Below, one piece after another: positions 1 to 64,000 of a DNA stretch of 64,000 nt. The translations under genes and the position numbers were made by a program. The notes beneath the pieces are model-generated. The model was not told the origin of the DNA. It did no database searches and saw nothing but the letters and a program-made list of their open reading frames with translations. This DNA comes from a bacterium. Lineage in GTDB: Bacteria; Patescibacteriota; Minisyncoccia; Phycocordibacterales; Phycocordibacteraceae. Positions within the stretch are counted from its first letter, which is position 1. Every line of letters begins with the position of its first letter. The stretch covers positions 448,001 to 512,000 of the forward strand of contig JBBCGK010000001.1 in the NCBI GenBank assembly GCA_037200965.1, in the 5' to 3' direction.

Positions 1-375
1 CTTCGGCGGGAGGTCAACCGTACCGTTCGAGCTCGCGATGATCACATTCCCCGCTCCGTAGAGATCGATGCGATACGGGGCGCTGCGGGCGGCAGCGGAT
101 GGATTCTGATTCTCGACGTACGCGATCACATCGGTACGGCCCGCGCGAGGCGAGAGCGCCCTGACGAATTGCACCACCGGAGCTTCGGTCTTGACCGCAC
201 AAAGGTACGGACAGGGTCCGCCGCAGTCCACGCCTTCTTCGCCCTGGTTCTGCTTCGTGTCGGTACATGAAGGCGCCCTATACACCGCGGCAAACAGAAT
301 GGCCGCCGCGAGCACAGCCGCAAGGGCGATAAGCCCCCCGAGTATCCAGAATCTTCGTCGCGCTGCCCAGGACAT
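1..375 (-). CDS. hypothetical membrane-anchored protein, N-terminal part (3' end beyond window start)
   Basis: Own translation of the minus strand from ATG at 373-375: MSWAARRRFWILGGLIALAAVLAAAILFAAVYRAPSCTDTKQNQGEEGVDCGGPCPYLCAVKTEAPVVQF... It stays open to position 1 and has an N-terminal TM helix. It is absent from the ORF track because no stop lies inside the window. Confidence 0.5.
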   Translation of the reverse strand, partial: MSWAARRRFWILGGLIALAAVLAAAILFAAVYRAPSCTDTKQNQGEEGVDCGGPCPYLCAVKTEAPVVQFVRALSPRAGRTDVIAYVENQNPSAAARSAPYRIDLYGAGNVIIASSNGTVDLPPK

Positions 376-743
376 ATCTCTAGTATAAACGAATGCAGCC
401 AACTCAACGAGTCGGCCGCAAACTCACCTTATGATCTCTTATCGTCTGAAAAGCACGCGGTCGACCGAAGCTTGGAATCGGCGTTTGCAGAAAGCGCATC
501 CGCTTCCCGCGAACATATGTTCGTAGATAGCAGCAAGCGATGCATGCGGGTCCGCCGACGCTCCTAAACAGGTAGCGTAGGTGCCCACAAAAGGAACTTC
601 CCATTCATCAATTGCCGCGATGTGCGGATATTTGTTCGCTAACGCCAAAACTTCTGCCGATTCTTGTCCCGAAGTTCTCATGGGCCTTACTCCTTCTCTC
701 CTTTACCGGGAACTCGTAAATACGGTGCAAGGTTACGAAAACA

Positions 744-870
744 CGCCCGCAGTGCTGGCGACTACCTACTCTCCCCCTTGCGGAGTACCATCGGTTCAAG
801 AGGGCTTGACTGCCGAGTTCGGAATGAGATCGGGTATGACCCCTCCGACAAATCACCAGCACCGCGGGCG
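744..870 (-). rRNA. rrf: 5S ribosomal RNA
   Basis: The reverse complement reads CGCCCGCGGUGCUGG...CCGAUCUCAUUCCGAACUCGGCAGUCAAGCCCUCUUGAACCGAUGGUACUCCGCAAGGGGGAGAGUAGGUAGUCGCCAGCACUGCGGGCG. The terminal helix I pairing and the loop C / GAAC / AGUAGG motifs are conserved. Confidence 0.8.
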
Positions 871-1250
871 CGTTTTATAAAACGGCACGCACGATGCAAA
901 CGAGATACGTATAGATGGAAAATGCGAGCGCGCGCAGATTGTGGCACGCAGAGTTCCGCACAGTAGACTCGGCATATTAGTATTCCTCCGCTCCGGCAAT
1001 TGCTTGCCTTCCACGTAGAACCTATCAACCTGGTAATCTCCCAGGTGCCTGATAACGATTTCTAATCTTGGAGCACGCTTCCCGCTTATATGCTTTCAGC
1101 GGTTATCGCAACCCGACATAGCTACCCAGCGGTGCCCTTGGCAGGACAGCTGGCAGACCAGAGGTCAGTTCATCCCGGTCCTCTCGTACTAGGGACGACC
1201 CTCCTCAAAAATCAACGCCTGTAGTAGATAGGAGACCAACCTGTCTCACG

Positions 1251-1925
1251 CATGTTCTCACGCATTACTGCGTGCATCGGACTGTAACTTCATCGGTTCT
1301 CGATGTTCAACGTTCAGTCTCTACGGGCGATATACCTCCGTATCCGCTTCTTGGAGTAGTTCAGTTCTCCGAAAGCGTTTACGAGTTCGAGCAATTTCTT
1401 GAATGCTGCCTGATTCTGTTCGCGCTTCTTGCAGTCCAGGACCTTCTTCAGGAGAGCGATCTGTTTCTTCTTCAACCGAACGAAAGGTTCGACGAGTCGG
1501 ATCATCTCTTCTAAGTCGTCAAGACGCTGCACCGTGTACTCGCACACGCCATCCTTGCGTTCCCGAAGGGAACCGAACGGCATAAGCGTACACATCTTCT
1601 CGAAAGAATCCTTCGACTTGGCGGACTGGAAGAACACTATCGCTGGTGCAATCTGGTATCCGAACCGATAGGTTGAATTAGGTTTTGCACGAACGTAGAT
1701 GCTTCCATCCCCATCGAGGAATCCTGCGAGATAAGCCCTGTCAGTGTCAGATAGGCGAATTTGCTTCATATCTTCCCTCGGTATTATCCTACCATATGAC
1801 AGGTTAGGACTTCACCGATATAAGTTGAATTGTCGTACTGCATTCCTGCAATACGCCGCCGTGATCATGTCTTCTGCCTCGGGGCTCAGACCGTTCAGTG
1901 GCCGATGCTTTCATCTAGCCGCTGA
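1251..1925 (-). mobile_element. group I intron in 23S rRNA (insertion near E. coli position ~2593)
   Basis: The 5' exon ends ...GGGUUCAGACCGU (U before the splice site). The 3' exon resumes CGUGAGACAGG directly after an intron-terminal G. E. coli has a contiguous ...AGAACGUCGUGAGACAG here. The intervening 675 nt contains a LAGLIDADG ORF. Confidence 0.7.
1314..1769 (-). CDS. LAGLIDADG homing endonuclease (single-motif type), intron-encoded
   Basis: 151 aa with the motif [13 protein letters not shown] near the N-terminus, wholly inside 23S intron 1. Confidence 0.8.
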
Positions 1926-2894
1926 ACGGTCTGAACCCAACTCACGTAACATTTTAATTGGCGAACAGCCAAACGCTTGGGACCTTCTCCAGCCCCGCGC
2001 TATGTTGAGTCGACATCGAGGTGCCGAACTCCGCCGTCGCTATGGACGCTTGGGCGGAACTAGCCTGTTATCCCCAGAGTAACTTTTATCCGTTGAGCTC
2101 TGGCCGCATCTAAGGCGTACCATCGGATCACTATGCTCTGCTTTCGCATCTGCTCGGGATGTACCCCTTGCAGTTAAGCTCTCTTATGCCATTACACTAT
2201 CGGCACGGTTTCCATTCGCGCCTAGAGAACCTTAATAGACTCCTCCGTTACTTTTTAGGCGTGTGGTACTCAATCGCTTGAGCGCGCGATCACGGAATCG
2301 CACCTCTATGTCGCCATAGAGATCGGACTATATCTTCATCACCTTGCGGTGAGATCGGCGTGTAGTCTCTGAGGGTTCTCTTACGAGTCTTCCCTGCTGA
2401 TTGTCCGCACCGGACGGATTTTCACTCTTTCGAGTACCGCCGGATACCCGGATGTTCCAGCATTTGGCCGATTTGCTTGTACCGGTTGCCCGGCACAGTC
2501 CCCCTTTTTTATATTTATCGGTTTTCGGATGATGGTCGAACGGGCGCCGCTTTCGAGGATAGCGCCCCACCAAAACTGCCTACCACGCACGGTCCCGAGG
2601 AGGATCCCTCCTCGGTTAGGAACTGCACAATTCAAGAGTGGTATTTCACTGACGAGTCCACGGGAGCCGAAACCCCCGCTTCAACCTCTCCCACCTATGC
2701 TACGCAGGAATCACGCAGCCCCAATACGAAGCTGCAGTAAAGCTTCTGGGGTCTTTTCGTCTAACTACAGGTAACCGGCATCTTCACCGGTAATGCATTT
2801 TCACCGAGCGAGTCCTCGAGACAGTTCCCCAGTCATTACGCCATTCGTGCACGTCGGAATTTACCCGACAAGGAATTGCGCTCTTCTATTCCTC

Positions 2895-3858
2895 TACGAA
2901 GGACCATTTCTTCACCCCCGAAGGGGTGCGCGGCGTATGGCCTCTCTTGTGAGCCGCGGATCTGCTATGCGTTGCCGCATAACGAGGTAGCTTGTCATGA
3001 CGTAATCTTTCGAACTGTTTACGGTCTCCTACAATCGTCCCAATCCGTTCCGCGCTCGATCGCTCGAACGCGGAACCTTAGGCATATCTCCTTCCTGTCG
3101 CCAGGAGGTTGGACTTTATCATCTCGCGTCTCAAGCGAGTCCGACGTAAAGTCTCTGAGGATTCATGTGTTCAATTACTAATCCGGGAGCGTCGCGAGCA
3201 TCTCTTGTAGAGCGTGCTTGCGGCCCTTTCCTTGTTGATTCATCGAGTATGCGAGTGTTGCTATCCTCACAAACCCTTCCTTCGTCCAGTGCTCCCGCTT
3301 CTCCATTGCCGCGACGATCTCCTTGAAGATCACGAATGTCTCGGCTTTGACGAGAAGCGGGTATCGCTCGAAGAACGGTATAACCCGCTCGACGATTGAA
3401 CGTCTCGAATCGATGCTGAAGTTGAGGACGGGATGAGTTCCGGATTTTCGATATATCGACCCTGTCCCGAAGGTTTCCTTCATGAGTTCAAGCACCTCGC
3501 GGTGCTTCTCATGCTGGTATACCTGGAAACAAGGATTGATCATCCATCCGAACTTTTGGGTCGGATGCTTGATGATCGATACCGAGAAGCTTCCCTCTCC
3601 GTCCACGAATCCTGCTACATAGTAGTTGCGCTGATGTCGCTTGCCACGGAAGTAGCTCATGACATCAGCCGAGTTATTCAGTCTCATGGCTAAGTTTGTT
3701 AGTTGTGAGACGAACACATGTCTTTCCTGCTGATTGACTGCACCGCGCGCATTGTTACCTGCTCGGTAGCGGCGGATACACCAGTTATTCCAGCATTTGG
3801 TCGGATTTTATAATCGCCCGACTTTTGACCTACTTGCGCAGGTTTGTAGGGTCCACGA
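2895..3858 (-). mobile_element. group I intron in 23S rRNA (helix 69 region, E. coli ~1917-1931)
   Basis: The exon sequence ...GUCGGCGAUAACUAUAA (E. coli ...GGCCGUAACUAUAACGG) stops at ~3859. The exon ...CGCAAUUCCUUGUCGGGUAAAUUCCGAC resumes at ~2880-2905. About 960 nt lie between them and contain a LAGLIDADG ORF. Boundaries are +/-30 nt. Confidence 0.6.
3178..3717 (-). CDS. LAGLIDADG homing endonuclease, intron-encoded
   Basis: 179 aa with the motif YVAGFVDGEGSFS, inside 23S intron 2. Confidence 0.8.
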   Translation of the reverse strand: MFVSQLTNLAMRLNNSADVMSYFRGKRHQRNYYVAGFVDGEGSFSVSIIKHPTQKFGWMINPCFQVYQHEKHREVLELMKETFGTGSIYRKSGTHPVLNFSIDSRRSIVERVIPFFERYPLLVKAETFVIFKEIVAAMEKREHWTKEGFVRIATLAYSMNQQGKGRKHALQEMLATLPD

Positions 3859-4029
3859 TTATAGTTATCGCCGACATTCACCAGGGCATATACAGCCCAG
3901 CACTATATCCGAAGACATAGCACCCTCCGTACTTAACCTTCTGGCATCGGTCAGGCGTCACCCCCTATACATCCTCTTACGAGTTCGCAGGGAGCTGTGT
4001 TTTTGGTAAACAGTTGCCAGGGAATCTTT

Positions 4030-4407
4030 CGCTGCGGCCCGCGCACCACTTTAGCCTCAACTCTTTTGGAAGGAGCGGAAACTAAAGTACTCGACGATCA
4101 AGACATGTTGTGAATCCGGATATCCGTTCCGATCTTCGTGGAATTATCCACAAAGAAAAGTCGGGGGCGTCTCCGTTCTACAACGTCATCCATCAGCTGG
4201 CCCAGGTCTTCCGGGCCGCAGATGTATTTCTGATCATCGTTCACGAACTCTAACGTGCACTCGGAAGCACTCGGATAACGATACTTGAACGACCTCAACT
4301 CTCTGGTCGTGAGCATCGTATACAGTACTTCGAGGTCAAGTTTTGTTCTTTGCTGCGTCATTTTGCTCTCCATATGTTGAGGACAAAGTGGTGCGCGGGC
4401 AGGCCTT
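4030..4407 (-). other. ORF-bearing helix insertion (IVS-like expansion) in 23S rRNA domain IV
   Basis: In rRNA sense, ...GGCCUGCCCGCGCACCACUUUGUCCUCAAC is followed by ~300 nt and then GUUGAGGCUAAAGUGGUGCGCGGGCCGCAGCGAAAGAUUCCCUGGCAACUGUUUACCAAAAACACAG. The two arms are near-perfect complements (~25 bp stem). The insertion replaces the short E. coli helix near positions 1840-1900. Confidence 0.6.
4098..4373 (-). CDS. hypothetical 91-aa protein encoded inside the 23S helix insertion
   Basis: ATG (MESKMTQQRTKLDLEVLYTMLTTRELRSFKYRYPSASECTLEFVNDDQKYICGPEDLGQLMDDVVERRRPRLFFVDNSTKIGTDIRIHNMS) starts 2 nt after the 5' stem arm. The stop lies just before the 3' arm. The composition is protein-like. 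No homing-endonuclease motif was recognised. Confidence 0.35.
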   Translation of the reverse strand: MESKMTQQRTKLDLEVLYTMLTTRELRSFKYRYPSASECTLEFVNDDQKYICGPEDLGQLMDDVVERRRPRLFFVDNSTKIGTDIRIHNMS

Positions 4408-5642
4408 ATCGCTAACTTACGGCCGCTTTTTTGCCGAGTTCCTTGAGGACCTCTCACTCGTTCGTCTTGGTCTTCTCGACCTGACCACCTGTGTCGGTTT
4501 ACGGTACGGTCGTCGCACATTAAGCTTAGAAGTTTTTCTTGGAACCGCGCTCTCTACTCTCCGCTCCCCCGTGGGAGAACGTTGCGGCTACGCTCGGAAT
4601 AGCGCATGGCGGATTTACCTACCACACTTCCTCGCGCAACCGACCCAAATCCAATTATGGGCGGTAGATACAGCAGTCCGTCGCTCCATCGCATATGCGA
4701 ACGGTCACGGAATATTAACCGTGTGTCCATCGGGTTCGGCTCTCGCCTACCCCTTAGGCCCGACTAACCCAGAGTTGATCATCATGGCTCTGGAAACCTT
4801 GGTCTTTCGACGTGCGGGGTTCTCACCCGCATTGTGGTTACTTGTACCGGCATCCTCACTTCCGTACGCTCCACGACGGGTTACCCCTTACGCTTCAGCG
4901 CATACGGAACGCTCTCCTACCGCATACCTTTCCCGAAGGAAAGGTACACCCGCAGTTTCGGCACTACGCTTAACCCCGATCATCTTCGGCGCAGGAACCC
5001 TCGATGAGTGAGCTGTTACGCTTTCTTTAAATGGTGGCTGCTTCTAAGCCAACATCCTCATTGTCGAAGGATTCCCACTTCCTTAAGTCGTACTGAGCGT
5101 AGATTTTGGGGCCTTAACTTGCGATCTGGGCTCTTCCCCTCTCGACCAGTGGAGCTTCGCCCCCACGGTCTAACTGCCATATTCTTGACCCTTGGTATTC
5201 GGAGGTTGATAGGGTCAACGAGATTTCTCCCTGTTTGACCCTTCCAGTGCTCTACCCCCAAGGGGAACATATGACGCCAACCCAAAAGCTGTTTCGGAGA
5301 GAACCAGCTATTACTAGATTCGATTAGCTTTTCACTCCTTACCACAAGTCATCCGAAGACGTTGTACGATCTACCGGTTCGGGCCTCCATCCGTCTTTCG
5401 ACGAACTTCACCCTGCTCATGGCAAGCTCATCTAGCTTCGGGTCGTATGCATACTACAGGCGCGCTATTAACACTCGGTTTCCCTGAAGCTCCATCCGGT
5501 AAAGGATTTAGCTACGCAGCATGCATACACTCGCCGGCTCATTCTTCAATAGGCACGCTGTCACGGATACGGCTTGCGCCGTTCCGCTCCAACCCCTTGT
5601 AAGTGCACGGTTTCAGTTCTATTTCACTCCCCTCTCGGGGTG

Positions 5643-5682
<40 letters not shown>

Positions 5683-6355
5683 CTGCGTGATATTTAGCCT
5701 TACCGGTTAGTTCCGGCAGATTCATTCGAGCTATTCGTGTCTCGAACTACTCAGGAACGGAAGCACAAGAGAGATCTCTATTTCGCGTACGGGGCCATTA
5801 CCCTCTGGGGCGCTGCTTCCCAGCAGCTTCCGCTATAGAGACCTTTTGTAACTCCTGCCGTATAAATACGGCGCTTCCGCCCTACAACCCCGAAGATCGA
5901 AACCTTCGGTTTGGGCTCTTCCCGTTTCGCTCGCCGCTACTAAGGGAATCGCGAGAGACGTGTTCCACCCCCTCGACGAATCGAGGAGCCGGAACACGGC
6001 TCGCTGTTGTTTTCTATTCCTCCGGGTACTGAGATGTTTCACTTCCCCGGGTACGCTTCCATCCTCTGTCGAGGCGGATTCCCGATATACGGGAGGGTTT
6101 CCCCATTCGGAAATCTTCGGATCAAAGGCTATAAGCCGCCTCCCCGAAGCATATCGCTGGCTGATCGCGTCCTTCATCGCTCACGCAAGCCTAGGCATCC
6201 ACCGTGCACCCTTATGTCTCCTGTGCGGAGATCTGTTCACCACAATCTGATAGCACTTGCATTTTGCTGACCGCACGGGCTTAGCCCATACGGTTTTGCT
6301 TACCATCTATACGTATTCGTATGTCAAAGGGCGCACTATCCACGCGATTTTTCCG

Positions 6356-6384
6356 ACTAAAAAACCGCTCAGAGGAGCGGTCGC
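6356..6384 (-). terminator. hairpin plus U-run (minus sense), possible insulator or terminator upstream of the 23S promoter region
   Basis: Minus sense reads GCGACCGCUCCUCUGAGCGGUUUUUU, a 7-bp stem followed by six U. Confidence 0.3.
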
Positions 6385-6573
6385 ATTTGCATGCAAGGCC
6401 TTCCGGCCTTTATCCGCTACTCGTTGTTAGGGTTTTTCGGGTCGGTATCACGTGTAGGGAGAGTATAGGGGAGGGGGCAAAGGCTGTCAACAAGGGCATG
6501 AGTGGGTGGTTTATAAGGTCCGCCCGCAGATTTGACAAGAATATAGAACTAGTCCATAGTTATATACGAAACA

Positions 6574-6768
6574 GTGGAGAGTCGGCCTAAAGGCCGATAT
6601 GCTCATATGAAGCCAGGAGTTACGCCTCAGATGAAGGAAACAACCAGGACTGCTAAGGAGCGGCGCGAGCGGTCAAGAATTGCCATGTTGATTGTCGGCA
6701 TTCCTGTTATTTCGATCGTTCTGGCACTGATCGGGTTAGGGGTTCTTCTCTTGCATGGGCCCTTTTGA
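6574..6768 (+). CDS. small hypothetical membrane protein
   Basis: 64-aa ORF with a C-terminal TM segment (IAMLIVGIPVISIVLALIGLGVLLL). It is short, so support is weak. Confidence 0.25.
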   Translation: MESRPKGRYAHMKPGVTPQMKETTRTAKERRERSRIAMLIVGIPVISIVLALIGLGVLLLHGPF

Positions 6769-6842
6769 CGGACTGATGTGTTGGGAGTGCGAAGCGAGCA
6801 ATCGCTTCCCTCCCTGCCCATCGGTTTTTGTTTTTATAGACT

Positions 6843-6887
6843 AAAAACAAACACGCCGCGCTTCTGCGCGGCGTGTTTGTTTTAAAA
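6843..6887 (-). terminator. bidirectional rho-independent terminator
   Basis: AAAAACAAACACGCCGCGC-TTCT-GCGCGGCGTGTTTGTTTT, a 13-bp GC-rich stem flanked by an A-run and a T-run, 12 nt past the stop of the 6899..7579 gene. Confidence 0.75.
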
Positions 6888-6898
6888 CCCGAGAAACC

Positions 6899-7579
6899 TT
6901 ATCCGACCTGCTCGCGAACCTTGTCGATGTAGCGGGCAGCCGCTGCCTGGCCGCCAAGGCCGAAGGCAAGGCCCACCGCCAGGGAAACCGCGATGACGAC
7001 GCCCGTGAAGAGGGTCTGCACGAAGGCGGTCGCGACCTGAAGCTGCGCGAGCGCCGCGAGGATCGCGAAGATCCAGATCGCCCATCTTGCGACGGAGCCG
7101 AGGAAGTTCGCCGACGGCATGTTCGCCGCGCGCGCTGCGCCCGCGACGAGGTTCTGCACCACGTCCGCGATCACCGCTGCGACGAGAAGGATAAGGACGG
7201 CCACGATAACCTGCGGGAGATACCCGAGCACTACTTCGCGAAGGAAGATCGTCACGTCGGAGAGCCCGAGTACGTCGAGGGACGCGATGAGGAACACGAC
7301 GATGAAGAACCACTTGACCAGGGCGCCAAGGAACGCGCCGGAGTTAAGGGTGAATCCTGCGCGGGTGAGGACGCGCTCTACGCCCGCCGAACGGAGCGCC
7401 TGATCGACGCGGATCGAGTTAATGATCTGCGCGACCACGCGGCCGACGCCTGCGCCGATAAGCCAACCGATGACGAAGATGATGATCGCGACGACGAGCG
7501 TCGGGATGAACTGCACGAGGCCGTAGAAGAGACCCAAAAACGACTGGCTGAGCACGTCTGACCAAGTAGTGAGAAACAT
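6899..7579 (-). CDS. integral membrane protein with repeated short TM-helix modules (mechanosensitive-channel-associated TM_helix-like)
   Basis: 226 aa that is almost entirely hydrophobic helices with a recurring LxxVVxxIIxxxxG pattern. Confidence 0.6.
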   Translation of the reverse strand: MFLTTWSDVLSQSFLGLFYGLVQFIPTLVVAIIIFVIGWLIGAGVGRVVAQIINSIRVDQALRSAGVERVLTRAGFTLNSGAFLGALVKWFFIVVFLIASLDVLGLSDVTIFLREVVLGYLPQVIVAVLILLVAAVIADVVQNLVAGAARAANMPSANFLGSVARWAIWIFAILAALAQLQVATAFVQTLFTGVVIAVSLAVGLAFGLGGQAAAARYIDKVREQVG

Positions 7580-7726
7580 AGTGTGGGTAGTTTTTATAAT
7601 TGTCCCTCGAGGCTGCCTCTCTTGGAACGGTTATCCGGTAAAGCCGGCCCGGGTCTCCCCGTGTGGCCTGCTGTCTATAAGTGTAGCAGGGATGGGCAAA
7701 AACAGCCTTTCGGGTGTGGATAGTTT

Positions 7727-8293
7727 TTAGGAAGGTTTGAGCCCTATTTTATCGAAAATGGCCCGGTGCGGATAGTCGAGAACGTTCCGTATGAGGCGGT
7801 CGTAGACGCCCAGACGGTAGCGGAAGTCTTCCGTGGAGAACGAGGCGTAGCGTATCTCGCGCCCGAGCTCGGCTTCGATGCCGTGAACCGCTGCCTTAAG
7901 CGCCCGCTCGACAAGCTTGTCGCCTACGATAAGCAAGTCGATCTCGGATTCGGCGACGCCCGTGAAGAGCCCTGAAGTAACGACAAGGCGAAGAGTTCCT
8001 CCTTTTCTAAGTGCGGCCAGAACTTCGGCATTCTCCACGTTCGTCGTCGTGCGCACGAAGTCGGCAAGCGCGTCGTAATACGGGAAACGCTTCTCGGCGG
8101 CATACCCGCTTCCCCGCTTCTTGATAACGCCCGCGGCGGCAAGGGTGCTTATCTCCTTGCGCGCCGCGGCTTTTGAAAGCTTCGTCCGGAATGCCGCGTC
8201 GGAAACGGAGAACGCGGATGCGGGGTTGAAAATGAAAAGACGAAGGAGCTTGAGGCGGGCGTTCGAGCCGAAGAGTTTCGCGAGCGGATCCAT
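7727..8293 (-). CDS. hypothetical protein with N-terminal winged-HTH-like region
   Basis: ORF with likely start MDPLAKLFGSNARLKLLRLF. The helix-turn-helix-like segment is SKAAARKEISTLAAAGVIKKRG. Confidence 0.5.
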   Translation of the reverse strand: MDPLAKLFGSNARLKLLRLFIFNPASAFSVSDAAFRTKLSKAAARKEISTLAAAGVIKKRGSGYAAEKRFPYYDALADFVRTTTNVENAEVLAALRKGGTLRLVVTSGLFTGVAESEIDLLIVGDKLVERALKAAVHGIEAELGREIRYASFSTEDFRYRLGVYDRLIRNVLDYPHRAIFDKIGLKPS

Positions 8294-8400
8294 ATTCGAT
8301 TCCGCGCATTCTACCGCGCTTCGAAGTCCCGTGTCCAAGCCTTGACGAAAACAACAAAAAACGCCCTGTGGGGGCGTTTTTTGTTGTTTTCGCTTTCGGA

Positions 8401-8874
8401 TTATTTGAGCGTAACCTTCGCTCCTGCCTCCTCGAGCTTCTTCTTGAGTTCATCGGCTTCCTCCTTCTTCATGTCGGCCTTCACGACCGACGGAGCCGCG
8501 TCGACGAGATCCTTCGCCTCCTTGAGACCAAGGCCGAGCGCCTCCTTCACCACCTTGATGACGGCGATCTTCGATGCGCCGGAGTCGGTAAGTTCGACGG
8601 TTGCGGTCGACTTCCCTTCCTCGGCGGGACCCGCGGCTGCGGGACCCGCGACCGCGACTGCCGCAGCCGAGACGCCGAACTTCTTCTCGAGCACCTTCAC
8701 GAGTTCTGAGAGCTCAAGAACAGTCATGTTCTCAACTTCCTCGACAAGCTTCTTGAACTTTGCCGGTACCTCCACCTTCTCCTCTTCTTTCGGGGCTGCC
8801 GCAGGAGCCGGAGCCGCCTCCGGCGCAGCTGCCTCGGGGGCCGCCGCTTCCTCTACCTTCTTTTCTTCGTCCAT
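8401..8874 (-). CDS. rplL: 50S ribosomal protein L7/L12 with an Ala/Pro/Glu-rich N-terminal extension
   Basis: ...[17 protein letters not shown]...[56 protein letters not shown] matches the L12 C-terminal domain. The N-terminus [33 protein letters not shown] is extra. Confidence 0.9.
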
Positions 8875-8899
8875 AGTAATGAGTTAAATGGGAATAAAG

Positions 8900-9394
8900 T
8901 TATGCCGCTTTCTTTTCCGCGATCTTGTTGAGCGCGACCACGAATCCCTGGATAGGGCTATTGATCACGTTCACGAACATGCCGCGAAGCACCGGTACCG
9001 GCGGGATGGTGGCGATGGCCGTCATCTGGCCCGCATCCGCGAATGCGTTCTCGAACACGCCGCCGACAATCGCGAGCGCTTCCTTGAGCTTCTTCGCGTG
9101 CTCGTAGATCGAGCGGGCGGGAAGCGTCGCGTCTCCCTTGCCCCAGGCGATCGCGATTTCTCCGGCAAGCTCCGGAACGTCTCCGGTATAGCCTCGCTCG
9201 GCGAGCGCGCGACGGATAAGCGTCTTCTTCGCGACATAGAACCCGACGCCCTCGGCGCGAAGCGCCTTGCGCATTTTGGTCGTGTCCGCGACCGAAAGCT
9301 TGTGGAAGCGCACGAATACGACCGAAGCCGCTTCGCCAAGCGCGCCCTTGAGCTTTTCAACGATGTCTACTTTCTTTTGTTTGGTGATTGCCAT
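8900..9394 (-). CDS. rplJ: 50S ribosomal protein L10
   Basis: MAITKQKKVDIVEKLKGALGEAASVVFVRFHKLSVADTTKMRKALRAEGVGFYVAKKTLIRRA... is L10-like and sits immediately upstream of rplL on the same strand. Confidence 0.85.
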   Translation of the reverse strand: MAITKQKKVDIVEKLKGALGEAASVVFVRFHKLSVADTTKMRKALRAEGVGFYVAKKTLIRRALAERGYTGDVPELAGEIAIAWGKGDATLPARSIYEHAKKLKEALAIVGGVFENAFADAGQMTAIATIPPVPVLRGMFVNVINSPIQGFVVALNKIAEKKAA

Positions 9395-9610
9395 GTGATT
9401 TGTTAGTACGAAACGACACTGGTCCCGGAAGCTTTCGCTTCCGGGACCGAAGGAGGGCTCGACCTCTTTCACCCCGCATGAGGGGATCAAGATGTGCCTC
9501 GGCAGGGTTTACGGCCTTTCGGGCCACCTGCTGTCTTCGGTCCGTACCCGGCCACCATACTAAATGGTGGCCGATAAGGCAAGCGCCGCTTCATGAAGGT
9601 TCTTCATGAA
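9395..9610 (-). promoter_or_regulatory. structured 5' leader of rplJ-rplL (L10-leader-like autoregulatory region)
   Basis: Three strong hairpins lie upstream of the rplJ start: GGTCCCGGAAGC-TTTC-GCTTCCGGGACC, CCGGCCACCAT-ACTAA-ATGGTGGCCG and CTTCATGAAG-GTT-CTTCATGAAG. Confidence 0.5.
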
Positions 9611-9672
9611 ATCTTCGTAATCCGTAGGTTCTACTGATTGCGTTCCCCTTAGAAACCGTTACCCTCTACACT

Positions 9673-10350
9673 ATGCGCATCCTTATCGTGGAAGACGAGC
9701 CGCAGCTCGCCGAAAACCTCAAGAAGGGCCTTGAAATGAAGGGGTTCGCCGTCGACTGGGTCGCCGAGAGCGAGAAGGCGCGGACCCGGATCATGCTCTA
9801 TAAGAACGAGTACGACCTCATACTCCTTGACCTCATGCTTCCGGGCCTCGGAGGCGACGCCATCTGCCGGGAAGCCAGGGAAGCGGGGGTGAAGACGCCG
9901 ATCATTATCCTCACCGCCAAGGCCGAAGCCGAAGAGAAGGTGTCGCTCCTCAACTCGGGAGCGGACGACTACGTCGTAAAGCCGTTCTCGTTCGACGAGC
10001 TTGTCGCCCGCATAAACGCCGTGCTGCGGCGCCCCGAAAGCGCGCTTCCCGCCGCGCTTACCGTCCGCGATATCATTCTTGACCCGGCAACGAGACAAGT
10101 CACCAAAGCCGGCGAGAAAATCGCGCTTACACTCAAGGAATACTCTCTCCTCGAATACTTCATGCGCCGGCCGGGCGAAGCGCTTACCCGGGAAGACGTG
10201 CTCGATCATGTCTGGAATTTCGACTTCTCCGGGTTCAGTAACGTGCTTGACGTGCATATGAAGAATCTCCGCAAGAAGCTCGACGATTACGCGGGCGGCA
10301 CTCCCCTCTTCGAGACGGTGCGGGGCGTAGGGTACCGCCTGAATCCGTAA
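9673..10350 (+). CDS. OmpR-family two-component response regulator (REC + winged-helix DNA-binding)
   Basis: MRILIVEDEPQL...DLILLDLMLPGLGG...ILTAK (receiver) and ...TLKEYSLLEYFMRRPGEALTREDVLDHVW...VDVHMKNLRKKL...RGVGYRL (trans_reg_C). Confidence 0.9.
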   Translation: MRILIVEDEPQLAENLKKGLEMKGFAVDWVAESEKARTRIMLYKNEYDLILLDLMLPGLGGDAICREAREAGVKTPIIILTAKAEAEEKVSLLNSGADDYVVKPFSFDELVARINAVLRRPESALPAALTVRDIILDPATRQVTKAGEKIALTLKEYSLLEYFMRRPGEALTREDVLDHVWNFDFSGFSNVLDVHMKNLRKKLDDYAGGTPLFETVRGVGYRLNP

Positions 10351-10351
10351 C

Positions 10352-10519
10352 ATGGCCGATATCCCCCACGACATCCGCAGTTCCCTCGCGATCATCAAGA
10401 GCGGTACCGAACTCGCGCTCATGAATCCCGGGCTTGATCCTGAGTCGAAAAAGATATTCGATTCCACGCTTCGCGAAATCGACCGCATACACGAACTTCT
10501 GAAACAGCTTCCGAAATAA
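10352..10519 (+). pseudogene. histidine-kinase remnant: 55-aa ORF with only the H-box/DHp phosphoacceptor segment
   Basis: MADIPHDIRSSLAIIKSGTELALMNPGLDPESKKIFDSTLREIDRIHELLKQLPK matches the HisKA H-box (HDxRxPL). It starts 1 nt after the regulator stop. There is no sensor or ATPase domain, and a terminator follows. Confidence 0.55.
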
Positions 10520-10530
10520 AATCCGGGTAA

Positions 10531-10566
10531 ATCAAAACCGCCCCGTACGGGGCGGTTTTGATTTCT
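10531..10566 (+). terminator. bidirectional rho-independent terminator
   Basis: AAAACCGCCCCGTACGGGGCGGTTTTGATTT lies between convergent genes. Confidence 0.75.
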
Positions 10567-10577
10567 AGCGTGAGAAT

Positions 10578-12134
10578 TTACTTAATCCACGCACGGGTCT
10601 TCGGACCGAAGTAGCCAGCAGCAGGCGTGATGCCGACCGATGCCTGGTACTTTGCGAGCGCGGCCTGGGTAAGGGCCCCGAAGAGGTCGGTTTCCATACC
10701 AGCCGACCCTGGTCCCGTCGCGGCGACCATGAAGCCATGTGCGTTGAGCCACATCTGGAGAGCCTTCACGTCGGCTCCGCTTGAACCGATGGTGAGGTCG
10801 CGGGTGAAGGAAGCCGAAACTCCTCCCATCGCGTTTGCCTGCGCCATAAGTGCTGCGAGCTGCGCGTTGAGGGCTGCAAGCTGCGCTTCTACGCTCGTCG
10901 AGGTGGTAGTCGTGGTGGTGGTAGAACCGGAAGTGCTCGAGCTCGAAGAAGACGAGCCGCCGGAGCTGTGGTGATGGCTTCCGCCACCGCCACCGTTTGT
11001 GCTTCCCGCGCCCGCTCCCACTTCAACGTCGGTGCTGTAAGTGAAGGCGGTTCCTGCGACAGCGGCCGTACAGGTAACCATGACATCGTCTTCGGTACAG
11101 GTGACATCCGTATTCGAAGCAAGCTGCCCGTTCAGTGCTTCAACGACCTGCTGGGCAGTAACATCGGTTCCGGAGCTGTAACTATAATCAGTATCGTTGA
11201 TCGTTACCGTGTACTTCGCGCGAATGACGCTTCCCGGAGTAAAGGTAACTACCTGTGCGGTCGTGCCGTAGTTAGAATCGCCAAGGACGATTGACCCGTT
11301 CGCTCCGTTCGCCCGCGTGAAGGTCAGGTTGGCCGCGCTCGGGTTCGTTACAACGTATGCGCCCGTCGAGCCGTAGCTGGTACCGCCGGTGTACGTAGCA
11401 GCAGCGAGAGCCGCAGCAACTTGATTCGCGGTGAGCACGGACGTGCCGAGGTTGATGACGACACCGTCAACCGTCACCGAATGGTCGCCAGCGTTTGCCG
11501 GGAGACCAGCGGGAATGACGACGGTCGTCGTTGCCGGGATGGCGTTTGCGCCCCCGGCAAGCGCGGTGAGCGTAAATCCTGCGTTCGTCACGCCTTCGGC
11601 CCAATAGCCAGAGTTGACGGCAATATTTCCTGCTGCGCCAGCCGTGTCGTTTGTCAGGACCAGGATTCCCCCGCCGCTGTTAGAGGACGTAATGGTGAGT
11701 GCGGAGGTGACTCCATTGATTGCCGTGTTGATAAGTGCGGCAACGCTTGCGGCGTCGGTCGCGGCGCTAACTGCGATCTCGATGCCTCCTGCTACGCCGT
11801 TGGCATCTTTACAAGCCTGGGCCGTACCCGCATCGCTTGAAAGCGAGTTATCCACGTCGAAGTAGAAACAGACCGCGGTCGCGGCGACTCCGGTGTGCGA
11901 GAGGATGAAGTAATCGTTGTTCGCGAGGTTCGCTTTCGCGACGGCCGTCAGGGTTGACGTTGCCGCGATTGCTACGGTACCGCCGGTAAGGGCGATAGCC
12001 GGGATCGAAGCGGTCTCGGTATTGGCCACAGTTTCCTGTGCGGTCAGGGTCGGCGTGACCGCTGCAAGCCCGACCGAAGGAAGGACAAGAAGCGCGAGCG
12101 CCAGGACCGGGGTTAATAGGGCAAGCTTTTTCAT
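10578..12134 (-). CDS. secreted Thr/Ala/Gly-rich surface protein with C-terminal peptidoglycan-binding (PG_binding_1) domain
   Basis: Start MKKLALLTPVLALALLVLPSVGLAAV (signal peptide). Long low-complexity T/A/G/S region with poly-Ser/Thr and HHH. Coiled coil AQLAALNAQLAALMAQANA. C-terminus FTRDLTIGSSGADVKALQMWLNAHGF...GYFGPKTRAWIK. Confidence 0.75.
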   Translation of the reverse strand: MKKLALLTPVLALALLVLPSVGLAAVTPTLTAQETVANTETASIPAIALTGGTVAIAATSTLTAVAKANLANNDYFILSHTGVAATAVCFYFDVDNSLSSDAGTAQACKDANGVAGGIEIAVSAATDAASVAALINTAINGVTSALTITSSNSGGGILVLTNDTAGAAGNIAVNSGYWAEGVTNAGFTLTALAGGANAIPATTTVVIPAGLPANAGDHSVTVDGVVINLGTSVLTANQVAAALAAATYTGGTSYGSTGAYVVTNPSAANLTFTRANGANGSIVLGDSNYGTTAQVVTFTPGSVIRAKYTVTINDTDYSYSSGTDVTAQQVVEALNGQLASNTDVTCTEDDVMVTCTAAVAGTAFTYSTDVEVGAGAGSTNGGGGGSHHHSSGGSSSSSSSTSGSTTTTTTTSTSVEAQLAALNAQLAALMAQANAMGGVSASFTRDLTIGSSGADVKALQMWLNAHGFMVAATGPGSAGMETDLFGALTQAALAKYQASVGITPAAGYFGPKTRAWIK

Positions 12135-12234
12135 CGTTAAATTAAAGTTGAGACTAATAAATACTTCTTCAGTATACCTACGCACTCCGCATGAAGATAA
12201 GTTATCCCCCATTGGTTCTTCCCTCCCTCAAACG

Positions 12235-12264
12235 CAAAACCCCCGCTTTCGCGGGGGTTTTGCT
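12235..12264 (-). terminator. rho-independent terminator
   Basis: AAAACCCCCGCTTTCGCGGGGGTTTT lies 52 nt beyond the stop of the 12317..14293 gene. Confidence 0.7.
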
Positions 12265-12316
12265 GCCTGACAACTCGTCTGGCTAACGTGTTCCGGAACG
12301 AATCCCGGAAAGCTCG

Positions 12317-14293
12317 TTAGTCAGCCGTGATGTACACAGCGTCGGTCTCGTAGTCCGCATTGTCGAGGTCGACATTGAACTTCGAGAGCGGCGTGAGGTC
12401 ATTCTCTACAGAGTAGTTGACCTCAGCGAGCTGGATCGCGTACTGACCGGTGCCGGTCAAGGTGAGCGGATCAAGAGTGACGGTGAGCGTGAACGTTTCC
12501 GTCGCGCCTGCGTCAACCTTGAAGTTTCCGTTCTTCGTGTGCGCCGTCGAAGAAAGCGTTGCCGTCTTCGAGTCGAACGCGACCGAGGTGGTTGCACCGT
12601 TCTTGATGATGTCGTAGACCGCACCGGCAGTGTCGTTGCCAAGCGTCGAGCTTGCAGCCGTCTTACCGATGAAGATCGGATCATCCTCGTCAGCCGTCAC
12701 ATCGAACTTGATGATGAAGGTACCGTACGCATCGGAGTTGTCGGTCGAAGCCGTTACCGATTGCGAGGTGCTCTTCGGCGCGACATCGAAGCCGGTCTCC
12801 GAGACCATGTGGTCTTCAGAGGTTGCCGAGCCGGAGATGTCGGTCGATTCGACTTCGTCACCGCTTTCGACGCCCTCAGCCTCTACGCTCGAGTGATCGA
12901 TCGCGAAGGTGATGGTGTTCGGAAGGTCGGAAGCGTATCCGCTGTCCGAAGCGAACTCGACGGAGAGGGTGAAGGTCTTGGTGCTGTCACCGTCAACCTG
13001 CGCCTCAATGTCGTCAAAGTCGATGGTTCCGTCATCGTTGATGTCGCCATCGTACTCATCATCGCCGTCGGAGACGGTCGCCTTCCGGATGATATCCGAT
13101 ACATCGGCGGTGTTGAAGAGATCAGAGCTCGTCGCGACCGTGATGGTGAAGTCGGTGATGAGCGTATCCGCGTTGTCCTTGTTGCGGACATCCCATGCGA
13201 ATACGTCATATGCGTCCGAGGACTGGTCGTTCTCGACCTTAAGGGTCGTGGCATCCGGATTCTCGTCGCTTTCGCGGATCGAGAGGTCACCGTTCTCCTC
13301 GGCCTGGAAGTCGAAGCCAACCTTGTCGCTCGTCTTACCCGTGTACTGCTGGATGCCAGCGGCATCGATTGCGCGGATACCCTGGTCGGTCTCTACGGAG
13401 AGATCGAAGGATCCGTCATCGACATCGTCGTCGTCCATGTTGTCCGCGATGTCCGCTGCGAAGGTGAGCTCGGCAGTGCTGCCGTCCCTCACCATGTAAT
13501 CGAAGCCGGAAACCGAGATAGTGTAGACGCCGTCATCCTGGTCATCCCAATCGGCACGGCTGTCGGCATTGACATCGGCAAGCTTCTTGCCGTTGCCCCA
13601 TACCGAGATCGTGTCGAAGTAGTCCCAAGGGCGCTCGCTTGCGGAACCCGAACCGGTGAATTCCACCGTGAGTTCTGCGCGCTGCACGTTCACGTCACCG
13701 CCGTCAACGTCGAACTTCGCCGTTGCAAGCTTGACGTCCTGCTCGCCTTCCGCGCCGTCTCCGTCCTCCGAGCGGAGGTCGAAGTCAGTGAGGTCCGCCT
13801 CGCCGCCCTTAAGGGTCGTCGTGGTGGTCGTGGTCGAGCCGCCAGTCGTGGTGGTCGTGGTGGTCGTAGCGGACATCGAAGCGACCTTGGCGCGAGTGAT
13901 CGGACCGAAGTAGCCTGCTGCCGGGCTTACGCCGTTTGCAGCCTGCCATGCGGCGAGAGCCGCCTTGGTCTGAGCACCGAAGTAGCCGGTTGCGCCAGCT
14001 GGGATCGCGAAGCCTTTCGCGATGAGCCAGGTCTGGAGCGCGGTTACGTCTGCGCCGGTCGAACCGATGGTGAGGTCACGAGTGAACGTGGTGCTCGTCG
14101 TGGTGGTCGTAGAGCCGTTCACCTGCGCCTGAAGCGCTGCGATGGTCTGCATGAGCGTCGCGATCTGCGCCTGGAGATCCGCCTGGCTCTGTGCGTGTGC
14201 CGGAGCAACTGCCGCAACAAAGGAAAGCGAAGCCGCCATAGCGAGACCGGCCGCAACTGCAGCGATCTTGGAGATCGAAGTTGCTTTAGTCAT
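12317..14293 (-). CDS. secreted surface protein: N-terminal coiled coil + PG_binding_1 domain, poly-Thr linkers, long acidic (D/E-rich) beta-rich region
   Basis: MTKATSISKIAAVAAGLAMAASLSFVAAVAPAHA (signal). ADLQAQIATLMQTIAALQAQV. FTRDLTIGSTGADVTALQTWLIAKGF...GYFGAQTKAALAAWQAANGV...GYFGPITRAKV. TTTTTTTTGGSTTTTTTT. Then ~450 aa that are D/E/T/S-rich. Confidence 0.8.
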   Translation of the reverse strand: MTKATSISKIAAVAAGLAMAASLSFVAAVAPAHAQSQADLQAQIATLMQTIAALQAQVNGSTTTTTSTTFTRDLTIGSTGADVTALQTWLIAKGFAIPAGATGYFGAQTKAALAAWQAANGVSPAAGYFGPITRAKVASMSATTTTTTTTGGSTTTTTTTLKGGEADLTDFDLRSEDGDGAEGEQDVKLATAKFDVDGGDVNVQRAELTVEFTGSGSASERPWDYFDTISVWGNGKKLADVNADSRADWDDQDDGVYTISVSGFDYMVRDGSTAELTFAADIADNMDDDDVDDGSFDLSVETDQGIRAIDAAGIQQYTGKTSDKVGFDFQAEENGDLSIRESDENPDATTLKVENDQSSDAYDVFAWDVRNKDNADTLITDFTITVATSSDLFNTADVSDIIRKATVSDGDDEYDGDINDDGTIDFDDIEAQVDGDSTKTFTLSVEFASDSGYASDLPNTITFAIDHSSVEAEGVESGDEVESTDISGSATSEDHMVSETGFDVAPKSTSQSVTASTDNSDAYGTFIIKFDVTADEDDPIFIGKTAASSTLGNDTAGAVYDIIKNGATTSVAFDSKTATLSSTAHTKNGNFKVDAGATETFTLTVTLDPLTLTGTGQYAIQLAEVNYSVENDLTPLSKFNVDLDNADYETDAVYITAD

Positions 14294-14831
14294 AACTTGG
14301 TGTGCTTGTTTAATTTGGAACGCATGCGTCCGCGGCGTAACTGATAAGGTGCCGCGGCGCGCATGCGCGTTTTAAGTAATGTGAGTTCGCACAAGAACTT
14401 CGCACTTTCAAACTACCCCGCGAAACGCGGTATCGACCTGCGCTCCCCGGGTTAGTTGGCAAGGTTTGGCGGAATTCGGCGGTTCTTTCGTAGAGGTAAA
14501 GCGGTCGTTCGGTACTCCGTTTTAGCAAACGGGCAAACACGCGGATGCTCCCGCGATTTTCTATGTACGCGCTTTCACGCGTTATTTCATTTTCAAAGTC
14601 CGGTCACTTCTGCCTGCTGCCCCGTATACAGTGACTGGATCAAAGTATACGGGATAGCCGCGGCGTTCTATACCGCAAGAAGCCTGTATGAATGTGGATA
14701 ACCGACTCCGCCTGGAAAACACAAAGAGGCCGTTTCCGGCCGCAGTCGTGATTACCGGTAGGTCGTCACCACATATAGAAGATACCTCCTGCGGCGGCCT
14801 AAGTCAATCTACCTCTAACTACCCAAAGAAA

Positions 14832-15617
14832 TTATGAAGGCTGCCCGGCAAGGCGATATGAGGTCCACCTGCGTTCCCCCGCTTTAATCACAACTCCTTC
14901 ATCGACAAGGGCCTGGAGCTCCCGCTGGATAGTCTTCTCGCTTACGTCTCGTATTACCATCGAAACATCCTTTATATAGAGGGGGCCTTTCCCGCGCAGT
15001 ACGGCAAGTACGGCATCGCGGCGTCCTGATTTGCGCGGTTTGTCCGATATTTGTCCTATATGTCCTATATGCTCCGGGCGGTTCGCCGGTGTCCCCGGAC
15101 GCGATTGCGGAATGGGTTTTACAAGCGTCTGAATGTTTCTTTGCGTCAGGATCTTGGCGAGTTCGGCAAGGGTCGGCGTGTTCTCAAGCATGACGCGCGG
15201 CTCCTCATAGGCAGCAACTTCCTGGAGAAGTTCCCGGGCCTCATGCGCGATTAGGTCGGCATTCATGGAAGAGAGGAGGCCTCCGGTACGGGCGATCGCC
15301 AAAACACTTGAGAGCGCAAGAAGCTCGCGGGAAAGAGCCTCGCGCGCTTCTCGCGGTGCGAGTATCGCGCCGTCTATGAGGCCGACGGCGACCGCGTCGA
15401 TCTTGTCTCTTAGAGAGGGCGCGCGGGAAAATGCCGGACTTACTAAATGCACGGCTTTCGCGAGGCGCTCCGCTTTCTTGTAAATGAATACGCGACGTAT
15501 GTCCTTATCGAATATGTTGGAGAATATGCTCTTCTCTAGGACAAAGTCAGACAAGTCGGGGTTATAAGGACGCTGTGCGCTTGACTGGATTTCTGGATGT
15601 TGTCCTTTTTCCGCCAT
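14832..15617 (-). CDS. hypothetical protein with C-terminal winged-HTH-like region
   Basis: 261-aa ORF. The C-terminus ...IKDVSMVIRDVSEKTIQRELQALVDEGVVIKAGERRWTSYRL resembles a DNA-binding wHTH. Confidence 0.5.
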   Translation of the reverse strand: MAEKGQHPEIQSSAQRPYNPDLSDFVLEKSIFSNIFDKDIRRVFIYKKAERLAKAVHLVSPAFSRAPSLRDKIDAVAVGLIDGAILAPREAREALSRELLALSSVLAIARTGGLLSSMNADLIAHEARELLQEVAAYEEPRVMLENTPTLAELAKILTQRNIQTLVKPIPQSRPGTPANRPEHIGHIGQISDKPRKSGRRDAVLAVLRGKGPLYIKDVSMVIRDVSEKTIQRELQALVDEGVVIKAGERRWTSYRLAGQPS

Positions 15618-15722
15618 AAAGTCTTTTATGTAGTTCGTCCTTGAGAAGGAGTATATGTCTTATATACCGCTCGCGCAAATGTGTATAACACCGCCAGAAA
15701 ACCTAAGTGGTACAATGCTTAA

Positions 15723-17960
15723 ATGAAGAAAGCCAAGAAGAAAAATGTCGAGACGTACGAAACGCTGTTGCGGATCGCTGCGGCCATAGTACTTCTCGCC
15801 CTTGGCGCGCTTATGGGACTTGCGGCGTTCGCGGACCTTGGCGGATCTCCTCTTGCGGGTCCAGTCGGCTCTACGATATTCGGGTTTGCGTATCTTCTCG
15901 TCGGTATCGGCGCATTTCTTCTGCCGCTCCTTATGATTTGGCTTGGAATCTATGCGGGTTTCAGGCGTCCGCGCATCGCGCCCCTTACCGCAGCCGGTAC
16001 CGCGCTCATCCTCGCTGCGGTGCTCGCTTTCGCCGGGCTGTTTTCCAAAACCGTCGGAGGCCTTGCAGGTGCTTCCCTTGGAGACGAACTTCAACAGTTC
16101 TTCGGATTTTGGGGGGCGCTTGTCCTGGTACTTGCGATAGCAGCTGCGGGGATCGTTATCGTAAGCGATGTGGCGGCCATAGTACGTGTACTGGTAAACG
16201 CGCTCGCCGCGCTTGGCCGGGCAATCGGGAACGCGTGGCTTGCGGCGATTGCGCGCAGGCGCGAACGAAGGCTTGAGCGACAGGCGCAGGAGCTTGAAGA
16301 CAACATTGCTACAGAATCTTCGGAAACGGAGGCCGAAGTGGCACCACAGGAAGTATCGGATGAGCTCGTCGAGCGAGACCCGCTCGTCACGATGTTTAAC
16401 GAAAGCCCGTCCCAAGCCCGTGCGGCGTCCCCCGGCGGCATCCCGAGCTTTGATGCCGAGTACGACGCCCCTCCCCTCTCACTCCTTGGGGGCGACAAGG
16501 GCAAGCCTGACGTAGGCGACATAAAGGCGAACGCCAATATCATCAAGCGCACGTTCCAAAATTTCGGCATTAACGTGGAGATGGACGAAGTATCGGTTGG
16601 CCCTACCGTCACGCGCTACGCGATAAAACCGGCGGAAGGAGTGCGACTTTCAAAAATAATATCGCTCCAAAACAACCTTGAGCTTGCACTCGCCGCGCAT
16701 CCCGTGCGCATCGAGGCGCCGATCCCAGGCAAGTCGCTTGTCGGTATCGAGGTCCCGAACGCCTCAAAAGCGACCGTGGGCCTCGGCGGCGTTATGGGCG
16801 CGCCGGAGTGGACCAAGAGCGCGAAGCCGCTTCTCGCGGCGCTTGGCCGTGATATCACCGGCACGCCGCACTACGTGAACATCGCGAAGATGCCGCACGG
16901 ACTTGTCGCGGGCGCGACCGGTTCCGGAAAGTCGGTTGCCATGCACGCAATCATCACTTCCCTGCTCTATCGGAACGGCCCGAACCAGCTGCGGTTCATC
17001 ATGGTCGACCCGAAGCGCGTCGAGCTCACCCTCTATAACGGCATCCCCCACCTTCTCACGCCCGTCATCACCGACTCGAAGAAGGCGATCCTTGCGCTTA
17101 AGTGGGCGGCGAAGGAAATGGAACGCCGCTACAACATCCTCGAGGCCGAGACCGTGCGCGATATTGATTCCTATCACGCGACCGTCTTTGAGCCCGCAAA
17201 GAAACTTAAGGGCGAGGCGCGCCCGGAAGCGATGCCGTTCATTGTCATCGTCATCGACGAGCTCGCCGATATTATGCAGACCTATCCGCGGGAACTCGAA
17301 GCGGCTATCGTGCGCCTTGCGCAGATGAGCCGCGCCGTGGGCATCCACCTGGTCCTTTCGACACAGCGCCCTTCGGTGAATGTCATCACCGGCCTCATCA
17401 AGGCGAACGTGCCAACGCGTATGGCGCTTCAGGTGGCCTCGCAGATCGATTCGCGCACCATTCTCGACTCGGGCGGCGCCGAAATGCTTCTTGGCGCCGG
17501 GGACATGCTCTATCTCTCGGCCGATATGCAAAAGCCGGTACGCATCCAGACCGCCTATATAGGAGAGGGTGAAGTGAAGAAGGTGGTGCAGTATATAAAA
17601 AAGAACAATGCGGGCGATCTTTCTTCGCTTGACCTTGGAGGTACAGGCGGCGCATCTGAAGGCCCGAATGACGCGATCCTCATGGCGGGAGAAGATGACG
17701 ACGTGGACGACGACCTCTACACACAGGCAAAGGCAGCGGTCGAAGAAGCGGGCCGGGCTTCCACGTCGTACCTGCAGCGCAAGCTCCGCATCGGATATTC
17801 CCGCGCGGCCCGCCTCATGGATCTCCTTGAGGCCAAGGGGGTCATCGGCACTGCCGATGGCAGTAAGCCCCGAGAGGTGCTCACGGCAGCGGGAGCCGCG
17901 GCAGCCGCGTCTTCCGCCGATCTCTCCCCTTCCGAAGATGAAGAACCGTCAGTCTTCTAG
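15723..17960 (+). CDS. ftsK: DNA translocase FtsK/SpoIIIE
   Basis: N-terminal TM segments. Walker A GATGSGKSVAMHAIITSLL. Walker B FIVIVIDELADIM. C-terminal gamma (winged-helix) domain TSYLQRKLRIGYSRAARLMDLLEAKGVIG. Confidence 0.9.
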   Translation: MKKAKKKNVETYETLLRIAAAIVLLALGALMGLAAFADLGGSPLAGPVGSTIFGFAYLLVGIGAFLLPLLMIWLGIYAGFRRPRIAPLTAAGTALILAAVLAFAGLFSKTVGGLAGASLGDELQQFFGFWGALVLVLAIAAAGIVIVSDVAAIVRVLVNALAALGRAIGNAWLAAIARRRERRLERQAQELEDNIATESSETEAEVAPQEVSDELVERDPLVTMFNESPSQARAASPGGIPSFDAEYDAPPLSLLGGDKGKPDVGDIKANANIIKRTFQNFGINVEMDEVSVGPTVTRYAIKPAEGVRLSKIISLQNNLELALAAHPVRIEAPIPGKSLVGIEVPNASKATVGLGGVMGAPEWTKSAKPLLAALGRDITGTPHYVNIAKMPHGLVAGATGSGKSVAMHAIITSLLYRNGPNQLRFIMVDPKRVELTLYNGIPHLLTPVITDSKKAILALKWAAKEMERRYNILEAETVRDIDSYHATVFEPAKKLKGEARPEAMPFIVIVIDELADIMQTYPRELEAAIVRLAQMSRAVGIHLVLSTQRPSVNVITGLIKANVPTRMALQVASQIDSRTILDSGGAEMLLGAGDMLYLSADMQKPVRIQTAYIGEGEVKKVVQYIKKNNAGDLSSLDLGGTGGASEGPNDAILMAGEDDDVDDDLYTQAKAAVEEAGRASTSYLQRKLRIGYSRAARLMDLLEAKGVIGTADGSKPREVLTAAGAAAAASSADLSPSEDEEPSVF

Positions 17961-17975
17961 GGCGCCGAAGACGCC

Positions 17976-18302
17976 ATGCTAGTCCGTATAGCTATCCCCC
18001 TGGTACTTCTCGCCATTCTTGGCTTCGGGGTCGTGAAAGGACTGCCGCTTGTCCTCGGGCCCCGCATCGTCCTTTCTTCCCCCGCAGACGGGGCCGTTAT
18101 TCCCGACGGATTCCTCGTGGTCTCCGGCACCGCGTACCGGATCGACTCGCTCACCCTCAACGGCGCAAAGATTCTCCCGGAGGCCAGCGGGCACTTCGAG
18201 AAGCTCCTGGTACTCCCTTCGGGGCATACTATACTGTCCCTGACCGCCGCCGACCGCTTCGGGAGGTCCACGATCCTTCGCCGCACGGTCGTCGTTCCGT
18301 AG
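17976..18302 (+). CDS. hypothetical membrane-anchored protein
   Basis: 108 aa with an N-terminal TM helix (IAIPLVLLAILGFGVV) directly downstream of ftsK. Confidence 0.45.
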   Translation: MLVRIAIPLVLLAILGFGVVKGLPLVLGPRIVLSSPADGAVIPDGFLVVSGTAYRIDSLTLNGAKILPEASGHFEKLLVLPSGHTILSLTAADRFGRSTILRRTVVVP

Positions 18303-18352
18303 TCCTTTGTTTCAGATTTATTTCATAACTTACCCGTTAGCCTTACGAAACC

Positions 18353-19402
18353 ATGGCCGCCAAGAAATCCGCAAAGACCGCAGAAAAAGAAAATCAGGCC
18401 GAAGGGGCCGCGCCTCAGTCCGACAAGCAGAAGTCTATCGACCGTGCGATCAAGGAAATCCAGACCAAGTTCGGCGATGAGGCCATCATGACGTATGGCT
18501 CCACTTCCCCGGCAAAAATCGCATTCGTTCCGACGGGCTCGATCGGGCTCGACGCGGCGCTCGGGATCGGCGGGCTTCCCCGCGGCCGCATCATCGAAAT
18601 ATACGGGCCAGAATCCTCAGGCAAGACGACGCTTGCGCTCCATGTGATAAGCGAAGCACAGAAGCTTGGCGGCATCTGCGCGTTCGTCGACGCCGAACAT
18701 GCGCTTGATCCGGAATACGCACGCAGGATCGGCGTACGGCTCCAAGAGCTTTTGATATCGCAGCCGGATACCGGCGAACAGGCGCTCGAGATCGTCGAGA
18801 GCCTCGTGCGCGCCGGCTCGGTCGACGTGATCGTGGTCGACTCGGTCGCCGCGCTTACCCCGAAAGACGAGATCGAGGGCGACATGGGACAGGCCCAGAT
18901 GGGCAAGCAGGCCAGACTCATGTCCCAGGCGCTCAGGAAGCTCACGGCCATCACCGCGAAGTCGAAGACCATCATCATTTTCATCAACCAGATCCGCATG
19001 CAGCTCGGCGTGATGTTCGGGAATCCCGAGACGACGACCGGCGGCAAAGCCCTCAAGTTCTATACTTCCGTGCGCCTCGACATCAGGCGCATCGCATCCA
19101 TCAAGAAGGGCGAAGAAGTTGTCGGCGGGAGGGTGCGGGTGAAGGTGGTGAAGAACAAGGTGGCGGCGCCCTTTAAGACCACCGAGTTCGATCTCCTCTA
19201 TAACGAAGGCATCAGCCGCGAAGGCGAGCTTATCGCGCTTGGTGAGAAGTATGAGCTCGTGCAGAAATCAGGCAATACGTACAAATTCGGCGAACAGAAG
19301 CTTGCCGTCGGGTACGATGCTTCGCGCACCTTCCTCAGGGAGAACAAGGCTATCGCGAACGATCTTCTGAAGCAGATCAGAGCGAAGCTTGCGGAGGGGT
19401 AA
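18353..19402 (+). CDS. recA: recombinase RecA
   Basis: ...[55 protein letters not shown]...[13 protein letters not shown]... is the canonical RecA core. Confidence 0.95.
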
Positions 19403-19408
19403 ATTCTT

Positions 19409-20149
19409 ATGAGGGAAGGATACGTCGCTCCGAAGCAATCAGGTGAGACATCGCCTGAAATGCGGATTACCGCTTGTATCGGAGCAAAGGCGGATTTCGA
19501 CCCGTACACACGAGCAGATATACACGATTTGGACGCCATCCCCGTCGACTATTACGGGAACACAAAAAAATGGAACCGCTTCAATCAACTTAATGGAGGC
19601 GAGGGTACCTATGTAATTTCGGCCATCGATGCAAGCAATAAGGAATCGAAAGATTATCTCGACTGTACCGGTCTTGCCGCCGTAGGCACGGATAAGAGAT
19701 CTGGTGAAACTGTTTCGCTTTTGACTCATCAAGACCCCAAACAGATCGTACAAGAACACCGCGATCGGTACATTGTCGATATGACATCGCGTTTAATGGA
19801 ATTGCATGACAACTGCTCCCCTCATTCAATCGATGTGATGCTTTTTGGTGGAGCGGCAAGGAATTCCGAAGATATGAAAGGGTACCGAGAATCAATTATG
19901 CTTCTAAGGAAACTGTGCGAAAAGACCCTAGGCATCGATCCGCATGTCGTAGTAGGACCGAACAATCCTGATTTTAATCAATGGGATTGGGAGGTTGGAG
20001 CGGTACTCGATACCAAGCATCGGCGACTTTATATTACTCGAGCGCCACAAGATACAGTTCGTGATGCCGAAACTAGTTTTGGATTCAAAGCTTCTGAACT
20101 CGAAAACGTCGAGAGGCGGTGGCGAAACCCTTCCAACGGAAAAACTTAA
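19409..20149 (+). CDS. hypothetical protein (AT-richer than surroundings)
   Basis: 246-aa ORF starting 7 nt after the recA stop. It has no recognisable motifs. Its composition is visibly lower-GC than recA. Confidence 0.5.
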   Translation: MREGYVAPKQSGETSPEMRITACIGAKADFDPYTRADIHDLDAIPVDYYGNTKKWNRFNQLNGGEGTYVISAIDASNKESKDYLDCTGLAAVGTDKRSGETVSLLTHQDPKQIVQEHRDRYIVDMTSRLMELHDNCSPHSIDVMLFGGAARNSEDMKGYRESIMLLRKLCEKTLGIDPHVVVGPNNPDFNQWDWEVGAVLDTKHRRLYITRAPQDTVRDAETSFGFKASELENVERRWRNPSNGKT

Positions 20150-20168
20150 TGGGTATCGTTTAGAATTT

Positions 20169-20504
20169 CTAGGCTTGTACTGAAATAGCAGCAGAAAAAA
20201 CAAACGCCCGCGCGGTCTCGCGCGCAAGATAGACAACCGCCACGAGCACGACGAGCGAAAGCAGCTGTACCGGCAGGCGTGTGTCAAGAAATGCAGAGAC
20301 CCAGAAGTGCATAAAGGCGTTTATATGCGCGAGCGACGGCGCGTTCGCAAATACCTTCGCCACCCACACTTCCCTGCCGATGCCGTAGAGCGCGAATGCG
20401 GCAAGAATAAGTGCCCCGGTCTCGAGGCTCAGGGCCATGCGCGAAGCGCGTATGATGCGCACCCGGCGCATCACGGTTTTCTGGATCGCAGAGGTTGGTT
20501 CCAT
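20169..20504 (-). CDS. putative membrane anti-sigma factor (partner of the ECF sigma)
   Basis: 111 aa with TM helices. It starts 14 nt after the stop of the ECF sigma gene on the same strand. Confidence 0.4.
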   Translation of the reverse strand: MEPTSAIQKTVMRRVRIIRASRMALSLETGALILAAFALYGIGREVWVAKVFANAPSLAHINAFMHFWVSAFLDTRLPVQLLSLVVLVAVVYLARETARAFVFSAAISVQA

Positions 20505-20517
20505 ACGGAAAAGATAA

Positions 20518-21102
20518 CTAGCGCTGCTTGTTAAAAGTTTCCCTGAAAAGCTTCTTCGCCCGGTGTACCCGCGTCTTCACGGCCGAGACGCTCGCGCCTT
20601 CTATTCGCGCCATTTCCTCTTGGTTTTTTCCTTCAAGGAATTGGAGTCTCAAAAGCCTTGCGGCGGACTCCGGAAGCTTCGCGAGCGCCTGGAGCACCTC
20701 GTCCCTAGCGGTAAGGTCAGCAACGAAATCCTCGCGGTCGGCGATGCGCTCGAAGCTTTCGGGCTCTAACTCGGTGCGCACGCCCCGCTCGGCTTTCAGT
20801 TTCTGATACTTGGTATAGGCGACCCGGTTGAGGATGGCATACGCCCAGGAAGAGAAGCTCGCGCCCTCCTGGGCCTCATAGCGGTCGGCGTAGAGGTATA
20901 TGCGGGTGAAGGCGTCCTGCACCGCCTCTTCCGCGTCCTCGTCGCTCCGGAGTATCGCTTTGGCCCGCCGGAGCAGGGGTGCCTCGTAGCGGGCGACGAG
21001 GATGGCGAAATGCTCGGGAGAACTTCGGGAAAGGACGAGTATCTCGGCGTCGGGAAGCTCGGGGGCCGCCTCTCTTGAAAAGCTCATAATAGCCTGTATC
21101 AT
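20518..21102 (-). CDS. ECF-type RNA polymerase sigma-70 factor
   Basis: Region 2 (AEEAVQDAFTRIYLYADRYEAQEGASFSSWAYAILNR). Region 4 (LPESAARLLRLQFLEGKNQEEMARIEGASVSAVKTRVHRAKKLFRE). Confidence 0.85.
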   Translation of the reverse strand: MIQAIMSFSREAAPELPDAEILVLSRSSPEHFAILVARYEAPLLRRAKAILRSDEDAEEAVQDAFTRIYLYADRYEAQEGASFSSWAYAILNRVAYTKYQKLKAERGVRTELEPESFERIADREDFVADLTARDEVLQALAKLPESAARLLRLQFLEGKNQEEMARIEGASVSAVKTRVHRAKKLFRETFNKQR

Positions 21103-21177
21103 ACGCTACATCCGCGGGTCGGACATTTTTTATAACCGCCCTTCCCCGCCGTTAGTTTCAAGCACTAATCAATCCCT

Positions 21178-21753
21178 ATGGCAGTACTCAGCTACAACGA
21201 GATAGTCCCGAAGGTCGTGATCGAATACGAAGGCGCTCCGTACGAGGTGCTCTCCTCGCACGTGTTCCGCATGCAGATGAGGAAGCCCGTGAACCAGACC
21301 AAGCTCCGAAGCATGCTCACGGGCAAGGTCACCGAGATATCCTTTCACCAGAGCGAAACGGTCAAGGAAGCCGATATCTCGACTATGGAAGCGAACTATC
21401 TCTATACCAACCGCGGCCAGTCGTGGTTTGCCGAAACCGGCAACGCGAAGAACCGTTTCTTTTTCGAGGAGGACGCCGTATCTGACAAGGTGAAATACCT
21501 GGTCCCAAATTCGGAAGTCGAGATATTCCAATACGAGGGCAAGCAGGTCTCCGTGAAGATTCCGGTCAAGATCGATCTTAAAGTCACCGACGCTCCCCCG
21601 GCCGTCAAAGGAAACACCGCCCAGGGCGGCAGCAAGCTCGTCACGCTTGAGAGCGGGGCGACCGTAAACGTTCCGCTCTTCATAAACGAGGGGGATATCC
21701 TCCGCCTCAACACGGACACGGGCGAATACGTGGAACGGGTCGAGAAAGCGTAA
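21178..21753 (+). CDS. efp: elongation factor P
   Basis: MAVLSYNEIVPKVVIEYEGAPYEVLSSHVFRMQMRKPVNQTKLRSMLTGKV... has the three-domain EF-P length and pattern. Confidence 0.9.
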   Translation: MAVLSYNEIVPKVVIEYEGAPYEVLSSHVFRMQMRKPVNQTKLRSMLTGKVTEISFHQSETVKEADISTMEANYLYTNRGQSWFAETGNAKNRFFFEEDAVSDKVKYLVPNSEVEIFQYEGKQVSVKIPVKIDLKVTDAPPAVKGNTAQGGSKLVTLESGATVNVPLFINEGDILRLNTDTGEYVERVEKA

Positions 21754-21756
21754 AGC

Positions 21757-21790
21757 GAAATGGCGGGACCCCGGGGTCCCGCCATTTACT
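21757..21790 (+). terminator. rho-independent terminator after efp
   Basis: AAATGGCGGGACCCCGGGGTCCCGCCATTT begins 4 nt after the efp stop. Confidence 0.7.
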
Positions 21791-21808
21791 GCAGCTCCGT
21801 TTCTTCGA

Positions 21809-22360
21809 TCATCGTGACCTCCGGCCGGTCCGAACGGTCACGGAAGAGTCCGAAGCGACGAACGTCAGTCCGTCAGGCGTAAGCGCGTAGGGAAGGAGGA
21901 AATATGATTTTCCCTGCGGTACGCCATATTCGCCTTCCCGTCCGAACCATTGCGAGCGAATACCAAAGACGGTGAAAACCCGCGCGACCGCGATTACGCG
22001 GCACGCTCCCGCGCCGGAGATCGCGACAAATCGCGCTCTTGCTACGCGTAGCGATACCGCATGCTCGAGCCTCTGCGTCATGTCGTGCCGAGCTACCGCT
22101 TGAACGACTGGTTCCGGCCATTTCAAACATTCAGCCGCTTTCACGCTTGCCGCCCGAATCTCGGCTACAGTCAATCGCCCGCCGACCGCTGACGGGCGAT
22201 CATACAGGTCGACAGACCAATCAAGCGCCATGATGAACATCATCCCGAGCGTGAATATGATGCTCGACCTCGGGATTGCCGCCTCTACTTCGGCAAGCAG
22301 TCTTTGCAACGTTTTGAGCCCAAGCACCGCAGCGCGCCGAGGCCAGGTTTGAATCCGCAT
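21809..22360 (-). CDS. hypothetical protein (weak call)
   Basis: 183-aa ORF in a GC-rich stretch with no recognised motif. It may be spurious. Confidence 0.25.
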   Translation of the reverse strand: MRIQTWPRRAAVLGLKTLQRLLAEVEAAIPRSSIIFTLGMMFIMALDWSVDLYDRPSAVGGRLTVAEIRAASVKAAECLKWPEPVVQAVARHDMTQRLEHAVSLRVARARFVAISGAGACRVIAVARVFTVFGIRSQWFGREGEYGVPQGKSYFLLPYALTPDGLTFVASDSSVTVRTGRRSR

Positions 22361-22445
22361 CGCTTTCGGGCCTCGTTAAGGTACGGGCGGCACCCCGTGT
22401 GCCGCCGCTTCCTGAAGCGGAGAGTGCCACAGCAAAAATGTAAAC

Positions 22446-22476
22446 GCAAGAAGGCGGTAAAAACCGCCTTCTTGTA
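22446..22476 (-). terminator. rho-independent terminator downstream of rpsR
   Basis: Minus sense reads CAAGAAGGCGGUUUUUACCGCCUUCUUG followed by a U-rich tract. Confidence 0.55.
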
Positions 22477-22492
22477 GTTTGCCTAACGAGAA

Positions 22493-22699
22493 TTACGCCG
22501 CGAGGTACGGCATGAGGGCCATGTAGCGGGCGCGCTTTATCGCCTGCGTGATATCGCGCTGCTTTCCGGCCGGAAGTCCGGTGCGCTTTCTGGGGAGCAT
22601 CTTCGCGTGCGGGCTCGTGAACTGGCGAAGATATTCCACATCCTTGTAATCGATGTGCTTCTTAAGCTCTACCTCTTCCCGTTCGGATTGATATGCCAT
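22493..22699 (-). CDS. rpsR: 30S ribosomal protein S18
   Basis: ...YKDVEYLRQFTSPHAKMLPRKRTGLPAGKQRDITQAIKRARYMALMPY is the S18 signature. Confidence 0.9.
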   Translation of the reverse strand: MAYQSEREEVELKKHIDYKDVEYLRQFTSPHAKMLPRKRTGLPAGKQRDITQAIKRARYMALMPYLAA

Positions 22700-22709
22700 A
22701 GGTGATTAT

Positions 22710-23159
22710 TTAAAACGGAATGTCTTCCGGGTTGATGTCTTCGTCCGGGTACTGGATCTCGTCGGCGGGCGCGCCCTTGTCCTGGCTTCCCTCTCCCGCG
22801 CCCTCCTGGCCGCGGGTACCTCCGCCCATTCCGGCACCCGCAGGACCGAACTGGAAGTTCTCGACGACGATCTCGGAGCGGTACTTCTTCTGCCCTTCGC
22901 TCTCCCAGGAACGGGTCTGCATGCGGCCTTCGACGAAGATCGCCTTGCCTTTCTTCATGTACTGGCCGATAACTTCCGCCTGGCGGCCGAACGCCACGAT
23001 GTTATGGAACTCGGTCGACTCCTGCTTCGCCCCCTCCTTGTTCTTGTATGTACGGTTGGTCGCGATCGAAAACGACGCGACTTGCTGGCCCGAAGGGAGC
23101 GCGCGGAGTTCCGGATCGCGGGTGAGGTTGCCGTAGACGAAAGCTTTGTTGAGATACAT
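22710..23159 (-). CDS. ssb: single-stranded DNA-binding protein
   Basis: OB-fold N-terminus (AFVYGNLTRDPELRALPSGQQVASFSIATNRTYKNKEG...). Gly-rich linker. Acidic C-terminal tail ...DEDINPEDIPF. Confidence 0.9.
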   Translation of the reverse strand: MYLNKAFVYGNLTRDPELRALPSGQQVASFSIATNRTYKNKEGAKQESTEFHNIVAFGRQAEVIGQYMKKGKAIFVEGRMQTRSWESEGQKKYRSEIVVENFQFGPAGAGMGGGTRGQEGAGEGSQDKGAPADEIQYPDEDINPEDIPF

Positions 23160-23171
23160 CTGGGTAAGGTA

Positions 23172-23660
23172 TTAGACGGTCGTAGCCGTTTCAAGCGCCG
23201 CGTCGAGCTCGACTTCGGAGATGCCCTCCTCCTTTTGCGGAACCTGCATGCGGATAGAGCGCAGATCGGCCGCATGACGAGCGGCCTCACGGTCAGTCTT
23301 CACATCGATAAAGCGAATGATGCGCTTCTCTTCCCCCGCTTTCGAGATAACTGCAGCATGTCCTTCGCCTTTCGCTTCATATGCGATCCATGCGAAGAAC
23401 GCGCTGTTGAAGTCGCGGCGTCCGCCTACATCGCTTCTTGAGATGGTGTACGCGAGCGGGATACTTTCCGGCTCTCCCTCGGCAACGATCTCGCCTGCGG
23501 CTTCTGCCGCATCGCGGATGCCCTGATAGACCTTCTTCACTTCCTCGCTTGGAAGCTCGGGGTCGATATGGAAACCAAGCTCGTATACGCGGGCCTCGCC
23601 ATCATCGATGTCGGCGTCGAATTCCGCGCTCTCCGCTGCCTGATCCTTCTTCTTGGCCAT
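23172..23660 (-). CDS. rpsF: 30S ribosomal protein S6 with extended termini
   Basis: The core YELGFHIDPELPSEEVKKVYQGIRDAAEAAGEIV...IPLAYTI...FFAWIAYEAKGEGHAAVI is S6-like. Gene order rpsF-ssb-rpsR. Confidence 0.7.
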   Translation of the reverse strand: MAKKKDQAAESAEFDADIDDGEARVYELGFHIDPELPSEEVKKVYQGIRDAAEAAGEIVAEGEPESIPLAYTISRSDVGGRRDFNSAFFAWIAYEAKGEGHAAVISKAGEEKRIIRFIDVKTDREAARHAADLRSIRMQVPQKEEGISEVELDAALETATTV

Positions 23661-23717
23661 AATAGGGGCATCCTAGCACGCTGCCCTACCCCTCGCAAGG
23701 CAGCTTTAAAGCGTAAA

Positions 23718-24515
23718 TCAGGCGAGCTTAAAGATCCGCCTGGCGTTTATAAGAAGCGCTTCGCGGACAGTTTCGACTTCCTCCCCGCGGATGCGGGCGA
23801 TGGCGGAGACGACATCCATGACGGCCAAAGGATCGTTCCTCTTCCCCCTGCGGGATGAGGGAGCGACGTAGGGAGAATCGGTTTCGGAGAGAAGGTGCGT
23901 AAGGGGCGCGGCGCGTACCACCTCGTCATAGTCGTGGGTAAAAGTGAGCACGGCCGTATAGGACGTAGTGAAATCAAGCGCGAAGAGCTTGCGCGCCTCT
24001 TCGATGCCGCCTACGAAGAAATGTACATTTCCGGTAAGGCGGTCTCCGTGCTCGCGCTTCGCGCTTTCGAGAATATCGATGAGATCGCTATATGCGTCGA
24101 CCGTTCCCTTGGAAGGCCGCGCATGAATCATCAGGGGCTTCCCGGTCTCGGCTGCAAGCACGACATGGCTCTCGAATACCGCTCGCTGTTTTTTCTTCGC
24201 TTCGTCGCTTGTATCAACGGGGCGGAAATAGTCTAGCCCGCACTCCCCTATCGAAACTACCTTCGGGTGCGCGGCAAGCGAGCGGAAGGCCGTCTCGTCG
24301 AATCTTTCTTCGGGCGTGTCGTTCGGATGGAGTCCGACAGAGGCGTAGAAGTCGGGACGGCTCTCCACGAGGACTATCGCCTGCTCGGAAGACTTCCGGT
24401 CGACGCCGACAACGATGCCGCCGACCTCATTCTCCGCAAGATTCTCGAAGAGCCTTCCTCGGTCCTCGTCGAACAGGTCGAACTGGACGTGGCAATGCGC
24501 ATCGAAATACTTCAT
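23718..24515 (-). CDS. tatD: TatD-family metal-dependent hydrolase/DNase
   Basis: MKYFDAHCHVQFDLF...SVGLHPND...SIGECGLDYF...PLMIHAR...VHFFVGG...SETDSPYVAP. Confidence 0.85.
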   Translation of the reverse strand: MKYFDAHCHVQFDLFDEDRGRLFENLAENEVGGIVVGVDRKSSEQAIVLVESRPDFYASVGLHPNDTPEERFDETAFRSLAAHPKVVSIGECGLDYFRPVDTSDEAKKKQRAVFESHVVLAAETGKPLMIHARPSKGTVDAYSDLIDILESAKREHGDRLTGNVHFFVGGIEEARKLFALDFTTSYTAVLTFTHDYDEVVRAAPLTHLLSETDSPYVAPSSRRGKRNDPLAVMDVVSAIARIRGEEVETVREALLINARRIFKLA

Positions 24516-24549
24516 GCGGTTGAACGATAGCATAAAAAGGTCTGAGTGA

Positions 24550-24585
24550 GTTGCACAACCTCCTTTTTACGAACGATCCTGCAGG
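24550..24585 (-). repeat. 36-bp array repeat, copy 1 (distal to cas genes; 34 nt from the tatD start)
   Basis: Exact match to the 36-mer. Confidence 0.95.
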
Positions 24586-24594
24586 TTAAAAGCC

Positions 24595-24903
24595 GTGACT
24601 GATTTTCATCGAAAGCACGGCTACGACGTGGGGACCGGGAACATGGCGGTCATGTCGCTCAGAATTGGACTACTCATAGAAGAACTGGGTGAACTCCACG
24701 CCGTGGTTTCAAAGGGTGTTGGCGACATTTCAGAGGAACACGCAGACCTCTTGTATCTACTTCTTGGAAACTGCGTCACGCTTGGTATTGATATAGAAAC
24801 TGCTTTCTTTGCAAAACATGCCATTAACATGCGGAGGGAAGCCAAGGTAGTGAGGGGGAACCGCCGTGTATCGGATTGGTCCCATGAAAAATCTCAGGAA
24901 TGA
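24595..24903 (+). CDS. MazG-like nucleoside triphosphate pyrophosphohydrolase (all-alpha NTP-PPase)
   Basis: 102 aa. ...RIGLLIEELGELHAVVSKGVGDISEEHADLLYLLLGNCVTLGIDIETAF is the EExxE...EExxD MazG signature. The start is 9 nt after repeat 1. Confidence 0.7.
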   Translation: MTDFHRKHGYDVGTGNMAVMSLRIGLLIEELGELHAVVSKGVGDISEEHADLLYLLLGNCVTLGIDIETAFFAKHAINMRREAKVVRGNRRVSDWSHEKSQE

Positions 24904-25931
24904 AAGCTACAGTCATCATCGGTGCGCAGTATGGCAGCGAAGGAAAAGGTAAGATTGCAGCTTATCTTTCAGATGAGTTCGCTCGTGCAGTTCGAACTGG
25001 CGGGCCAAACTCGGGGCATACCGTCGAGCGCAATGGCACGTTCTATCAAGTTCGAGCGGTCCCTAGTGCCTTCGTGAACCAACAATGTCGCCTCGCGATT
25101 GGTGCCGGGGCCATAATAAACACTGCCGTACTATTAGGAGAATTAACGGCATGTGGTATTGTCGAGGGGCGTTTGATAGTTGACCCTCAGGCTGTCATAA
25201 TTGATGAAGAATATCAAAATTCGGAACTAGATTTAATCAGTTCGATTTCGTCCACCGGACAAGGCGTTGGTGCAGCAATCGCAGCTAAGGTCTTACGTCG
25301 GAAAGTAACTCTCGCAAGAGACGTGCCCGAGTTGCGGCCACTGCTTGCCGATGTTGCTGGCACGATCAATTCCGAACTCCAACAAGGCCTAGCTGTAATG
25401 ATTGAGGGGTCGCAAGGATTTTTCTTGAGTTTGCATCATGGTTACTATCCGTTTGTAACAGGCAGGGAAACGACCGCAAGTTCATTTTGCGCCGAAGTAG
25501 GAATCGGTCCCAAAGATGTGGGTCAAGTGATTGGAGTTCTCCGCACCCACCCGATTAGAGTTGGCGGCCCTTCGGGACCTCTTCAAGACGAAATCGATTG
25601 GCAGACCGTCACCGCCGAGTCGGGCTACCCAACACCGCTGTTAGAGATAACTACCGTTACCAAACGAATTCGACGCGTCGGGAGGTTCTCAATGGCCGAA
25701 GCTAAACGATCTTTGATGATCAATTCGGCGACCCAAATTGCTTTAAACTTCGTCGACTACTTGGACCATGCAAACTTTGGACTTAGAAGCTACACCGCAC
25801 TGACTGCTTCAACAAAAAAATTCATCGACGCACTAGAGACACAAACGGGAGTTCCCGTTTCGCTGGTGGGCACGGGGCCCCGTAACAGCGATATGATAGA
25901 CTTACGACGCGAAAAGAACCTCCCCCATTAG
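24900..25931 (+). CDS. short-form adenylosuccinate synthetase homologue (PurA family; candidate PurZ-like)
   Basis: GAQYGSEGKGKI (P-loop). GGPNSGHTV. ISSTGQGVGAA. MIEGSQGFFLSLHHGYYPFVTGRETTAS. TTVTKRIRRVGRFSMAEAKRSL. GVPVSLVGTGPRNSDMIDLR. These align along E. coli PurA. The protein is 343 aa against 432 aa. Its start ATGA overlaps the MazG-like stop. Confidence 0.8.
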   Translation: MKATVIIGAQYGSEGKGKIAAYLSDEFARAVRTGGPNSGHTVERNGTFYQVRAVPSAFVNQQCRLAIGAGAIINTAVLLGELTACGIVEGRLIVDPQAVIIDEEYQNSELDLISSISSTGQGVGAAIAAKVLRRKVTLARDVPELRPLLADVAGTINSELQQGLAVMIEGSQGFFLSLHHGYYPFVTGRETTASSFCAEVGIGPKDVGQVIGVLRTHPIRVGGPSGPLQDEIDWQTVTAESGYPTPLLEITTVTKRIRRVGRFSMAEAKRSLMINSATQIALNFVDYLDHANFGLRSYTALTASTKKFIDALETQTGVPVSLVGTGPRNSDMIDLRREKNLPH

Positions 25932-25939
25932 ATACCAGC

Positions 25940-26692
25940 ATGAAAAACCAATACTTTGGCGACTTGAGCGACTATAAGAAGTACGGTTTGCTGCGCACAC
26001 TTTCGATTGAGGGTGAGTGCTCGCTCACTGTGTGTTGGATGCTGACGCGAGATGATCAAAGTACCGACGGGCGGCATACAACTTATTTGGCGGACGTAAG
26101 AGAATGGCGCAACCATGAGCCGTTGGTATTTGATCTACTCGCGGACGCAGTCTTCAAAAATTCCCGTAATCTCGAAATAGTTGAAAAGTCCGGACTAATA
26201 CCGAACTCAAACTACTTTCGTGAGGAAATCGGCGATGCTCCCTCCCAACGGGAAGCTTTTTTTGCCCGATTGGCAGATGAAGCCCGCAATTCTGATATTG
26301 TGTTCTTGGACCCCGACAACGGCCTTGAAGTGAAGTCAGTCCCCTATGGCTCCAAGGGAGCACATAAGTACATTTATCGGTCTGAAATCGAAAAGTTATC
26401 TCGGAATGGACTTTCAATCTTGCTGTATCAACATTTTGGTCGGAAAGAACGGTCTGAGTTTATCCGAGCTATTGCATTGAAACTCATCGATTGGCTGAAT
26501 GTGGAGGAAGTATTTTCACTTCGGACGACGCATACCGTATTTTTTCTTGTGCCGAAAGCTGCCCACAGGTCGCGAATAGATCGATCCCTCCAGGCAGTAA
26601 ATAGACAATGGGGAGATAAGATCTTTATCGAGATACACTCTAAGGAGTCTGTATCAACGGTTACAACGAAAAATCAGTTAGACCTACTCTAA
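25940..26692 (+). CDS. hypothetical protein
   Basis: 250-aa ORF that is AT-richer than the core genome. No confident motif was found. Confidence 0.5.
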   Translation: MKNQYFGDLSDYKKYGLLRTLSIEGECSLTVCWMLTRDDQSTDGRHTTYLADVREWRNHEPLVFDLLADAVFKNSRNLEIVEKSGLIPNSNYFREEIGDAPSQREAFFARLADEARNSDIVFLDPDNGLEVKSVPYGSKGAHKYIYRSEIEKLSRNGLSILLYQHFGRKERSEFIRAIALKLIDWLNVEEVFSLRTTHTVFFLVPKAAHRSRIDRSLQAVNRQWGDKIFIEIHSKESVSTVTTKNQLDLL

Positions 26693-26765
26693 GTAAGTGA
26701 GCAACATGGATATTGGAAAGGAGCCTGACTTCGCCTCGGATGCCTACTTTGATAATCCGCAACAA

Positions 26766-26801
26766 GTTGCACAACCTCCTTTTTACGAACGATCCTGCAG
26801 G
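26766..26801 (-). repeat. 36-bp array repeat, copy 2
   Basis: Exact match to the 36-mer. Confidence 0.95.
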
Positions 26802-26803
26802 AC

Positions 26804-27418
26804 GATATCCACAAATCACTGCTGCGCAGCGCGGGCCTCGCGCATCTCTCGGCGGATGAGATTGGGGACTTGAGGGACTTGGCAGCGCATGAGCTACGGA
26901 ATGAGACCGCGGACCGCGGTGGTCTCATGGCGGGATTGCGACTGCGCCTGCAACAATGCGACACACGGCTATCACGCCTTACAGACGCGCTCCTCGACCA
27001 CCTCATCGAAAAGCAGGAATACGAAGCCAAGAAGGCCGCGCTCCTGGGCGAGCGGCGCGAACTGCTAGACAAACTGGAAAGCCCGGAGGCTTCGCGTCAA
27101 CCCGCCGACGGCGTGCTGCAAGCATTGGAACTGCCAGATGTCGTGGAAACACGCTACGAAATGGCTTTGCCGGACCAACGGCGCCGCATTGCGTCTGCAA
27201 TCGCTTGGAACCTAACTGGTAGCGGAAAAGAGGCCGTACCTGAGCTGAAATCTCCGTACCGGGAGATCGTACAGTGGCGTCTTTCCAATCCGGTGCGCCG
27301 TAACGGGGAGCGATCGGAACCTGACATAAAGCTGCTATACGAAGCGCTCAAAGAAGTCTGCCGGCGAGAAGACAAGCCGCCGCAACGTCCCCAACGTCCT
27401 GATGTCTCCGGCATATAA
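26804..27418 (+). pseudogene. coiled-coil protein fragment entering at repeat 2 (possibly the C-terminal part of a recombinase-like protein)
   Basis: The reading frame is open from 26693 through repeat 2 (...CTTSFLRTILQDDIHKSLLRSAGLAHLSADEIGDLRDLAAHELRNE...). It then continues as LQQCDTRLSRLTDALLDHLIEKQEYEAKKAALLGERRELLDKLES. It has no credible own start. Confidence 0.35.
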
Positions 27419-28715
27419 GGCGACATACTTTTTCGAGAATTGTCGCGCCTTATGCCGCGTGAATGTCAGGCAGATGCTGTTCTGCATGGATGCGAGCATC
27501 AGCTACTTCGCCCGCACCAACTTCCGCAACCGAAACCAGCTCTTCGGTGTGAGGCAAGCCGACCGTCTTTCGCACCTGTACGTCATCGGCAAGACTGGCA
27601 CGGGCAAGTCCACCCTCCTTGAAACCCTCGCCCGGCAAGACCTTCGGGCCGGGCGCGGCTTCGCCCTCATAGACCCGCACGGCGATCTCGTGGAACGGAT
27701 CGCGAGGGACGCGCCGGAAGCCGTCTATCTGAACGCCCCCGATCCCTCCCAGCCCTTCGGCTATAATCCGCTCCGGAGGGTCAGGGACGACAAGATACCG
27801 CTTGCCGTCTCGGGCTTCCTCGAAACCCTCAAGAAGCTCTGGCCCGACGCGTGGGGCGTGCGCATGGAGCACGTCCTTAGGAATACGCTGTATGCGCTAT
27901 TCGAGCAGGAGGATGCGCGGCTTCCCGATATCCTCCGCCTCTATGCCGACGAGACATACCGGAAGGCGCTCGCCAAGGGGATTAGGAACGATACCGTCCG
28001 CCGCTTCTGGCTCCATGAGTTCGAGCACTTCCACTTTCGCCAGAGGGCGGACGCCGTGGCTCCGATACAAAACAAGATCGGGGCGCTCCTTGCCGACCCC
28101 ACGCTCTATCGCATCCTCGTCGAGCCAAAGGAGGATATCCGCTTCCGTGCCCTCATGGACGGCGGCGGGGTTCTTCTGGTCAATCTCTCGAAGGGCAAAC
28201 TTGGCGAGGACAGCTCGCACATCCTCGGCGCGCTCATCGTCTCGACCCTGGGCCTTGCTGCCTTTAGTCGGGCCGACAGTCCCCCAACCTCCCGCCGCCC
28301 TTTCTTCGTCTATATCGACGAATTCCAGTCCTTCACGACCCTTATGCTCGCCGACATGATGTCGGAGCTGCGGAAGTACGGCGTGGGCCTTACCTTGGCG
28401 CACCAATATATGCACCAGCTTGAACCCGAGATACGGCATGCGGTTCTGGGGAACGCTGGGACGCTCATATCATTCCGTGTTGGCCCCGAGGATGCGTCAA
28501 TCCTGGCGAAGGAGTTTCAGCCGACGTTTGACACACACGATCTCCTGAACCTGCCTAACCACCATATCTATCTGAAGCTGATGATTGATGGGGTGCCGGG
28601 CGGGGCGTTTAGTGCAAATACAGTCGATCATTCGACGCGGGGAGAGACAAAGCTCGCACCGCTACGAAGGACTTCAGACTTGAATGCGGGCGAAAGCGCG
28701 TCTGACTATGTGTGA
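27402..28715 (+). CDS. P-loop NTPase of the FtsK-HerA/TraG (DUF87 / AAA_10-like) superfamily
   Basis: Walker A SHLYVIGKTGTGKSTLLETL. Walker B RRPFFVYIDEFQSF. DPHGDL. Arginine-finger-like RKYGVGLTLAHQ. The real start may be the internal M at ~27474. Confidence 0.7.
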   Translation: MSPAYKATYFFENCRALCRVNVRQMLFCMDASISYFARTNFRNRNQLFGVRQADRLSHLYVIGKTGTGKSTLLETLARQDLRAGRGFALIDPHGDLVERIARDAPEAVYLNAPDPSQPFGYNPLRRVRDDKIPLAVSGFLETLKKLWPDAWGVRMEHVLRNTLYALFEQEDARLPDILRLYADETYRKALAKGIRNDTVRRFWLHEFEHFHFRQRADAVAPIQNKIGALLADPTLYRILVEPKEDIRFRALMDGGGVLLVNLSKGKLGEDSSHILGALIVSTLGLAAFSRADSPPTSRRPFFVYIDEFQSFTTLMLADMMSELRKYGVGLTLAHQYMHQLEPEIRHAVLGNAGTLISFRVGPEDASILAKEFQPTFDTHDLLNLPNHHIYLKLMIDGVPGGAFSANTVDHSTRGETKLAPLRRTSDLNAGESASDYV

Positions 28716-28850
28716 GCGGGATCACGTTTTTTTGCAGATGGCACGCCCGCGTGGGCTGTTTTGGTAATTGCCATAGCGTCTTGGCAACAACTGGGCGTCA
28801 GTACCTGGCTTCCCTCACAGGTTGAATATATTACAGTATAGCTCAACCAT

Positions 28851-29855
28851 ATGTTGAGTCGCCGCATGCCCGGTATTACCGAATTACTTTTGAAAATCGC
28901 GCCCAAGATCGGCGCAAAAGTGCTGATCGAGCCTGAGTGGGGCTACGTCGGGCAAATCGCCTTCCGAAGCGGTCGCAAGCGGTACTTCCGGTTCTCCAGC
29001 GTTGACGTGAATACGCTGGGCGCATCGGAAGTCGCGAAGGACAAAGATTTTGCGAACTTCTTCATGAAGCACATGGGTTATCCCATCGTGAAAGGAAAAA
29101 CGTTCTTCCGGGACGACTGGGCAGAGACAATCCGCTCCAAGCGAAAGATCACGGCCGCCTATCGATACGCGCGACGGCTGGGATTTCCGGTGATTGTGAA
29201 GCCTAACAGCGGCAGTCAGGGGAAAGCAGTATGCTTGGCTCGCACGAAGCGTCAATTCTATCGCGGAATGCGGGCGACCTTTGAGGTGGACAAAGTCGCG
29301 CTTGTCCAAATACCTGTTTCAGGAAAAGACTACCGCATCGTGGTCTTGGACCGAGAAATCATTTCGGCGTACTACAGGGTTCCGCTAAGCGTCGTCGGCA
29401 ATGGAAAAGCTTCCGTAGCGGCGTTGCTCAAGTCGAAGCAGAAAGAGTTTCGGCGCGCCGGGCGCGACACGGCGATCAGGGCCGACGATCCGCGCATAGC
29501 GGAAAAGCTCGAGCATCAGGGACTGAGCTTCGCTTCCGTTCTCCGAAAGGATCAAAAGGTTTTTCTTTTGGATAACGCCAACCTTTCGACGGGCGGCGAA
29601 TCGGAAGACGTAACGGAAAGCGTGCACAAGGAGTTCAGGAAAATCGCGGTGTCGCTTACGAGGGATATGGGACTGCGCCTGTGCGGCGTCGATCTCATGA
29701 TAGACGGGGATATCTCGGAGCCGCCCAAAACGTATTGGGTGCTTGAAGTCAATTCGGCCCCGGGGCTCGATCATTATGCGAAAAGCGGCGCGGCACAAAA
29801 CAAAATCGTCGAAAAGATGTATACGACGGTGCTTAAGAGCTTGGATCGTGACTAG
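28851..29855 (+). CDS. ATP-grasp family ligase (RimK / cyanophycin-synthetase-like fold)
   Basis: YRYARRLGFPVIVKPNSGSQGKAV. DYRIVVLDREIISAYYR. ANLSTGGESEDVT. CGVDLMIDGDI...YWVLEVNSAPGLDHY. Confidence 0.65.
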   Translation: MLSRRMPGITELLLKIAPKIGAKVLIEPEWGYVGQIAFRSGRKRYFRFSSVDVNTLGASEVAKDKDFANFFMKHMGYPIVKGKTFFRDDWAETIRSKRKITAAYRYARRLGFPVIVKPNSGSQGKAVCLARTKRQFYRGMRATFEVDKVALVQIPVSGKDYRIVVLDREIISAYYRVPLSVVGNGKASVAALLKSKQKEFRRAGRDTAIRADDPRIAEKLEHQGLSFASVLRKDQKVFLLDNANLSTGGESEDVTESVHKEFRKIAVSLTRDMGLRLCGVDLMIDGDISEPPKTYWVLEVNSAPGLDHYAKSGAAQNKIVEKMYTTVLKSLDRD

Positions 29856-29947
29856 CTCGTGTATAGTCCATACGACCGATCTTCCTGACACCAATAGGCA
29901 TCGGCCAAATCGTGATTGCTGACCAACGTTTTGCGCCGAGCGACCGC

Positions 29948-30238
29948 CTAGTCGGGATCGTAGGGATTATTGGTATCCGTGCCATTGCGCGAGGAACCAG
30001 ACGGCGAACTATACGGATCGACGCGCTTGTGACCTTGCTCGCCCGTATAGGGGTTCACGTTTGGATACGTCGAGTAATTGTTATAGGGATTGCTGTCAGG
30101 CGATGAGCGATGGTGTGGCGGAACATACGTGCCGTCCTTCCGCACATAGCCTCTGACACTGACGTCCTTCGCTGCCGCCTCAGCGCCAGTGGCCAGCAGG
30201 GTCGTGAAGACCAAAAGGGCGGCAAAAATCTTGCGCAT
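29948..30238 (-). CDS. small secreted hypothetical protein (Pro/Tyr/Asn-rich)
   Basis: MRKIFAALLVFTTLLATGAEAAAKDVSVRGYVRKDGTYVPPHH... has a signal peptide. Confidence 0.5.
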   Translation of the reverse strand: MRKIFAALLVFTTLLATGAEAAAKDVSVRGYVRKDGTYVPPHHRSSPDSNPYNNYSTYPNVNPYTGEQGHKRVDPYSSPSGSSRNGTDTNNPYDPD

Positions 30239-30348
30239 ATTAACTCCGATCAAAAATGCGGCTCGATGCTAGTTTAGTGGCTGGCGCAGGGCCAGAGGAA
30301 TAATCTTCGCAAGCGTGCGTCAGGCCACGCCCTACGGTAACGCGTCGA

Positions 30349-31314
30349 TCAGTTCGCCTCGTCGAAAATCCCATTCAGGATCGCCCCAAGCCGCACCCCT
30401 GCCGCCTGCAAGCGCTCTTCCACGATGGCGGCGCGGTCTTCCTTGTAGTTGCCGTCGGGCGCGAAGACGCGAACGGCGCCACCGGTATACGTCTCGCTGT
30501 CTTCGGAATAGCGGCAGGTGGTGCCGGAGAGCGTACAGTATCCGGTGTCGGGCGCGCGGGAGACGGTGAGCGATTCGTTGGCCCATACCATCGGATCGAG
30601 CGACGCCTTCCACGTTGCCCGCTGCTCGTCCGTGATTTCCTTTTGAAGAACATTGCCAAACGCCTCGCGCCCAGGGCCTGCTGGCTTCGTCTGCGCGATG
30701 TGGAGATCACGCATGACTTGTTCGGGAATGCAGGTGTCCCACACGGTATGGAGCGCGGTTTTGCCGTCATAGGCGCAGCCCGAGACGCCCTTCACGCCGA
30801 CGCTGTTGCCGCCGCGATCATCGGCATACGAAATGTGGAGCGGCTGGTGTATGTCGCCGAGCCAGTGCCCGAGGAATTTGAGGGCCGTGCGCTTCTTGTC
30901 GGTTGAGGCATTCGGGTCTTTGAGGATGGCGATATCGGCGGGGATGGCCGTGAAAAGGCACGTCGCCGCATTCACGCACTTGGCCTCGGGGAAGCTCGTC
31001 CAATCGCGCGGCATATTGATGAAGTGCTCCGCCCTCCGGCTGCTTTGCACATCGCCCTTCTCGTCCGGCCAGGTGCAGGCCCCGTGGAAGGTTCTCGGTA
31101 TCTCCTTGCCGTCAGCGTCCTTAAGCGGGGTTTCTGAGCGGATAAGCTTGTTGACCGCCTTGCGGGCCGTCGGCGTGAGCTCCTTGTATGCGATCTCGCA
31201 GACCGCCTCGTGGCCGGTGCCGCCGAAGGCGAGGGCACCGCTCGTTGTGAGACAAAGACTGACGAAGCCACCAGCTCCAAACAGCGCAAGAAGAACCCGC
31301 CGACGTCCACCCAT
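30349..31314 (-). CDS. S1/P1-family zinc-dependent secreted nuclease
   Basis: Signal peptide. FGGTGHEAVCEIAY. HFINMP. LKFLGHWLGDIHQPLH. LHTVWD. These are the S1-P1 nuclease Zn-ligand motifs. Confidence 0.8.
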   Translation of the reverse strand: MGGRRRVLLALFGAGGFVSLCLTTSGALAFGGTGHEAVCEIAYKELTPTARKAVNKLIRSETPLKDADGKEIPRTFHGACTWPDEKGDVQSSRRAEHFINMPRDWTSFPEAKCVNAATCLFTAIPADIAILKDPNASTDKKRTALKFLGHWLGDIHQPLHISYADDRGGNSVGVKGVSGCAYDGKTALHTVWDTCIPEQVMRDLHIAQTKPAGPGREAFGNVLQKEITDEQRATWKASLDPMVWANESLTVSRAPDTGYCTLSGTTCRYSEDSETYTGGAVRVFAPDGNYKEDRAAIVEERLQAAGVRLGAILNGIFDEAN

Positions 31315-31444
31315 GTACCCGCTCCCCCTCACTATTCGTGCCCAGGATGCGAGGACTCGCCCTAGCCGAAGAACGGATGATGCCCGGATGATTTCACCCG
31401 TCCAAGAGGAATGTGCGCCTTAGACTTCGTATCGGGCCGGGCCT

Positions 31445-32350
31445 ATGCTGCTTCTATTGGTGGGGTGTTTCTCAGGGGGTATTGGCATGACTAGCGGCAC
31501 GCGAGTTTTTCCGACGCGTTCGTATCGGGCATCATTTCCCATTCATGCGCTTCTTGCCGTCTTCGCGCTTCTCGTCGCGGGTGCGTATGGCCCGGCCGGT
31601 TCGGCCTTGGCCGCGACCAGCGCGGCGTCCTTCTGCCTTGACGCATGCCCCGAGGGCGCGCCGGCAAAGAACAAGACGGTCGTGCACCATGTCTATGCGC
31701 TCAGCTCGAACCCCGACACGAAATTCGCCGATTGGGTCGCGTACAAGATCTCCAAAGCGACCATCGGGTCGAACTGTTCGCGCAAGTGGGCGAAGGACCC
31801 GGACCTAGCGGCCGGCACCACGCTCAAGCCCGCCGATTACAAGGACATCAGTGCGGCGCTCCAGTCCGACCGGGGCCATCAAGCGCCCTTGGCAAGCCTA
31901 TGCGGCTCGAAGTTCAATGCCGAGGCGAACTATCTCTCGAACATCACCCCACAAAAGTCCGACCTCAATCAGGGCGCATGGGTGCGGCTCGAAACCGCCG
32001 AACGCAAGCTCATTACGGGCGGCACCGCGAAGACCGTGTATACCGTCACCGGGACGCTCTACGAAAAGAAGATGCCGCCGCTTCCCAAGGCGAGCGTCAA
32101 GCACAAAGTCCCTTCGGGCTATTGGAAGATCGTCGCCGTCGAGACGGACGACGGGATCGACGCCGTGGCGTTCGTCATGCCGCAGGATACACCCAAAGCC
32201 GCCGATTATTGCGAAACGCGCACCACCATCGGCGACGTTGAGACGCGCTCGGGCCTCAAGTTCTTCCTCGATCTCAACGAGACCGACCGCACGCAGCTTG
32301 AGGAGAGCGAGGCGAAGACCGGCCTCTATGAGGATTTGGGCTGCGAGTAG
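31445..32350 (+). CDS. secreted DNA/RNA non-specific endonuclease (Serratia nuclease / Endonuclease_NS family)
   Basis: N-terminal signal/TM. Active-site motif SDRGHQAPLAS (DRGH). Confidence 0.8.
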   Translation: MLLLLVGCFSGGIGMTSGTRVFPTRSYRASFPIHALLAVFALLVAGAYGPAGSALAATSAASFCLDACPEGAPAKNKTVVHHVYALSSNPDTKFADWVAYKISKATIGSNCSRKWAKDPDLAAGTTLKPADYKDISAALQSDRGHQAPLASLCGSKFNAEANYLSNITPQKSDLNQGAWVRLETAERKLITGGTAKTVYTVTGTLYEKKMPPLPKASVKHKVPSGYWKIVAVETDDGIDAVAFVMPQDTPKAADYCETRTTIGDVETRSGLKFFLDLNETDRTQLEESEAKTGLYEDLGCE

Positions 32351-32371
32351 CACGAGCGCGGGAAGATACGG

Positions 32372-32660
32372 CATGCGCAAGGCATTCATACTGACGCTGG
32401 TGGCGTTCTCCGCACTTGCGGCAACCCCACTCATCGCGCGGACCACGGATGCGGAAGTCCGGGGACAAATGATCCGCGAGTCCATCGCAAGCTATCCCGG
32501 CAACTGCCCGTGTCCGTACAGCACGATGCGAAACGGGCGCTCCTGCGGCGGGCGAAGCGCGTACAGTCGGCCCGGCGGATATGCTCCGCTGTGCTACCCG
32601 TCTGACGTTTCGGACGATATGGTGCGCGGCTATCGAAGCACGCATGGGCTCGGGAACTGA
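32372..32660 (+). CDS. small secreted Cys-rich hypothetical protein
   Basis: MRKAFILTLVAFSALAATPLIA (signal), then ...SYPGNCPCPYSTMRNGRSCGGRSAYSRPGGYAPLCYP. Confidence 0.45.
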
Positions 32661-32856
32661 TCGATCCGATTGATATCTGGCGAAGCGCGCAAACGCTCAT
32701 CTCGCTCTATGGCGATGAGGCGGAACAGTTCGCGCTTCGCCGCGCCGCTACCCTGCTCGGCGAAGGAGACCGGGAGGGCCATGCGGCAATGGCAAGCGTT
32801 GCGGAAGCGGTGAAGAAGCTGCGGCAGGAGCGGCCCGAAAGCGGCGATGCCGTCCA

Positions 32857-33264
32857 CTAGTCGGCGTCCGGCAGCTTATCGGAAGCCTCGGCAAACTCCC
32901 GCACCAGCGCGACGATGTGCTTGCGCCGGGCGGGCGACTTGACCTGCGCGAACGCTCTCGCAAGCGCCCGCCCGTCGGCGCTCGAAAGCAGCGGCATTTC
33001 TTCCGCGAACAGTGCCGAACGGGCTTTGTCGTATGCCTCGGAAACGAAGTATTCCCAGGGCAGATCAAGCACCACCATCATCCGCAACAGCGCTTCAAGC
33101 GGCAGCCGGTTGGTTCCCTTTTCATACTTCTGCATCTGTTGGAAACTAACGCCGAGGCGCTTTCCGAGAGCGAGTTGCGACAGGCCGCGCAGCGTCCGTG
33201 CGGCAAATATCTTTTGGCCGATAATCTTATTGATCTCTGACGAACTGTGCTTGCGCGGGGCCAT
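32857..33264 (-). CDS. XRE-family (Cro/C1-type) HTH transcriptional regulator
   Basis: IGQKIFAARTLRGLSQLALGKRLGVSFQQMQKYEKGTNR. Confidence 0.75.
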   Translation of the reverse strand: MAPRKHSSSEINKIIGQKIFAARTLRGLSQLALGKRLGVSFQQMQKYEKGTNRLPLEALLRMMVVLDLPWEYFVSEAYDKARSALFAEEMPLLSSADGRALARAFAQVKSPARRKHIVALVREFAEASDKLPDAD

Positions 33265-33340
33265 TCTCAATCCCGTTATACTATCGATCTCGCAAATTCT
33301 ATGGCGCGAAAACCCCATTGTCGCGCGCAATCTCAGCCTG

Positions 33341-34324
33341 TTACGCCTCCTTCATCCACTCCCGGTGCATGCGCTCCCATTCCGGGCGCGGCGCTTCGAA
33401 CTCTTCCCGGAACCACGGCATATGCTCTGGCACGAAGACCGTCTCGCGCAGGAACGCGAGCGTCGATTTGACGGCGGGTTTTGCGGCATGCACGCGGTTA
33501 TATGAGATGTAGAGCTTGCCGGGAAGGCGAAACGCAAGCGGAAGGGCGACGAGGTCCGGGTCGCCAAGCGCGTGGTAGGTAGGTGCGAGCGCGATGCCCG
33601 CGCCAAAATGCAGGCACCGCTCGAAGAAGCTCGTCTGGTTGGTGAGGATCGACACGTTCTTGACGACGTTTCCGCCCGACCATGCGGCCCAGGATGCCGT
33701 GCGCGTCTGATACTGGGCGAGATCGAGCAACCGGTGCTCGCTAAGCGCTTCGCTCGTCTGCGGCGTCCCGTGTTTTTGCAGATAGGACTTCGACGCGAAC
33801 AGGGCGTAATGGACGGTCGCGAGCGGCCTCGACACCTGATCCGAATTTCCCGGATCGTAGAAGTGGATGCGGATGTCGAAGCTGTCGCTTCGGGGCGCGG
33901 TGATGTCCTGATCGGGCGATACCTTGAGCTCAATGTTCGGATGCCGTTCGAGGAAGCTCGGCATGAACTGCGCCAGCCAGAGGCTCGCAACCCCGTCCGC
34001 GACCAGGATGCGGCAGTCGCCTTGAACGCTGCCTCCGCTGTCCTTCGCGTCCCTGCGAAGGAGCGCAATGCATTTGCGCGCCTCAAACGCGTTCGGAAGC
34101 AGACGTTCGCCGAGGTCGGTGAGCGCGCAGCCGTCGGTGCCGCGTATGAATACGCGCCCGCCGATCCACTGTTCGAAGCTGCGCAGCCGCTTGCTCACGG
34201 TTGCCTGCGTTGATCCGAGCATCGCCGCGGCCCGCTTGATGCTGCCGCCCTCGGCGATTGCGAGAAAATAGCGGAGATCGTTCCACTGCTCGGGCGAGGG
34301 GTCATCACTATTGGAAAGTACCAT
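33341..34324 (-). CDS. LysR-family transcriptional regulator
   Basis: N-terminal HTH LRYFLAIAEGGSIKRAAAMLGSTQATVSKRLRSFEQWIGGRVFIR, followed by a ~200-aa substrate-binding domain. Confidence 0.85.
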   Translation of the reverse strand: MVLSNSDDPSPEQWNDLRYFLAIAEGGSIKRAAAMLGSTQATVSKRLRSFEQWIGGRVFIRGTDGCALTDLGERLLPNAFEARKCIALLRRDAKDSGGSVQGDCRILVADGVASLWLAQFMPSFLERHPNIELKVSPDQDITAPRSDSFDIRIHFYDPGNSDQVSRPLATVHYALFASKSYLQKHGTPQTSEALSEHRLLDLAQYQTRTASWAAWSGGNVVKNVSILTNQTSFFERCLHFGAGIALAPTYHALGDPDLVALPLAFRLPGKLYISYNRVHAAKPAVKSTLAFLRETVFVPEHMPWFREEFEAPRPEWERMHREWMKEA

Positions 34325-34425
34325 CTTCCGTCCCTTGGCTTCCGGGCGGCGATAATCGAATGGCAATTTAAGCTCCGGCAACAAAAAAATGCATAAGGCG
34401 CCAGGCGGCGCCGTGGAGTAATTCC

Positions 34426-35592
34426 TTGGAAAAGAACGATTTTAGCGCGATACGAAGCGGTACCTACGGGCCCGAACATGCCGCAGCGCATCCCGATGGG
34501 GGAAGCGTATGGCTGCGTCCGGCCGGGGTCGGGGATATTCCGTTTGTGCATAGCCTGACCGTCTCGGACATCTCCGCCGAAACGGCACCGGAGGAGGTTA
34601 TTCGGGCTGTTCACGCCCGCAATCCCGATGCCCTGTGGCTTATCGAGCGCCAAAGAGGCGGGGAGCCACCGGCCCCTATCGGCTATTTCGGCTTCCTGCC
34701 GCTCACCGATCCCGGTCTCGACGCGCTCAAGGAAGGCGCGCTCGACCGCAAGAGCCCGCCGCTTGAGCTTGTGGCCGAGGGCGGCACGCGTCCGGCGGCG
34801 GTGTACGTGTGGGGCGTCGTGGCGCATCGCCTAGTGCGGGTCACCGCGCCGCTCCTCACCCTCGCGCTTTCGCCTTACATCGACGTTCCCTTCTACACCG
34901 TCTCCCAGACCGAAGAGGGGCTGCGCTCGGCCCGTAGGCGCGGCTTCGTGCCGGTCGATGCGCGGATCGGCGACCGGGGCGGGCTCGTGCTGCTGCCGCT
35001 TGGCAGCCTTCTTGCGCCGCCGCCAAGCAAAGTCGCGCAGCTCGACGTGATCGTGGCCTCGAACGCCGAGCACCTCATGATGTGCGCCTATGTTCGCGGC
35101 GTGGTGTTCGGCGCGGAGCAGCTCGCCCCCTACCGCGAGGAATTCGACGGCAACGACTTCTGCGGCATCCAGCTTCTGGGGTTCGTGAACAACGAGCCTG
35201 CGGCAGTGCTTCGCATCCGTCACTTCGCGTCATTCGCGAAATTCGAGCGGTATGCCGTGCTCGAGCGCTTCCGCAAAACGCGGATCAAGTACGAAATCCT
35301 GGAGTTCGGAATCGAGCTGTGCCGCCGCAAGGGATACACGAAGCTCTACGCGCACTCGCAGGTGCGCCTCGTCCGCTTCTATGAGCGGTTCGGCTTTCGT
35401 CTGTGCGCCGCGCAGCGTCCGCTCGTCTTCGCGGATCACGAATACGTCGAGATCGAAGCCGACCTCGCGCCGCATCCCGAGGCGATCACGACCGCCACCG
35501 ATCCCTACGTGATCATCCGACCCGAAGGGGCGTGGGACAGGCGCGGCGTTCTTGACCAGTCAGCGGCACGGCCCGCGACTAATCCCGTCTAG
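34426..35592 (+). CDS. GNAT-family N-acetyltransferase (tandem acetyltransferase-like domains)
   Basis: Two GNAT-like cores, one near 34.6-34.9 kb and a second ...CAYVRGVVFGAEQ...YTKLYAHSQVRLVRFYERFGF. Transcribed divergently from the LysR gene. Confidence 0.6.
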   Translation: MEKNDFSAIRSGTYGPEHAAAHPDGGSVWLRPAGVGDIPFVHSLTVSDISAETAPEEVIRAVHARNPDALWLIERQRGGEPPAPIGYFGFLPLTDPGLDALKEGALDRKSPPLELVAEGGTRPAAVYVWGVVAHRLVRVTAPLLTLALSPYIDVPFYTVSQTEEGLRSARRRGFVPVDARIGDRGGLVLLPLGSLLAPPPSKVAQLDVIVASNAEHLMMCAYVRGVVFGAEQLAPYREEFDGNDFCGIQLLGFVNNEPAAVLRIRHFASFAKFERYAVLERFRKTRIKYEILEFGIELCRRKGYTKLYAHSQVRLVRFYERFGFRLCAAQRPLVFADHEYVEIEADLAPHPEAITTATDPYVIIRPEGAWDRRGVLDQSAARPATNPV

Positions 35593-36098
35593 GAGTGCTC
35601 GACATGGCCGGAACGCTCGATTGCTTTGTCCGCCTTGTTGAACTCGACACCTGCGTGCGTGAGTTGGCACAGCGCAAGCGCGCGAATAATAGGATCAGCA
35701 TATCCGATCTTGATGACGTTCTCCTGGCGCTTGCTGAAGCTCGGGAAACGATCCAGGACGACGCGTATGACGAGATGGCGAGGCGGCGAGCGATAACAAC
35801 GGCGGACATAATGCAGTTCGCAAAAGATTAGCGAAAGCGCGCGGCTCTATTCAAAACGCGGCCTACGACAAGTTCGCAACTATTCGTCCGACAACACTCG
35901 CCCGATAACGGATCATTCGGCAACCAGAGGATAATGAGTATATCGCGGGAGCGAAGCATAGGAGACGATGCAGTGCATAGTCCGTCATAAATTCAACGGC
36001 GGCATCCTGATGGTAGCTGTATAACAGCGTGGTGCCGGAACTTCCCCTTGTAGCCAATACCGGGCTTCGTTACAAAGCTTCAAGGGGAGGCTATATGC

Positions 36099-37734
36099 AT
36101 GCTTAATCACACCTTTGGAGTGATCTCGCTGGGTCGTTTCCTCACTGCTATACGTCCTGCGCGTTATGCGGTCCGCTCTGCCAATCGAACACGCTTCGGC
36201 CAAGGGCTGGTCTCGGTCCGCACCCTAGTCGTCGCTGCGTGCGTTGCAATGAGTTGGCTAGCCGCATTGCCGCAAGCCGCCATCGCGAGCAGCGTCTTGA
36301 TGAGCGTGCCAGGCGAAAGCGACGTAAACTCGGCGGGTGCCTTCACATATTCACTTCCTATTGCAGTTCCGCCCGGGACTGCCCGCATCGTACCGCGACT
36401 GTCGCTTGATTATTCCAGTCAAAGCGGCAATGGCCTCCAAGGCCTCGGCTGGTCGCTTTCCGGATTGCCGGCAATAGGAAGATGCGCGCGCACGGTGGCG
36501 CAAGACGGCGTGCATGGCAGTGTCAATTACGACGGCAGCGACAAATTCTGCTTGGAAGGCCAGCGCCTAGTCGCCCTAAGCGGCGTCTATGGCGCGAACA
36601 ATACGGAATATCGTACCGAAATAGAGAGTTTCACCAAAATTATTTCATACGGAACGGCGGGTAACGGGCCAGCCTCGTTCAAAGCGTGGACCAAGTCCGG
36701 TCAAATCCTGGAATTCGGAAACACGGCGGATTCCCGTATCGAAGCGGTCGGCAAGACAACGGTGCGCGCGTGGGCCGTCAATAAGGTTTCCGATGCCAAA
36801 GGAAACTACGTCACGGTCGAATACACCGACGACCAAACTAACGGAGAGGCGTATCCGGTTCGGATTGATTATACCGGCAATCCCAACGCAACGCCGGTGG
36901 TTATGCCGTACAATTCCGTGCAGTTCACATACACAACGCGCGCAGATATCACGATTGCCTATCAGGCCGGTTCGCAGCAGAAGATCACAAAACTTCTCAC
37001 CAATATTAAGACTTATCAAGCCGCGAATTTGGTTTCCGACTATCGCCTTGCCTATCAAGCCGGCTCATCGCTCGCACATTCGCGTCTAACGTCCATCACG
37101 TTATGTGATGGGTCGGGTACGCCGGTATGCCTTGCCCCCACGACCTTTGGCTGGCAGGGTGGCAGCGGTAGCCTGCCGACAATGACCGGGACCGCATCCA
37201 CTATCATTCCGACGCAAAGCGGTGATTTCAACGTTGACGGATTAACAGACCCCTTTGTCAAAGCCCCGTATTTTGGAACTCAGAGCGGAACGTTCGTCGC
37301 GAGCGGCATGACTATAAGCTATACCGACCCCATATCGGGATTGCCGTGGTCGGGTCTAACGGCTTTCCCCAACACAATGGTCGGGTTTGTATTGGGTGAT
37401 ACCGACGGAGACGGGTATAGCGACGTCACCGCGATGCGGGGTATCGCACATGGCGCTTATGCCAGGTTGGTGGTTACGCGCAACGACCAGCTCGGAAATC
37501 TTGGTCAGATCGGCCTGATCGATCCGCTGCATGCTGGCGCCATATTCAGCGGCGACTTCAATGGAGACGCGCGCACGGACGTTTTCGTGACGGGTGTAGC
37601 TTCTTATAACAGTACGACGTATCTGAGCCTGGGGACCGGATCGTTCACCGCCATCAACATGAGTTCGGTATATGAACCCATCACGACCGCCGATTTTGAT
37701 GGTGACGGATGCACCGATTTCTTGGGATCGACTA
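36099..37734 (+). pseudogene. N-terminal portion of an SpvB-domain / FG-GAP-repeat polymorphic-toxin (Tc-toxin TcB / RHS-like) protein, cut at repeat 3
   Basis: SpvB-type N-terminus (RLSLDYSSQSGNGLQGLGWSLSGLPAIGRCARTVAQDGVHGSVNYDGSDKFCLEGQRLV). FG-GAP-like Ca-binding repeats (FNVDGLTD, GDTDGDGYSDV, GDFNGDARTDVF, ADFDGDGCTDFLGS). The homology ends exactly where the 36-mer begins. The 160 aa after the repeat are frame-read-through junk. Confidence 0.7.
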
Positions 37735-37770
37735 GTTGCACAACCTCCTTTTTACGAACGATCCTGCAGG
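37735..37770 (-). repeat. 36-bp array repeat, copy 3
   Basis: Exact match to the 36-mer. It cuts into the SpvB/FG-GAP ORF. Confidence 0.95.
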
Positions 37771-37784
37771 TTTCCGTTAATCTT

Positions 37785-39125
37785 CTAAGTCTCTTGTTGA
37801 GACGCAACACAGCCCCACGCCGCTTTTACCGAGTCATAGATAAAGCCTACCGTCAGAACCTTGGATATAACCGTCGTGGTTGGCAACGCCGTGCCTTCTG
37901 CCACGAACGACGCCCCCCAGGTAATCGCCCGGGCCGTACCGTCGTCTTTGATCCTGAAGATGAGCGTCTGGAAGTTCGTGGGTGTACCGGAGAGATTTGT
38001 CGTCATCGACGTGATCGCGGTCGCAAGAGCAGTAATCGTCACGGCGTCGCACCCATCGCTATTCACTGTAGGGGTTGCCGAAGAAACAATCGTCGTTATG
38101 CGTGGAGTATTTCTCTTATTTGCAAGAGTCTGTGTACCATTGTTAGTCACGACACTGTCAGCGTTTGTGCCTGCAACCGAGATTCTCAAATCTCCTGTTC
38201 CAACGGTAAGCACTCCTGAGGTGTGCGTTGCAACCCAGTTACCGTTACTAATGTTCCAGGTAAAACCAGTAGCACTAAAGAGATCGGCCCATCCAAGCGC
38301 GGTCGTCCCAAGAGCGGCAATATCATTCGTGACCGGGGAAAGAGCGGAGGAGGTAAGTTGTATCGTTCCTGTTCCGTTGATAGCCAGACCAAGCGTATTG
38401 GTTGTAGGAAGGTAGAGGCGATTACCGGTAGCAGTTGAAGAGGTAGGAGCAAAGCCAGCCGCAGTTGCCAGCGATGCCAACGTCAAAGCTCCGGCGTCGG
38501 TCAAGGTTGCATTGGTGGATGTTGCTTGTGCGCCGCGCGAAGTACCATCGGACCGAAGTATAGATTCATCTGTGGCAAAAGTGGCGGCAGCGGTGACTAC
38601 ATTACTCGGTATATCGCTTGTAAGAGCGACGGTACCCGTGGACGCCGGAAGGGTAATGGTGTTAGTTCCAGCGATTGCCGTAGGGACGAGGGCGATGGTA
38701 CCGGAAGTTGAACCCGAGAAGGTTACACCCTGGGTACCGGAAATGATGCCAGTGGTGTCAGCAATAAGCACTGCCGAGTTCTGGATCAGCTTACCAGTGG
38801 TAGTGTCGAAGCGGGCCACGGCGTTATCAGTTGCTGAAGCCGGGCCTACAACATAGGTAGCAAGGGAAGCAGTCGTAGGAATAACATAGCCGCTTTGGAG
38901 CGCTATAGCGATCGTTCCGGAAGTAGTGATCGGTACGCCGGATACCGTAAGTCCTGTCGGTACCGTAGCGTCAACGGATGTAACCGTACCTCCTCCTCCG
39001 GGGAGGTCTATAAGAAGCCTGTGCGTCGTCGGGTCTGCATATAGACGCACAGGCGTCTTGCCGTCAGCGCTTGAAGCTGCTATCAGCGTTGGAACATCGT
39101 TCTGGTCTCGGTAAGCATCAGCCAT
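37785..39125 (-). CDS. phage tail-fibre-like protein (Thr/Gly/Ala-rich beta-helical)
   Basis: MADAYRDQNDVPTLIAASSADGKTPVRLYADPTTHRLLIDL, then ~400 aa of T/G/S/A-rich repeats. The stop lies 14 nt from repeat 3. Confidence 0.55.
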   Translation of the reverse strand: MADAYRDQNDVPTLIAASSADGKTPVRLYADPTTHRLLIDLPGGGGTVTSVDATVPTGLTVSGVPITTSGTIAIALQSGYVIPTTASLATYVVGPASATDNAVARFDTTTGKLIQNSAVLIADTTGIISGTQGVTFSGSTSGTIALVPTAIAGTNTITLPASTGTVALTSDIPSNVVTAAATFATDESILRSDGTSRGAQATSTNATLTDAGALTLASLATAAGFAPTSSTATGNRLYLPTTNTLGLAINGTGTIQLTSSALSPVTNDIAALGTTALGWADLFSATGFTWNISNGNWVATHTSGVLTVGTGDLRISVAGTNADSVVTNNGTQTLANKRNTPRITTIVSSATPTVNSDGCDAVTITALATAITSMTTNLSGTPTNFQTLIFRIKDDGTARAITWGASFVAEGTALPTTTVISKVLTVGFIYDSVKAAWGCVASQQET

Positions 39126-39127
39126 AA

Positions 39128-39318
39128 TCAGGTACTTTGTACGAGTAATTCCCCGGCACTATTGGCGTAGAGCACCACAGGCGTCTTGCCGTCAGCGCTT
39201 GAGACAGCCATGAGTGCAGGAACAAAGTTTGCGTCCCGCAGATCGTCTACCGGCCCAAAGTCCGACCCGGTAGTGTCGTCGTCCGCCATAAGCGCATGTG
39301 TTGAAGGGTCAGCAACGA
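39128..39318 (-). pseudogene. partial tandem duplicate of the tail-fibre N-terminus, running into repeat 4
   Basis: ...FVPALMAVSSADGKTPVVLYANSAGELLVQ is paralogous to DVPTLIAASSADGKTPVRLYADPTTHRLLI of the downstream gene. The frame begins inside the 36-mer. Confidence 0.5.
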
Positions 39319-39354
39319 GTTGCACAACCTCCTTTTTACGAACGATCCTGCAGG
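39319..39354 (-). repeat. 36-bp array repeat, copy 4
   Basis: Exact match to the 36-mer. Confidence 0.95.
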
Positions 39355-39451
39355 AGTATGAGTACTGATACCGTCCAATCTGCCATTGAATATGCGCGAC
39401 ACTCGCCGTCGTGACGACGTTGAGTTAAGTCAATGGCGATTTATGTTACTG

Positions 39452-39973
39452 TCACCGGACCGGCACGAACCCTTCGGGAAGAAACTGCGTCGGGTCCTTC
39501 CACGGTTCAATAGCAACTGCTTTGGGGTATTTGCTTATCATGTAAGCATCGGTGCAATACACCAAACTTTCGGGATCATCGTCCGAAGGCTCAAGGCCTG
39601 AAAATTCAACCATCACAGATTTCTGGTTGGTAATTTTTCCAAAGGTGTCAATGAACCGCTTGATTTTGTCAAACTCACGCACAAAATCGTCGGGCTCAAA
39701 TAGATAGGAATACACTACTACTGTATTCTCGCCGACGATCCGTTCGGAACCGTCCTCATTTTTCACGCGGAAACGCCCAGCGGCGAGCGGCAATTGGGTT
39801 ACACCGCCATTGATCCGCACCATAATTTCCATGGCGCTATCGACCCATTTGTCAAAATTTTCAACAGGCTTCTGATCGCGATCTTGGTTAGGCAAATAAA
39901 CTGCAAACCGTTGTACCGATTCAGATGTATCGGCACCTAGCGCGGTCTTGAGGTCAAAATCTACGAGCGCCAT
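39452..39973 (-). CDS. hypothetical protein
   Basis: 173-aa ORF that is AT-richer than the core genome. No confident motif. Confidence 0.45.
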   Translation of the reverse strand: MALVDFDLKTALGADTSESVQRFAVYLPNQDRDQKPVENFDKWVDSAMEIMVRINGGVTQLPLAAGRFRVKNEDGSERIVGENTVVVYSYLFEPDDFVREFDKIKRFIDTFGKITNQKSVMVEFSGLEPSDDDPESLVYCTDAYMISKYPKAVAIEPWKDPTQFLPEGFVPVR

Positions 39974-39994
39974 GATCGCTTCCTATTAGCCATC

Positions 39995-40024
39995 AATGAA
40001 AAGGCCCCATAGCCGGGGCCTTAA
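39995..40024 (-). terminator. rho-independent terminator after the PRTase-like gene
   Basis: Minus sense reads AAGGCCCCGGCUAUGGGGCCUUUUCAUU. Confidence 0.6.
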
Positions 40025-40059
40025 AGTAGGCAAAATGCCAAATTGCAACGCTGATGCCG

Positions 40060-40695
40060 CTACCGCGGTCTTGAAGGTCTCCGAATTCCGAGCACCGTTT
40101 TAGGGTCCCGCTTGATCTTTAGAAACCGTCCAAATCCCGAACGAGCGTCTTCAGGTTTCTCCGCTTGTTGGGAAGCTGAACGAATCGCTGTCACTATCTC
40201 GTTAGCAGCTTCTGATATGGGCGGCAAATTTTGCCGGTTATAGTCGCCTGGCGGGATTCCCGCGTGCTTCTTTTTCATATGATTTTCTCCTGTTTCTTCA
40301 CAGGGTTGCGACCCATCGGTCTCAGCCCCGTGTTGATCGGGAGAAAGCCCTTCAAGAATCGGGCCGCGTACGTCGGTTTCCCAGGTTAAGGCTTCGACGC
40401 GAATATCCTGGCCACGGTCCGTCCTTATGCTTTCGCGATGGGGACCATACCCACATAGTACCACAGCGGCATGCGTAGTCGCGCCCGAAATCTCGTGGAC
40501 TATATCCGCAGCAGCGCCAATACCAGCGCCCGTTACTATCAAGTCATAGACCATCAAGATGCGATCACCGGAAAGCGGTTTGTCTGCCGTTATTGCTACG
40601 CCCTTCGCCCAACGCGTCTCGCGATAGATGCAGGCGGGCAATCCGGTTTCGGCGACGAGGGACGAGAGCATCGAAATCGCGCCGACCGGCCCCAT
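40060..40695 (-). CDS. phosphoribosyltransferase (PRTase) domain protein
   Basis: PRPP-binding motif RILMVYDLIVTGAGIGAAADIV. The start abuts repeat 5 at ~35 nt. Confidence 0.6.
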   Translation of the reverse strand: MGPVGAISMLSSLVAETGLPACIYRETRWAKGVAITADKPLSGDRILMVYDLIVTGAGIGAAADIVHEISGATTHAAVVLCGYGPHRESIRTDRGQDIRVEALTWETDVRGPILEGLSPDQHGAETDGSQPCEETGENHMKKKHAGIPPGDYNRQNLPPISEAANEIVTAIRSASQQAEKPEDARSGFGRFLKIKRDPKTVLGIRRPSRPR

Positions 40696-40729
40696 CTCTT
40701 TTTCGATAAAGCACAATCGCGTAATGCCG

Positions 40730-40765
40730 GTTGCACAACCTCCTTTTTACGAACGATCCTGCAGG
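40730..40765 (-). repeat. 36-bp array repeat, copy 5
   Basis: Exact match to the 36-mer. It cuts into the patatin-like ORF. Confidence 0.95.
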
Positions 40766-41363
40766 AAACCATGAGAGAACCCGAGTTGATCTCGGTGGCC
40801 ACGATCTTCAAAGGCGACAACTCGTTAAATTCCTCATAGTTCAGGTCAGCGAACCGAATTCGATCAGGCACTCCATCGTGATCACGACCATTTGCGGCAT
40901 ATAATTCCCGCATACGTTCTCGAAGAACTGTGTTGATGAATTCACGAATGGGCGTTGTGGTGAAAAAGCCTAAGTGCCGCCATATGCGCAGCATTCCAAA
41001 CGTAACTAGGGGAGCTGTTAAAAAAGACAATAATACACCCCCCAACGCCGTAGCGGACAATGCCCATCGAAGTCCCTGGCGGAGGCGAACAAATCTACGC
41101 CAATCATCAGCCCCCAATAACGTTACGGGGGTCAAGTTATGTAGGCTGAGAATATTTTGATCCCTAATGTCGGGATTCATCAAAGTCGAAGCACTGTATC
41201 CCGCCGCGACTAGCGTTGCCACGATCGCGCCAGCTGACGCCCCGGCTACACCTACGAAGGCGAGCCCATTCTTCGCGGCACCCTCCAAAGCACCAATATG
41301 CGCTATGCCCTTAGCACCGCCACCTTCGAATATGCCAAAGGCTGGCCTCTTAGCGTCCATCAC
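40766..41363 (-). pseudogene. patatin-like phospholipase, C-terminally truncated at repeat 5
   Basis: Oxyanion hole FEGGGAKGIAH and nucleophile elbow GASAGAIVATL are present. The reading frame runs straight into the 36-mer (…EINSGSLMVS|CRIVRKKEVVQ) before any DGG catalytic-Asp motif. Confidence 0.65.
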
Positions 41364-41496
41364 TGTATGTATCCTTTCGCAAATCAGGTCGGGGCCTGCA
41401 CAAACGACAGAACATCGGACAGGCTGGTGAAATAATGAGATACCAGCCTTCGCACATTGCTGTTCCGCATACAGATACAGCAGTTGCTAGTTCAAA

Positions 41497-43068
41497 TCAG
41501 TTCAGTTGCTCCCGCACCAACGAAAGATCGTTGAACAACGTTCTCGTAAGATTCGGGATTTTTTCCAGTTTGTCTGCTTGTATTAACTTCGCCATAAAAC
41601 GAATGCTTCCCTCCACTCGCTCGTCATAGAATATTTCGTGCAGAAACTTCCGCCCCTGCCGCAAATCCGTAGCATCAAACAGAAATTCCAGCTTGGCTTC
41701 GTTATCGACCATAGCAACTGCACGCCAAAAGAATCGAGGAAAATTCGCTGTCAGGAGGCTCTTGCGGACTATCTTGCTTAGGGAGGAGCGCGAAACAATC
41801 TCGCGTTTCAGATCGCTTGGGCCATTCAAAAATATGTCCCACTCGAAACGAGCCATATCACTATTGCTCGATAATTTTTTAAGCATCTCTAAAATATGAT
41901 CAAATGCCAGGATAGCATCGTACACGTCGTCAAATCGGACGCGAATTTTGCTATAGAGCGGCACGAGACACAAATCCGCGCGAGCACGGGTTATCTTCGT
42001 CCCACGCTTTCGAGACCAAGTTGTCGTTATGATGTTAGATGGGCCGCTCAGCTTGATCTCAGAGTATGGGCCGATGCCGTCGTCATGCGCATACAGTTTG
42101 GTTATGCGCGTCGCCCGTAGAAGAAAACCCGTGCGAGGTTCGGGTACTATGGGACCAGTTGTGGGCCCAAGGCCGCTGAGTGCGACCGCGTGAAATGCTC
42201 GTTTGCTTTTCTTGGAGCGTTCTAAGTTGAAGTCAAAACTCAGAATGATCGGAATATTGCCCCTCAAGAATGCATTTGCTGCGGCTTGGATATTGGCTCG
42301 CTCGGGCGTCATAAACAAATCCGCTTCGAGACCGACATTGCGCAAAACGCCAGCCATTTGATCGATATCCAAGCCGTCGTTCGGGAGAGCTAGGCCAGCT
42401 GTTGGCAGCGAAGCAAACGCTCGTTTGGTTATTTCAATAGGTGATAAGATTGGATTGTCATACAAATTCGCCGTGCCATGCAGTGTAGTCCACAGAGCGC
42501 TGGTAGCGCATGCGCCAACCTCTCGGTCTTGTTCTTGAAAAGGCAGCGCACGTACAGGCAGATCTATGCCGAAAAGATTTGGTACATATCCGCGCTCAGT
42601 GAGGAAGCGACTCGATGGATTACTCCCAACCGGCGCCAAACACGTTCGCCCAATGATGGTTTCGGGAAGAGGTTTGACAACTACAAAGCCGTGATATCCC
42701 AAGACGTCGAACCTACACTCACCGCGGCCCGAAACGAAAAGCGCTTCGACCATATCTTTATCGAACGGTTGCCGAAAAAAGTGAATTCGTGAACATTCTT
42801 TCGGATAGTTCGCGTGGCATCTCGCGTAGTATCCTGTATGATCTTCGGCGAAATGCTTGTCGATGTAGTCGCGCTCAAATACAAGAGTTTCGATTTTCGC
42901 GGCTTCACAGTAACGAGCTAGAAAAATGACCTGGGGCTTTTGTGCAATTTGCTCCAGTCTAGGTTTAAATGCTCCGGCAACAAAAAGCGCTACCAAGTTC
43001 TCTCGATTGTACTTGAGTACTTGGTAGCGCTCGCCCATGTGATCTAACTGAATATCCGCGTACGTCAC
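41497..43068 (-). CDS. hypothetical protein with a possible papain-like (C39-type) cysteine peptidase motif
   Basis: 523 aa, AT-richer. The segment EQDREVGACATSALWTTLHG resembles the Q...C motif of C39 peptidases. This is weak. Confidence 0.45.
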   Translation of the reverse strand: MTYADIQLDHMGERYQVLKYNRENLVALFVAGAFKPRLEQIAQKPQVIFLARYCEAAKIETLVFERDYIDKHFAEDHTGYYARCHANYPKECSRIHFFRQPFDKDMVEALFVSGRGECRFDVLGYHGFVVVKPLPETIIGRTCLAPVGSNPSSRFLTERGYVPNLFGIDLPVRALPFQEQDREVGACATSALWTTLHGTANLYDNPILSPIEITKRAFASLPTAGLALPNDGLDIDQMAGVLRNVGLEADLFMTPERANIQAAANAFLRGNIPIILSFDFNLERSKKSKRAFHAVALSGLGPTTGPIVPEPRTGFLLRATRITKLYAHDDGIGPYSEIKLSGPSNIITTTWSRKRGTKITRARADLCLVPLYSKIRVRFDDVYDAILAFDHILEMLKKLSSNSDMARFEWDIFLNGPSDLKREIVSRSSLSKIVRKSLLTANFPRFFWRAVAMVDNEAKLEFLFDATDLRQGRKFLHEIFYDERVEGSIRFMAKLIQADKLEKIPNLTRTLFNDLSLVREQLN

Positions 43069-43529
43069 ACTGTGAACGGGATACGCCGACGGTCAGGAGA
43101 AATCTGGTTGGCTTGTTCTCGACTTTCAATTGCCTTGAGCATTGGCGAAAGACGCTTAGCGACTTGCGCAGTAAGATCAGTTCTGGAGGCCGTCGCCTTG
43201 GACTTGGGCCGTGCAGAACTCTTCGTCTTTTTGTGACGCATAGCGCAACCTCCAATTTCGGTGAGCAGGATGTTGCCCTCAGTTCCAGCCCGGCGGGTAT
43301 AAACTCCAACACGGGGATCAAAATCAAGCTCATGGACTTGACTTCCTGGAACGGGGCCGCCTAGGGCTCCCCTGTAACGAATCAGCCCTGTTCTTAACGT
43401 ACCACGAGCGCCTTCGTATCCCCAATATTTTGTATGTGGATAATCCACCAACACAAGTTCTTTGAATGGTGAGGCTGGCCGTTGCCTTTCCTCAGTGGCG
43501 TCGCCGTCCGTTGACCCAATCGCCTGCAT
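43065..43529 (-). CDS. hypothetical protein
   Basis: 154-aa ORF whose stop overlaps the next gene start (ATGA). Confidence 0.4.
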   Translation of the reverse strand: MQAIGSTDGDATEERQRPASPFKELVLVDYPHTKYWGYEGARGTLRTGLIRYRGALGGPVPGSQVHELDFDPRVGVYTRRAGTEGNILLTEIGGCAMRHKKTKSSARPKSKATASRTDLTAQVAKRLSPMLKAIESREQANQISPDRRRIPFTV

Positions 43530-43668
43530 AACAATTTAATGCCTTCCTTCTGGCAGCAGACCACTAGGAGCGGCAGACGGCCGTTCATTATCAGCGTGGA
43601 TCATTGGCTGGACCGAGCCCCAATCGGTGACTGATTCGTACGGCTAAAGACCGCTCGGGTCAACTAAG

Positions 43669-43704
43669 GTTGCACAACCTCCTTTTTACGAACGATCCTG
43701 CAGG
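43669..43704 (-). repeat. 36-bp array repeat, copy 6 (cas-proximal)
   Basis: Exact match to the 36-mer, 32 nt from the cas2 stop codon. Confidence 0.95.
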
Positions 43705-43736
43705 AGTCCGTGTATATTGAGCGGTAACGCGAATTA

Positions 43737-44033
43737 CTAGACAATCTCAAAGGACTTGATCTTATAATACTCCCCGATAACGGCATCGGCAGTTGAATTA
43801 AGTGCGCATGATTTGCAGGAAGAAAATAGATGCAGCCGATCCCGTTTTCCCGTGAATAGCGATCGCATCTTCATTTCAAATTCCCGGCGCTCCTTAAAGG
43901 AAAGGCGTCCGACGTAGAGAGTCTGTTGAAGTGCGGATAAACCATAGTCCTTTGATAACTTTTCCGCGCGGATCTGGCGCTGCCGATTGGCGGTTCTCCA
44001 GGCGACTATTGCAAGGAAGCATGGATCATTCAT
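43737..44033 (-). CDS. cas2: CRISPR-associated endoribonuclease Cas2
   Basis: 98 aa. FLAIVAWRTANRQRQIRAEKLSKDYGLSALQQTLYVGRLSFKERREFEMKMRSLF..KRDRLHLF fits the Cas2 pattern (l.lv.YDi..rrr.k..k.L..yG.r.Q.Svf.c.l...). It is ATGA-coupled to cas1. Confidence 0.75.
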   Translation of the reverse strand: MNDPCFLAIVAWRTANRQRQIRAEKLSKDYGLSALQQTLYVGRLSFKERREFEMKMRSLFTGKRDRLHLFSSCKSCALNSTADAVIGEYYKIKSFEIV

Positions 44034-45085
44034 GGTGCCGCATATTCAAACGGCACATATAAGGGCGCTTTTTCAAGAAATACCCGGCTTAAGAGCTCGC
44101 TCTGTTCCGTAATGGTATTGCGGAGCGTACGGCGTTTCCCGTGATGGAGGACTTTCGACTCGAGGCGCTTAAGCACCGCCTCAACCACCTTGCTCTTTCC
44201 TTGCGCAGAAAGCCGATATTCGATCTTGCTTACCTGCTCGAAATCGCCGCGCTTGCCAAGTTCCTGAGAAATGAAGAGCGGCATGACTGCAGCGTCGACG
44301 ACGGGGACCCGAAACTCTTCGACCAGATCGAGGACGAGCGCGGGCTTGCCGTAACGCTCGGAATGATAAAGTCCGAGATACGGGTCGAGACCGATATAAA
44401 GGCACGCCCGCTCGACTTCGTTATAGAGGATGCCGTATCCGTAATTAAGAGCGCTGTTGAACTTGTCCCTGCCTTGCGGTATCCGGCCCGGGAACTTAAA
44501 AAGCGATTTCATGCCTTGCCAATAGCGCTCTGCAATGGATCCTTCAAGGCCAAGCAGTTCCTCGTTCACCCGGTTGCTCGGAAGCAGCTTCGCTATCGAC
44601 TCAAAAACCGCCTCCGCCTGCATCCGCTCCTTCGCATTCTCCGCACCGTATCGGTCGGCAAGATGGCGCATAAAGCGGATTTGGTTGCGGCACTTACCGA
44701 CAACGAAGGTACGCGCAAGTTCGAAGGATTTAGCCGGATCGGAGGAAGTCGTAAGCTGTGCGCGGCGCAATGTCGCGAGCCCCTTCGGGTCGCTTGAGAA
44801 AATGCGCCCGACGGGTTTCCCAAATGCGCCGAGATAGACGATATCGACTTCGTGCTCGAGCGCGAGTTGCACCGCATGCATGGAAATGGAGGACGGACGG
44901 AGTATGACGATCTTAGCAAGCCGCCGGACCGGATACTCCTTCTTAACCCGGAGAAGCTTTACCGCAGTTCCCCGCTTGCGACGCCTGCCACCCCCAAGCG
45001 GCTTTCGCGGAACCGGGAGACTGACCGTAATACGCTCGCCCGTCGCGCCGATGAAGCTGCCATAGGTATCTATCAGCAAATCCAT
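44030..45085 (-). CDS. cas1: CRISPR-associated integrase Cas1
   Basis: 351 aa. GRDKFNSALNYGYGILYNEVERACLYIGLDPYLGLYHSERYGKPALVLDLVEEFRVPVVD is the Cas1 catalytic-core signature. N-terminal beta domain MDLLIDTYGSFIGATGERITV. Confidence 0.9.
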   Translation of the reverse strand: MDLLIDTYGSFIGATGERITVSLPVPRKPLGGGRRRKRGTAVKLLRVKKEYPVRRLAKIVILRPSSISMHAVQLALEHEVDIVYLGAFGKPVGRIFSSDPKGLATLRRAQLTTSSDPAKSFELARTFVVGKCRNQIRFMRHLADRYGAENAKERMQAEAVFESIAKLLPSNRVNEELLGLEGSIAERYWQGMKSLFKFPGRIPQGRDKFNSALNYGYGILYNEVERACLYIGLDPYLGLYHSERYGKPALVLDLVEEFRVPVVDAAVMPLFISQELGKRGDFEQVSKIEYRLSAQGKSKVVEAVLKRLESKVLHHGKRRTLRNTITEQSELLSRVFLEKAPLYVPFEYAAP

Positions 45086-45091
45086 GGGGCG

Positions 45092-45120
45092 TATATACTA
45101 CCGCCTTGACCTAGTGTCAA
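45092..45120 (-). promoter_or_regulatory. near-consensus sigma70-type promoter immediately upstream of cas1
   Basis: Minus sense reads TTGACA-ctaggtcaaggcggtag (17 nt)-TATATA. The -10 element ends 6 nt before the cas1 ATG, giving a near-leaderless transcript. Confidence 0.5.
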
Positions 45121-45140
45121 GGATCACGCAACGCCCTCGC

Positions 45141-46571
45141 TTACCCAAGCCTCGGAAACAGATTCTCCGGTTTCTTATTTTCCGTAACCGCCTCTTTTAT
45201 TTTCTCGCTCGTCGACGGCATGAAAGGACTGAGGAAACGGGCAATCCAATAGAGCTCGGCGGCGAGCCCGGCAATGATCGCTCTTCCCTTTTCCGGATCG
45301 TTCTTCACGAGCTTGAACGGCTCTTCGGCCGTGATGCGTTCGTCGGCAGCTTGTATGCGCGCGAATATGTAATCGAGCGCCTGATCGAAACGGAAAGCTG
45401 CGAACGCATCAATATATTCTTTCGGAAACGCTTCCGACGGGGCAGGACGCGCGACCGGCTCCGGAAGGTGCGTCTCGGCAAGCTTCATCACACGCGCGAC
45501 GAGGTTCCCGAGGCCGTTCGTAAGATTCGCGGTATACCACTCATCAAGCCGCTCCCACGTGACATCGGAATCTTCAACCGGATGCACGTGCCGAAGCAGC
45601 ATGTAGCGGGTGGCGTCCGTACCGTATTTCGCAACAAGCTCGCCCGGGCTTATGACATTCCCGAGACTCTTGCTCATCCGCTGCCCGCCGGAATTTATGA
45701 ATCCGTGATAGAAGACCTGATCGGTGTTCTTAATGCCGGCCGAAAAGAGCATCGCCTGCCACATAAGCGACTGGAATCGCACCTGATCCTTCCCTGCCGT
45801 CTGGAGCGTTTGTCCTTCCTCCCAGAACTTCTTGAAATTGCCGTCCGCGTCTCCGGGCCATCCGAGCGCCGAGATGTAGTTCGTAAGAGCGTCGAACCAG
45901 ACGTACATAACCTGCGTATCGTCTCCCGGAACCGGAACCCCCCACGAAAGCCGCGCTTTCTCGCGCGAGATACTGAAATCCTCGAGCCCTCCTTTCACGA
46001 AGCTGAGCGCCTCCTCCCTCCTCCACTCAGGAATTACGACATCCGGACGGGCGAGGTACTCGATCAGGCGGTCCTGATACTTTGAATATCTAAAGAAATG
46101 ATTTTCTTCCGAAATCTCCTGGAGCTCGAGATTTGGGTGGAGCACGCAATGCCCGTCGGCCAGCTCCTTTTCCGTCTTGTACGCTTCGCATCCGACGCAA
46201 TACCAGCCAACATAGGCCTTCTTATATATATCCCCCGCTGCCTCGCACCGCTTCCACATCTCCTCGGCAGCCCTGATATGCTCGGGGCTCGTCGTCCGCA
46301 TGAACCCGTCGTTAGTGAGTGCGAGCGTCTCCCTAAGCGAGCGTACCCGTCCCGCATAGTCGTCGACGTAGGCCTGCACATCCTGTCCTACTTTTTCGGC
46401 TGACTGGAATATCTTTTGCCCGTGCTCGTCGGTTCCAGTCGAGAAAAATACTTCTTCGCCAGAAAGCCGCCAGAAACGCGCAAGCGCGTCGGCCTGCACA
46501 AGCTCGAGCGCGAAGCCGATATGCTGATCGGCATTCACGTACGGAATCGTTGTCGTTACGTATCTCGCCAT
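45141..46571 (-). CDS. metG: methionyl-tRNA synthetase
   Basis: HIGH-type motif (PYVNADQHIGFA) and KMSKS (QRMSKSLGN). CxxC knuckle (WYCVGCEAY...CVLH). Confidence 0.9.
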   Translation of the reverse strand: MARYVTTTIPYVNADQHIGFALELVQADALARFWRLSGEEVFFSTGTDEHGQKIFQSAEKVGQDVQAYVDDYAGRVRSLRETLALTNDGFMRTTSPEHIRAAEEMWKRCEAAGDIYKKAYVGWYCVGCEAYKTEKELADGHCVLHPNLELQEISEENHFFRYSKYQDRLIEYLARPDVVIPEWRREEALSFVKGGLEDFSISREKARLSWGVPVPGDDTQVMYVWFDALTNYISALGWPGDADGNFKKFWEEGQTLQTAGKDQVRFQSLMWQAMLFSAGIKNTDQVFYHGFINSGGQRMSKSLGNVISPGELVAKYGTDATRYMLLRHVHPVEDSDVTWERLDEWYTANLTNGLGNLVARVMKLAETHLPEPVARPAPSEAFPKEYIDAFAAFRFDQALDYIFARIQAADERITAEEPFKLVKNDPEKGRAIIAGLAAELYWIARFLSPFMPSTSEKIKEAVTENKKPENLFPRLG

Positions 46572-47603
46572 TTATGCCGCAAGGCGCGCGCGCTCCCTGC
46601 GCGCCTTGTCAATGTCGCTCACGAACTCCTGGAGAATCGCCGCGAGCGGGACCGAGAGGAAAACCCCGAGGAACCCGGCGAGTTCCCCGCCCGCGATAAG
46701 GGCGACGATGACGAGGAGCGGCGGCACGCCGATGATCTTCTTCACCACGAGCGGGTAGATGAGGTTCGCCTCGAACTGGTTCACGACGACGAAGAGCCCG
46801 GCGACAATGAACGCAAGGGGCGTCCCGCCGAATGTCCAGGCGACGACGATCGCCGGAACCGCCGCGATGAAGGAGCCGAAGACCGGGATGATTTCGCACA
46901 TCGCCGTGAAGATGCCAAGAAGCAGAGCATAGGGAACGCCGAGAATGAGGAGGCCGAGATAGACGAGAATGCCTGCGAGAAGCGACATGAGAAGCTGTCC
47001 CTGCATCCAGAGGCCGATCTTCTGCTGCGAACGCCGCCAGAGGCCGACGACATACTGCTCCTTCGAGACCGGCGTGATGAGGCGTATGAAATCCTCGACG
47101 CCCGACTCCTGCACGGAGAAATAAAACGAGAGGACGATAACGAGGAAGAGCGAGAACGCGCCGCCGAAGAACGCGGCAAGAAGATTGATCGCGCCTTGGG
47201 AACCGGCCGCAAGCCCGTCGCGAAGCGCGAGCAGCTCGCCAAGCACGTTGCCTCCCCCGCCCTGGTCGGTGAGCGAAGCGGGAAGATTCACGCTCTCAAG
47301 ATAGTGCGGGACGCTTGAGAAGAAGCCGCCCGCCTCGTCGAGTATCGGCGGGAAGAAGAAAAACAGCACGATGAACACCGCGCCGAACACGATGAGATAC
47401 ATGGCAAGGACCGCCAACACGCGCGGGAAGCGGTACCGCATAAAGAAATGCACGCCGGGGCGTATCGCCGAGGCGAGGACGACGGCGGTAATGAGGAGAA
47501 GCACGAGGCCCTTGAGCGTCCAGAGGGCATAGGCGCCCGCGGCGATAACGAGCGCCATGAGCATCGTTCCCGGGGTGATGGTGATCGAGAACTGCTTATC
47601 CAT
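46572..47603 (-). CDS. AI-2E family transporter (UPF0118 / PerM-like permease)
   Basis: ~8 TM helices. The conserved ...LLGIFTAMCEIIPVFGSFIAAVPAIVVAW... core. Confidence 0.7.
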   Translation of the reverse strand: MDKQFSITITPGTMLMALVIAAGAYALWTLKGLVLLLITAVVLASAIRPGVHFFMRYRFPRVLAVLAMYLIVFGAVFIVLFFFFPPILDEAGGFFSSVPHYLESVNLPASLTDQGGGGNVLGELLALRDGLAAGSQGAINLLAAFFGGAFSLFLVIVLSFYFSVQESGVEDFIRLITPVSKEQYVVGLWRRSQQKIGLWMQGQLLMSLLAGILVYLGLLILGVPYALLLGIFTAMCEIIPVFGSFIAAVPAIVVAWTFGGTPLAFIVAGLFVVVNQFEANLIYPLVVKKIIGVPPLLVIVALIAGGELAGFLGVFLSVPLAAILQEFVSDIDKARRERARLAA

Positions 47604-47668
47604 GGCGGAATAGTAACACAAAGGGCGCTCCGAATGGAGCGCCCTGAGTTTCCGTTTCCGGCACTCCT

Positions 47669-48184
47669 TCAGCGTGCCGCAGCGCCAAGCTGCTCGTCGG
47701 GGAGCCTGTCGTCGGGCGACATGAAGAGCGCAACCACCCCAAGGACGACAGACAGAAATCCGAATCCCGGATTAGCTCCGAGGCCTGCGGAGAGGAGCAC
47801 GAGCGCGGGCATGGTGAGCGAAATCGTCGTCGCCCCCAAGTGGAGGACCGGGTGTTCGATCGCGTTCACGCTGCGCGGATAGCCGAAGTCCGAGACGTAA
47901 AGCAGAAGAAGCAGTGTGGCTGCGGTACTCGCGACGCCGATCACCCAAGAACCGCCGAGGAAAAGCATGACGGTGCCCGCGGCCGCAAAGACTGCCGAAG
48001 GCGCCGCAATGGTTGCCTGCATTTTATTCATCTTTTGCAGGATGCCCATGCCGACCGCAAGCAAGAATACAATACCCATCACCCTATTCTGCTGGGCGAG
48101 CACATTGACATGAAACAGGGAGCTGGTGACGTAAAAGTACAAAGGACCGGTTGCCATGAGGGCAGCCGCGAATATCTTGTTCAT
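47669..48184 (-). CDS. hypothetical integral membrane protein
   Basis: ~170 aa with 5-6 TM helices. Confidence 0.5.
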   Translation of the reverse strand: MNKIFAAALMATGPLYFYVTSSLFHVNVLAQQNRVMGIVFLLAVGMGILQKMNKMQATIAAPSAVFAAAGTVMLFLGGSWVIGVASTAATLLLLLYVSDFGYPRSVNAIEHPVLHLGATTISLTMPALVLLSAGLGANPGFGFLSVVLGVVALFMSPDDRLPDEQLGAAAR

Positions 48185-48276
48185 GAGCAATCTCCCGATT
48201 TGGCACGCAGGATGCGGGCCGAGCCTCTGAGCAGCAGAGTAGCGCTGCTTGTAGAAAGTGCAAGAGGTTCTTCTGC

Positions 48277-49674
48277 TTATGAAAGCGTTGCCCTTAGTCT
48301 CTCGGCAACCTGCCCGACCGTAAGGCGCTCCTGCGCTCCGGTATCCCGGTCGCGAAGCGTCACGGTGTCCTTAAGTTCCGGCATCTCCCCGAGCGTATCG
48401 AAGTCGATTGTCACGCACCAGGGCGTTCCGATCTCGTCCTGCCTCCGGTAGCGCTTGCCGATGTTGCCGTTATCGTCCCAGGCGATTGCCGGATGGATCT
48501 TCTTAAGGGCCGCGCGCACTTCCCTCGCCTTTTCGACGAGTTCCGGCTTGTTTTTGAGGAGCGGAAAGACCGCCGCTTTCACCGGCGCGACCTTCGGCGA
48601 GAGCGCGAGACGTATCCGCTTTTCTCCGCCAAGTTCGTCCTCCTGATACGCATCGAGAAGAATCGCGAAGAACAGGCGCCCGACACCTCCCGAGGATTCT
48701 ATGATGTGCGGGATGAAGCGGGTGCCGCTTTCTTCGTCGAAGTAATCGAGCGACTTCCCGCTTCCTTTCGAGTGCTGCGTAAGGTCGTAATCGCCGCGCG
48801 CGTGAATACCCTCGAGCTCGTCGAACCCCCACGGGAAACGATATTCGATATCCCACGCGTCTTTCGCATAGAACACGAGATTCTCATGCCGTTTCCAGCG
48901 AAGATTGTCCGCGTCAAATCCCAGTTCGAGGATCGCATTCCATCGGTACTCCCTGAGTTTCTCGTACTCGGACATCTCCTGCTCCGGACGCGTAAAATAC
49001 TGCATTTCCATCTGTTCGAACTCGCGCCCGCGAAAGAGAAACTGCCGCGGCGATATTTCGTTCCGGAACGCCTTGCCGATCTGCGCGATGCCAAACGGCA
49101 ATTTCATGGGGTTCGAGTCGAGCACGTTCTTGTAGTCCACGTAAATGCCCTGGCATGTCTCTCCGCGAAGATATGCCGGGGCGCTGCCCTGTTCGGTGAA
49201 GTCGCCGAGATTCGACTTCACGAGCAGATTGAACTTTCGCGCCAGAGAGAAATCGTGGCTCCCGCACTTCTCGCACGCGATTTCCGCCCGGTGCGCGTCG
49301 AAGAGCTTGTTTATCTCGTCCTCGCTCATCTTCTCGTCAGCCACGATTCCTATCGATTCGAGCGCCTTATCAACCCGTATGCGCGTATTGCACACCTTGC
49401 ACTCCGCCATCGGGTCTGAGAAGCCTTTCGTATGGCCGCTCGCTTCCCAGACGCGCGGATTCATGAAGATCGCCGCATCGAGGCCGACGATATCGTCCCG
49501 ATCGTATACCATCTTTCTCCACCACTGCGCTTTCAGGTTGTTTTCGAGTTCGACGCCGAGAGGGCCGAAATCGTAGACCCCGGCGAAACCGCCGTAGATT
49601 TCGGAGCTCGGATACACGAACCCCCGGCGCTTCGCGAGCGACACGATCTTCTCCATCTTGTCCGCAGCCTCCAT
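48277..49674 (-). CDS. glyQS: glycyl-tRNA synthetase (alpha2 dimeric, class II)
   Basis: RRGFVYPSSEIYGGFAGVYDFGPLGVELENNLKAQWW..., class II motifs, C-terminal anticodon-binding domain. Confidence 0.9.
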   Translation of the reverse strand: MEAADKMEKIVSLAKRRGFVYPSSEIYGGFAGVYDFGPLGVELENNLKAQWWRKMVYDRDDIVGLDAAIFMNPRVWEASGHTKGFSDPMAECKVCNTRIRVDKALESIGIVADEKMSEDEINKLFDAHRAEIACEKCGSHDFSLARKFNLLVKSNLGDFTEQGSAPAYLRGETCQGIYVDYKNVLDSNPMKLPFGIAQIGKAFRNEISPRQFLFRGREFEQMEMQYFTRPEQEMSEYEKLREYRWNAILELGFDADNLRWKRHENLVFYAKDAWDIEYRFPWGFDELEGIHARGDYDLTQHSKGSGKSLDYFDEESGTRFIPHIIESSGGVGRLFFAILLDAYQEDELGGEKRIRLALSPKVAPVKAAVFPLLKNKPELVEKAREVRAALKKIHPAIAWDDNGNIGKRYRRQDEIGTPWCVTIDFDTLGEMPELKDTVTLRDRDTGAQERLTVGQVAERLRATLS

Positions 49675-49702
49675 ATCGAATCCGTTATAGCAAAGCCGCG
49701 GA

Positions 49703-51577
49703 TTATTGCACGTCCGACGTGTCCGGACGGTACGCCGGATCGCGGTCCATTTGCGTCGTGACGACGCTTCCCTGTCCCGTGACCGTCACCTGCGCGAAAC
49801 GGTCGACGCCCGTGATCGTCGGCGCGTTTACCAAGACCGGACTTCCCCCGCGCTGGTTGACGCTTGGCGTGAAGCCGATCTGGAACATCGCCTGAGCCGA
49901 GGCGCCTGCGGCTATGTCGCCCGCGCTCCAGGTAACGGTGCGGGACGACGGGTTATAGGAAACGGAACCGTCGGCGGGAGAGGTCGCGCCGGTGAAGCGT
50001 ACATAGGGCGGCAGCGTCGCCGAGACGCTCGCGCCCGCAAGCGCGTTCGCGCTGTTCTTCACGTTCCAGACGATCGTGTAGGTAGTCTCGCTGTTGGCCA
50101 CGGGCGGAAAGGGTCCCATGTTGAGGAACGGCCCGGCCGTGTAGAGCCCGTAGGAATCGAGCGTGAGCGCGGTCACGAGCCGTATGGTGCTCACCATCGT
50201 CGACGACACGCTTTCGGGAACCGAGGATTCCCCGACGCGCGTTCCGGCGACCGAAGTAGTGAGCGTGAGCGTCGGGTTGCGGAGATTTCCTTCCGAAAGC
50301 GTCGAGAAGCTGAACGAGCCGATACCGGATTCTCCCGGAGAAAGCGAAGAGAGCGAAGGATCGGTCTGGCCGTTGAAGACGATCGTGTTGTCGGCGGAGC
50401 GGAAGAAGCCGCGGTCGACGCGCACGCTCCCGGGATCGAGCGCGGCGCCCGAAAGCGCTATCTCGATGCTCGCGTTCGTGATCGCGGTCGACAGCGCGTT
50501 CTTCCAGGACACGCGGCCCTGTATCGGAGCTCCGGCGGACGCGGTGCTCTGGGTCGATGTGCTGCCGTTAAGCGTAAGCGTGGTCGCAAGAAACGGCGCC
50601 GCTATCTTCACCGTCGCGTCCTGCGTCATATAGGCGAGCGAGAGCGCCTGCGCGTTCGTCGGGCTTCCGGTACCGACCGTAAAGCGGAAAATGCGGGTAT
50701 CTCCCTGCCCTCCCGCGAGCATGCCGGTGATCTTGATTTCCTTCGTGTCCCCCGGCTGAAGGGTCCCGAGCGGGAATGTATTGCCTTCCGGAGCGATGCT
50801 GGTCGAGGAAACGCTGAAGCCGAACGGATAGGCGGCTTGGAGAAGCACACCCGAAACGGGAGTCGTCGCGTTCGAGCGCACGGTCACATTGAGCGTGATG
50901 GGCTTCCCTGATACCGCTTCCGAGAGCGTCGCAACCGAAACCGAGATCGGCGCCGTCGAGATGGCGAGGCTGTACGATGACTGCTTTATGAACGTCGCGT
51001 TCGAATTCTGCGCGCCGTACGAAAGCGTGACGGGCAGCGCTACCTGGTCGCCCCCTTTCCCGAAGATGACCGCCTTGACCGAGCGCGTAACGGAAGCGCC
51101 CGGGGCGAGCGCGCCCAGGTTCTCGCTGTAGCGCGGGAGCGGCGTAAGCACGTTGTCCGCGGAGCGCGTCCCTTCGGGAAAATCGATCGTGAGGATGGCG
51201 TTCGTAACCGCGACCGGGTTCCTGTTCGTGACGGTGACCGAAAGCGGAACCGTGTCTCCCCCGGCGACCGATGTGGGACCCTGGAGCGCTATCGCGATGT
51301 TATCGGCCGAGACGCTGCGGCTTCCGGAAAGGAACAGATATGCGGCGGCACCCGCAGCGACGATGAAAAAGACCAGGGCGAAGATGAAGAATTTGGTCGC
51401 GAAGCGCATAGGCCGGTGCGTATCTCTTATGACTTCGGGCGCATCTTCCCACGCGTGCGGCAGATCGCGCGCATCCCGGCCGCGAAAGTCCGGGCGCGGC
51501 GCCTCGATATCCATCTGGGGCGCATAGAGCTTCTTGCGGGCGCGCTCGAGGCTGCTTTCATCTTCTTCAGGGGGCAT
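49703..51577 (-). CDS. membrane-anchored surface protein with repeated Ig-like (DUF11/CARDB-like) domains
   Basis: N-terminal TM (FFIFALVFFIVAAGAAAYLFL), then ~550 aa of Ser/Thr/Val-rich beta repeats (…VTVTNRNPVAVTNAILTIDFPEG…). Confidence 0.6.
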   Translation of the reverse strand: MPPEEDESSLERARKKLYAPQMDIEAPRPDFRGRDARDLPHAWEDAPEVIRDTHRPMRFATKFFIFALVFFIVAAGAAAYLFLSGSRSVSADNIAIALQGPTSVAGGDTVPLSVTVTNRNPVAVTNAILTIDFPEGTRSADNVLTPLPRYSENLGALAPGASVTRSVKAVIFGKGGDQVALPVTLSYGAQNSNATFIKQSSYSLAISTAPISVSVATLSEAVSGKPITLNVTVRSNATTPVSGVLLQAAYPFGFSVSSTSIAPEGNTFPLGTLQPGDTKEIKITGMLAGGQGDTRIFRFTVGTGSPTNAQALSLAYMTQDATVKIAAPFLATTLTLNGSTSTQSTASAGAPIQGRVSWKNALSTAITNASIEIALSGAALDPGSVRVDRGFFRSADNTIVFNGQTDPSLSSLSPGESGIGSFSFSTLSEGNLRNPTLTLTTSVAGTRVGESSVPESVSSTMVSTIRLVTALTLDSYGLYTAGPFLNMGPFPPVANSETTYTIVWNVKNSANALAGASVSATLPPYVRFTGATSPADGSVSYNPSSRTVTWSAGDIAAGASAQAMFQIGFTPSVNQRGGSPVLVNAPTITGVDRFAQVTVTGQGSVVTTQMDRDPAYRPDTSDVQ

Positions 51578-51612
51578 ACGGTATGAGTATAGCGCATGCG
51601 TCCATAAGGTAC

Positions 51613-52167
51613 TTATGTAATATTTTCAAAGCTGGCAGCCCTGTTTTCAACCGGAAATGGAACCGTTGGAATTTCCTTCCCAAGAAAGGGGGCGAGCGTA
51701 TCCCATCCGTCGCCTCCGGCTATATTCATGATAAGAGAATCGCCGGACCGGTCTTTGAAATACGCATCGAGTTCTGCCTGGTATCTCCAATAGTCTTCGG
51801 CCCACGCTTTCCGGTCCACGGTCAGCCAGTCGTGCTTGTAATCCGGATCCCGCTGGTTTCGGATGACGTGTTTCTCCCTGCTATCAAGCCAGCCTTCGAG
51901 ATCACGGATAGTGAGGATAAACTTGCTTCCCGGATATTGTTCGTCCAGTTCCCTGAAATAATATTTGCCGTTGAAATCAGAAAAGAAATTATAGTCTTCC
52001 AAAGACTCGAAGAAACGCCGGTTTCGGCTCTTCTCTTCCTCAATAACATCGCACAGCCTCCTGTCCTCGTACAACCAGTGAAGAGACCGGAAACCCAGCA
52101 CCTCGCATGCGCGGGTAAGAGAGGTTGTGCCGGATTTATTGAAACCTATATTGAAAACCTTATTCAT
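51613..52167 (-). CDS. sulfotransferase-family protein
   Basis: PAPS 5'-phosphosulfate-binding loop GFNKSGTTSL. AT-richer than flanking genes. Confidence 0.55.
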   Translation of the reverse strand: MNKVFNIGFNKSGTTSLTRACEVLGFRSLHWLYEDRRLCDVIEEEKSRNRRFFESLEDYNFFSDFNGKYYFRELDEQYPGSKFILTIRDLEGWLDSREKHVIRNQRDPDYKHDWLTVDRKAWAEDYWRYQAELDAYFKDRSGDSLIMNIAGGDGWDTLAPFLGKEIPTVPFPVENRAASFENIT

Positions 52168-52713
52168 AACCCCGATGCCGTAAGGCCCCGGTTGATGCGG
52201 GACACAACGGAACTGCGATTGGCGCTAATGGCTGCCAGTTCCGCGGAGCCGAATGCGCCGGGTGCTTCGGCTCCCGCATCGAGCCCGAGCGCCCGAAGTA
52301 TGCGGAGTGCCGCAAGACACTCCGCAGCATCATGCTCGCTTTCGGGACGCGATGCGAGCGCTTCAAGAAAACCCGAGAAGACCGCGTAGAGAGCGGGGTC
52401 GGCCGACTCCCCCGCGACGAGACGGAGGATAAGGCCGGAAACGCGGGCCGCCCTAAGGCGCGCGCCGTGCGGCATGGCCTGGAAGCGGTTTTGGGACAGG
52501 ACCGCGCCCGACAACCGCCAGGCATCCTTTCCGCGAACGAGTATGACTTCGCTTTCCGAAAGAGTTTGGAGCGCGGCGGCAAGCTTCGCACCCGGCTTTC
52601 TGAGTCCCTGGGCACGGGCGCGCACGAGGCCGAGGTCGGTCGTAAGGAGGGTAACGAGGGCGCTGTCTTCGGAGAGCGGAGCGCGCGCGAGCACGATAGC
52701 GGATGTCCCGTAC

Positions 52714-52724
<11 letters not shown>
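52164..52724 (-). CDS. recO: DNA repair protein RecO (short form)
   Basis: [48 protein letters not shown]... is a RecO N-terminal OB-fold. Confidence 0.6.
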
Positions 52725-56085
<3,361 letters not shown>

Positions 56086-56119
56086 AGTCCCCTATCGTAT
56101 CATGCGGGGTTTTTTGCTT

Positions 56120-56785
56120 CTAATCCGTGACTTTCTGGGCCAGACAAATGATCGTCTTAACTTTTATTACCGCACTTTTAAACTCATAAGATGGTGCTAA
56201 GTTGCAGAACGGATGATTGATCTCTTCAAACGAGAGAATATCGAAGCCGCCCCTTACTAGGGCTTCTTGCATTTCGCTATCTGCCTTCGCAAGATTATGG
56301 ACAGTCGTATAAACCGTTTCATCTCCGAGGCGCAAAGGAATCTCGGTGTTATAAAGAACAGGATCGCTTAGTTCGAAAGTATTGAATGTTGCTAAGAAGT
56401 ATCCTCCGTTCGCAAGAACGCGCGCGACCTCCGCAATCGGGCTCTGTACATTTTTAAAATGATGGAGTACGAAATTCGCGAAAACCACTTGAAAATATCC
56501 GTCTTCAAACGGTATCGCCTCCCCGCCCGCTTCAATAAAGTTGATATCTGAGGCGGCCTCACGCGCACGGCTTATCATTTCTGCGCTCGAATCAATACCG
56601 ATGACTTCCGCCGCGCCCATGTCTCGAAAGAGAATCGCGTACCTCCCATCGCCGCACCCGAAGTCCAAGATGCGCTTACCAGAGACGCCTATTTCGTTGA
56701 GAATCTCGAGCGAACGCTTGTCCGTAACATTGAAGGAATTCTTCGCTTTGTAGTAGGAATCCGTGACTGTCTTTGAGTACTCCAT
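56120..56785 (-). CDS. class I SAM-dependent methyltransferase
   Basis: Motif I ILDFGCGDGRY. Motif post-I EVIGIDSSAEM. AT-richer than core. Confidence 0.7.
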   Translation of the reverse strand: MEYSKTVTDSYYKAKNSFNVTDKRSLEILNEIGVSGKRILDFGCGDGRYAILFRDMGAAEVIGIDSSAEMISRAREAASDINFIEAGGEAIPFEDGYFQVVFANFVLHHFKNVQSPIAEVARVLANGGYFLATFNTFELSDPVLYNTEIPLRLGDETVYTTVHNLAKADSEMQEALVRGGFDILSFEEINHPFCNLAPSYEFKSAVIKVKTIICLAQKVTD

Positions 56786-56856
56786 ATTCCAATATGGAAA
56801 GCATAACAACGCATAGAAGCATTGCAAAATGAACCTTTGGTAGTAGAGTAAATTAC

Positions 56857-57210
56857 GTGAAAATTCTCCTGAATGAGCTCGTATTCATGGTTGCCACGGC
56901 GTCTATGAAAAAGAAAGAACGTCTCCTCAGCCGTTTGAAATCGACATCGAAATCGAGCTCTGTTCGGACCTGCCCGGCACAAGCGACGATGTACGAGACA
57001 CTATTTCATTGGTTCGACCTGAAGGAAGAGATTAAAACTATCGTCGAGGAGAAGAGCTTTAATCTCGTAGAGCGGTTGGCAAGCGAAATCATGGATCTTG
57101 TGCTTGCGCACAAACAAGCATGCTCGGTTCAAGTTTCCGTCAAGAAGCCCCAGGCATGGAAAGGCAGCGGCTATCCGAGCGTTACGCTCAGGAAGGTAAA
57201 AGGAATATAA
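56857..57210 (+). CDS. dihydroneopterin-aldolase-like (FolB-fold) protein
   Basis: C-terminal ...FNLVERLASEIMDLVLAHKQACSVQVSVKKPQAWKGSGYPSVTLRKV resembles the FolB signature. Confidence 0.4.
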   Translation: MKILLNELVFMVATASMKKKERLLSRLKSTSKSSSVRTCPAQATMYETLFHWFDLKEEIKTIVEEKSFNLVERLASEIMDLVLAHKQACSVQVSVKKPQAWKGSGYPSVTLRKVKGI

Positions 57211-57791
57211 TGAACTACAAAACTCTGGTGGCGCAGATTGCGGGCCTGGATTGGACTCAGGCTGTGCCGCAGGACATCATTATTTTGTCGAAATATACTG
57301 CAGTCGAATTCGCAAGCAGCCTGCGAGAAGCGATGAGACTTTATCCAGATGACAGCCGTCTTAAGGAAATGGCAGACGGGGAGCTGAAAACGGACAATAT
57401 GTCGTTCGATGATTATTCCGGCCCCGGCGATCATTGGGAGTATCTGGCACATTTCATTAATACATTTGGCATCGTTCCATCGAATCCTGGGATAGAAGAA
57501 TCGGCGCGGCGCTATACGGGATCGGTCGAAGCATTATCCCCTTCCGATAGAGCCATGACGGTCTTCTCTCGGGAGGAAGAGCTTACGCTTATTTTCCGGA
57601 AGATAATCGATGCGCATGATTGGAACGCTCTCGGATTTGGATTTTACAGACACTACCTCGAATCGCATATCCTTTTCGATTCCGGAGAAGGCGGGCATCA
57701 CCACCTGACCGAACACTTCCCGTTGCACGAGAACGTGCTTGAAGCGTTTTACCGAAGTCGATTGGAACTTTATTCTGCTCTCTTTAAATAA
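57210..57791 (+). CDS. hypothetical protein
   Basis: ATG at 57210 overlaps the previous stop (TAATG). 193 aa. AT-richer. Confidence 0.45.
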   Translation: MNYKTLVAQIAGLDWTQAVPQDIIILSKYTAVEFASSLREAMRLYPDDSRLKEMADGELKTDNMSFDDYSGPGDHWEYLAHFINTFGIVPSNPGIEESARRYTGSVEALSPSDRAMTVFSREEELTLIFRKIIDAHDWNALGFGFYRHYLESHILFDSGEGGHHHLTEHFPLHENVLEAFYRSRLELYSALFK

Positions 57792-57794
57792 AAG

Positions 57795-58688
57795 TTATTT
57801 GCTTACAGTAATCTGCTCCGGACTCTCGATAACGATCTCGGCCTTGCCCTGGTATTCCCTGATCTCGCCCGTGAGGACGAGGGTTTTGCCCTGATATTGT
57901 TTAATGTTGGCGAACTCGCGCGCCGCGGAAGCGAATATGACCGCACTGAAGGGGCACGTCTTATAAGAAGAGCAGTAGTCGAAGAAGATCGTGCCGCTTT
58001 TTGAGGTATAGACCTTCGCGATGCGGCCGGTGACGGCGGCGTATTCCCCGATATGGTTCTTCGCCTGCGCATAATCGTACGTACCCCGTATTTCTCTCGG
58101 ATTTGAAGTACTGGCCGCGGAAACGACCGGTATCGCGCCGCCCTTATTAGCCGCGATGATCTTCTTCAAAAGCCCGAGGTACTGATCATGCACGTAGCCG
58201 TTCGTGCCGATCTCGAGCAGCTCGTCGTTCGCGTTCGTCGCGCTTGCCGTCCAGTTATAGCTGCCCGACGCATATCCCGCGTCCGTCACGATTGCCTTGA
58301 TGTGCATGATGCCGTCTTCGTGCGCCTGCGTCGCGATCAATATTCCGGCCGCAACGAGCTTTTTGATAACTCCCTGTTCGAAACTTTCGCCCGCTTGCCC
58401 TCGATCGACGATTCCCTCGACGATCAACCCCCGCTTCTTCGCGCGCACGAGCGCGTCGGCGATGTCGTCTTTGGTGAACGTATAGATGGCGAAATAGACA
58501 TATTCGGTTGCTTGGTCGATAAGCGAGATAATCTCCTTGTCGTTCTTATGCGCGTCGAGGCTATAGACCACGCGGAACTGATGCTCGGTGTACGCTTTCG
58601 CGACGAAGGCGCAGATGAGCGCAAGACAAACAGCGCTGATGAGAAGAGTTTTGTGGCGAAGAAGGTATGTGCGAAAGCCGGATGCCAT
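57795..58688 (-). CDS. phospholipase D-family protein (Nuc-like HxK nuclease/phosphodiesterase) with N-terminal membrane anchor
   Basis: HKD motif IMHIKAIVTD...GSYNWT. N-terminal TM LLISAVCLALICAFVA. Confidence 0.7.
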   Translation of the reverse strand: MASGFRTYLLRHKTLLISAVCLALICAFVAKAYTEHQFRVVYSLDAHKNDKEIISLIDQATEYVYFAIYTFTKDDIADALVRAKKRGLIVEGIVDRGQAGESFEQGVIKKLVAAGILIATQAHEDGIMHIKAIVTDAGYASGSYNWTASATNANDELLEIGTNGYVHDQYLGLLKKIIAANKGGAIPVVSAASTSNPREIRGTYDYAQAKNHIGEYAAVTGRIAKVYTSKSGTIFFDYCSSYKTCPFSAVIFASAAREFANIKQYQGKTLVLTGEIREYQGKAEIVIESPEQITVSK

Positions 58689-58912
58689 CCGGAGTTTCTA
58701 GCAAAAGCTGCTTAAGATATTTTTAAAATGACAGCGTGCGGTCTATAGGTTCTCTTGCGCTGCAAATCTACATTCCTCGCAAAAAGAGACCCGCGCCTTT
58801 GGCGCGGGTCTAAAGACTTTCCGATCTCGACGGCTGCCCCGACAACGAGATACGCTTCTAATTGATTGCCTTCCGTACGGACAAGTTCTCGATTCTTTCG
58901 GGGCCGGTGACG

Positions 58913-59245
58913 TTATCGACGGCGCAGCAGCCTAAGAAACCAGACGTTGAACTTAATCGAACAAAGCACTCCGGGAATTAACAACGCCCCCCAGGCAAAA
59001 TCCGCCAGAGATACGGGGCGCCGCAGAGCCAACCAATCGCCGGATAGAGACCATTCCGGATGCCTTGTATGGGCGATAATTAAGAACCCGAGCGCGAGGA
59101 CGAACACCGAAACCAAGGAAATAAAGAATGTTGATCGTCCGCGATTCTCGAGCATCGCTTCAAGCAAGGCAGTGAAGCACAGTGCGACAGTCGTTACCGC
59201 ACCCGTCACGAGTTGCGGCCAGTGCGCATACAGCCAACCAGACAT
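58913..59245 (-). CDS. small hypothetical membrane protein
   Basis: 110 aa with 3 TM helices. Confidence 0.4.
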   Translation of the reverse strand: MSGWLYAHWPQLVTGAVTTVALCFTALLEAMLENRGRSTFFISLVSVFVLALGFLIIAHTRHPEWSLSGDWLALRRPVSLADFAWGALLIPGVLCSIKFNVWFLRLLRRR

Positions 59246-59507
59246 TTGCGAGACTCCTTTTTGAATTTAGGCCTTGCGAACAAGGCTTTGGTTAGAGAGG
59301 CTGGGGTGGCAGGCTTTTGTTTGGCGAAAGCCAGAAACCTTAACCGCCGAAGCGGTCGTAGGGATAAACCCTAGCGTGTGTATGCCCCGTTCTTCATCAG
59401 TGACACGCAGCCTGATGAGTACTTACCGCTACTATACCTCAGGAGATCGTCGAGTCAATCTCTCAATCGCGCAGCATTCCCTTTTACAAAACTGGCCCTC
59501 CAAGCGG

Positions 59508-61154
59508 CTACATCCGCTCCGGCGCCTTGATGCCAAGAAGCCAGAGTCCCCGTTCCATGGTTTTCTCAAATACCCGCGCGACCTCGAGCTTGTACGCTTC
59601 GTGCTCGCCGCCGATGATTTGCTCCTTCGCGTAGAATGCGTTCCATGCAGATGCAAGCTCGGTGAGGTACGTTACAACCTGATTCGGAGCAAGCGCGGAG
59701 GCAGCACGGGTGACGATAGACGGGAAGCGCATGAGCAGCCGCTCGATGACGTACGGCTCCGCCGGGGCATCGCCCGTTGCAGCTGTGCCCACCTTCGCGA
59801 TGATGGATTTCGCGCGCACCAGCGCGTATTGGAGATACGGCCCCGAATCCCCCTCAAGCGACAGCGACTTCTCTTTGTCGAAAATGATGTCGGAGCCCGG
59901 CACCTGACGCAATATCATGTATTTGATTGCGCCTACAGCAACCTCGTTCGCGACAAACGGATCCTCATTCTTCTCAAATACTTTCTCGGTAACGTCCCGC
60001 AGAAAGGCATCCGCGGTTATGACATTACCCTCGCGCGATGACATCTTTCCCGCCGTAAGGCGGAGGAATCCTGTCGCTACATGCACCATCTTGCGCGCAA
60101 GCTCCGGAGCTATTTCGGAAAGCGCCGCGAGCACGGTCTTGAAGCGTCCGGTCTGCTCATTGCCCGTAAGGATGATGACCTTGTCGGAAGGCCACCGCTC
60201 TTCCTTGAGGAAAGCGAAGCCGATATCCTTCGCTTCATACGTTGGAGTATCATGCGAGGTGATGAAAACCATCGTGTGAACTCCCTTATTCTCCCCGTTG
60301 TAGATTATGGCTCCATCACTCTCTTCGAAGATTCCTTTCTTGAGACCTTCATGTACGATCTTAATGCCAAGCTGCGTTGTATCGCTATCAAAAAACTCAA
60401 AATCGAAGCGTGTCCCCAGAAGCTGCCAGATGCGGCGGAATTCTTTCATCGAAACTTCCCTCCCCTTGCGCCAGAGCTCCATGAGTTCGCGGTCGGTACC
60501 CGCATAGATTGCTTGATTGAGGGCGTCTATCTCCGCTTGCGCCCGTGGCTCGTCCTCATAAGCGCGCGACCCTTCGATATATGCCTCGCCTATCTCTTTT
60601 GCCGTCGTCGGCTCGGTAATACCCCGCTTACGCAGTCCCCAGAGCGCCTTCGCGACATTCGGGCCGACATCGCCGCCGAAGGTATCGCGCGCCACCGTCG
60701 CGCCCGCGTTCTCGATAAGGCGCGAGAGCGACTCGCCGACCACCGTGCCGACGAGATGCCCTAAGTGCATCTCTTTAAAAGGATTCGGTACAGAATATTC
60801 GATGATGACGCGCTTCCCTATTTCTTCGACTCCCTTCCCCCATCTATCCCCGGCTGCGAGCGCTCTATACACCGCTTCGGTGACCGCGCCACGAGAGAGT
60901 GTGACGTTCACGAATCCCGGTCCCGCGACTTCGACGCGGGAAGCATCGGAACCCAGTGCCGCGCGAAGCGCCTCCGCGATCTCTTCCGCGATTTCCTTCG
61001 GATTCTTCCCGAACTTCTTGGCCGCCGCCATCGCGGCGTTCACGGCGAAATCGCCGTGCGAAAGATCCGCGGGCCACTCGACCGCGAATGCGGTCTCCAC
61101 CGTTCCGAGTTCCGCAAGCTTGTCCGCCACCGCCTTCCGTATCCGTTCTTCCAT
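59508..61154 (-). CDS. argS: arginyl-tRNA synthetase
   Basis: HIGH-type (PNPFKEMHLGHLVGTVVGE), DALR anticodon-binding C-terminal domain, characteristic length. Confidence 0.9.
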   Translation of the reverse strand: MEERIRKAVADKLAELGTVETAFAVEWPADLSHGDFAVNAAMAAAKKFGKNPKEIAEEIAEALRAALGSDASRVEVAGPGFVNVTLSRGAVTEAVYRALAAGDRWGKGVEEIGKRVIIEYSVPNPFKEMHLGHLVGTVVGESLSRLIENAGATVARDTFGGDVGPNVAKALWGLRKRGITEPTTAKEIGEAYIEGSRAYEDEPRAQAEIDALNQAIYAGTDRELMELWRKGREVSMKEFRRIWQLLGTRFDFEFFDSDTTQLGIKIVHEGLKKGIFEESDGAIIYNGENKGVHTMVFITSHDTPTYEAKDIGFAFLKEERWPSDKVIILTGNEQTGRFKTVLAALSEIAPELARKMVHVATGFLRLTAGKMSSREGNVITADAFLRDVTEKVFEKNEDPFVANEVAVGAIKYMILRQVPGSDIIFDKEKSLSLEGDSGPYLQYALVRAKSIIAKVGTAATGDAPAEPYVIERLLMRFPSIVTRAASALAPNQVVTYLTELASAWNAFYAKEQIIGGEHEAYKLEVARVFEKTMERGLWLLGIKAPERM

Positions 61155-61224
61155 TGAGCCGAGTCTAGCAGAAAACCCCGCCGACGCGAGCGCGCAGGCG
61201 GGGTTTCCATAAGCACGCGCGGAA

Positions 61225-61737
61225 TTATCTGTCCTTATCGGCTTTCGCGTGCATGAAGAAGTTCATGACCGGCCACTTGTCGAGGCGATACCACGGCCAG
61301 CGCGGCCCGTCCTTCGCTTCGCCGATCGACCAATCGCGCACGGTGTCGGCGTTCACTTCAAACGCACCGTCGAGCATGCCGCTGAAGCTGACATAGTCAC
61401 CATCCGAGATCGCGCCAAGCGAAGAGCCGGAGCTGTCCGCTTCCACAAAATCAGTGTCGGCGTCGGTATCGATCCGCCAGGTGAGTGAGGTGCCGTTCAC
61501 GGCCGTAACGGCAGTGATAACATCGTCCGAGATATCGGTGACTTTCGCCCCGCGGACAAGCGTCGAGCCGTTGCCGGAAATCGAGATTGAGACGGTGGTC
61601 TTATCGATGGCCGGTATCTTGAGGTTATTGTCGGAGTTATCGTCGTGCGCAAGCGCGAAGGCCGGAAGAACGGCGAAGGCGAGTCCGGCAGCAATCGTCC
61701 CTGTCGTTCGTAAAAACGCGAGTTCGGTACGTCTCAT
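61225..61737 (-). CDS. secreted hypothetical protein
   Basis: MRRTELAFLRTTGTIAAGLAFAVLPAFALA (signal). 170 aa. The upstream M codons in the track ORF overlap glyA. Confidence 0.5.
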   Translation of the reverse strand: MRRTELAFLRTTGTIAAGLAFAVLPAFALAHDDNSDNNLKIPAIDKTTVSISISGNGSTLVRGAKVTDISDDVITAVTAVNGTSLTWRIDTDADTDFVEADSSGSSLGAISDGDYVSFSGMLDGAFEVNADTVRDWSIGEAKDGPRWPWYRLDKWPVMNFFMHAKADKDR

Positions 61738-61861
61738 GGAGGTTAAGTTTAGGGTGGGTAAGGCTATGGAGATCATAGCCGAACGCCCCGCCTGCGTTAC
61801 GCAATTCGCGGGGCGCGGCTGCGTAACAGCATACTCAGAGGAGATGAAGGGCGGATGAAAT

Positions 61862-63124
61862 CTACGGGAACGATTCTGGAATCGGGCGCAAAAGCGCGAG
61901 CGCCCGGATTTCTCCCCGCACGCGGGCGACGGTCGCCTCGTCGCGCTTGGCAAGGACCTCAAGCATGAGTTCCGCGACGCGTTTCGAGTCTGTTGCATCA
62001 AACCCACGCGTCGTGATTGCGGGCGTGCCGAAGCGGATGCCGGACGGGTCCATGGGCTTCCTGGAGTCGTCGGCGATCATATTCTTATTAAGCGTCATGC
62101 CCGCAGCATCGAGAAGTTTCTCCGCTTCCCCTCCCGAGAGGCCGAGGGAACCGGACACATCCGCCAGAAGGAGATGGTTATCAGTACCGCCCGCGATGAG
62201 GCGCATACCGCCCGACGTGAAAACCTCCGCCATCGCTTTCGCGTTGTCGACCACCTGCTTCGCGTAGGTCTTGAACGAGGGCCGGAGCGCCTCGCCAAAC
62301 GCGACCGCTTTCGCCGCGATCTGATGCATGTGCGGGCCGCCTTGAAGGCCCGGGAACACGGCCTTGTCGATTTTTTTGGCGAGCACCTCGTCTTCGCGCG
62401 TGAGGATGAGCCCGCCGCGCGGTCCCCGCAGCGTCTTGTGCGTCGTGGTCGTCATGAGGTCGAAACCGTAATCAAAGGGATTTTTTGCCGCGCCTCCGGC
62501 GATAAGCCCCGCGATATGCGACACGTCGGCGACCGCGACGGCGCCGACCTCCTTCGCCGCATCCGCGATCTTTTGCCAGTCGAGCTCGCGCGGGTACGCG
62601 GAGAACCCGGCAAGAATCACTTTCGGACGTTCCTTCTTCGCGGTCTCAAGAAGCGCGCCGTAGTCTATCTCGCCGGTGTCGGCGTTTTTCATGCCGTACC
62701 GTACGAAATTGAATATCTTCGAGATATAGGTCACGGGGCTCCCGTGCGTGAGATGTCCGCCGTGCGAGAGATCCATCCCGAGTATCGTGTCGCCCGGCTC
62801 CATAAGCGCCATGTACGCGGCGATGTTCGCGTTCGCCCCCCCGAGCGGCTGCACGTTCGCGAAGCCCGCGCCAAAGAGCTTCTTCGCCCGATCGATCGCG
62901 AGAAGCTCGATTTTATCCGTGAACTCCTGGCCGCCGTAGTAGCGCCTGCCGGGGTACCCTTCCGAGTATTTGTTGGTAAGTGCGCTTGCCATCGCCTCGC
63001 GGACGGCGCGGGAGACGTAATTCTCCGAAGGGATGAGCTCGAGGCTCTCTGTCTGCCGTTCTTCCTCAGCCAGAAGAATTGCCGCGACTGCGGTATCTTC
63101 CTTCTCGATGGTATGAAAATGCAT
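61862..63124 (-). CDS. glyA: serine hydroxymethyltransferase
   Basis: ...SENYVSRAVREAMASALTNKYSEGYPGRRYYGG...THKTLRGPRGG... PLP-lysine region. Confidence 0.9.
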   Translation of the reverse strand: MHFHTIEKEDTAVAAILLAEEERQTESLELIPSENYVSRAVREAMASALTNKYSEGYPGRRYYGGQEFTDKIELLAIDRAKKLFGAGFANVQPLGGANANIAAYMALMEPGDTILGMDLSHGGHLTHGSPVTYISKIFNFVRYGMKNADTGEIDYGALLETAKKERPKVILAGFSAYPRELDWQKIADAAKEVGAVAVADVSHIAGLIAGGAAKNPFDYGFDLMTTTTHKTLRGPRGGLILTREDEVLAKKIDKAVFPGLQGGPHMHQIAAKAVAFGEALRPSFKTYAKQVVDNAKAMAEVFTSGGMRLIAGGTDNHLLLADVSGSLGLSGGEAEKLLDAAGMTLNKNMIADDSRKPMDPSGIRFGTPAITTRGFDATDSKRVAELMLEVLAKRDEATVARVRGEIRALALLRPIPESFP

Positions 63125-63199
63125 CCTGCCATCTTGGCACAAAAGACCACGATATCAAGAAATGGAAACATTTCTTCCTTTGCTATACTTCGTACGCAT

Positions 63200-64000
63200 A
63201 TGAGCGCTATCACCCTCACGCGCATCCACTCTCCGAAGTCCACCGCGGACATGCTCCGGCAGATCGTTTTCCGCGGGGTGTATGATAGGCGCGGAAGCTC
63301 CGTACGGCCTTATGAGGACGCGCGCTTCTCCATCACGACGGTTTACCCACAAAGCTCGCCCGGAGGGTCGCCGGAAATCAAGATCGGGAAAAGACGCGAA
63401 CCCCTTTTTACCCCGCAGCCGACCATCTACGAGAATCAGACGAAGATTCTGGAGGAGGTGGATTCGTTCCTGCTCGGGCACGACGTGCGTATGAGCGAAC
63501 TGCGCGGCGCCGTCGAGTATTCGTGGGAAGGCCGGGGGGACTTCCATATCCTTCCGCCCGTCATCGAAAAGCACACCTTTCACCTCCGGGACGGATACCT
63601 TGATCTGGGGAAGTTATTGAAACGCTTCAAGGGCCTCCACGTTAAAGACGCCCGCGGAAAACTCCACCGCCTCTCGGACCGCTATCTGCGCTCGTTTTAT
63701 ATAGACGAGGTGAGCAAGATCGAACACCTCGACGTATTCAACTCGAACGTTCCGATCATCAACTACGGACTCGGGCATAACGGCGCTTTCAGCTTCTATA
63801 TCGTCTGCGACGGCGCGCACCGGCTTGACCTTATCCTCGAAAAAATAAAGAAGCCCATGAACGTGCTCCTGGTCGAGCACCTGGAAAAGGACGCGCATCT
63901 CTACCCCTATTACGCCTTTCCCGTCCCGTTCCGGCCGTCGCTCCGGCTCTCAAGCAAGCTCTCCGAAAAGATGTACCACCGCCTGGAGCGCGACAAGATT
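63200..64000 (+). CDS. hypothetical protein, N-terminal 267 codons (continues beyond window end)
   Basis: Own translation from ATG at 63200: MSAITLTRIHSPKSTADMLRQIVFRGVYDRRGSSVRPYEDARFSITTVYPQSSPGGSPEIKIGKRREPLF... No stop through 64000. High-GC third positions. Not in the ORF track because it has no in-window stop. Confidence 0.5.
   Translation, partial: MSAITLTRIHSPKSTADMLRQIVFRGVYDRRGSSVRPYEDARFSITTVYPQSSPGGSPEIKIGKRREPLFTPQPTIYENQTKILEEVDSFLLGHDVRMSELRGAVEYSWEGRGDFHILPPVIEKHTFHLRDGYLDLGKLLKRFKGLHVKDARGKLHRLSDRYLRSFYIDEVSKIEHLDVFNSNVPIINYGLGHNGAFSFYIVCDGAHRLDLILEKIKKPMNVLLVEHLEKDAHLYPYYAFPVPFRPSLRLSSKLSEKMYHRLERDKI

What the first reader, a model, noticed from the sequence alone, without database searches (positions are those of the whole stretch)
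4030..4407. Third 23S insertion: a ~25-bp perfect stem enclosing a 91-aa ORF in a domain IV helix
Unlike the two introns, this insert is flanked by long complementary arms (GCCCGCGCACCACUUUGUCCUCAAC paired with GUUGAGGCUAAAGUGGUGCGCGGGC). That arrangement is characteristic of RNase III-excised intervening sequences or helix expansions rather than self-splicing introns. It encodes a protein-like 91-aa ORF that starts right after the 5' arm. Protein-coding inserts in rRNA helices are rare and of unknown function.
Basis: seen in the sequence. Interest (0 to 1): 0.6.

Follow-up and report, generated by a model that had tools for sequence, protein, structure and literature searches.

The report
Mobile stem-flanked gene cassette in 23S rRNA
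The insert is real and is one copy of a large, apparently undescribed family of hairpin-flanked selfish cassettes that sit at helix tips of the large ribosomal RNA gene in ultra-small Patescibacteria, some carrying a nuclease gene and this one a small orphan protein gene.

Summary
The 23S rRNA gene is on the minus strand. A 364-nt insert (window 4037-4400) replaces the tip of helix 63 in domain IV. Its 25-nt arms pair with 23 Watson-Crick pairs, one G·U and one U·C mismatch, so the stem is not perfect. Inside are GGAG, an 87-aa ORF (91 aa from an upstream ATG) and a conserved 3' box.

Scans of public genomes and metagenomes found about 100 related helix-63 inserts in Patescibacteria. All share the arm core CAYCACUUUG/CAAAGUGRUG and fall into three cargo classes:
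- a conserved GIY-YIG nuclease;
- window-type cassettes, each with a different orphan 55-87-aa ORF;
- ORF-less structured RNA.

The arms co-vary. The window's nearest relatives lack the insert entirely. The same arms, and one complete window-type cassette, also occur at helix 25, helix 45 and other tips.

The ORF looks translated: its length beats shuffles, its codon usage is host-like, and codon periodicity is seen across the class. It has no homologue or recognisable fold.

Best reading: a mobile, IVS-type cassette, probably cut out of pre-23S rRNA by an RNase III-type enzyme. Excision, translation and protein function remain untested.

The parts
4037..4400 (-). Whole cassette (364 nt). It replaces the apical loop of 23S helix 63 (domain IV, E. 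coli ~1705-1769).
   Evidence: Inverted repeat. E. coli mapping. Insert-free relatives have a 44-nt helix-63 region.
4376..4400 (-). 5' arm, GCCCGCGCACCACUUUGUCCUCAAC. It contains the family core CACCACUUUG and the window-type extension UCCUCAAC.
   Evidence: Covariation of the arm pairing across 37 family members.
4037..4061 (-). 3' arm, GUUGAGGCUAAAGUGGUGCGCGGGC. It pairs with the 5' arm: 23 Watson-Crick pairs, one G·U and one U·C. The G·U plus U·C mismatch is shared by most of the window-type cassettes aligned.
   Evidence: pair 22-43 is non-standard in 17 of the 37 aligned family members.
4366..4371 (-). Shine-Dalgarno-like GGAGAG, directly after the 5' arm and 6 nt (counted from GGAG) before the ATG at 4361.
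   Evidence: Sequence. The same arm-then-AGGAG-then-start layout appears in 16 sister cassettes.
4098..4361 (-). ORF of 87 aa plus stop (MTQQRT...IRIHNMS). An in-frame upstream ATG at 4373 would give 91 aa.
   Evidence: Length p = 0.004 against shuffles. Host-like codon usage in the correct frame only. No homologue or family.
4081..4090 (-). Conserved 3'-UTR box GUACUUUAGU (family consensus GUUCUUUAGU). It is a degenerate copy of part of the 5' arm and could pair locally with CUAAAG of the 3' arm.

Best explanation
The insert is a non-autonomous member of a family of stem-flanked, intervening-sequence-type selfish cassettes. These cassettes occupy helix tips of Patescibacteria 23S rRNA genes; this copy sits at helix 63.

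Shown:
- The two arms pair and extend helix 63 by 25 bp, looping out a 314-nt interior.
- The interior carries GGAG, a small ORF with real coding signals, and a conserved 3' box.
- The same arm core flanks three kinds of cargo in relatives.
- The arms belong to the element rather than the host helix, because the closest relatives have a plain short helix 63.
- The same arms occur at other 23S helix tips.

Inferred:
- The cassette is transcribed as part of pre-23S rRNA; no promoter of its own was found.
- The long double-stranded stem is cut by an RNase III-type enzyme without religation. This would leave a fragmented but functional 23S (roughly 1.8 kb plus 1.15 kb after intron removal).
- Cleavage would release a stem-closed RNA of about 330 nt whose GGAG and ORF are intact, so it can serve as a mini-mRNA for the 87-aa protein.
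- Spread between genomes and between helix tips happens at the DNA level. It is probably helped in trans by the GIY-YIG nucleases that sister cassettes encode.

The function of the 87-aa protein is unknown. It behaves like a fast-evolving accessory gene of a selfish element.
For: Stem and site.

Family:
- A 23S-flank scan of species-representative genomes gave a 44-nt helix-63 region in most CPR. It also gave 10 inserts sharing CAYCACTTTG.
- A metagenome scan added about 100 more.

Arm pairing:
- 94.3% of cells are paired, against 41-50% when partners are slid.
- 16 of 25 pairs show compensatory changes.
- The covariation score is 0.626 against 0.178 in shuffles (0 of 500 reach it).

Gain and loss:
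- The window's nearest 23S flanks (distance 0.10-0.13: L092, L061, L047, L068) have no insert and no arms.
- Cassette-bearing L144 clusters within 8% of insert-free L061.
- One cluster holds an insert-free form, a bare hairpin and a GIY-YIG form.

Other sites: the same arms occur at helix 25, helix 45 and other tips. A complete window-type cassette sits at helix 25 of L033.

Sister cargo: GIY-YIG, Pfam E 4e-16 to 2e-18.

ORF is real:
- Its length has p = 0.004, and the Fisher combination over 17 cassettes is 8e-12.
- The codon log-likelihood is 0.163 per codon in frame, against -0.25 and -0.31 out of frame.
- No out-of-frame host window reaches that value.
- Position 1 is the most purine-rich codon position in 16 of 16 ORFs. 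G is highest at position 1 in 15 of 16 (p = 8e-7).

Other points:
- No internal sigma-70 promoter.
- Precedent: the Coxiella IVS is 428 nt with a 28-bp stem carrying one mismatch and a bulge. It has an ORF in the loop and is excised by RNase III (PMC4990558).
- CPR rRNA insertions were reported absent from transcripts (Brown 2015, as cited in PMC9297842).
Against: - No RNA data were available, so excision, fragmentation and translation are all inferred.
- No RNase III gene lies in the 64-kb window.
- Helix 63 is the site of eukaryotic expansion segment ES27, so a large retained insert is structurally tolerable.
- Cassette interiors fold much better than shuffles (mean z -3.1 and -3.5, window -6.2). 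That fits a retained structured RNA at least as well as a short-lived excised one.
- The host genome uses few Shine-Dalgarno sites: 5 of 30 long ORFs, against a 13% background. This weakens GGAG as evidence of translation.
- Window-type ORFs share no detectable sequence, and one relative is frameshifted (L130). The protein may therefore be dispensable.
- In Coxiella the IVS ORF is thought not to be expressed.
- The ORF's protein turned up only in DNA-based assemblies. This is uninformative on retention.
Confidence: 0.55

Rival explanations
1. Retained expansion segment. The insert stays in the mature 23S rRNA as a long helix-63 arm, a bacterial analogue of eukaryotic ES27. The ORF is then incidental, or translated only from precursor RNA.
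For: - The site is helix 63.
- The stem is continuous with the helix.
- Interiors of the ORF-bearing cassettes of both classes (GIY-YIG and window-type) are strongly structured: mean z -3.1 and -3.5, window -6.2.
- ORF-less sister inserts look like long rod-shaped helices with conserved internal loops (read by eye).
- Bare-hairpin forms of 63 nt exist.
Against: - Distribution is sporadic among close relatives, and identical arms occur in 23S backgrounds up to about 38% diverged. That is not the gradual, clade-bound growth typical of expansion segments.
- A 22-25-bp near-perfect double-stranded stem is a standard RNase III substrate (established knowledge).
- CPR normally reduce helix 63 (PMC9297842).
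- CPR insertions were reported missing from transcripts.
Confidence: 0.25
2. The ORF is a decaying or non-functional remnant, for example of a homing-endonuclease gene. The element would then be only an RNA-level IVS or helix extension with no protein product.
For: - The ORF is an orphan in 5.8 billion and 1.84 billion protein libraries, and a sister ORF is an orphan too.
- Window-type ORFs cannot be aligned with one another.
- L130/L176 carry a frameshift.
- GIY-YIG cassettes show deletion series: L205 to L156 to L143, and L167 to L127.
- HMMER's best, non-significant alignment puts DDQKYICGPEDLGQL on the YIG strand-helix motif.
- In Coxiella the IVS ORF is judged to be decaying.
Against: - Sixteen of 17 window-type cassettes keep one intact sense ORF filling 54-87% of the interior, starting 11-31 nt after the arm core; the 17th (L130/L176) is frameshifted.
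- Codon usage and periodicity are frame-specific.
- There is no statistical similarity to GIY-YIG by BLASTP, by family HMM (score -1.1) or by fold search.
Confidence: 0.25
3. A new kind of spliced intron. The conserved stem, with its G·U plus U·C irregularity, would be recognised by a protein endonuclease, and the rRNA halves would be religated, as in archaeal bulge-helix-bulge introns.
For: - The arm core is conserved across several insertion sites.
- Most of the window-type stems aligned share the mismatch (17 of the 37 aligned family members).
- CPR insertions are absent from transcripts.
Against: - The stem has no bulge-helix-bulge geometry.
- No splicing endonuclease is known in bacteria (established knowledge).
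- There is no Rfam intron signal.
- Helix tips tolerate breaks, so ligation is not needed.
Confidence: 0.05

Closest known systems
ORF-carrying 23S rRNA intervening sequences of Coxiella burnetii, Leptospira and Xanthomonas (S23p / 23S_rRNA_IVP ORF)
   Same: - A few hundred nucleotides at the tip of a variable 23S helix.
- Terminal inverted repeats that form a 25-28-bp stem with a mismatch.
- A small ORF in the loop.
- Sporadic, selfish-element-like distribution (PMC4990558).
   Different: - The site is helix 63, not helix 45.
- The ORF is not S23p: no PF05635 hit, and the model is a mixed alpha/beta fold, not a four-helix bundle.
- GGAG lies inside the loop, so a cut in the stem would not remove it. 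In Coxiella the Shine-Dalgarno region is removed.
- Excision is untested here.
Non-intron 'insertion sequences' of CPR rRNA genes (Brown 2015; Tsurumaki et al. 2024, PMC11270868)
   Same: - Same lineage.
- Same class: inserts that are neither group I nor group II introns.
- Some encode GIY-YIG proteins.
- The authors suspected these to be RNase III-type IVSs.
   Different: - That survey annotated only ORFs with Pfam domains.
- The parts of it that were read or term-searched do not describe the shared arm motif, helix 63 as a site, the window-type orphan-ORF cassettes, or the same arms at several helices.
Enterobacterial and Campylobacter helix-25 and helix-45 IVSs
   Same: Stem-flanked and horizontally spread. 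Sister copies of this family sit at the same two helices.
   Different: The classical IVSs are about 90-150 nt with no ORF. This family reaches 814 nt and carries genes.
Eukaryotic expansion segment ES27 (helix 63)
   Same: Same helix, and a long insertion tolerated on the ribosome surface.
   Different: ES27 is retained, inherited vertically and non-coding. Here the distribution is sporadic and the interior codes for protein.
MITE-like non-autonomous transposable elements
   Same: Conserved terminal inverted repeats, variable interior, copies at several target sites, and autonomous (nuclease-encoding) relatives.
   Different: No target-site duplication could be recognised. All known targets are rRNA helix tips. 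No transposase is present, and a stand-alone 85-aa GIY-YIG domain is not a known transposase.

Membership tests
Bacterial 23S rRNA intervening sequence (IVS) | Inserted at the tip of a variable, surface-exposed 23S helix | tested here: met
   It replaces the helix 63 loop.
Bacterial 23S rRNA intervening sequence (IVS) | Terminal complementary sequences forming a double-stranded stem of at least about 20 bp | tested here: met
   A 25-bp stem, supported by covariation.
Bacterial 23S rRNA intervening sequence (IVS) | Excised by RNase III without religation, giving a fragmented 23S rRNA | not testable with these tools
   No RNA reads were available. Metatranscriptomes SRR10968250 and SRR10968251 exist.
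Bacterial 23S rRNA intervening sequence (IVS) | Sporadic presence among close relatives (gain, loss or horizontal spread) | tested here: met
   Flank clustering.
Bacterial 23S rRNA intervening sequence (IVS) | Located at a classical site (helix 9, 25 or 45) | tested here: not met
   This copy is in helix 63. Sister copies with the same arms lie at helix 25 and helix 45.
S23p / 23S_rRNA_IVP protein (PF05635) | Pfam match and a four-helix-bundle fold | tested here: not met
   No Pfam hit at E <= 1. The predicted structure is mixed alpha/beta.
GIY-YIG nuclease | Match to PF01541 or to the cassette-borne GIY-YIG profile, with the catalytic Tyr/Arg/Glu motifs | tested here: not met
   Sister cassettes do meet it.
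Group I / group II self-splicing intron | Match to the intron covariance models | tested here: not met
   The gene's other inserts include a group I hit.
rRNA expansion segment (ES27-like) | Retained in the mature rRNA | not testable with these tools
   Needs RNA data.
rRNA expansion segment (ES27-like) | Clade-bound, vertically inherited growth of the helix | tested here: not met
   The nearest relatives have the 44-nt form, while identical arms occur in distant backgrounds.
MITE / inverted-repeat transposon | Terminal inverted repeats shared by copies at different loci | tested here: met
   This holds across genomes; only one copy lies in this 64-kb window.
MITE / inverted-repeat transposon | Target-site duplication | tested here: inconclusive
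   No clear flanking direct repeat. An internal degenerate copy of the 5' arm lies next to the 3' arm, and its origin is unclear.

The most novel reading that the evidence does not exclude
The cassettes would be a modular gene-delivery platform that rides on rRNA.

- Conserved arms and untranslated boxes act as a portable frame. This frame can sit at any tolerated 23S helix tip.
- The frame borrows the cell's strongest promoter.
- A double-strand RNase cut releases it as a stem-closed mini-mRNA.
- It expresses interchangeable, very fast-evolving micro-proteins. These could be anti-defence or host-interaction effectors of episymbiotic Patescibacteria.
- GIY-YIG-bearing members mobilise the rest.

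The strongly structured yet coding interiors, and the alternative pairings (5' arm with the AAGUGG box, 3' arm with the CUUUAG box), would then be a processing and translation switch.
Probability: 0.2. Interest if true: 0.8.

Novelty: new variant of a known kind. Interest (0 to 1): 0.6.

Why it matters
Insertions in rRNA genes are a hallmark of Patescibacteria, but only the intron-type ones with LAGLIDADG genes have been characterised.

This finding points to a second, coherent class defined by a shared arm sequence:
- it occurs at helix 63 and at the classical IVS helices;
- its cargo is exchangeable: a nuclease, orphan micro-proteins or structured RNA.

If the cassettes are excised, these bacteria run on fragmented 23S rRNA. 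If the ORFs are translated, genes are being expressed from inside an rRNA transcript, which has been doubted for the Coxiella IVS.

There are practical consequences too. Standard annotation masks rRNA genes or truncates them; the Rfam hit here stops about 900 nt short of the real 3' end. These genes and inserts are therefore invisible to most pipelines.

Tried and rejected
- **Homology of the 87-aa ORF.** Pfam, NCBIfam, PHROGs and PADLOC gave nothing. The word-indexed search of 5.8 billion proteins returned only the protein itself.
- **RCC1 hits.** The exhaustive HMMER search gave eight weak hits (E 6e-10 to 2e-4), all to giant RCC1-repeat proteins. I reject these as repeat-inflated matches to a short beta-hairpin motif (YICGPEDLGQL resembling WG.N.yGQLG). 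Pfam's RCC1 models do not hit the ORF.
- **Protein-level scan of metagenome contigs for relatives of the ORF.** None found.
- **Common family for the window-type ORFs.** All-against-all phmmer found only L224 similar to L135. Ten of them gave no Pfam hit. A second ORF (L128) is also an orphan.
- **Cassette swapping versus fast divergence.** Pairs with 88-94% identical 23S flanks have conserved ends and unalignable ORFs. No relative is close enough to tell replacement from saturation.
- **Other searches.** The first global MAFFT alignment to E. coli mis-placed the insert and was replaced by BLASTN segments. There is no RNase III signature in the window or in 1.48 Mb of held loci, which is uninformative. 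The viral-contig scan for the 3' arm gave 0 hits. The afdb50 fold library was unavailable.

Full report
**Source and context.** The window is identical to part of contig JBBCBH010010897.1. That contig is 960 kb and comes from a PacBio HiFi co-assembly of a deadwood metagenome. The window has 56.5% G+C and no tRNA gene. It holds a 23S-5S pair on the minus strand with no 16S gene. The 23S sequences nearest to it around the site belong to Candidatus Paceibacterota and Paceibacteria genomes, so the host is a Patescibacteria (CPR) bacterium.

**The observation.**
- On the rRNA (minus) strand, GCCCGCGCACCACUUUGUCCUCAAC (4400-4376) faces GUUGAGGCUAAAGUGGUGCGCGGGC (4061-4037), with 314 nt between them.
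- The 25 positions give 23 Watson-Crick pairs, one G·U and one U·C mismatch. The stem is very long but not perfect.
- No such pair is expected by chance (0.00 in shuffles). It is the longest inverted repeat in the gene.
- The insert folds with z = -8.8.
- BLASTN against E. coli rrlH brackets the insert between positions 1704 and 1770. That is helix 63 of domain IV.
- An Illumina DNA assembly of one of the same samples is identical through the insert (L002).
- The ORF runs from 4361 (or 4373) to the stop at 4098.

**Relatives.** I scanned one genome per prokaryotic species for the 23S motif just 5' of helix 63. I then measured the distance to the conserved sequence 3' of the helix.
- Most Patescibacteria have 44 nt there, a short hairpin such as CCUGCCCACAGCAAUGUGGGCCGCAG. 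This agrees with the published loss of helix 63 in CPR (PMC9297842).
- Of the 16 loci whose insert is longer than about 140 nt or is cut off by a contig end, ten begin with CAYCACUUUG, and those that are complete end with YAAAGUGRUG. One of the ten is the window.
- A metagenome scan anchored on flank plus arm core returned 110 more loci. Together with the genome-scan loci, 101 of the inserts are complete, 63 to 814 nt long.

**Three cargo classes share the arm core.**
- Class A, about 25 inserts: a well-conserved 85-95-aa GIY-YIG protein (Pfam E 4e-16 and 2e-18). Several have TATAAT 7-10 nt before the ATG, and the stop codon usually lies inside or directly against the 3' arm.
- Class B, the window's class: 17 distinct helix-63 inserts, counting the window, with arms CACCACUUUGUCCUCAAC / GUUGAGGCUAAAGUGGUG. 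L206 has arms identical to the window's.
- Class C: no long ORF, but a conserved RNA motif (CUAGAGAAUU ... GAGACAAA ... UAGAGCUA ... AUUCUCUA). It is not in Rfam.
- The shortest forms are bare hairpins made of the arms alone.

**Anatomy of class B**. The parts come in this order:
1. the 5' arm;
2. AGGAG;
3. often AAGUGG, a mimic of the 3' arm, next to the start codon;
4. one sense ORF of 55-87 aa;
5. the box GUUCUUUAGU, often followed by UCAAC, a degenerate copy of the 5' arm that can pair locally with the 3' arm;
6. the 3' arm.

The window has all of these. Its 5' leader CAACAUAUGGAG is identical to that of L146. Its AAAAUGA aligns with the AAAGUGG box. Its 3' box is GUACUUUAGU at 4090-4081.

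**The stem is real at the RNA or DNA level.** I aligned the arm regions of 37 distinct members. On that alignment 94.3% of cells pair, against 41-50% when partners are slid. Sixteen of 25 pairs show changes on both sides. The covariation score is 0.626 against 0.178 in shuffles, with 0 of 500 shuffles reaching it. The invariance of the CAYCACUUU core is partly built in by my metagenome pattern. The unbiased genome scan shows the same core.

**The element is mobile.** Clustering of 350 nt of flanking 23S shows the following.
- The window's nearest neighbours (distance 0.10-0.13) have the plain 44-nt helix with no arms.
- Cassette-bearing L144 falls in the same cluster (under 8% distance) as insert-free L061.
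- One cluster contains an insert-free form, bare hairpins and a GIY-YIG cassette.
- GIY-YIG cassettes with near-identical arms sit in 23S backgrounds up to about 38% diverged from the window.

The arms therefore belong to the element, and presence is sporadic.

The same arms also occur at other 23S helix tips in sister loci:
- after E. coli position ~534 (helix 25) in L033, L167 and L222;
- near positions 270-305 in L167;
- after position ~1143 (helix 45) in L177;
- between positions 1316 and 1376 in L186;
- before position 2450 in L188.

The helix-25 insert of L033 is a complete class-B cassette of 288 nt. It has arms, GAGG, the AAAGUGAUG start, a 58-aa ORF and the GUUCUUUAGU box. Deletion series (L205 to L156 to L143; L167 to L127) and a frameshifted copy (L130) show decay.

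**Is the ORF a gene?**

Evidence for:
- Its length exceeds dinucleotide shuffles (p = 0.004).
- Across the 17 class-B cassettes the Fisher-combined p is 8e-12. The longest sense ORF starts 11-31 nt after the arm core in 16 of them and covers 54-87% of the interior.
- Scored with codon frequencies from 27 long host ORFs, it gives +0.163 bits per codon in frame. Out of frame it gives -0.25 and -0.31. Host genes give 0.31 ± 0.19 in frame and -0.27 ± 0.13 out of frame, and no out-of-frame host window reaches 0.163.
- Its GC1/GC2/GC3 pattern follows the host's.
- In all 16 class-B ORFs position 1 is the most purine-rich codon position. In 15 of 16, G is highest at position 1 (p = 8e-7). The pooled composition is rich in I, T, E, V and K.

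Evidence against:
- The protein has no relative anywhere.
- Class-B ORFs cannot be aligned with one another even where the flanking rRNA is 88-94% identical and the cassette ends are 70-98% identical.
- The host rarely uses Shine-Dalgarno sites.

A single-sequence AlphaFold model is of low confidence (pLDDT 65.8). It shows a small alpha/beta fold with no significant structural neighbour.

My reading is that these are real but very fast-evolving small proteins. Their function is unknown.

**How it most likely works.** There is no promoter in the insert, so it is transcribed within pre-23S rRNA. It is not a recognisable ribozyme. A 25-bp stem at a helix tip is the hallmark of RNase III-processed intervening sequences. 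The closest documented case is the Coxiella IVS: 428 nt, a 28-bp stem with one mismatch and a bulge, an ORF in the loop, and excision by RNase III in vitro (PMC4990558). CPR rRNA insertions were reported to be missing from transcripts (cited in PMC9297842). I therefore favour excision without religation. Unlike Coxiella, GGAG here lies beyond the stem, so the released RNA could be translated.

Excision, fragmentation and translation are inferences. A retained ES27-like arm is the main rival. The unexpectedly strong folding of the coding interiors favours it somewhat (mean z about -3; window -6.2 and -4.4).

**Comparison with what is known.** CPR rRNA 'insertion sequences' have been surveyed (PMC11270868). 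That survey found GIY-YIG ORFs only in non-intron insertions and suspected RNase III-type IVSs. It annotated only Pfam-positive ORFs, and the parts I read or term-searched do not describe a shared arm motif, helix 63 or orphan-ORF cassettes. No paper in the library links an IVS to helix 63 in bacteria. I rate this a new variant of a known kind: an IVS-type element family with a defined arm signature, several target helices and modular cargo.

Noticed in passing
E. coli 2263-2593 aligns to window 2259-1926 and E. coli 2587-2782 to 1258-1062. So about 667 nt are inserted at E. coli ~2593, carrying a second LAGLIDADG ORF. The Rfam LSU hit ends at 1882, but the real 3' end is near 940. The gene therefore has four insertions.
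   Followed up: partly
window ~2883-3932 and 2260-2554 (minus strand): The other two insertions. One of about 1 kb lies between E. coli 1854 and 1932 and carries a LAGLIDADG ORF at 3178-3717 (Pfam E 3.8e-21). Rfam does not call a group I intron there at gathering score. The other is about 295 nt at E. coli ~2263 and contains the Rfam group I hit at 2304-2520.
   Followed up: partly
L033 3198-3485; L167 ~2588 and ~2992; L222 ~2738; L177 ~2713; L186 ~474; L188 ~4613: The same arm motif (CAYCACUUU ... AAAGUGRUG, with a G+C-rich outer extension) flanks inserts or bare hairpins at other 23S helix tips. These include helix 25, helix 45, E. coli ~270-305, ~1316-1376 and upstream of ~2450. One is a complete window-type cassette at helix 25.
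   Followed up: partly
L042, L062, L115, L098, L033, L031 and others (helix-63 inserts): ORF-less inserts share a conserved RNA motif (CUAGAGAAUU ... GAGACAAA ... hairpin ... UAGAGCUA ... AUUCUCUA) inside the same arms. No Rfam family matches it. It may be an undescribed structured RNA or a rod-like expansion.
   Followed up: partly
class A loci, e.g. L188, L191, L137, L168: Several GIY-YIG cassettes have TATAAT 7-10 nt upstream of the ATG, which suggests their own promoter and a leaderless mRNA inside the rRNA gene. Their stop codon usually lies within or directly against the 3' arm.
   Followed up: no
window 7000-64000: Only 5 of 30 long ORFs have a Shine-Dalgarno-like motif upstream, against a 13% background. 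Several have a -10-like box (TACAAT, TATACT, TAGACT) 7-10 nt before the ATG, which suggests widespread leaderless transcripts in this organism.
   Followed up: no
interiors of the class A and class B cassettes; window 4062-4375: Although they code for protein, the cassette interiors fold much more stably than dinucleotide shuffles. Mean z is -3.5 for class A (n = 14) and -3.1 for class B (n = 16). The window gives -6.2 and -4.4. This is unexplained.
   Followed up: partly
window 4040-4100 and 4355-4375: In the minimum-free-energy fold, the GGAGAGC at the start of the ORF pairs with GCUCCUUCC in the 3' untranslated region. This extends the arm stem and would sequester the ribosome-binding site in the intact precursor. 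The pairing is not obviously conserved in relatives.
   Followed up: no
window 1882-1938: A 21-nt inverted repeat (90% complementary, 15-nt loop) lies at the boundary of the E. coli ~2593 insertion.
   Followed up: no
window 4343-5011 (+) and other ORFs across 1744-6430: Long ORFs antisense to, or out of frame in, the rRNA (for example 222 aa at 4343-5011) are called as genes in public assemblies. They are almost certainly spurious.
   Followed up: no
window 10578-14293 (minus strand): Two large, low-complexity, Thr/Ala/Gly-rich proteins share C- or N-terminal 'FTRDLTIGSxGADVxALQxWL' peptidoglycan-binding-like repeats. This is typical of Parcubacteria surface proteins (from memory, not tested here).
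   Followed up: no

Follow-up and report, generated by a model that had tools for sequence, protein, structure and literature searches.

Known Cas1-Cas2 complexes measure the prespacer. In the type I and type III CRISPR systems with 37-nt repeats, which provide the canonical comparison for the locus described here, a leader is followed by an array of repeats and spacers. In the window (the whole 64,000-nt stretch of DNA that was analysed, from a tiny uncultivated bacterium) a cas1-cas2 pair adjoins repeats of CRISPR type, which enclose gene-bearing segments of kilobase size. The reading that we favour, and hold to be probable, is that of an effector-less, ruler-less Cas1-Cas2 integrase, which would insert long arbitrary DNA at the leader-proximal repeat. 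The first-pass annotation had proposed a Cas1-Cas2-linked array of CRISPR-type repeats holding kilobase fragments, and this proposal is borne out by approximately 20 loci, by the homology of the repeat and by sister strains. It had also remarked that no description of such a system was known to it, and our search found no published account of a Cas1-Cas2 kilobase array of this kind.

The cas1-cas2 locus and its repeats

The 36-mer GTTGCACAACCTCCTTTTTACGAACGATCCTGCAGG occurs six times in the window, with 0 mismatches and always on the + strand (Table 1), in agreement with the six perfect copies in one orientation reported in the first pass. No extra copy was found in the window when up to 3 mismatches were allowed; shuffled sequences predict 0. 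Similarity between the copies stops at 36 nt. The intervals (1375-10933 bp) include no spacer of 30-40 bp, as was claimed earlier, and our coordinates agree with the described distance from the last repeat to the cas2 stop and with the coupling of cas2 to cas1.

Table 1. Coordinates of the array, the cas genes and the chromosomal flanks in the window
Feature	Position	Strand	Description
tatD, chromosomal flank	23718..24533	-	PF01026, 212.8 bits
Repeat R1, distal, adjoining tatD	24550..24585	-	Exact 36-mer
Segment 1 (2180 bp)	24586..26765		MazG/PRA-PH-like ORF, short PurA/PurZ-like ORF (343 aa), 250-aa ORF
Repeat R2	26766..26801	-	Exact 36-mer
Segment 2 (10,933 bp)	26802..37734		TrwB/VirD4-like ATPase, ATP-grasp, S1/P1 nuclease, Endonuclease_NS, HTH, LysR, GNAT, SpvB/FG-GAP gene truncated at R3 (Pfam)
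Repeat R3	37735..37770	-	Exact 36-mer; also in independent MAG contig L003
Segment 3 (1548 bp)	37771..39318		Single complete 446-aa ORF, unknown family
Repeat R4	39319..39354	-	Exact 36-mer; also in L003
Segment 4 (1375 bp)	39355..40729		218-aa and 173-aa ORFs; 222-codon open frame abuts R5 side
Repeat R5	40730..40765	-	Exact 36-mer; also in L003
Segment 5 (2903 bp)	40766..43668		154-aa ORF, 523-aa ORF, patatin-like gene running into R5 (Pfam)
Repeat R6, cas2-proximal	43669..43704	-	In cas orientation CCTGCAGGATCGTTCGTAAAAAGGAGGTTGTGCAAC
Leader, cas2 stop to first repeat (32 nt)	43705..43736	-	Ends ...GACT before repeat
cas2 (98 aa)	43737..44033	-	Overlaps cas1 by ATGA; PF09827, 18 bits (below cut-off)
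cas1 (351 aa)	44030..45085	-	PF01867, 215.5 bits; TIGR00287, 221.5 bits
Intergenic, upstream of cas1	45086..45140	-	Palindrome TTGACActagGTCAA, then TATATA (read from sequence)
metG, chromosomal flank	45141..46571	-	PF09334, 306 bits

The best PDB matches of Cas1 were the Cas1 chains 7cr6 and 4n06. Residues E181, H241, D253 and E256 are invariant in an alignment of 21 relatives (40-88% identity); from the alignment to solved Cas1 we read them as the putative catalytic positions. A Cas2 profile built from 11 clade members gave weak PDB matches, all of them Cas2 chains, and hhalign with a canonical Cas2 of Methanospirillum gave 94% probability (E 1.2e-7); profile comparison thus confirmed the homology to canonical Cas2. 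In place of the YDIT motif of the canonical relatives stands W-R/E-T. A structural reason for the presumed loss of the ruler was not identified.

No terminator-like site was found in the leader. In most of the measured relatives the repeat lies 10-38 nt from cas2, the most distant relative having 71 nt, and their leaders end in GGCT, GACT or TGCT before CCTGCA. Upstream of cas1, the related locus L011 carries TTGACtatcgGTCAA, which is similar to the palindrome of the window. The palindrome/TATATA region was not among the calls of the consensus promoter scan, so that its role as promoter or operator is only a guess.

The array architecture is real and not the result of chimeric assembly. An independent NCBI MAG contig has the same order from R6 to R3 and differs by 8 SNPs over 19,778 bp; Logan contigs of another assembly agree with this order. 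Logan contig L002 consists of segment 3 and 28 nt of the repeat at each end (100% identity), the Logan unitig of segment 3 is unbranched from repeat to repeat, and the Logan contig with cas1-cas2 ends 27 nt into the repeat. In a third assembly (GCA_015689235.1) a contig, judged by gene coordinates, begins approximately 140 bp before R2 and crosses R2. Between 32699 and 32700, inside segment 2, the window runs over the point at which the circular contig of 960,259 bp closes; this joint is spanned, with 100% identity, by the independent Logan contig L057. The same structure in independent assemblies, long-read MAGs and a closed chromosome speaks against the chimerism that the first-pass annotation had wished to exclude.

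Segments between the repeats, related loci and strain differences

Segment 1 has a GC content of 0.485 and an atypical composition; its PurA-like protein shows 33-36% identity to PurA-like/PurZ-type proteins in 219 phage records. In segment 5 the GC content is 0.506 (core 0.569) and the tetranucleotide distance exceeds that of every core window. The family of its 523-aa protein is patchy in distribution, and the best non-self match has 49% identity. The SpvB/FG-GAP family of segment 2 has members longer than 900 aa, and the named homologues are from Proteobacteria; homology to the ~940-aa homologues ends at the R3 junction (residue ~542-545), and the read-through beyond it has no homology. One segment extends from codon ~112 of cas1 through cas2 and the leader; the contig that carries it also has the intact copy, to which it is 99.9% identical. 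For the window segments the searches yielded no external donor, therefore capture from a longer molecule is directly shown only for this self-derived cas fragment.

Segments from different arrays showed no homology to each other, no end motif was found, and neither orientation was favoured (26:16, p=0.16). Inside segments lie incomplete dnaX, ndk, kinase and thyA-like genes. Where open frames abut the boundaries, their median length is 127 codons, compared to 153 at random positions, and when the repeats were removed, continuity over at least 60 codons was seen at 23% of the junctions versus 16% of random pairings. Because their boundaries cut genes at approximately the random rate and one of them is a piece of the own cas locus, the segments look like arbitrary fragments, not gene cassettes, and not exclusively foreign. 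Cuts in mid-gene had been noticed in the first pass, and they stand for SpvB at R3 and patatin at R5, their frequency being approximately random. The idea of stored foreign DNA holds for kilobase heterologous fragments and fails for the copy of the own cas locus. The analogy to an integron, also drawn then, is weakened by the random gene cutting.

In approximately 20 loci, with Cas1 proteins 40-88% identical, cas2 is followed by a homologous 36-37-nt repeat (clade consensus CCTGCACAnnnnnGTCGCAAAAAGGATATTGTGCAAC), which has a short terminal inverted symmetry (CCTGCA...TGCAAC). The hosts belong to Patescibacteria/CPR and to a small number of further uncultivated lineages; the assemblies behind the loci are MEGAHIT k141, SPAdes and MFD-series, and long-read MAGs and a closed 876-kb chromosome are among them. 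Repeats unlinked to cas genes had been named in the first pass as a possible objection; in the 18 arrays covered, 57 copies lie on the downstream side of cas2 and 1 on its upstream side, and every copy is on the cas strand. The 39 measured intervals range from 140 to 12,050 bp and none has normal spacer length. Within one array the repeats hardly ever differ, and a degenerate distal copy was not seen. Roughly half of the loci have a single repeat, thus array activity may be rare. A search for the repeat in related genomes, suggested at the outset, led to distant Cas1 relatives (~30-35% identity) with a homologous 37-nt repeat and normal 33-38-bp spacers.

Linked effector genes were not found in the window. 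In a scan of 114 ORFs from the upstream side of cas1 (23 loci), no Cas family is present in the 25 most recurrent families and no recombinase is conserved with the cas1-cas2-repeat module; Phage_integrase domains occur in 4 member ORFs. One segment of L011 encodes a tyrosine recombinase. The genomic surroundings of the module vary, a genome can carry several copies of it, and one module is bordered by an 18-bp direct duplication. Modules adjoin apparent (putative) tRNA gene 3′ ends; such ends are typical island sites.

Two near-identical strains, represented by L006 and L004, match at 100% identity over 4279 bp, as far as the final base of the repeat next to cas2, and diverge completely from its edge. 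Sister strains thus differ in repeat-bounded units, gained or lost exactly at the repeat edge, as an earlier suggestion to compare sister genomes had envisaged; for the polarity of insertion this is a single comparison, which stops short of the distal end of the insertion, and a deletion by recombination between repeats would look alike.

Proposed mechanism and alternatives

We propose a CRISPR-derived adaptation module, in which Cas1-Cas2 would keep recognition of the short leader and the 36-37-bp CRISPR repeat, and would still insert in a staggered manner at the repeat next to cas2, duplicating that repeat. The part lost would be the length ruler for incoming DNA. Instead of ~35-bp prespacers, the inserts would be arbitrary double-stranded fragments of ~0.14-12 kb from phage-like, plasmid-like, foreign chromosomal or even own DNA. 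Each of the two fragment ends may be gripped on its own while the middle forms a loop, and this would account for the absence of inserts shorter than ~140 bp. The outcome would be an archive of long fragments, each between identical repeats. Catalysis of the insertions by Cas1-Cas2 is what we infer from the conserved linkage. For the biological role our best guess is a by-product or a low-rate device for DNA capture and memory in DNA-scavenging symbionts, not RNA-guided immunity. The locus suggests that there is a natural enzyme by which long pieces of DNA are written into a single fixed site of the genome.

Integron-like site-specific recombination, in which the repeat is an att site where circular or repeat-bearing DNA enters and leaves, and linear fragments are not integrated by their ends, is unlikely. 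The agent could be a reversible Cas1-Cas2 or an unlinked recombinase. The arrays adjoin an integrase-type gene pair, identical sites border each unit, some segments (1 and 3) hold whole genes or operons, and the L011 recombinase and the upstream Phage_integrase domains fit this view. However, the module has no conserved recombinase as a partner, its sites are perfect direct copies and not variable attC-like hairpins, segments go down to 140 bp and include internal gene fragments, and no segment is common to two arrays, unlike circulating cassettes.

That the locus is a decaying or inactive CRISPR relic is hardly likely. Its repeats would be recombination hot spots, and its long intervals would have come about without Cas1-Cas2, when unrelated insertions, rearrangements or the growth of an island separated old repeats. 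The lack of linked effector genes, the many single-repeat loci, the variable contexts and the adjoining putative tRNA gene 3′ ends agree with a relic; but cas1 and cas2 are intact, with the four Cas1 residues invariant, arrays lack degenerate distal repeats, 0 of 39 intervals are of spacer length, and strain differences start exactly at the repeat edge.

It is highly improbable that the 36-mer is a small mobile or spreading sequence (MITE/REP-like, or repeats inserted by Cas1-Cas2) peppering a pre-existing island beside cas2. Its terminal inverted symmetry would suit such an element, but repeat removal leaves genes unjoined, SpvB homology stops at the junction, the copies keep to one strand downstream of cas2 (57 against 1), and sister strains differ by whole segments. 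Scarcely credible is an artefact of false joins via a collapsed CRISPR repeat, or of an assembler walking from a spacer into matching phage or plasmid: short-read contigs often stop at the first repeat (L001, L005, L012, L019, L024, L060), which shows it to be a branch point in assembly graphs, but beside the identical segment order in the SNP-bearing MAG and the unbranched unitig, the architecture recurs in MEGAHIT k141 contigs (k > repeat length), MFD-series MAG contigs (138-576 kb) and the closed chromosome.

Comparison with known systems

The ruler-less integrase that we favour shares with canonical CRISPR adaptation homologous Cas1 and Cas2, a repeat homologous to those of canonical arrays near related Cas1, a first repeat just 3′ of cas2 behind a conserved junction, identical one-strand direct repeats around unique heterogeneous inserts, and strain-level variation at the cas-proximal repeat. 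It differs in its inserts, which are 140-12,050 bp with no fixed length versus ~30-40 bp and are in some cases self DNA or fragments of housekeeping genes, in its leader of only ~32 nt, in the altered YDIT motif of Cas2, and in the lack of linked effector and crRNA-processing genes.

Casposons also use a Cas1-family integrase (the Cas1-solo casposase 6opm is a detectable Cas1 homologue, E 7.6e-20), move kilobases of DNA and duplicate a short target; the multiple contexts and copies of the module, and the 18-bp duplication around one of them, are further likenesses. In contrast, Cas2 is present here, PolB and terminal inverted repeats on the inserts are absent, the insert is arbitrary DNA and not the element itself, and the target is a fixed CRISPR repeat.

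As in integrons (IntI, attI, attC cassettes), an array of kilobase units grows beside the gene of the presumed inserting enzyme, and could serve as a reservoir of foreign genes. Unlike in integrons, a tyrosine recombinase is not conserved, identical 36-37-bp direct repeats take the place of variable attC hairpins, and the units are arbitrary fragments which often cut genes and are never common to two arrays.

Although the insertion chemistry is unrelated to that of eukaryotic piRNA clusters and there is no sign here of small-guide transcription or of an Argonaute-type effector, the two are alike, by analogy only, as genomic archives of long invader fragments kept in either orientation.

Direct repeats at kilobase intervals next to cas1-cas2

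The 36-mer GTTGCACAACCTCCTTTTTACGAACGATCCTGCAGG occurs six times in the window, without a mismatch and always on the plus strand. The copies, R1 (distal, by tatD) to R6 (cas2-proximal), are separated by 2180, 10933, 1548, 1375 and 2903 bp of DNA (segments 1 to 5). R6 ends 32 nt past the stop of cas2, which is ATGA-coupled to cas1. The positions, the orientation, the interval lengths, the 32-nt gap and the coupling reproduce in full what the first-pass annotation had described. No extra copy was found in the window with up to three mismatches (chance expectation 0), and similarity between the flanks of the six copies does not extend past the 36 nt.

Coordinates of the features of the locus and its surroundings in the window
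Feature	Position	Strand	Basis or remark
36-mer repeat, R1 to R6	24550, 26766, 37735, 39319, 40730, 43669	+	exact matches
MazG/PRA-PH-like and PurA/PurZ-like ORFs	24595-25931	+	segment 1
27-nt exact direct repeat	39048-39074, 39176-39202		segment 3, 128 bp spacing
cas2	43737-44033	-	clade profile comparison; ATGA overlap with cas1
cas1	44030-45085	-	Pfam and TIGR00287
Palindrome and A/T-rich hexamer	45095-45125	-	directly upstream of cas1
Class I aminoacyl-tRNA synthetase	52714-56085	-	tRNA-synt_1 and Anticodon_1 domains
metG, tatD			chromosomal flanks, either side of the locus

Comparison of the repeat with Rfam, including the CRISPR-DR models, matched no family. Exact 36-mer queries of genome, metagenome and viral collections gave no match; these collections do not include the source genome, and the result is uninformative on dispersal. 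Folding of the repeat predicts an RNA hairpin on the cas strand and none on the opposite strand. Across 27 repeat variants 80.1% of the hairpin was paired compared with 79.5% in shuffles, and the variants gave no covariation support for the hairpin. The 27-nt direct repeat, which lies inside the 446-aa ORF of segment 3, is probably an internal protein repeat.

Such a layout could be an artefact if the assembly path left the array at a short spacer, followed a phage or plasmid genome that matches it and then came back. This idea was rejected because the Logan unitig of segment 3 is unbranched from repeat to repeat, the order of the segments is identical in an independent MAG, and the layout recurs in k141 and MFD-series assemblies of relatives. 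The Logan contig in question consists of segment 3 with 28 nt of the repeat at each end. The 22.1-kb MAG contig from a different assembly (GCA_015655515.1) carries R6, R5, R4 and R3, and is colinear with window positions 33291-53068 with 8 mismatches and no gaps. The misassembly feared at first pass is thus contradicted for R6 to R3 by the order kept in this MAG, and for segment 3 by a contig that crosses it without a branch. Other contigs also carry Cas1, the 446-aa protein, the read-through SpvB ORF and the 523-aa protein encoded in segment 5.

A Logan contig with cas1-cas2 ends 27 nt into the repeat. Because the leader and the end of segment 4 both read ACT directly before the repeat, a k-mer graph would branch near this point, and the stop is no more than consistent with the array layout.

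The window represents the end and the start of the circular 960,259-bp contig JBBCBH010010897.1 (GCA_037975565.1), joined at 32699/32700 inside the 10.9-kb segment 2. The joint is real, since a Logan contig (L057) covering 28569-35164 spans it at 100% identity. Near 33253-33291, two older MAG contigs each break off. The Logan sample with 100% identity may stem from the data that underlie the source assembly, so the independent support for the window genome comes from the 2020-series MAG contigs, which cover R6 to R3 directly and R2 by gene coordinates only, five of the six copies in all.

Related loci and the content of their segments

Cas1 homologues with 50-88% identity are numerous, and those with a source name belong to Patescibacteria/CPR lineages. 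Forty-three related loci were taken from species-representative genomes, and exact protein look-up added several more. They lie on MEGAHIT k141 contigs, SPAdes scaffolds and MFD-series MAG contigs of 138-576 kb, the last presumably Microflora Danica long-read assemblies. One locus, L023, is on a closed chromosome of 876 kb and has eight repeats. A few host labels read FCPU426 or 'proteobacterium', and one MAG so labelled has at least four modules.

In the loci whose Cas1 is at least 40% identical to that of the window (the long-interval clade), a 36-37-nt repeat with the consensus CCTGCACAnnnnnGTCGCAAAAAGGATATTGTGCAAC follows close behind cas2. Where measured, the gap was 10-38 nt for most loci, the most distant locus having 71 nt. 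Further copies are nearly always identical, far apart and on the cas strand. About half of the loci have a single repeat and then more than 8 kb without another. The 39 intervals of the clade range from 140 to 12,050 bp (median near 1.5 kb), and none of the 39 has the length of an ordinary spacer. The kilobase array without short spacers noticed at first pass therefore recurs in about 20 related loci, with a homologous repeat after cas2. Of 38 intervals, twelve measure 1228-1591 bp, near the size of cas1 + cas2 + leader, by size preference or by chance. A MITE or REP element would be scattered, in both orientations and unlinked, whereas in about 700 kb of fetched loci 57 repeat copies lie downstream of cas2 and one upstream, all on the cas strand; in these loci and in the window the repeat does not behave like a dispersed one.

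Segment 1 has a MazG/PRA-PH-like ORF and, coupled to it, a short PurA/PurZ-like ORF of 343 aa, a pair typical of phage 2-aminoadenine (Z-base) clusters. The PurA-like ORF scored 361.8 bits against the archaeal-type PurA cut-off of 368, and 219 bits on the PurZ model. Its product shares 33-36% identity with PurA-like/PurZ-type proteins from 219 phage records; viral contigs yielded no close relative of the gene. Segment 2 encodes a TrwB/VirD4-like ATPase, nucleases, LysR, GNAT and an SpvB/FG-GAP protein. The named homologues of the latter are from Proteobacteria and about 900 aa or longer, and the homology stops at residue ~542-545, exactly at R3. Segment 3 is a single whole gene of no assigned family. 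Segment 5 has a patatin-like gene that runs into R5, and the gene of the 523-aa protein, which belongs to a patchily distributed family. The genes cut at repeats in the first-pass annotation are borne out by the SpvB/FG-GAP and patatin-like genes. The SpvB fragment gave best non-self identities of 45-65%, the 523-aa protein one of 49%, and searches with these two and the PurA-like protein found no external donor for the window segments.

Among the segments of different arrays in the clade no homology was detectable. They hold pieces of housekeeping genes (dnaX, ndk, the C-terminus of a protein kinase, a thyA-like gene), as well as an IS200 transposase, a PemK toxin and dcd. Open frames at segment boundaries had a median of 127 codons compared with 153 at random positions, and reached at least 100 codons in 56% compared with 67%. 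The segment ends revealed no motif or PAM-like signal, gene orientation within segments was unbiased (26:16), and deleting the repeats did not restore gene continuity across the junctions.

A 420-kb contig of a relative (contig_16314 of MFD05512.bin.1.167; L035/L037) has an intact cas1-cas2-leader-repeat, then a 12,050-bp segment and a repeat. The next segment, between two repeats (merged coordinates 23453-24607), consists of cas1 from codon ~112, cas2 and the leader, and matches the intact copy, which lies 13 kb upstream, at 99.9% identity. Own DNA can thus enter the array, at an arbitrary breakpoint. The same MAG contains at least four cas1-cas2 modules, which have ~120 nt of upstream sequence in common. 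In the window, segments 1, 3 and 5 are of atypical composition relative to the genome. The foreign look of the genes, as stated at first pass, does not extend to this segment of self cas DNA in the relative.

The comparison of sister genomes proposed in the first-pass annotation could be made in a related population (Cas1 82% identical to that of the window). Contigs of different samples agree at 99.96-100% identity along cas1-cas2 and the repeat, and differ from the first base past this cas2-proximal repeat: L004, L005 and L009 continue into the chromosomal flank, L006-L008 into unrelated DNA. The difference between these near-identical strains is the gain or loss of a repeat-bounded unit at that repeat and, judged from the contigs, is apparent evidence of recent activity.

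The module itself may have moved. In L004 the 18-mer AGGGAGTATGAGCGGGAT is present at 9969-9986, 14 nt upstream of the cas1 start, and at 11419-11436, directly after the single repeat, so the cas1-cas2-leader-repeat unit appears to have been inserted with duplication of an 18-bp target. Such a duplication was found in L004 alone; none was seen in 16 other loci. In L011, L021 and L023 the module begins within ~100 nt of the apparent 3′ end of a tRNA gene (e.g. GGTTCGAATCTCTCCGCCTCCGCA). These putative tRNA ends would fit tRNA-adjacent insertion of the module.

Cas1, Cas2 and the canonical relatives

The identity of Cas1 is unambiguous. It scored 215.5 bits against PF01867 and 221.5 bits against TIGR00287 (cut-off 71.7), and Glu181, His241, Asp253 and Glu256 are invariant in 21 relatives. 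The closest structures are Cas1 chains (7cr6 and 4n06 were aligned), casposase being a detectable homologue.

Cas2 scored 18 bits in Pfam, below the cut-off of 23.8, and the profile of the long-interval-clade Cas2 found weak matches in the PDB, exclusively Cas2 chains. Despite these weak scores the assignment could be rescued, because the profile aligns to the canonical Cas2 of a distant relative (94% probability, E 1.2e-7). The window Cas2 and that of distant relatives have CKDYG and C-x-x-C motifs in common, and the C-x-S-C conserved in the clade matches C-D-T-C of the canonical relatives. YDIT of the canonical relatives, the motif with the metal-binding Asp of Cas2, is replaced by W-R/E-T in the clade.

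The leader-repeat junction motif GCT/CCTGCA is conserved, and the window leader has just 32 nt. A consensus scan for sigma-70 promoters and terminators around cas1-cas2 called none. Directly upstream of cas1, which has almost no 5′ UTR, lies the palindrome TTGACAnnnnGTCAA followed by an A/T-rich hexamer. An 85%-identical Kaiserbacteria locus has a similar element (L011 9930-9990). The element, at which the consensus scan made no call, may be an operator or a promoter.

Within the 64-kb window we found no genes of Cas effectors or crRNA processing. Among the 25 most recurrent families of 114 ORFs up to 7 kb upstream of cas1 in 23 loci, none was a Cas family. The rest of the window consists of ordinary core genes of small genomes (FtsK, RecA, SSB, several aminoacyl-tRNA synthetases, SHMT). 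One of the synthetases is a protein of 1123 aa, probably IleRS or ValRS, whose catalytic domain is interrupted in its middle by a histidine phosphatase domain (His_Phos_1, residues 502-674).

More distant Cas1 relatives (~30-35% identity), from Methanospirillum, Methanocalculus, a Bacteroidales MAG and an Iainarchaeum MAG, have normal arrays with 26-38-bp spacers. Their 37-nt repeat (e.g. CTTGCAGAAGGGTTCCACAAAAAACAAGGACTGCAAC) matches the long-interval repeat, by eye, at ~22 of 32 comparable positions. The two repeats are visibly related and homologous, and the suggestion made at first pass, to look for the repeat in normal arrays of relatives, thereby led to a counterpart with short spacers.

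Proposed mechanism and comparison with known systems

Starting from the observed anatomy and conservation of the loci, the homology, the arbitrary segment ends and the strain polymorphism, we infer the catalysis, its polarity, the looping and the source of the fragments. On the simplest account, Cas1-Cas2 would still recognise the leader-repeat junction, and two staggered strand transfers 36-37 bp apart would duplicate the repeat. Length measurement of the incoming DNA would have been lost. The complex would hold the two DNA ends separately while the middle loops, a step suggested by few data points. Casposases and transposases hold two DNA ends separately, and double-stranded DNA resists looping below roughly its persistence length. 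Separate holding of the ends fits the data, since nothing between normal spacer size and ~140 bp occurs.

Whether a natural Cas1-Cas2 variant thus inserts any double-stranded DNA, from hundreds to thousands of bp long and independently of sequence, into a defined 36-37-bp site that is duplicated each time, we regard as an evenly balanced question. Biologically this would amount to a prokaryotic DNA archive of a new kind, and technically to a compact two-protein writer of large cargo. RNA-guided interference is not proposed, because there are no linked effectors, no hairpin covariation and no Rfam match. The role may be low-rate capture of DNA imported by scavenging symbionts, or memory read out by a non-CRISPR route, or possibly a gene-acquisition platform. 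It may also be partly selfish behaviour of the module, which is favoured by the varied contexts in close relatives, the tRNA-like neighbours, the multiple copies in one genome and the one 18-bp duplication. There is a substantial chance that the function is categorically new.

A full-text literature search in which journals were partly covered found no published account of kilobase spacers or of Cas1-Cas2 fragment arrays, in agreement with the first-pass annotation, which was aware of none. A fixed short spacer length, set by the Cas1-Cas2 ruler, is treated as defining CRISPR adaptation. A whole clade that stores fragments of 0.14-12 kb with repeat, leader junction and integrase genes all retained would break this rule, and would represent an intermediate, still alive, between transposition of the casposon type and the acquisition of CRISPR spacers. 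It would raise the question of what use organisms with ~1-Mb genomes make of long stretches of foreign and self DNA archived with no effector; the locus, if the reading is true, would serve fragment capture in DNA-scavenging symbionts. The reading is directly testable, since two small genes and a leader-repeat substrate of ~70 bp suffice. If the activity is real, it would be of clear value: an integrase for long DNA that is site-specific yet does not depend on the sequence inserted.

The locus is not a casposon. Casposons have a solo Cas1, a family B polymerase, terminal inverted repeats and 14-15-bp target-site duplications, whereas the window locus has Cas2 and no polymerase, and the segment ends of the clade have no inverted repeats or motifs in common; an 18-bp flanking duplication was seen in one relative only. 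Nor is it an integron, to which the first-pass annotation had likened it. An integron has the tyrosine recombinase IntI, attI, variable attC sites and complete promoterless cassettes. Here there is no IntI and no recombinase is conserved with the clade module, the sites are identical direct repeats without attC, and the boundaries cut genes like random positions, leaving fragments with no units common to different arrays.

The system works like CRISPR adaptation and is built from CRISPR parts. Like CRISPR-Cas loci, the window locus has a Cas1 with the conserved acidic/His site and an adjacent cas2, and its 36-mers match the near-identical direct repeats of 23-55 bp found on one strand by the cas genes. 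CRISPR-Cas systems also have effector and crRNA-processing genes, of which none was found in the 64-kb window. Their spacers are ~21-72 bp and nearly uniform, and the leader upstream of the first repeat is ~100-500 bp long, whereas the window has intervals of 1375-10,933 bp and a leader of 32 nt.

Follow-up and report, generated by a model that had tools for sequence, protein, structure and literature searches.

A PurZ-like operon fragment from an ICE/IME-like element between CRISPR-type repeats of a small bacterial genome

Background

In a bacterium with a CPR-like genome of ~0.96 Mb, a MazG-like gene is coupled to a short homologue of adenylosuccinate synthetase (PurA), which raises the question of whether the pair makes 2-aminoadenine (Z), serves ordinary purine metabolism or does neither in this host. 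So far, phages have been regarded as the inventors of 2-aminoadenine synthesis, and the literature that we reached mentions only a few relatives in archaea. A first-pass annotation read the pair as part of a phage Z-genome biosynthesis cluster, with an ordinary archaeal-type PurA as the alternative. Here we analyze the pair within the whole 64-kb stretch of DNA that surrounds it (hereafter the window).

Results and discussion

Segment 1 is a piece of a mobile-element operon

The features on which the analysis rests are as follows (window positions).

24550 to 24585, forward strand: repeat 1, a 36-nt CRISPR-type direct repeat (GTTGCACAACCTCCTTTTTACGAACGATCCTGCAGG), one of six identical copies
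24586 to 26765, forward strand: inter-repeat segment 1, 2,180 nt, mismatch-free against an internal stretch of the ICE/IME-like element found elsewhere in the same assembly
24595 to 24903, forward strand: remnant of a MazG/PRA-PH-type NTP pyrophosphatase domain, 102 aa, GTG start
24900 to 25931, forward strand: short, intact PurA homologue of the Ser type (PurZ-like), 343 aa
25940 to 26692, forward strand: intact protein with an RlmJ-like Rossmann methyltransferase fold, from a large uncharacterised family, 250 aa
26706 to 26765, forward strand: start of a cytochrome P450 gene, 20 codons, cut by repeat 2
26766 to 26801, forward strand: repeat 2, an exact 36-nt match
37735 to 43704, forward strand: repeats 3 to 6 (starts at 37735, 39319, 40730 and 43669) and the segments between them
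43737 to 44033, reverse strand: cas2-like gene (Pfam E=3.4e-3)
44030 to 45085, reverse strand: cas1 (Pfam 1e-63; TIGR00287 221 bits)

As had been noted at first pass, segment 1 is bounded by identical copies of the repeat and is AT-richer than the core genome (GC 0.49-0.53 at 24-27 kb versus ~0.58-0.60 in the flanks). By blastn, window positions 24586-26770 matched positions 8647-10830 of locus L177 with 0 mismatches and a single gap at the junction; L177 is an ICE/IME-like element that the same assembly places on a 4.0-Mb contig. Both junctions can be read directly from the sequence: identity to L177 stops at 26765, and the flanking 36-nt repeat is absent from the L177 copy. The L177 element encodes a relaxase, Replic_Relax, a TrwB T4 coupling protein, a serine recombinase, a tyrosine integrase and AlpA, while no phage structural or replication genes were found in the 20 kb of it that was seen. 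Segment 1 thus stems from the operon of a mobile element and lodges between two CRISPR-type repeats; it is foreign, as the idea of phage-derived DNA implied, but its source is an ICE/IME-like element and not a phage.

In L177 the operon is complete and consists of four genes, which encode an AAA_18 kinase-MazG fusion, the PurZ-like protein, the RlmJ-like protein and the P450. The fusion gene (L177 8071-8964) specifies 297 aa, of which aa 10-165 form an AAA_18/cytidylate-kinase-like domain and aa 217-266 match PRA-PH. Segment 1 begins in frame at codon 193 of this gene, and the 102-aa ORF corresponds to codons 196-297, the 3' end of a gene cut at the repeat. The ATGA coupling to the 343-aa ORF is real (overlap at 24900-24903), but what had been taken for a 102-aa gene is an incomplete fusion remnant. 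At the other end, the full P450 gene (L177 10767-11975; 402 aa; Pfam p450 7e-14) continues past the cut. What is missing from the window copy is the kinase domain, the native upstream region and all of the P450 beyond its first 60 nt. Moreover, the segment 1 genes run antisense to the cas1-cas2-tatD string around them. Most likely the module is no working pathway in the window and is captured foreign DNA at a spacer position. The PurA-like and 250-aa ORFs are intact and residual expression is possible; on the other hand, zero mismatches to the donor point to recent capture, so that the intactness of these ORFs requires no selection.

The repeats form a CRISPR-type array with kilobase inserts beside cas1-cas2

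Six exact copies of the 36-nt repeat occur in the window (0 expected by chance), separated by 2180, 10933, 1548, 1375 and 2903 nt. The start codon of tatD and repeat 1 are 16 nt apart. On the reverse strand this repeat folds into a hairpin (-10.4 kcal/mol, z=-2.5), and the cas2-cas1 pair lies 32 nt from repeat 6. As in CRISPR arrays, the direct repeats are identical, within the 23-55 nt range and next to cas1-cas2, and the inter-repeat DNA, at least for segment 1, is derived from a mobile element; the spacers of such arrays, however, are even and short (about 26-72 nt), whereas those here span ~1.4-11 kb. Likewise, the locus shares with CRISPR adaptation modules and casposons identical, hairpin-forming repeats with cas1-cas2 next to them and foreign DNA in between. 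It differs from the former by inter-repeat DNA of 1.4-10.9 kb in place of spacers of about 30-40 nt, and no effector gene was seen in the window; it differs from casposons in that the array has neither terminal inverted repeats nor PolB. Judging from its position, Cas1-Cas2 is the putative inserter of segment 1.

Gene fragments reach other repeats of the array too, namely an SpvB/FG-GAP ORF at repeat 3 and a patatin ORF at repeat 5. The segments also hold whole genes, among them nucleases, an ATP-grasp enzyme and an ATPase. Look-ups of donors for segments 2, 3 and 5 returned nothing beyond the array itself, the exact repeat had no match in JGI metagenome contigs, and a literature search on long-spacer CRISPR arrays returned nothing relevant. 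The 182-aa ORF after repeat 2 has no Pfam match and is a candidate serine-recombinase C-terminus. We also considered the repeats as integron-like attC sites, or as att cores of integrative elements accreted in tandem. Both readings were rejected, given the lack of the repeat in the donor element, the genes severed at the segment ends and the cas1-cas2 pair directly beside the array.

That metagenome mis-assembly joined the segment to the repeats is hardly credible. The same 2.18 kb does occur on two contigs of one assembly, and short repeats can confuse assemblers. Yet in a second assembly (GCA_015655515.1) one contig carries host genes, repeat 1 and segment 1, and another runs from cas1-cas2 through segments 5-2. 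Two read-set assemblies from Logan gave contigs, 2180 and 2208 nt long, that equal segment 1 and end at the repeats, and the ICE copy stands without a repeat. The same structure recurs in independent assemblies and read sets (L179, L180, L181 and L183).

The 343-aa protein belongs to a Ser-type branch of the PurA superfamily

The 343-aa ORF matched Pfam Adenylsucc_synt (E=7e-59) and is annotated by NCBI as PurA ("adenylosuccinate synthetase"). Its P-loop reads GAQYGSEGKGK, which bears out the earlier reading GSEGKGK with Ser at the position of E. coli Asp13, a residue (P-loop GDEGKGK) that is 99% conserved in true PurA (PMC12884076). PurZ deviates there as well, as had been suggested at first pass: phiVC8 PurZ has Ser. 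Asp13 is likewise replaced in the nearest 120 homologues, by Ser or, in 7 of them, by Gly. At 11 of the 17 columns that discriminate PurA from PurZ, the protein shows the PurZ state. S13, Y11 and T251 correspond to S14, F12 and T262 of phiVC8 PurZ, and its TVTKRIRR loop resembles TVTKKVRR of phiVC8. At the NTP site, by contrast, it keeps the GTP-type Asp (NFVDY) where PurZ has NFCNY or NFAQY (for the rationale linking this base-recognition Asp to GTP-type NTP use, see PMC8342488). The position of E. coli R303, linked to the ribose 2' position (PMC8342488), is still Arg, so that the substrate may be a ribo- or a deoxynucleotide. On the handful of substrate residues checked, as recommended at first pass, the substrate may be dGMP, GMP, IMP or another.

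The best family model was the short-PurA equivalog NF003295 (361.8 bits, borderline but under its cut-off of 368), and the protein also fell below the cut-offs of the PurA models TIGR00184 (246.6 vs 395.6) and NF002223 (192 vs 402) and of the NCBIfam PurZ model NF038379 (219.3 vs 300 bits). In a neighbour-joining tree with only two Asp-type outgroups, Salmonella PurA and Pyrococcus horikoshii PurA were split from all 154 Ser/Gly-type sequences in 200 of 200 bootstraps. Within the Ser-type group, whose deep nodes have <20% bootstrap, the protein fell outside the 95%-supported PurZ clade and formed no supported grouping with PurZ0 of Arthrobacter phage Lasagna; its identity to any cultured-phage PurZ or PurZ0 is at most 36%. 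Its best PDB match is P. horikoshii PurA (235 bits; 42.5% identity in the tree alignment). No further PF00709 gene was seen in these 64 kb of the 0.96-Mb genome. By residues and tree, therefore, the homologue is PurZ-like, a member of the Ser/Gly-type branch within the adenylosuccinate-synthetase superfamily, and no canonical PurA; the earlier suggestion of a PurZ holds for PurZ-likeness but not for membership of the PurZ clade.

Comparison with characterized relatives sharpens this placement. i) PurZ0 (PDB 7VF6), the GTP-using 2-aminoadenylosuccinate synthetase of Arthrobacter, Gordonia and Microbacterium phages, shares the Ser at the Asp13 position, the PurZ-type S118, R215, I219 and T251, the short archaeal-like architecture and, together with this Ser-type site, the GTP-type Asp (NFVD in the window protein, TMLD in PurZ0). 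Identity, however, is ~35% in the tree alignment (33.5% by tblastn), and the carrier is a conjugative/integrative element rather than a phage. According to PMC12884076, DutZ is present in every PurZ0 phage, DmtZ in most, together with a DNA polymerase, whereas neither the window nor L177 yielded a homologue of these partners, dUTPase-like proteins included. ii) PurZ of phiVC8, S-2L and Acinetobacter phages (NF038379; 6FM1, 7ODX) shares the Ser13, Thr251 and Lys255 signature, the E-I-x-W motif, a small insertion after the RVG loop and the coupling to a MazG-type pyrophosphatase. It differs in having GSTGKG where the window protein has GSEGKG, and Asn/Gln, associated with ATP or dATP use, in place of Asp. 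Of the datZ-mazZ synteny of these phages, the locus has the MazG domain, but its source is ICE-like, and DatZ and DpoZ homologues were not found in the window or L177. iii) The archaeal short PurA (P. horikoshii, 2D7U/5K7X; NF003295) is similar in length, in two deletions relative to bacterial PurA and in the GTP motif, and has the highest pairwise similarity; it differs in its catalytic Asp and at the PurZ-like columns, and the window protein scores just under the equivalog cut-off of its model and sits in an accessory, mobile context.

The MazG remnant derives from a kinase fusion

The 102-aa ORF matched PRA-PH (E=1e-6) and MazG (E=4e-3) in Pfam, and a word-based homologue search with it gave only 4 matches. 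Its best PDB match is MazZ of phage S-2L (MazZ-1; 7ODY), at a weak E=2.6e-3. Like MazZ, it is an all-alpha MazG/HisE-type domain with the EExxE...ExxD motif: in the alignment to 7ODY the acidic metal ligands of S-2L MazZ (E35, E38, E50 and E53) are kept (IEELGE...EEHAD), and the domain lies directly upstream of, and overlaps, the PurA homologue. In contrast to MazZ, it is natively fused behind an N-terminal nucleotide kinase, and Y and G stand where MazZ has I56 and D60, so the residues for guanine specificity are not conserved.

PurZ-like proteins form a cellular family with recurrent partners

Among the bacteria and archaea represented by GTDB species genomes, the Ser-type PurA-like family is found at 580 loci or more, and members in Pseudomonas, Rhizobium and Paenibacillus lie inside accessory operons. 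Recurrent partners accompany 64 of 73 PurZ-like loci: nucleotide kinases, NTP pyrophosphatases (MazG, NUDIX), dCTP-deaminase-like or -fold proteins and the RlmJ-fold protein. Rosetta-stone fusions join kinase to MazG (L177, L047) and kinase to the PurA-like protein (L077, L089), and at L004 a NUDIX gene adjoins the PurA homologue in place of the MazG gene of the window. P450 and the RlmJ-fold protein are kept together in the subclade of the window protein (L177, L003/L010, L007 and L011), whereas most family contexts are without P450 and carry genes for a deoxynucleoside kinase, a dCTP-deaminase-fold protein and a 3'-5' exonuclease or DUF429 nuclease. Several partners resemble antiviral components (CapP, viperin-associated kinase, DarG macro, PDC-S44), and a Parvibaculum locus of the family adjoins a CBASS system. 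In IMG/VR, many contigs carry GSEGKG-type homologues beside PolA-like and dUTPase-like genes.

A parallel in logic only is the prokaryotic viperin system of pVip and VakA, in which a nucleotide-modifying enzyme is linked or fused to a small kinase in accessory islands; the kinases linked to the PurZ-like family match the PADLOC VakA model. Enzyme and chemistry differ, and an antiviral role of the PurZ-like family is putative. Literature searches on PurA-like proteins or adenylosuccinate synthetase in defence, and on DUF7002, returned nothing relevant.

Weighing the explanations

We consider it the best explanation, with a probability of about 0.6, that segment 1 is an ICE operon fragment held as a spacer-like insert and that the native operon is a modified-nucleotide system. 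The first-pass proposal, in which the segment is the remnant of a phage Z-genome module whose MazZ fed PurZ so that 2-aminoadenine replaced adenine, draws on the MazG-PurA pairing with Ser at the Asp13 position, on the overlap of purZ and mazZ that also occurs in S-2L, on MazZ as the best PDB match and on the IMG/VR contigs. It is nevertheless very improbable: the source element looks conjugative, with relaxase, coupling-protein and integrase genes, and shows no phage structural or replication genes in the 20 kb seen; the suggested search for datZ or dpoZ found no homologue of DatZ, PolA/DpoZ, DutZ or another phage partner in the window or L177; the protein misses the PurZ cut-off and clade and is distant from phage PurZ and PurZ0; the MazG domain belongs to a kinase fusion and lacks the MazZ guanine-specificity residues; and the 250-aa partner has no match by tblastn in 50,697 phage records. 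No better placed is the public annotation, an ordinary archaeal-type short PurA for purine salvage in a small-genome bacterium, to which we give equally little credence. The near-cut-off NF003295 score, the P. horikoshii match and the GTP-binding Asp agree with it, but the replacement of Asp13 in the window protein and every close homologue, the PurZ-type columns, the separation from both true PurA sequences in all bootstraps, the position in a mobile-element fragment antisense to the local operon and the accessory operons of other family members all speak against it.

Rather unlikely, though of more weight than these two, is an integron-like gene-capture array from which the PurZ-like and RlmJ-fold genes are expressed as a working cassette in the 0.96-Mb host. 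Both central ORFs are intact and mismatch-free against the donor, the MazG remnant is nearly complete, with an in-frame GTG and coupling to the next gene, and other segments hold whole genes. Random fragments fit better, however, with segment ends that cut genes arbitrarily (kinase-MazG, P450, SpvB/FG-GAP, patatin); the native upstream region and kinase are gone; the genes are antisense both to cas1-cas2-tatD and to the strand of the repeat hairpin; and recent capture already accounts for their intactness. As for the native operon, its product might instead be a purine nucleoside natural product or a signalling nucleotide, with the PurA homologue aminating a 6-oxopurine and the methyltransferase-fold protein and P450 tailoring it. 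The conserved P450-RlmJ pairing of the subclade, the Arg at the R303 position and the MazG base-specificity residues that differ from MazZ are in keeping with this; we regard it as improbable, given that most contexts are without P450, with a gene set pointing to the DNA precursor pool, and that partners resemble defence components.

Proposed pathway and its implications

For the favoured modified-nucleotide system, the intact operon may work as follows: the MazG domain would convert a triphosphate to a guanine (deoxy)nucleoside monophosphate; the PurZ-like enzyme would join aspartate to it, with GTP supplying the phosphate, as it does for PurZ0 and PurA, giving a succinylated 2-aminoadenine nucleotide precursor; host PurB would take off fumarate; the kinase would re-phosphorylate the product; and the RlmJ-fold protein and P450 would tailor or use it. 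Since partners resemble components of antiviral systems, the intact operon most likely acts as a modified-nucleotide conflict system of mobile elements and defence islands, antiviral or anti-restriction.

A broader suggestion, which we put forward tentatively, is that PurZ-type chemistry extends beyond phages to ICEs and defence-like islands, with Z or a related nucleotide as an antiviral or anti-restriction weapon, and that cas1-cas2 fills the array of a CPR-like genome with kilobase fragments that cut genes. If so, adaptation machinery integrates gene-sized "spacers", one of them from an ICE of a co-occurring 4-Mb genome. The place of the 2.2-kb insert, copied from an ICE, in the array is direct evidence of unusual cas1-cas2-associated capture of long DNA. 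The signature active site occurs across the reference genomes in proteins almost all annotated plainly as "adenylosuccinate synthetase", which suggests systematic mis-annotation. It also makes testable whether cells or their conjugative elements produce Z or a similar base, and to what end.

The 250-aa protein has an RlmJ-like fold

The 250-aa ORF had no match in sequence searches of Pfam (even at E<=5), NCBIfam, PADLOC or the PDB. Its fold is RlmJ-like, which provides the first structural handle on a family of ~4,400 sequence clusters without a Pfam entry; a BFVD fold search gave generic methyltransferase and P-loop matches with poor TM-scores, and hhalign of the family profile against E. coli RlmJ was not significant (0.3% probability). 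Compared with RlmJ (the 23S rRNA m6A2030 methyltransferase; Pfam family PF04378) and LPL1258, the protein has an invariant DPDNG that aligns to DPPYE, thus DPDN in place of the DPPY motif IV, and no glycine-rich SAM loop comparable to THAGAG; the family occurs in mobile or defence islands and not beside ribosome genes. It adjoins a PurZ-like gene in 18 genome loci and is also found alone in many islands, so its link to the PurZ-like pathway may be loose. C-terminal fusions of the family include one CoA-transferase and one TPR, the rest being unassigned.

A PurZ-like enzyme in segment 1

The three ORFs of segment 1 (the DNA between repeats 1 and 2), their lengths, the GSEGKGK P-loop of the PurA homologue, the AT-richer composition and the bounding repeats, all described in the first-pass annotation, were confirmed from the sequence. 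The P-loop region reads GAQYGSEGKGK, and GC content dips to 0.49-0.53 vs about 0.58-0.60 in the flanks. The two repeats are among six 36-nt direct repeats that are perfectly identical; chance predicts none. The ORFs are:

24595-24903, + strand: MazG-like ORF, 102 aa, GTG start (PRA-PH, E=1e-6; MazG, E=4e-3)
24900-25931, + strand: PurA homologue, 343 aa (Adenylsucc_synt, E=7e-59)
25940-26692, + strand: 250-aa ORF, with zero matches in Pfam, NCBIfam, PADLOC and PDB sequences

The PurA homologue scored 361.8 bits against NF003295, the model of archaeal short PurA (cut-off 368), and 219 against the PurZ model (cut-off 300); its bit scores against single proteins were 235 (P. horikoshii PurA), 149 (phiVC8 PurZ), 128 (PurZ0 7VF6) and 113 (S-2L PurZ). 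These scores alone would point to an archaeal short PurA, a reading that the predicted active site and the phylogeny speak against. At the active site, Ser replaces the catalytic Asp13, and phiVC8 PurZ has Ser in the same column of the alignment. Among the nearest 120 database homologues (45-61% identity), a motif scan found Ser in 105 and Gly in seven; seven further full-length homologues outside the motif pattern carry G-S in their N-termini, and Asp was present at this position in none of the 120 (one entry being without its N-terminus). Asp13 is reported to be 99% conserved in PurA, whereas phage PurZ and PurZ0 have Ser in its place (100%), with a few archaeal Ser/Gly sequences basal to both (PMC12884076); phiVC8 and the literature agree with the first-pass annotation that PurZ departs from PurA here.

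Moreover, 17 columns discriminate between the groups, with one residue common to Salmonella and P. horikoshii PurA and a different one common to the three PurZ. The window protein shows the PurZ state at 11 of these, including S13, S118, R215, I219, T251 and K255, the PurA state at four and neither at two. Its loop TVTKRIRR resembles TVTKKVRR of phiVC8 and not TGRRRR of PurA; two more PurZ-like features are an E-I-x-W motif and the two extra residues that follow RVG. On the other hand, the guanine-recognising Asp of the NTP site is kept (NFVDY). PurA and PurZ0 share this Asp, while PurZ carries Asn or Gln there, so that the phosphate donor is predicted to be GTP. The Arg at the R303 position, which bears on ribo versus deoxy specificity, is kept as well, so that either kind of nucleotide may be the substrate.

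In a neighbour-joining tree of 156 sequences (200 bootstraps), the Ser/Gly-type sequences all split from the two sequences representing Asp-type PurA in 200/200 bootstraps, and the PurZ clade had 95% support. The window protein was placed among cellular sequences (L007-L013) in this tree, whose deep nodes are without resolution and which gave no supported grouping of it with PurZ0; no PurZ or PurZ0 from a cultured phage exceeds 36% identity to it. Residues and tree thus bear out the proposal of a PurZ-like protein rather than an ordinary PurA: judged from its sequence, it is a Ser-type enzyme that differs from canonical PurA and falls outside the phage PurZ clade.

Segment 1 is a fragment of an ICE/IME-like element

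When the 250-aa protein was looked up by its exact sequence, the genes of segment 1 turned up on a contig of 4.0 Mb, which is part of one NCBI assembly with the window contig (GCA_037975565.1). The operon there (L177, the donor-element copy) is complete: a 297-aa fusion of an AAA_18 kinase and PRA-PH/MazG, the 343-aa PurA homologue, the 250-aa protein and a 402-aa cytochrome P450 (Pfam, 7e-14). On its flanks lie genes for a 205-aa tyrosine recombinase, a serine recombinase, a TrwB-type coupling protein, AlpA and a Replic_Relax relaxase, which together mark an ICE/IME-like element. The suggested phage Z-genome module is thus not supported, as the source is such an element and the protein lies outside the phage PurZ clade.

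By blastn, window 24586-26770 aligned to the L177 element without a mismatch and with a single gap, which lies at the junction; the identity spans from the first base after repeat 1 to the last base before repeat 2, and the 36-nt repeat has zero copies in the donor element. The left end of segment 1 lies in frame at codon 193 of the kinase-MazG fusion gene, and the 102-aa MazG "gene" is therefore a 3' remnant read from an internal GTG; the right end retains just 20 P450 codons. The ATGA overlap that had been taken to couple a MazG-like gene to the PurA homologue is present in the sequence (24900-24903), but only its downstream partner is a complete gene.

An assembly artefact was rejected, since a second assembly and two Logan assemblies agree on the structure. 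One contig of GCA_015655515.1 carries host genes, repeat 1 and segment 1 and ends at repeat 2, and another runs from cas1-cas2 through segments 5, 4 and 3 into 2; in the two Logan assemblies, contigs of 2180 and 2208 nt equal segment 1.

Two further features of the donor were observed. In the donor ICE (L177 7138-7755), as in a Parvibaculum locus (L003 4510-5082), the kinase gene is directly preceded by a short tyrosine-recombinase-like gene (190-205 aa), which may be part of the module. Furthermore, the four-gene operon (L177 8000-12000) has a GC content of 0.47-0.51 vs 0.55-0.66 around it, and is therefore itself a recent acquisition of the ICE.

A CRISPR-type array with kilobase inserts

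The repeats and the DNA between them are laid out as follows:

24550-45085: CRISPR-type array of six identical 36-nt repeats, with cas2-like and cas1 genes
26802-37734: segment 2, the largest, with a HerA/TraD-like ATPase (PADLOC mad8, 1e-16)
37785-43529: ORFs within segments 3-5
40596-41363, - strand: patatin-like phospholipase ORF, probably cut by repeat 5

Repeat 6 is 32 nt from the Cas2-like ORF (98 aa, E=3.4e-3), which overlaps cas1 (Pfam 1e-63; TIGR00287 221 bits); the MetRS, GlyRS and IleRS genes come next, and at the other end 16 nt separate repeat 1 from the start of tatD. A hairpin is formed by the repeat on the - strand only (-10.4 kcal/mol, z=-2.5), the direction of cas1-cas2-tatD; the PurZ-like genes are therefore antisense to it. 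The inter-repeat DNA (2180, 10933, 1548, 1375 and 2903 nt) holds whole and truncated genes. Besides those of segment 1, at least three other segment ends probably cut genes: the toxin-like SpvB/FG-GAP ORF of segment 2 runs into repeat 3 and the patatin ORF into repeat 5, while a TTG-start ORF after repeat 2 is suggestive only. No effector cas gene was visible within the window. We read the array as CRISPR-type with kilobase foreign-DNA fragments as "spacers"; from position and repeat duplication, the insertions would have been made by Cas1-Cas2. The locus is ordinary neither in its enzyme family nor in its location.

Segment 2 also encodes an ATP-grasp enzyme, an S1/P1 nuclease, a non-specific endonuclease, a LysR regulator and a GNAT protein, and its donor was not found elsewhere. 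The other ORFs of segments 3-5 (446, 173, 218, 523 and 154 aa) had no Pfam match. Segment 3 also contains, close to where the 446-aa ORF begins, a 74-nt direct repeat (39037-39110 and 39165-39238; 74% identity, 128 nt spacing). TC[CA]GCAAC[AG]A precedes repeats 2 and 4, and GGTC[TA] precedes repeats 1, 4 and 6.

A cellular Ser-type family and its partners

The GSEGK-type family comprises at least 580 loci in one-genome-per-species GTDB contigs (Dehalococcoidia, Acidobacteriota, Nitrospira, Pseudomonas, Rhizobium, Paenibacillus and archaea), to which IMG/VR adds 166; no description of this cellular family was found in the literature. ORFs were called and clustered in 166 loci for analysis of gene neighbours. 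On viral contigs these were PolA-like and dUTPase-like genes, the classical company of Z clusters, while a separate recurrent set accompanied 64 of the 73 cellular loci.

Recurrent partners of Ser-type PurA-like genes (number of cellular loci)
dCTP-deaminase-fold protein with C-terminal hydrophobic (putative transmembrane) segments: 38
AAA_18 nucleotide kinase: 22
RNase_H_2 exonuclease and DUF429 protein: 19
250-aa family, adjoining the PurZ-like gene: 18
DUF7002: 14
IrrE/M78 and macro protein: 11
Deoxynucleoside kinase: 10

P450, an AAA ATPase and a PHP-DUF429-kinase protein were less frequent, and gene contexts follow subclades of the tree. Kinase-MazG fusions (L177, L047) and kinase-PurA-like fusions (Pseudomonas L077, IMG/VR L089) link the kinase, MazG and PurA-like parts together, and in L004 a NUDIX gene adjoins the PurA homologue at the position of MazG in the window. 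Some of the partners look like parts of defence systems (CapP, 4e-23; DarG macro; the viperin-associated kinase VakA; PDC-S44; IetA/TRIP13), and a CBASS system adjoins the Parvibaculum locus. The 250-aa family (about 4,400 clusters at 50% identity; no Pfam model) also occurs solo in island-like contexts, with HipA, AbiEii/Fic and SMODS/Schlafen/HNH neighbours.

Two arrangements recur. In a ~535-aa subfamily, the AAA_18 kinase is fused directly to the Ser-type PurA-like domain (L077 7440-9050; L089 7464-9047) and flanked by the CapP-like IrrE/M78 and macro protein and by the DUF7002 protein (context loci L031 and L052-L086, in Pseudomonas, Rhizobium, Sinorhizobium, Terriglobus and others). Loci of Nitrospira tepida (L005/L006) and Acidobacteriota (L039-L075) share one conserved operon type, namely RNase_H_2 exonuclease-DUF429 (~530 aa), kinase, Ser-type PurA-like and dCTP-deaminase-fold genes, the last with C-terminal hydrophobic (putative transmembrane) segments; the Nitrospira copy adjoins RmuC.

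Proposed route and status of the window copy

Gene content, fusions, signature residues, fragment identity and truncations are direct observations; the route proposed here goes further. MazG (elsewhere a NUDIX or DCD-fold protein) would supply a guanine (d)NMP, to whose C6 the PurZ-like enzyme would join aspartate with GTP; host PurB would then free the 2-aminoadenine nucleotide, and the linked kinase would re-phosphorylate it. Such a route parallels that of phages (MazZ/DutZ, PurZ, PurB, kinase) and the enzyme-plus-kinase logic of viperin systems. As to its purpose, an antiviral poison, an anti-restriction modification of transferred DNA and a nucleoside metabolite are all candidates. The MazG domain in the window does not have the residues that give MazZ its guanine specificity.

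The window copy most likely does not function as a pathway, because i) the kinase, the P450 and the native upstream region are absent; ii) the genes run antisense to the local operon; and iii) the DNA was captured very recently and matches its donor without a mismatch. As a truncated captive, this copy is of less functional interest in its own right; the cellular PurZ-like family deserves further work, as does the kilobase-spacer array.

Other features of the window

The 23S rRNA gene (1882-6226, - strand) measures 4.3 kb, where the model has 2.9 kb, and is interrupted by a group I intron (2304-2520, - strand); a 23S rRNA of this size with such an intron is typical of CPR/Patescibacteria. The window crosses the end of its 960,259-nt contig at 32699/32700, which together with the 23S features suggests a small circular genome of CPR/Patescibacteria type. 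Finally, the isoleucyl-tRNA synthetase ORF (52714-56085, - strand; 1,123 aa) matches histidine-phosphatase/phosphoglycerate-mutase-family models at aa 492-674, an unusual insertion or fusion.
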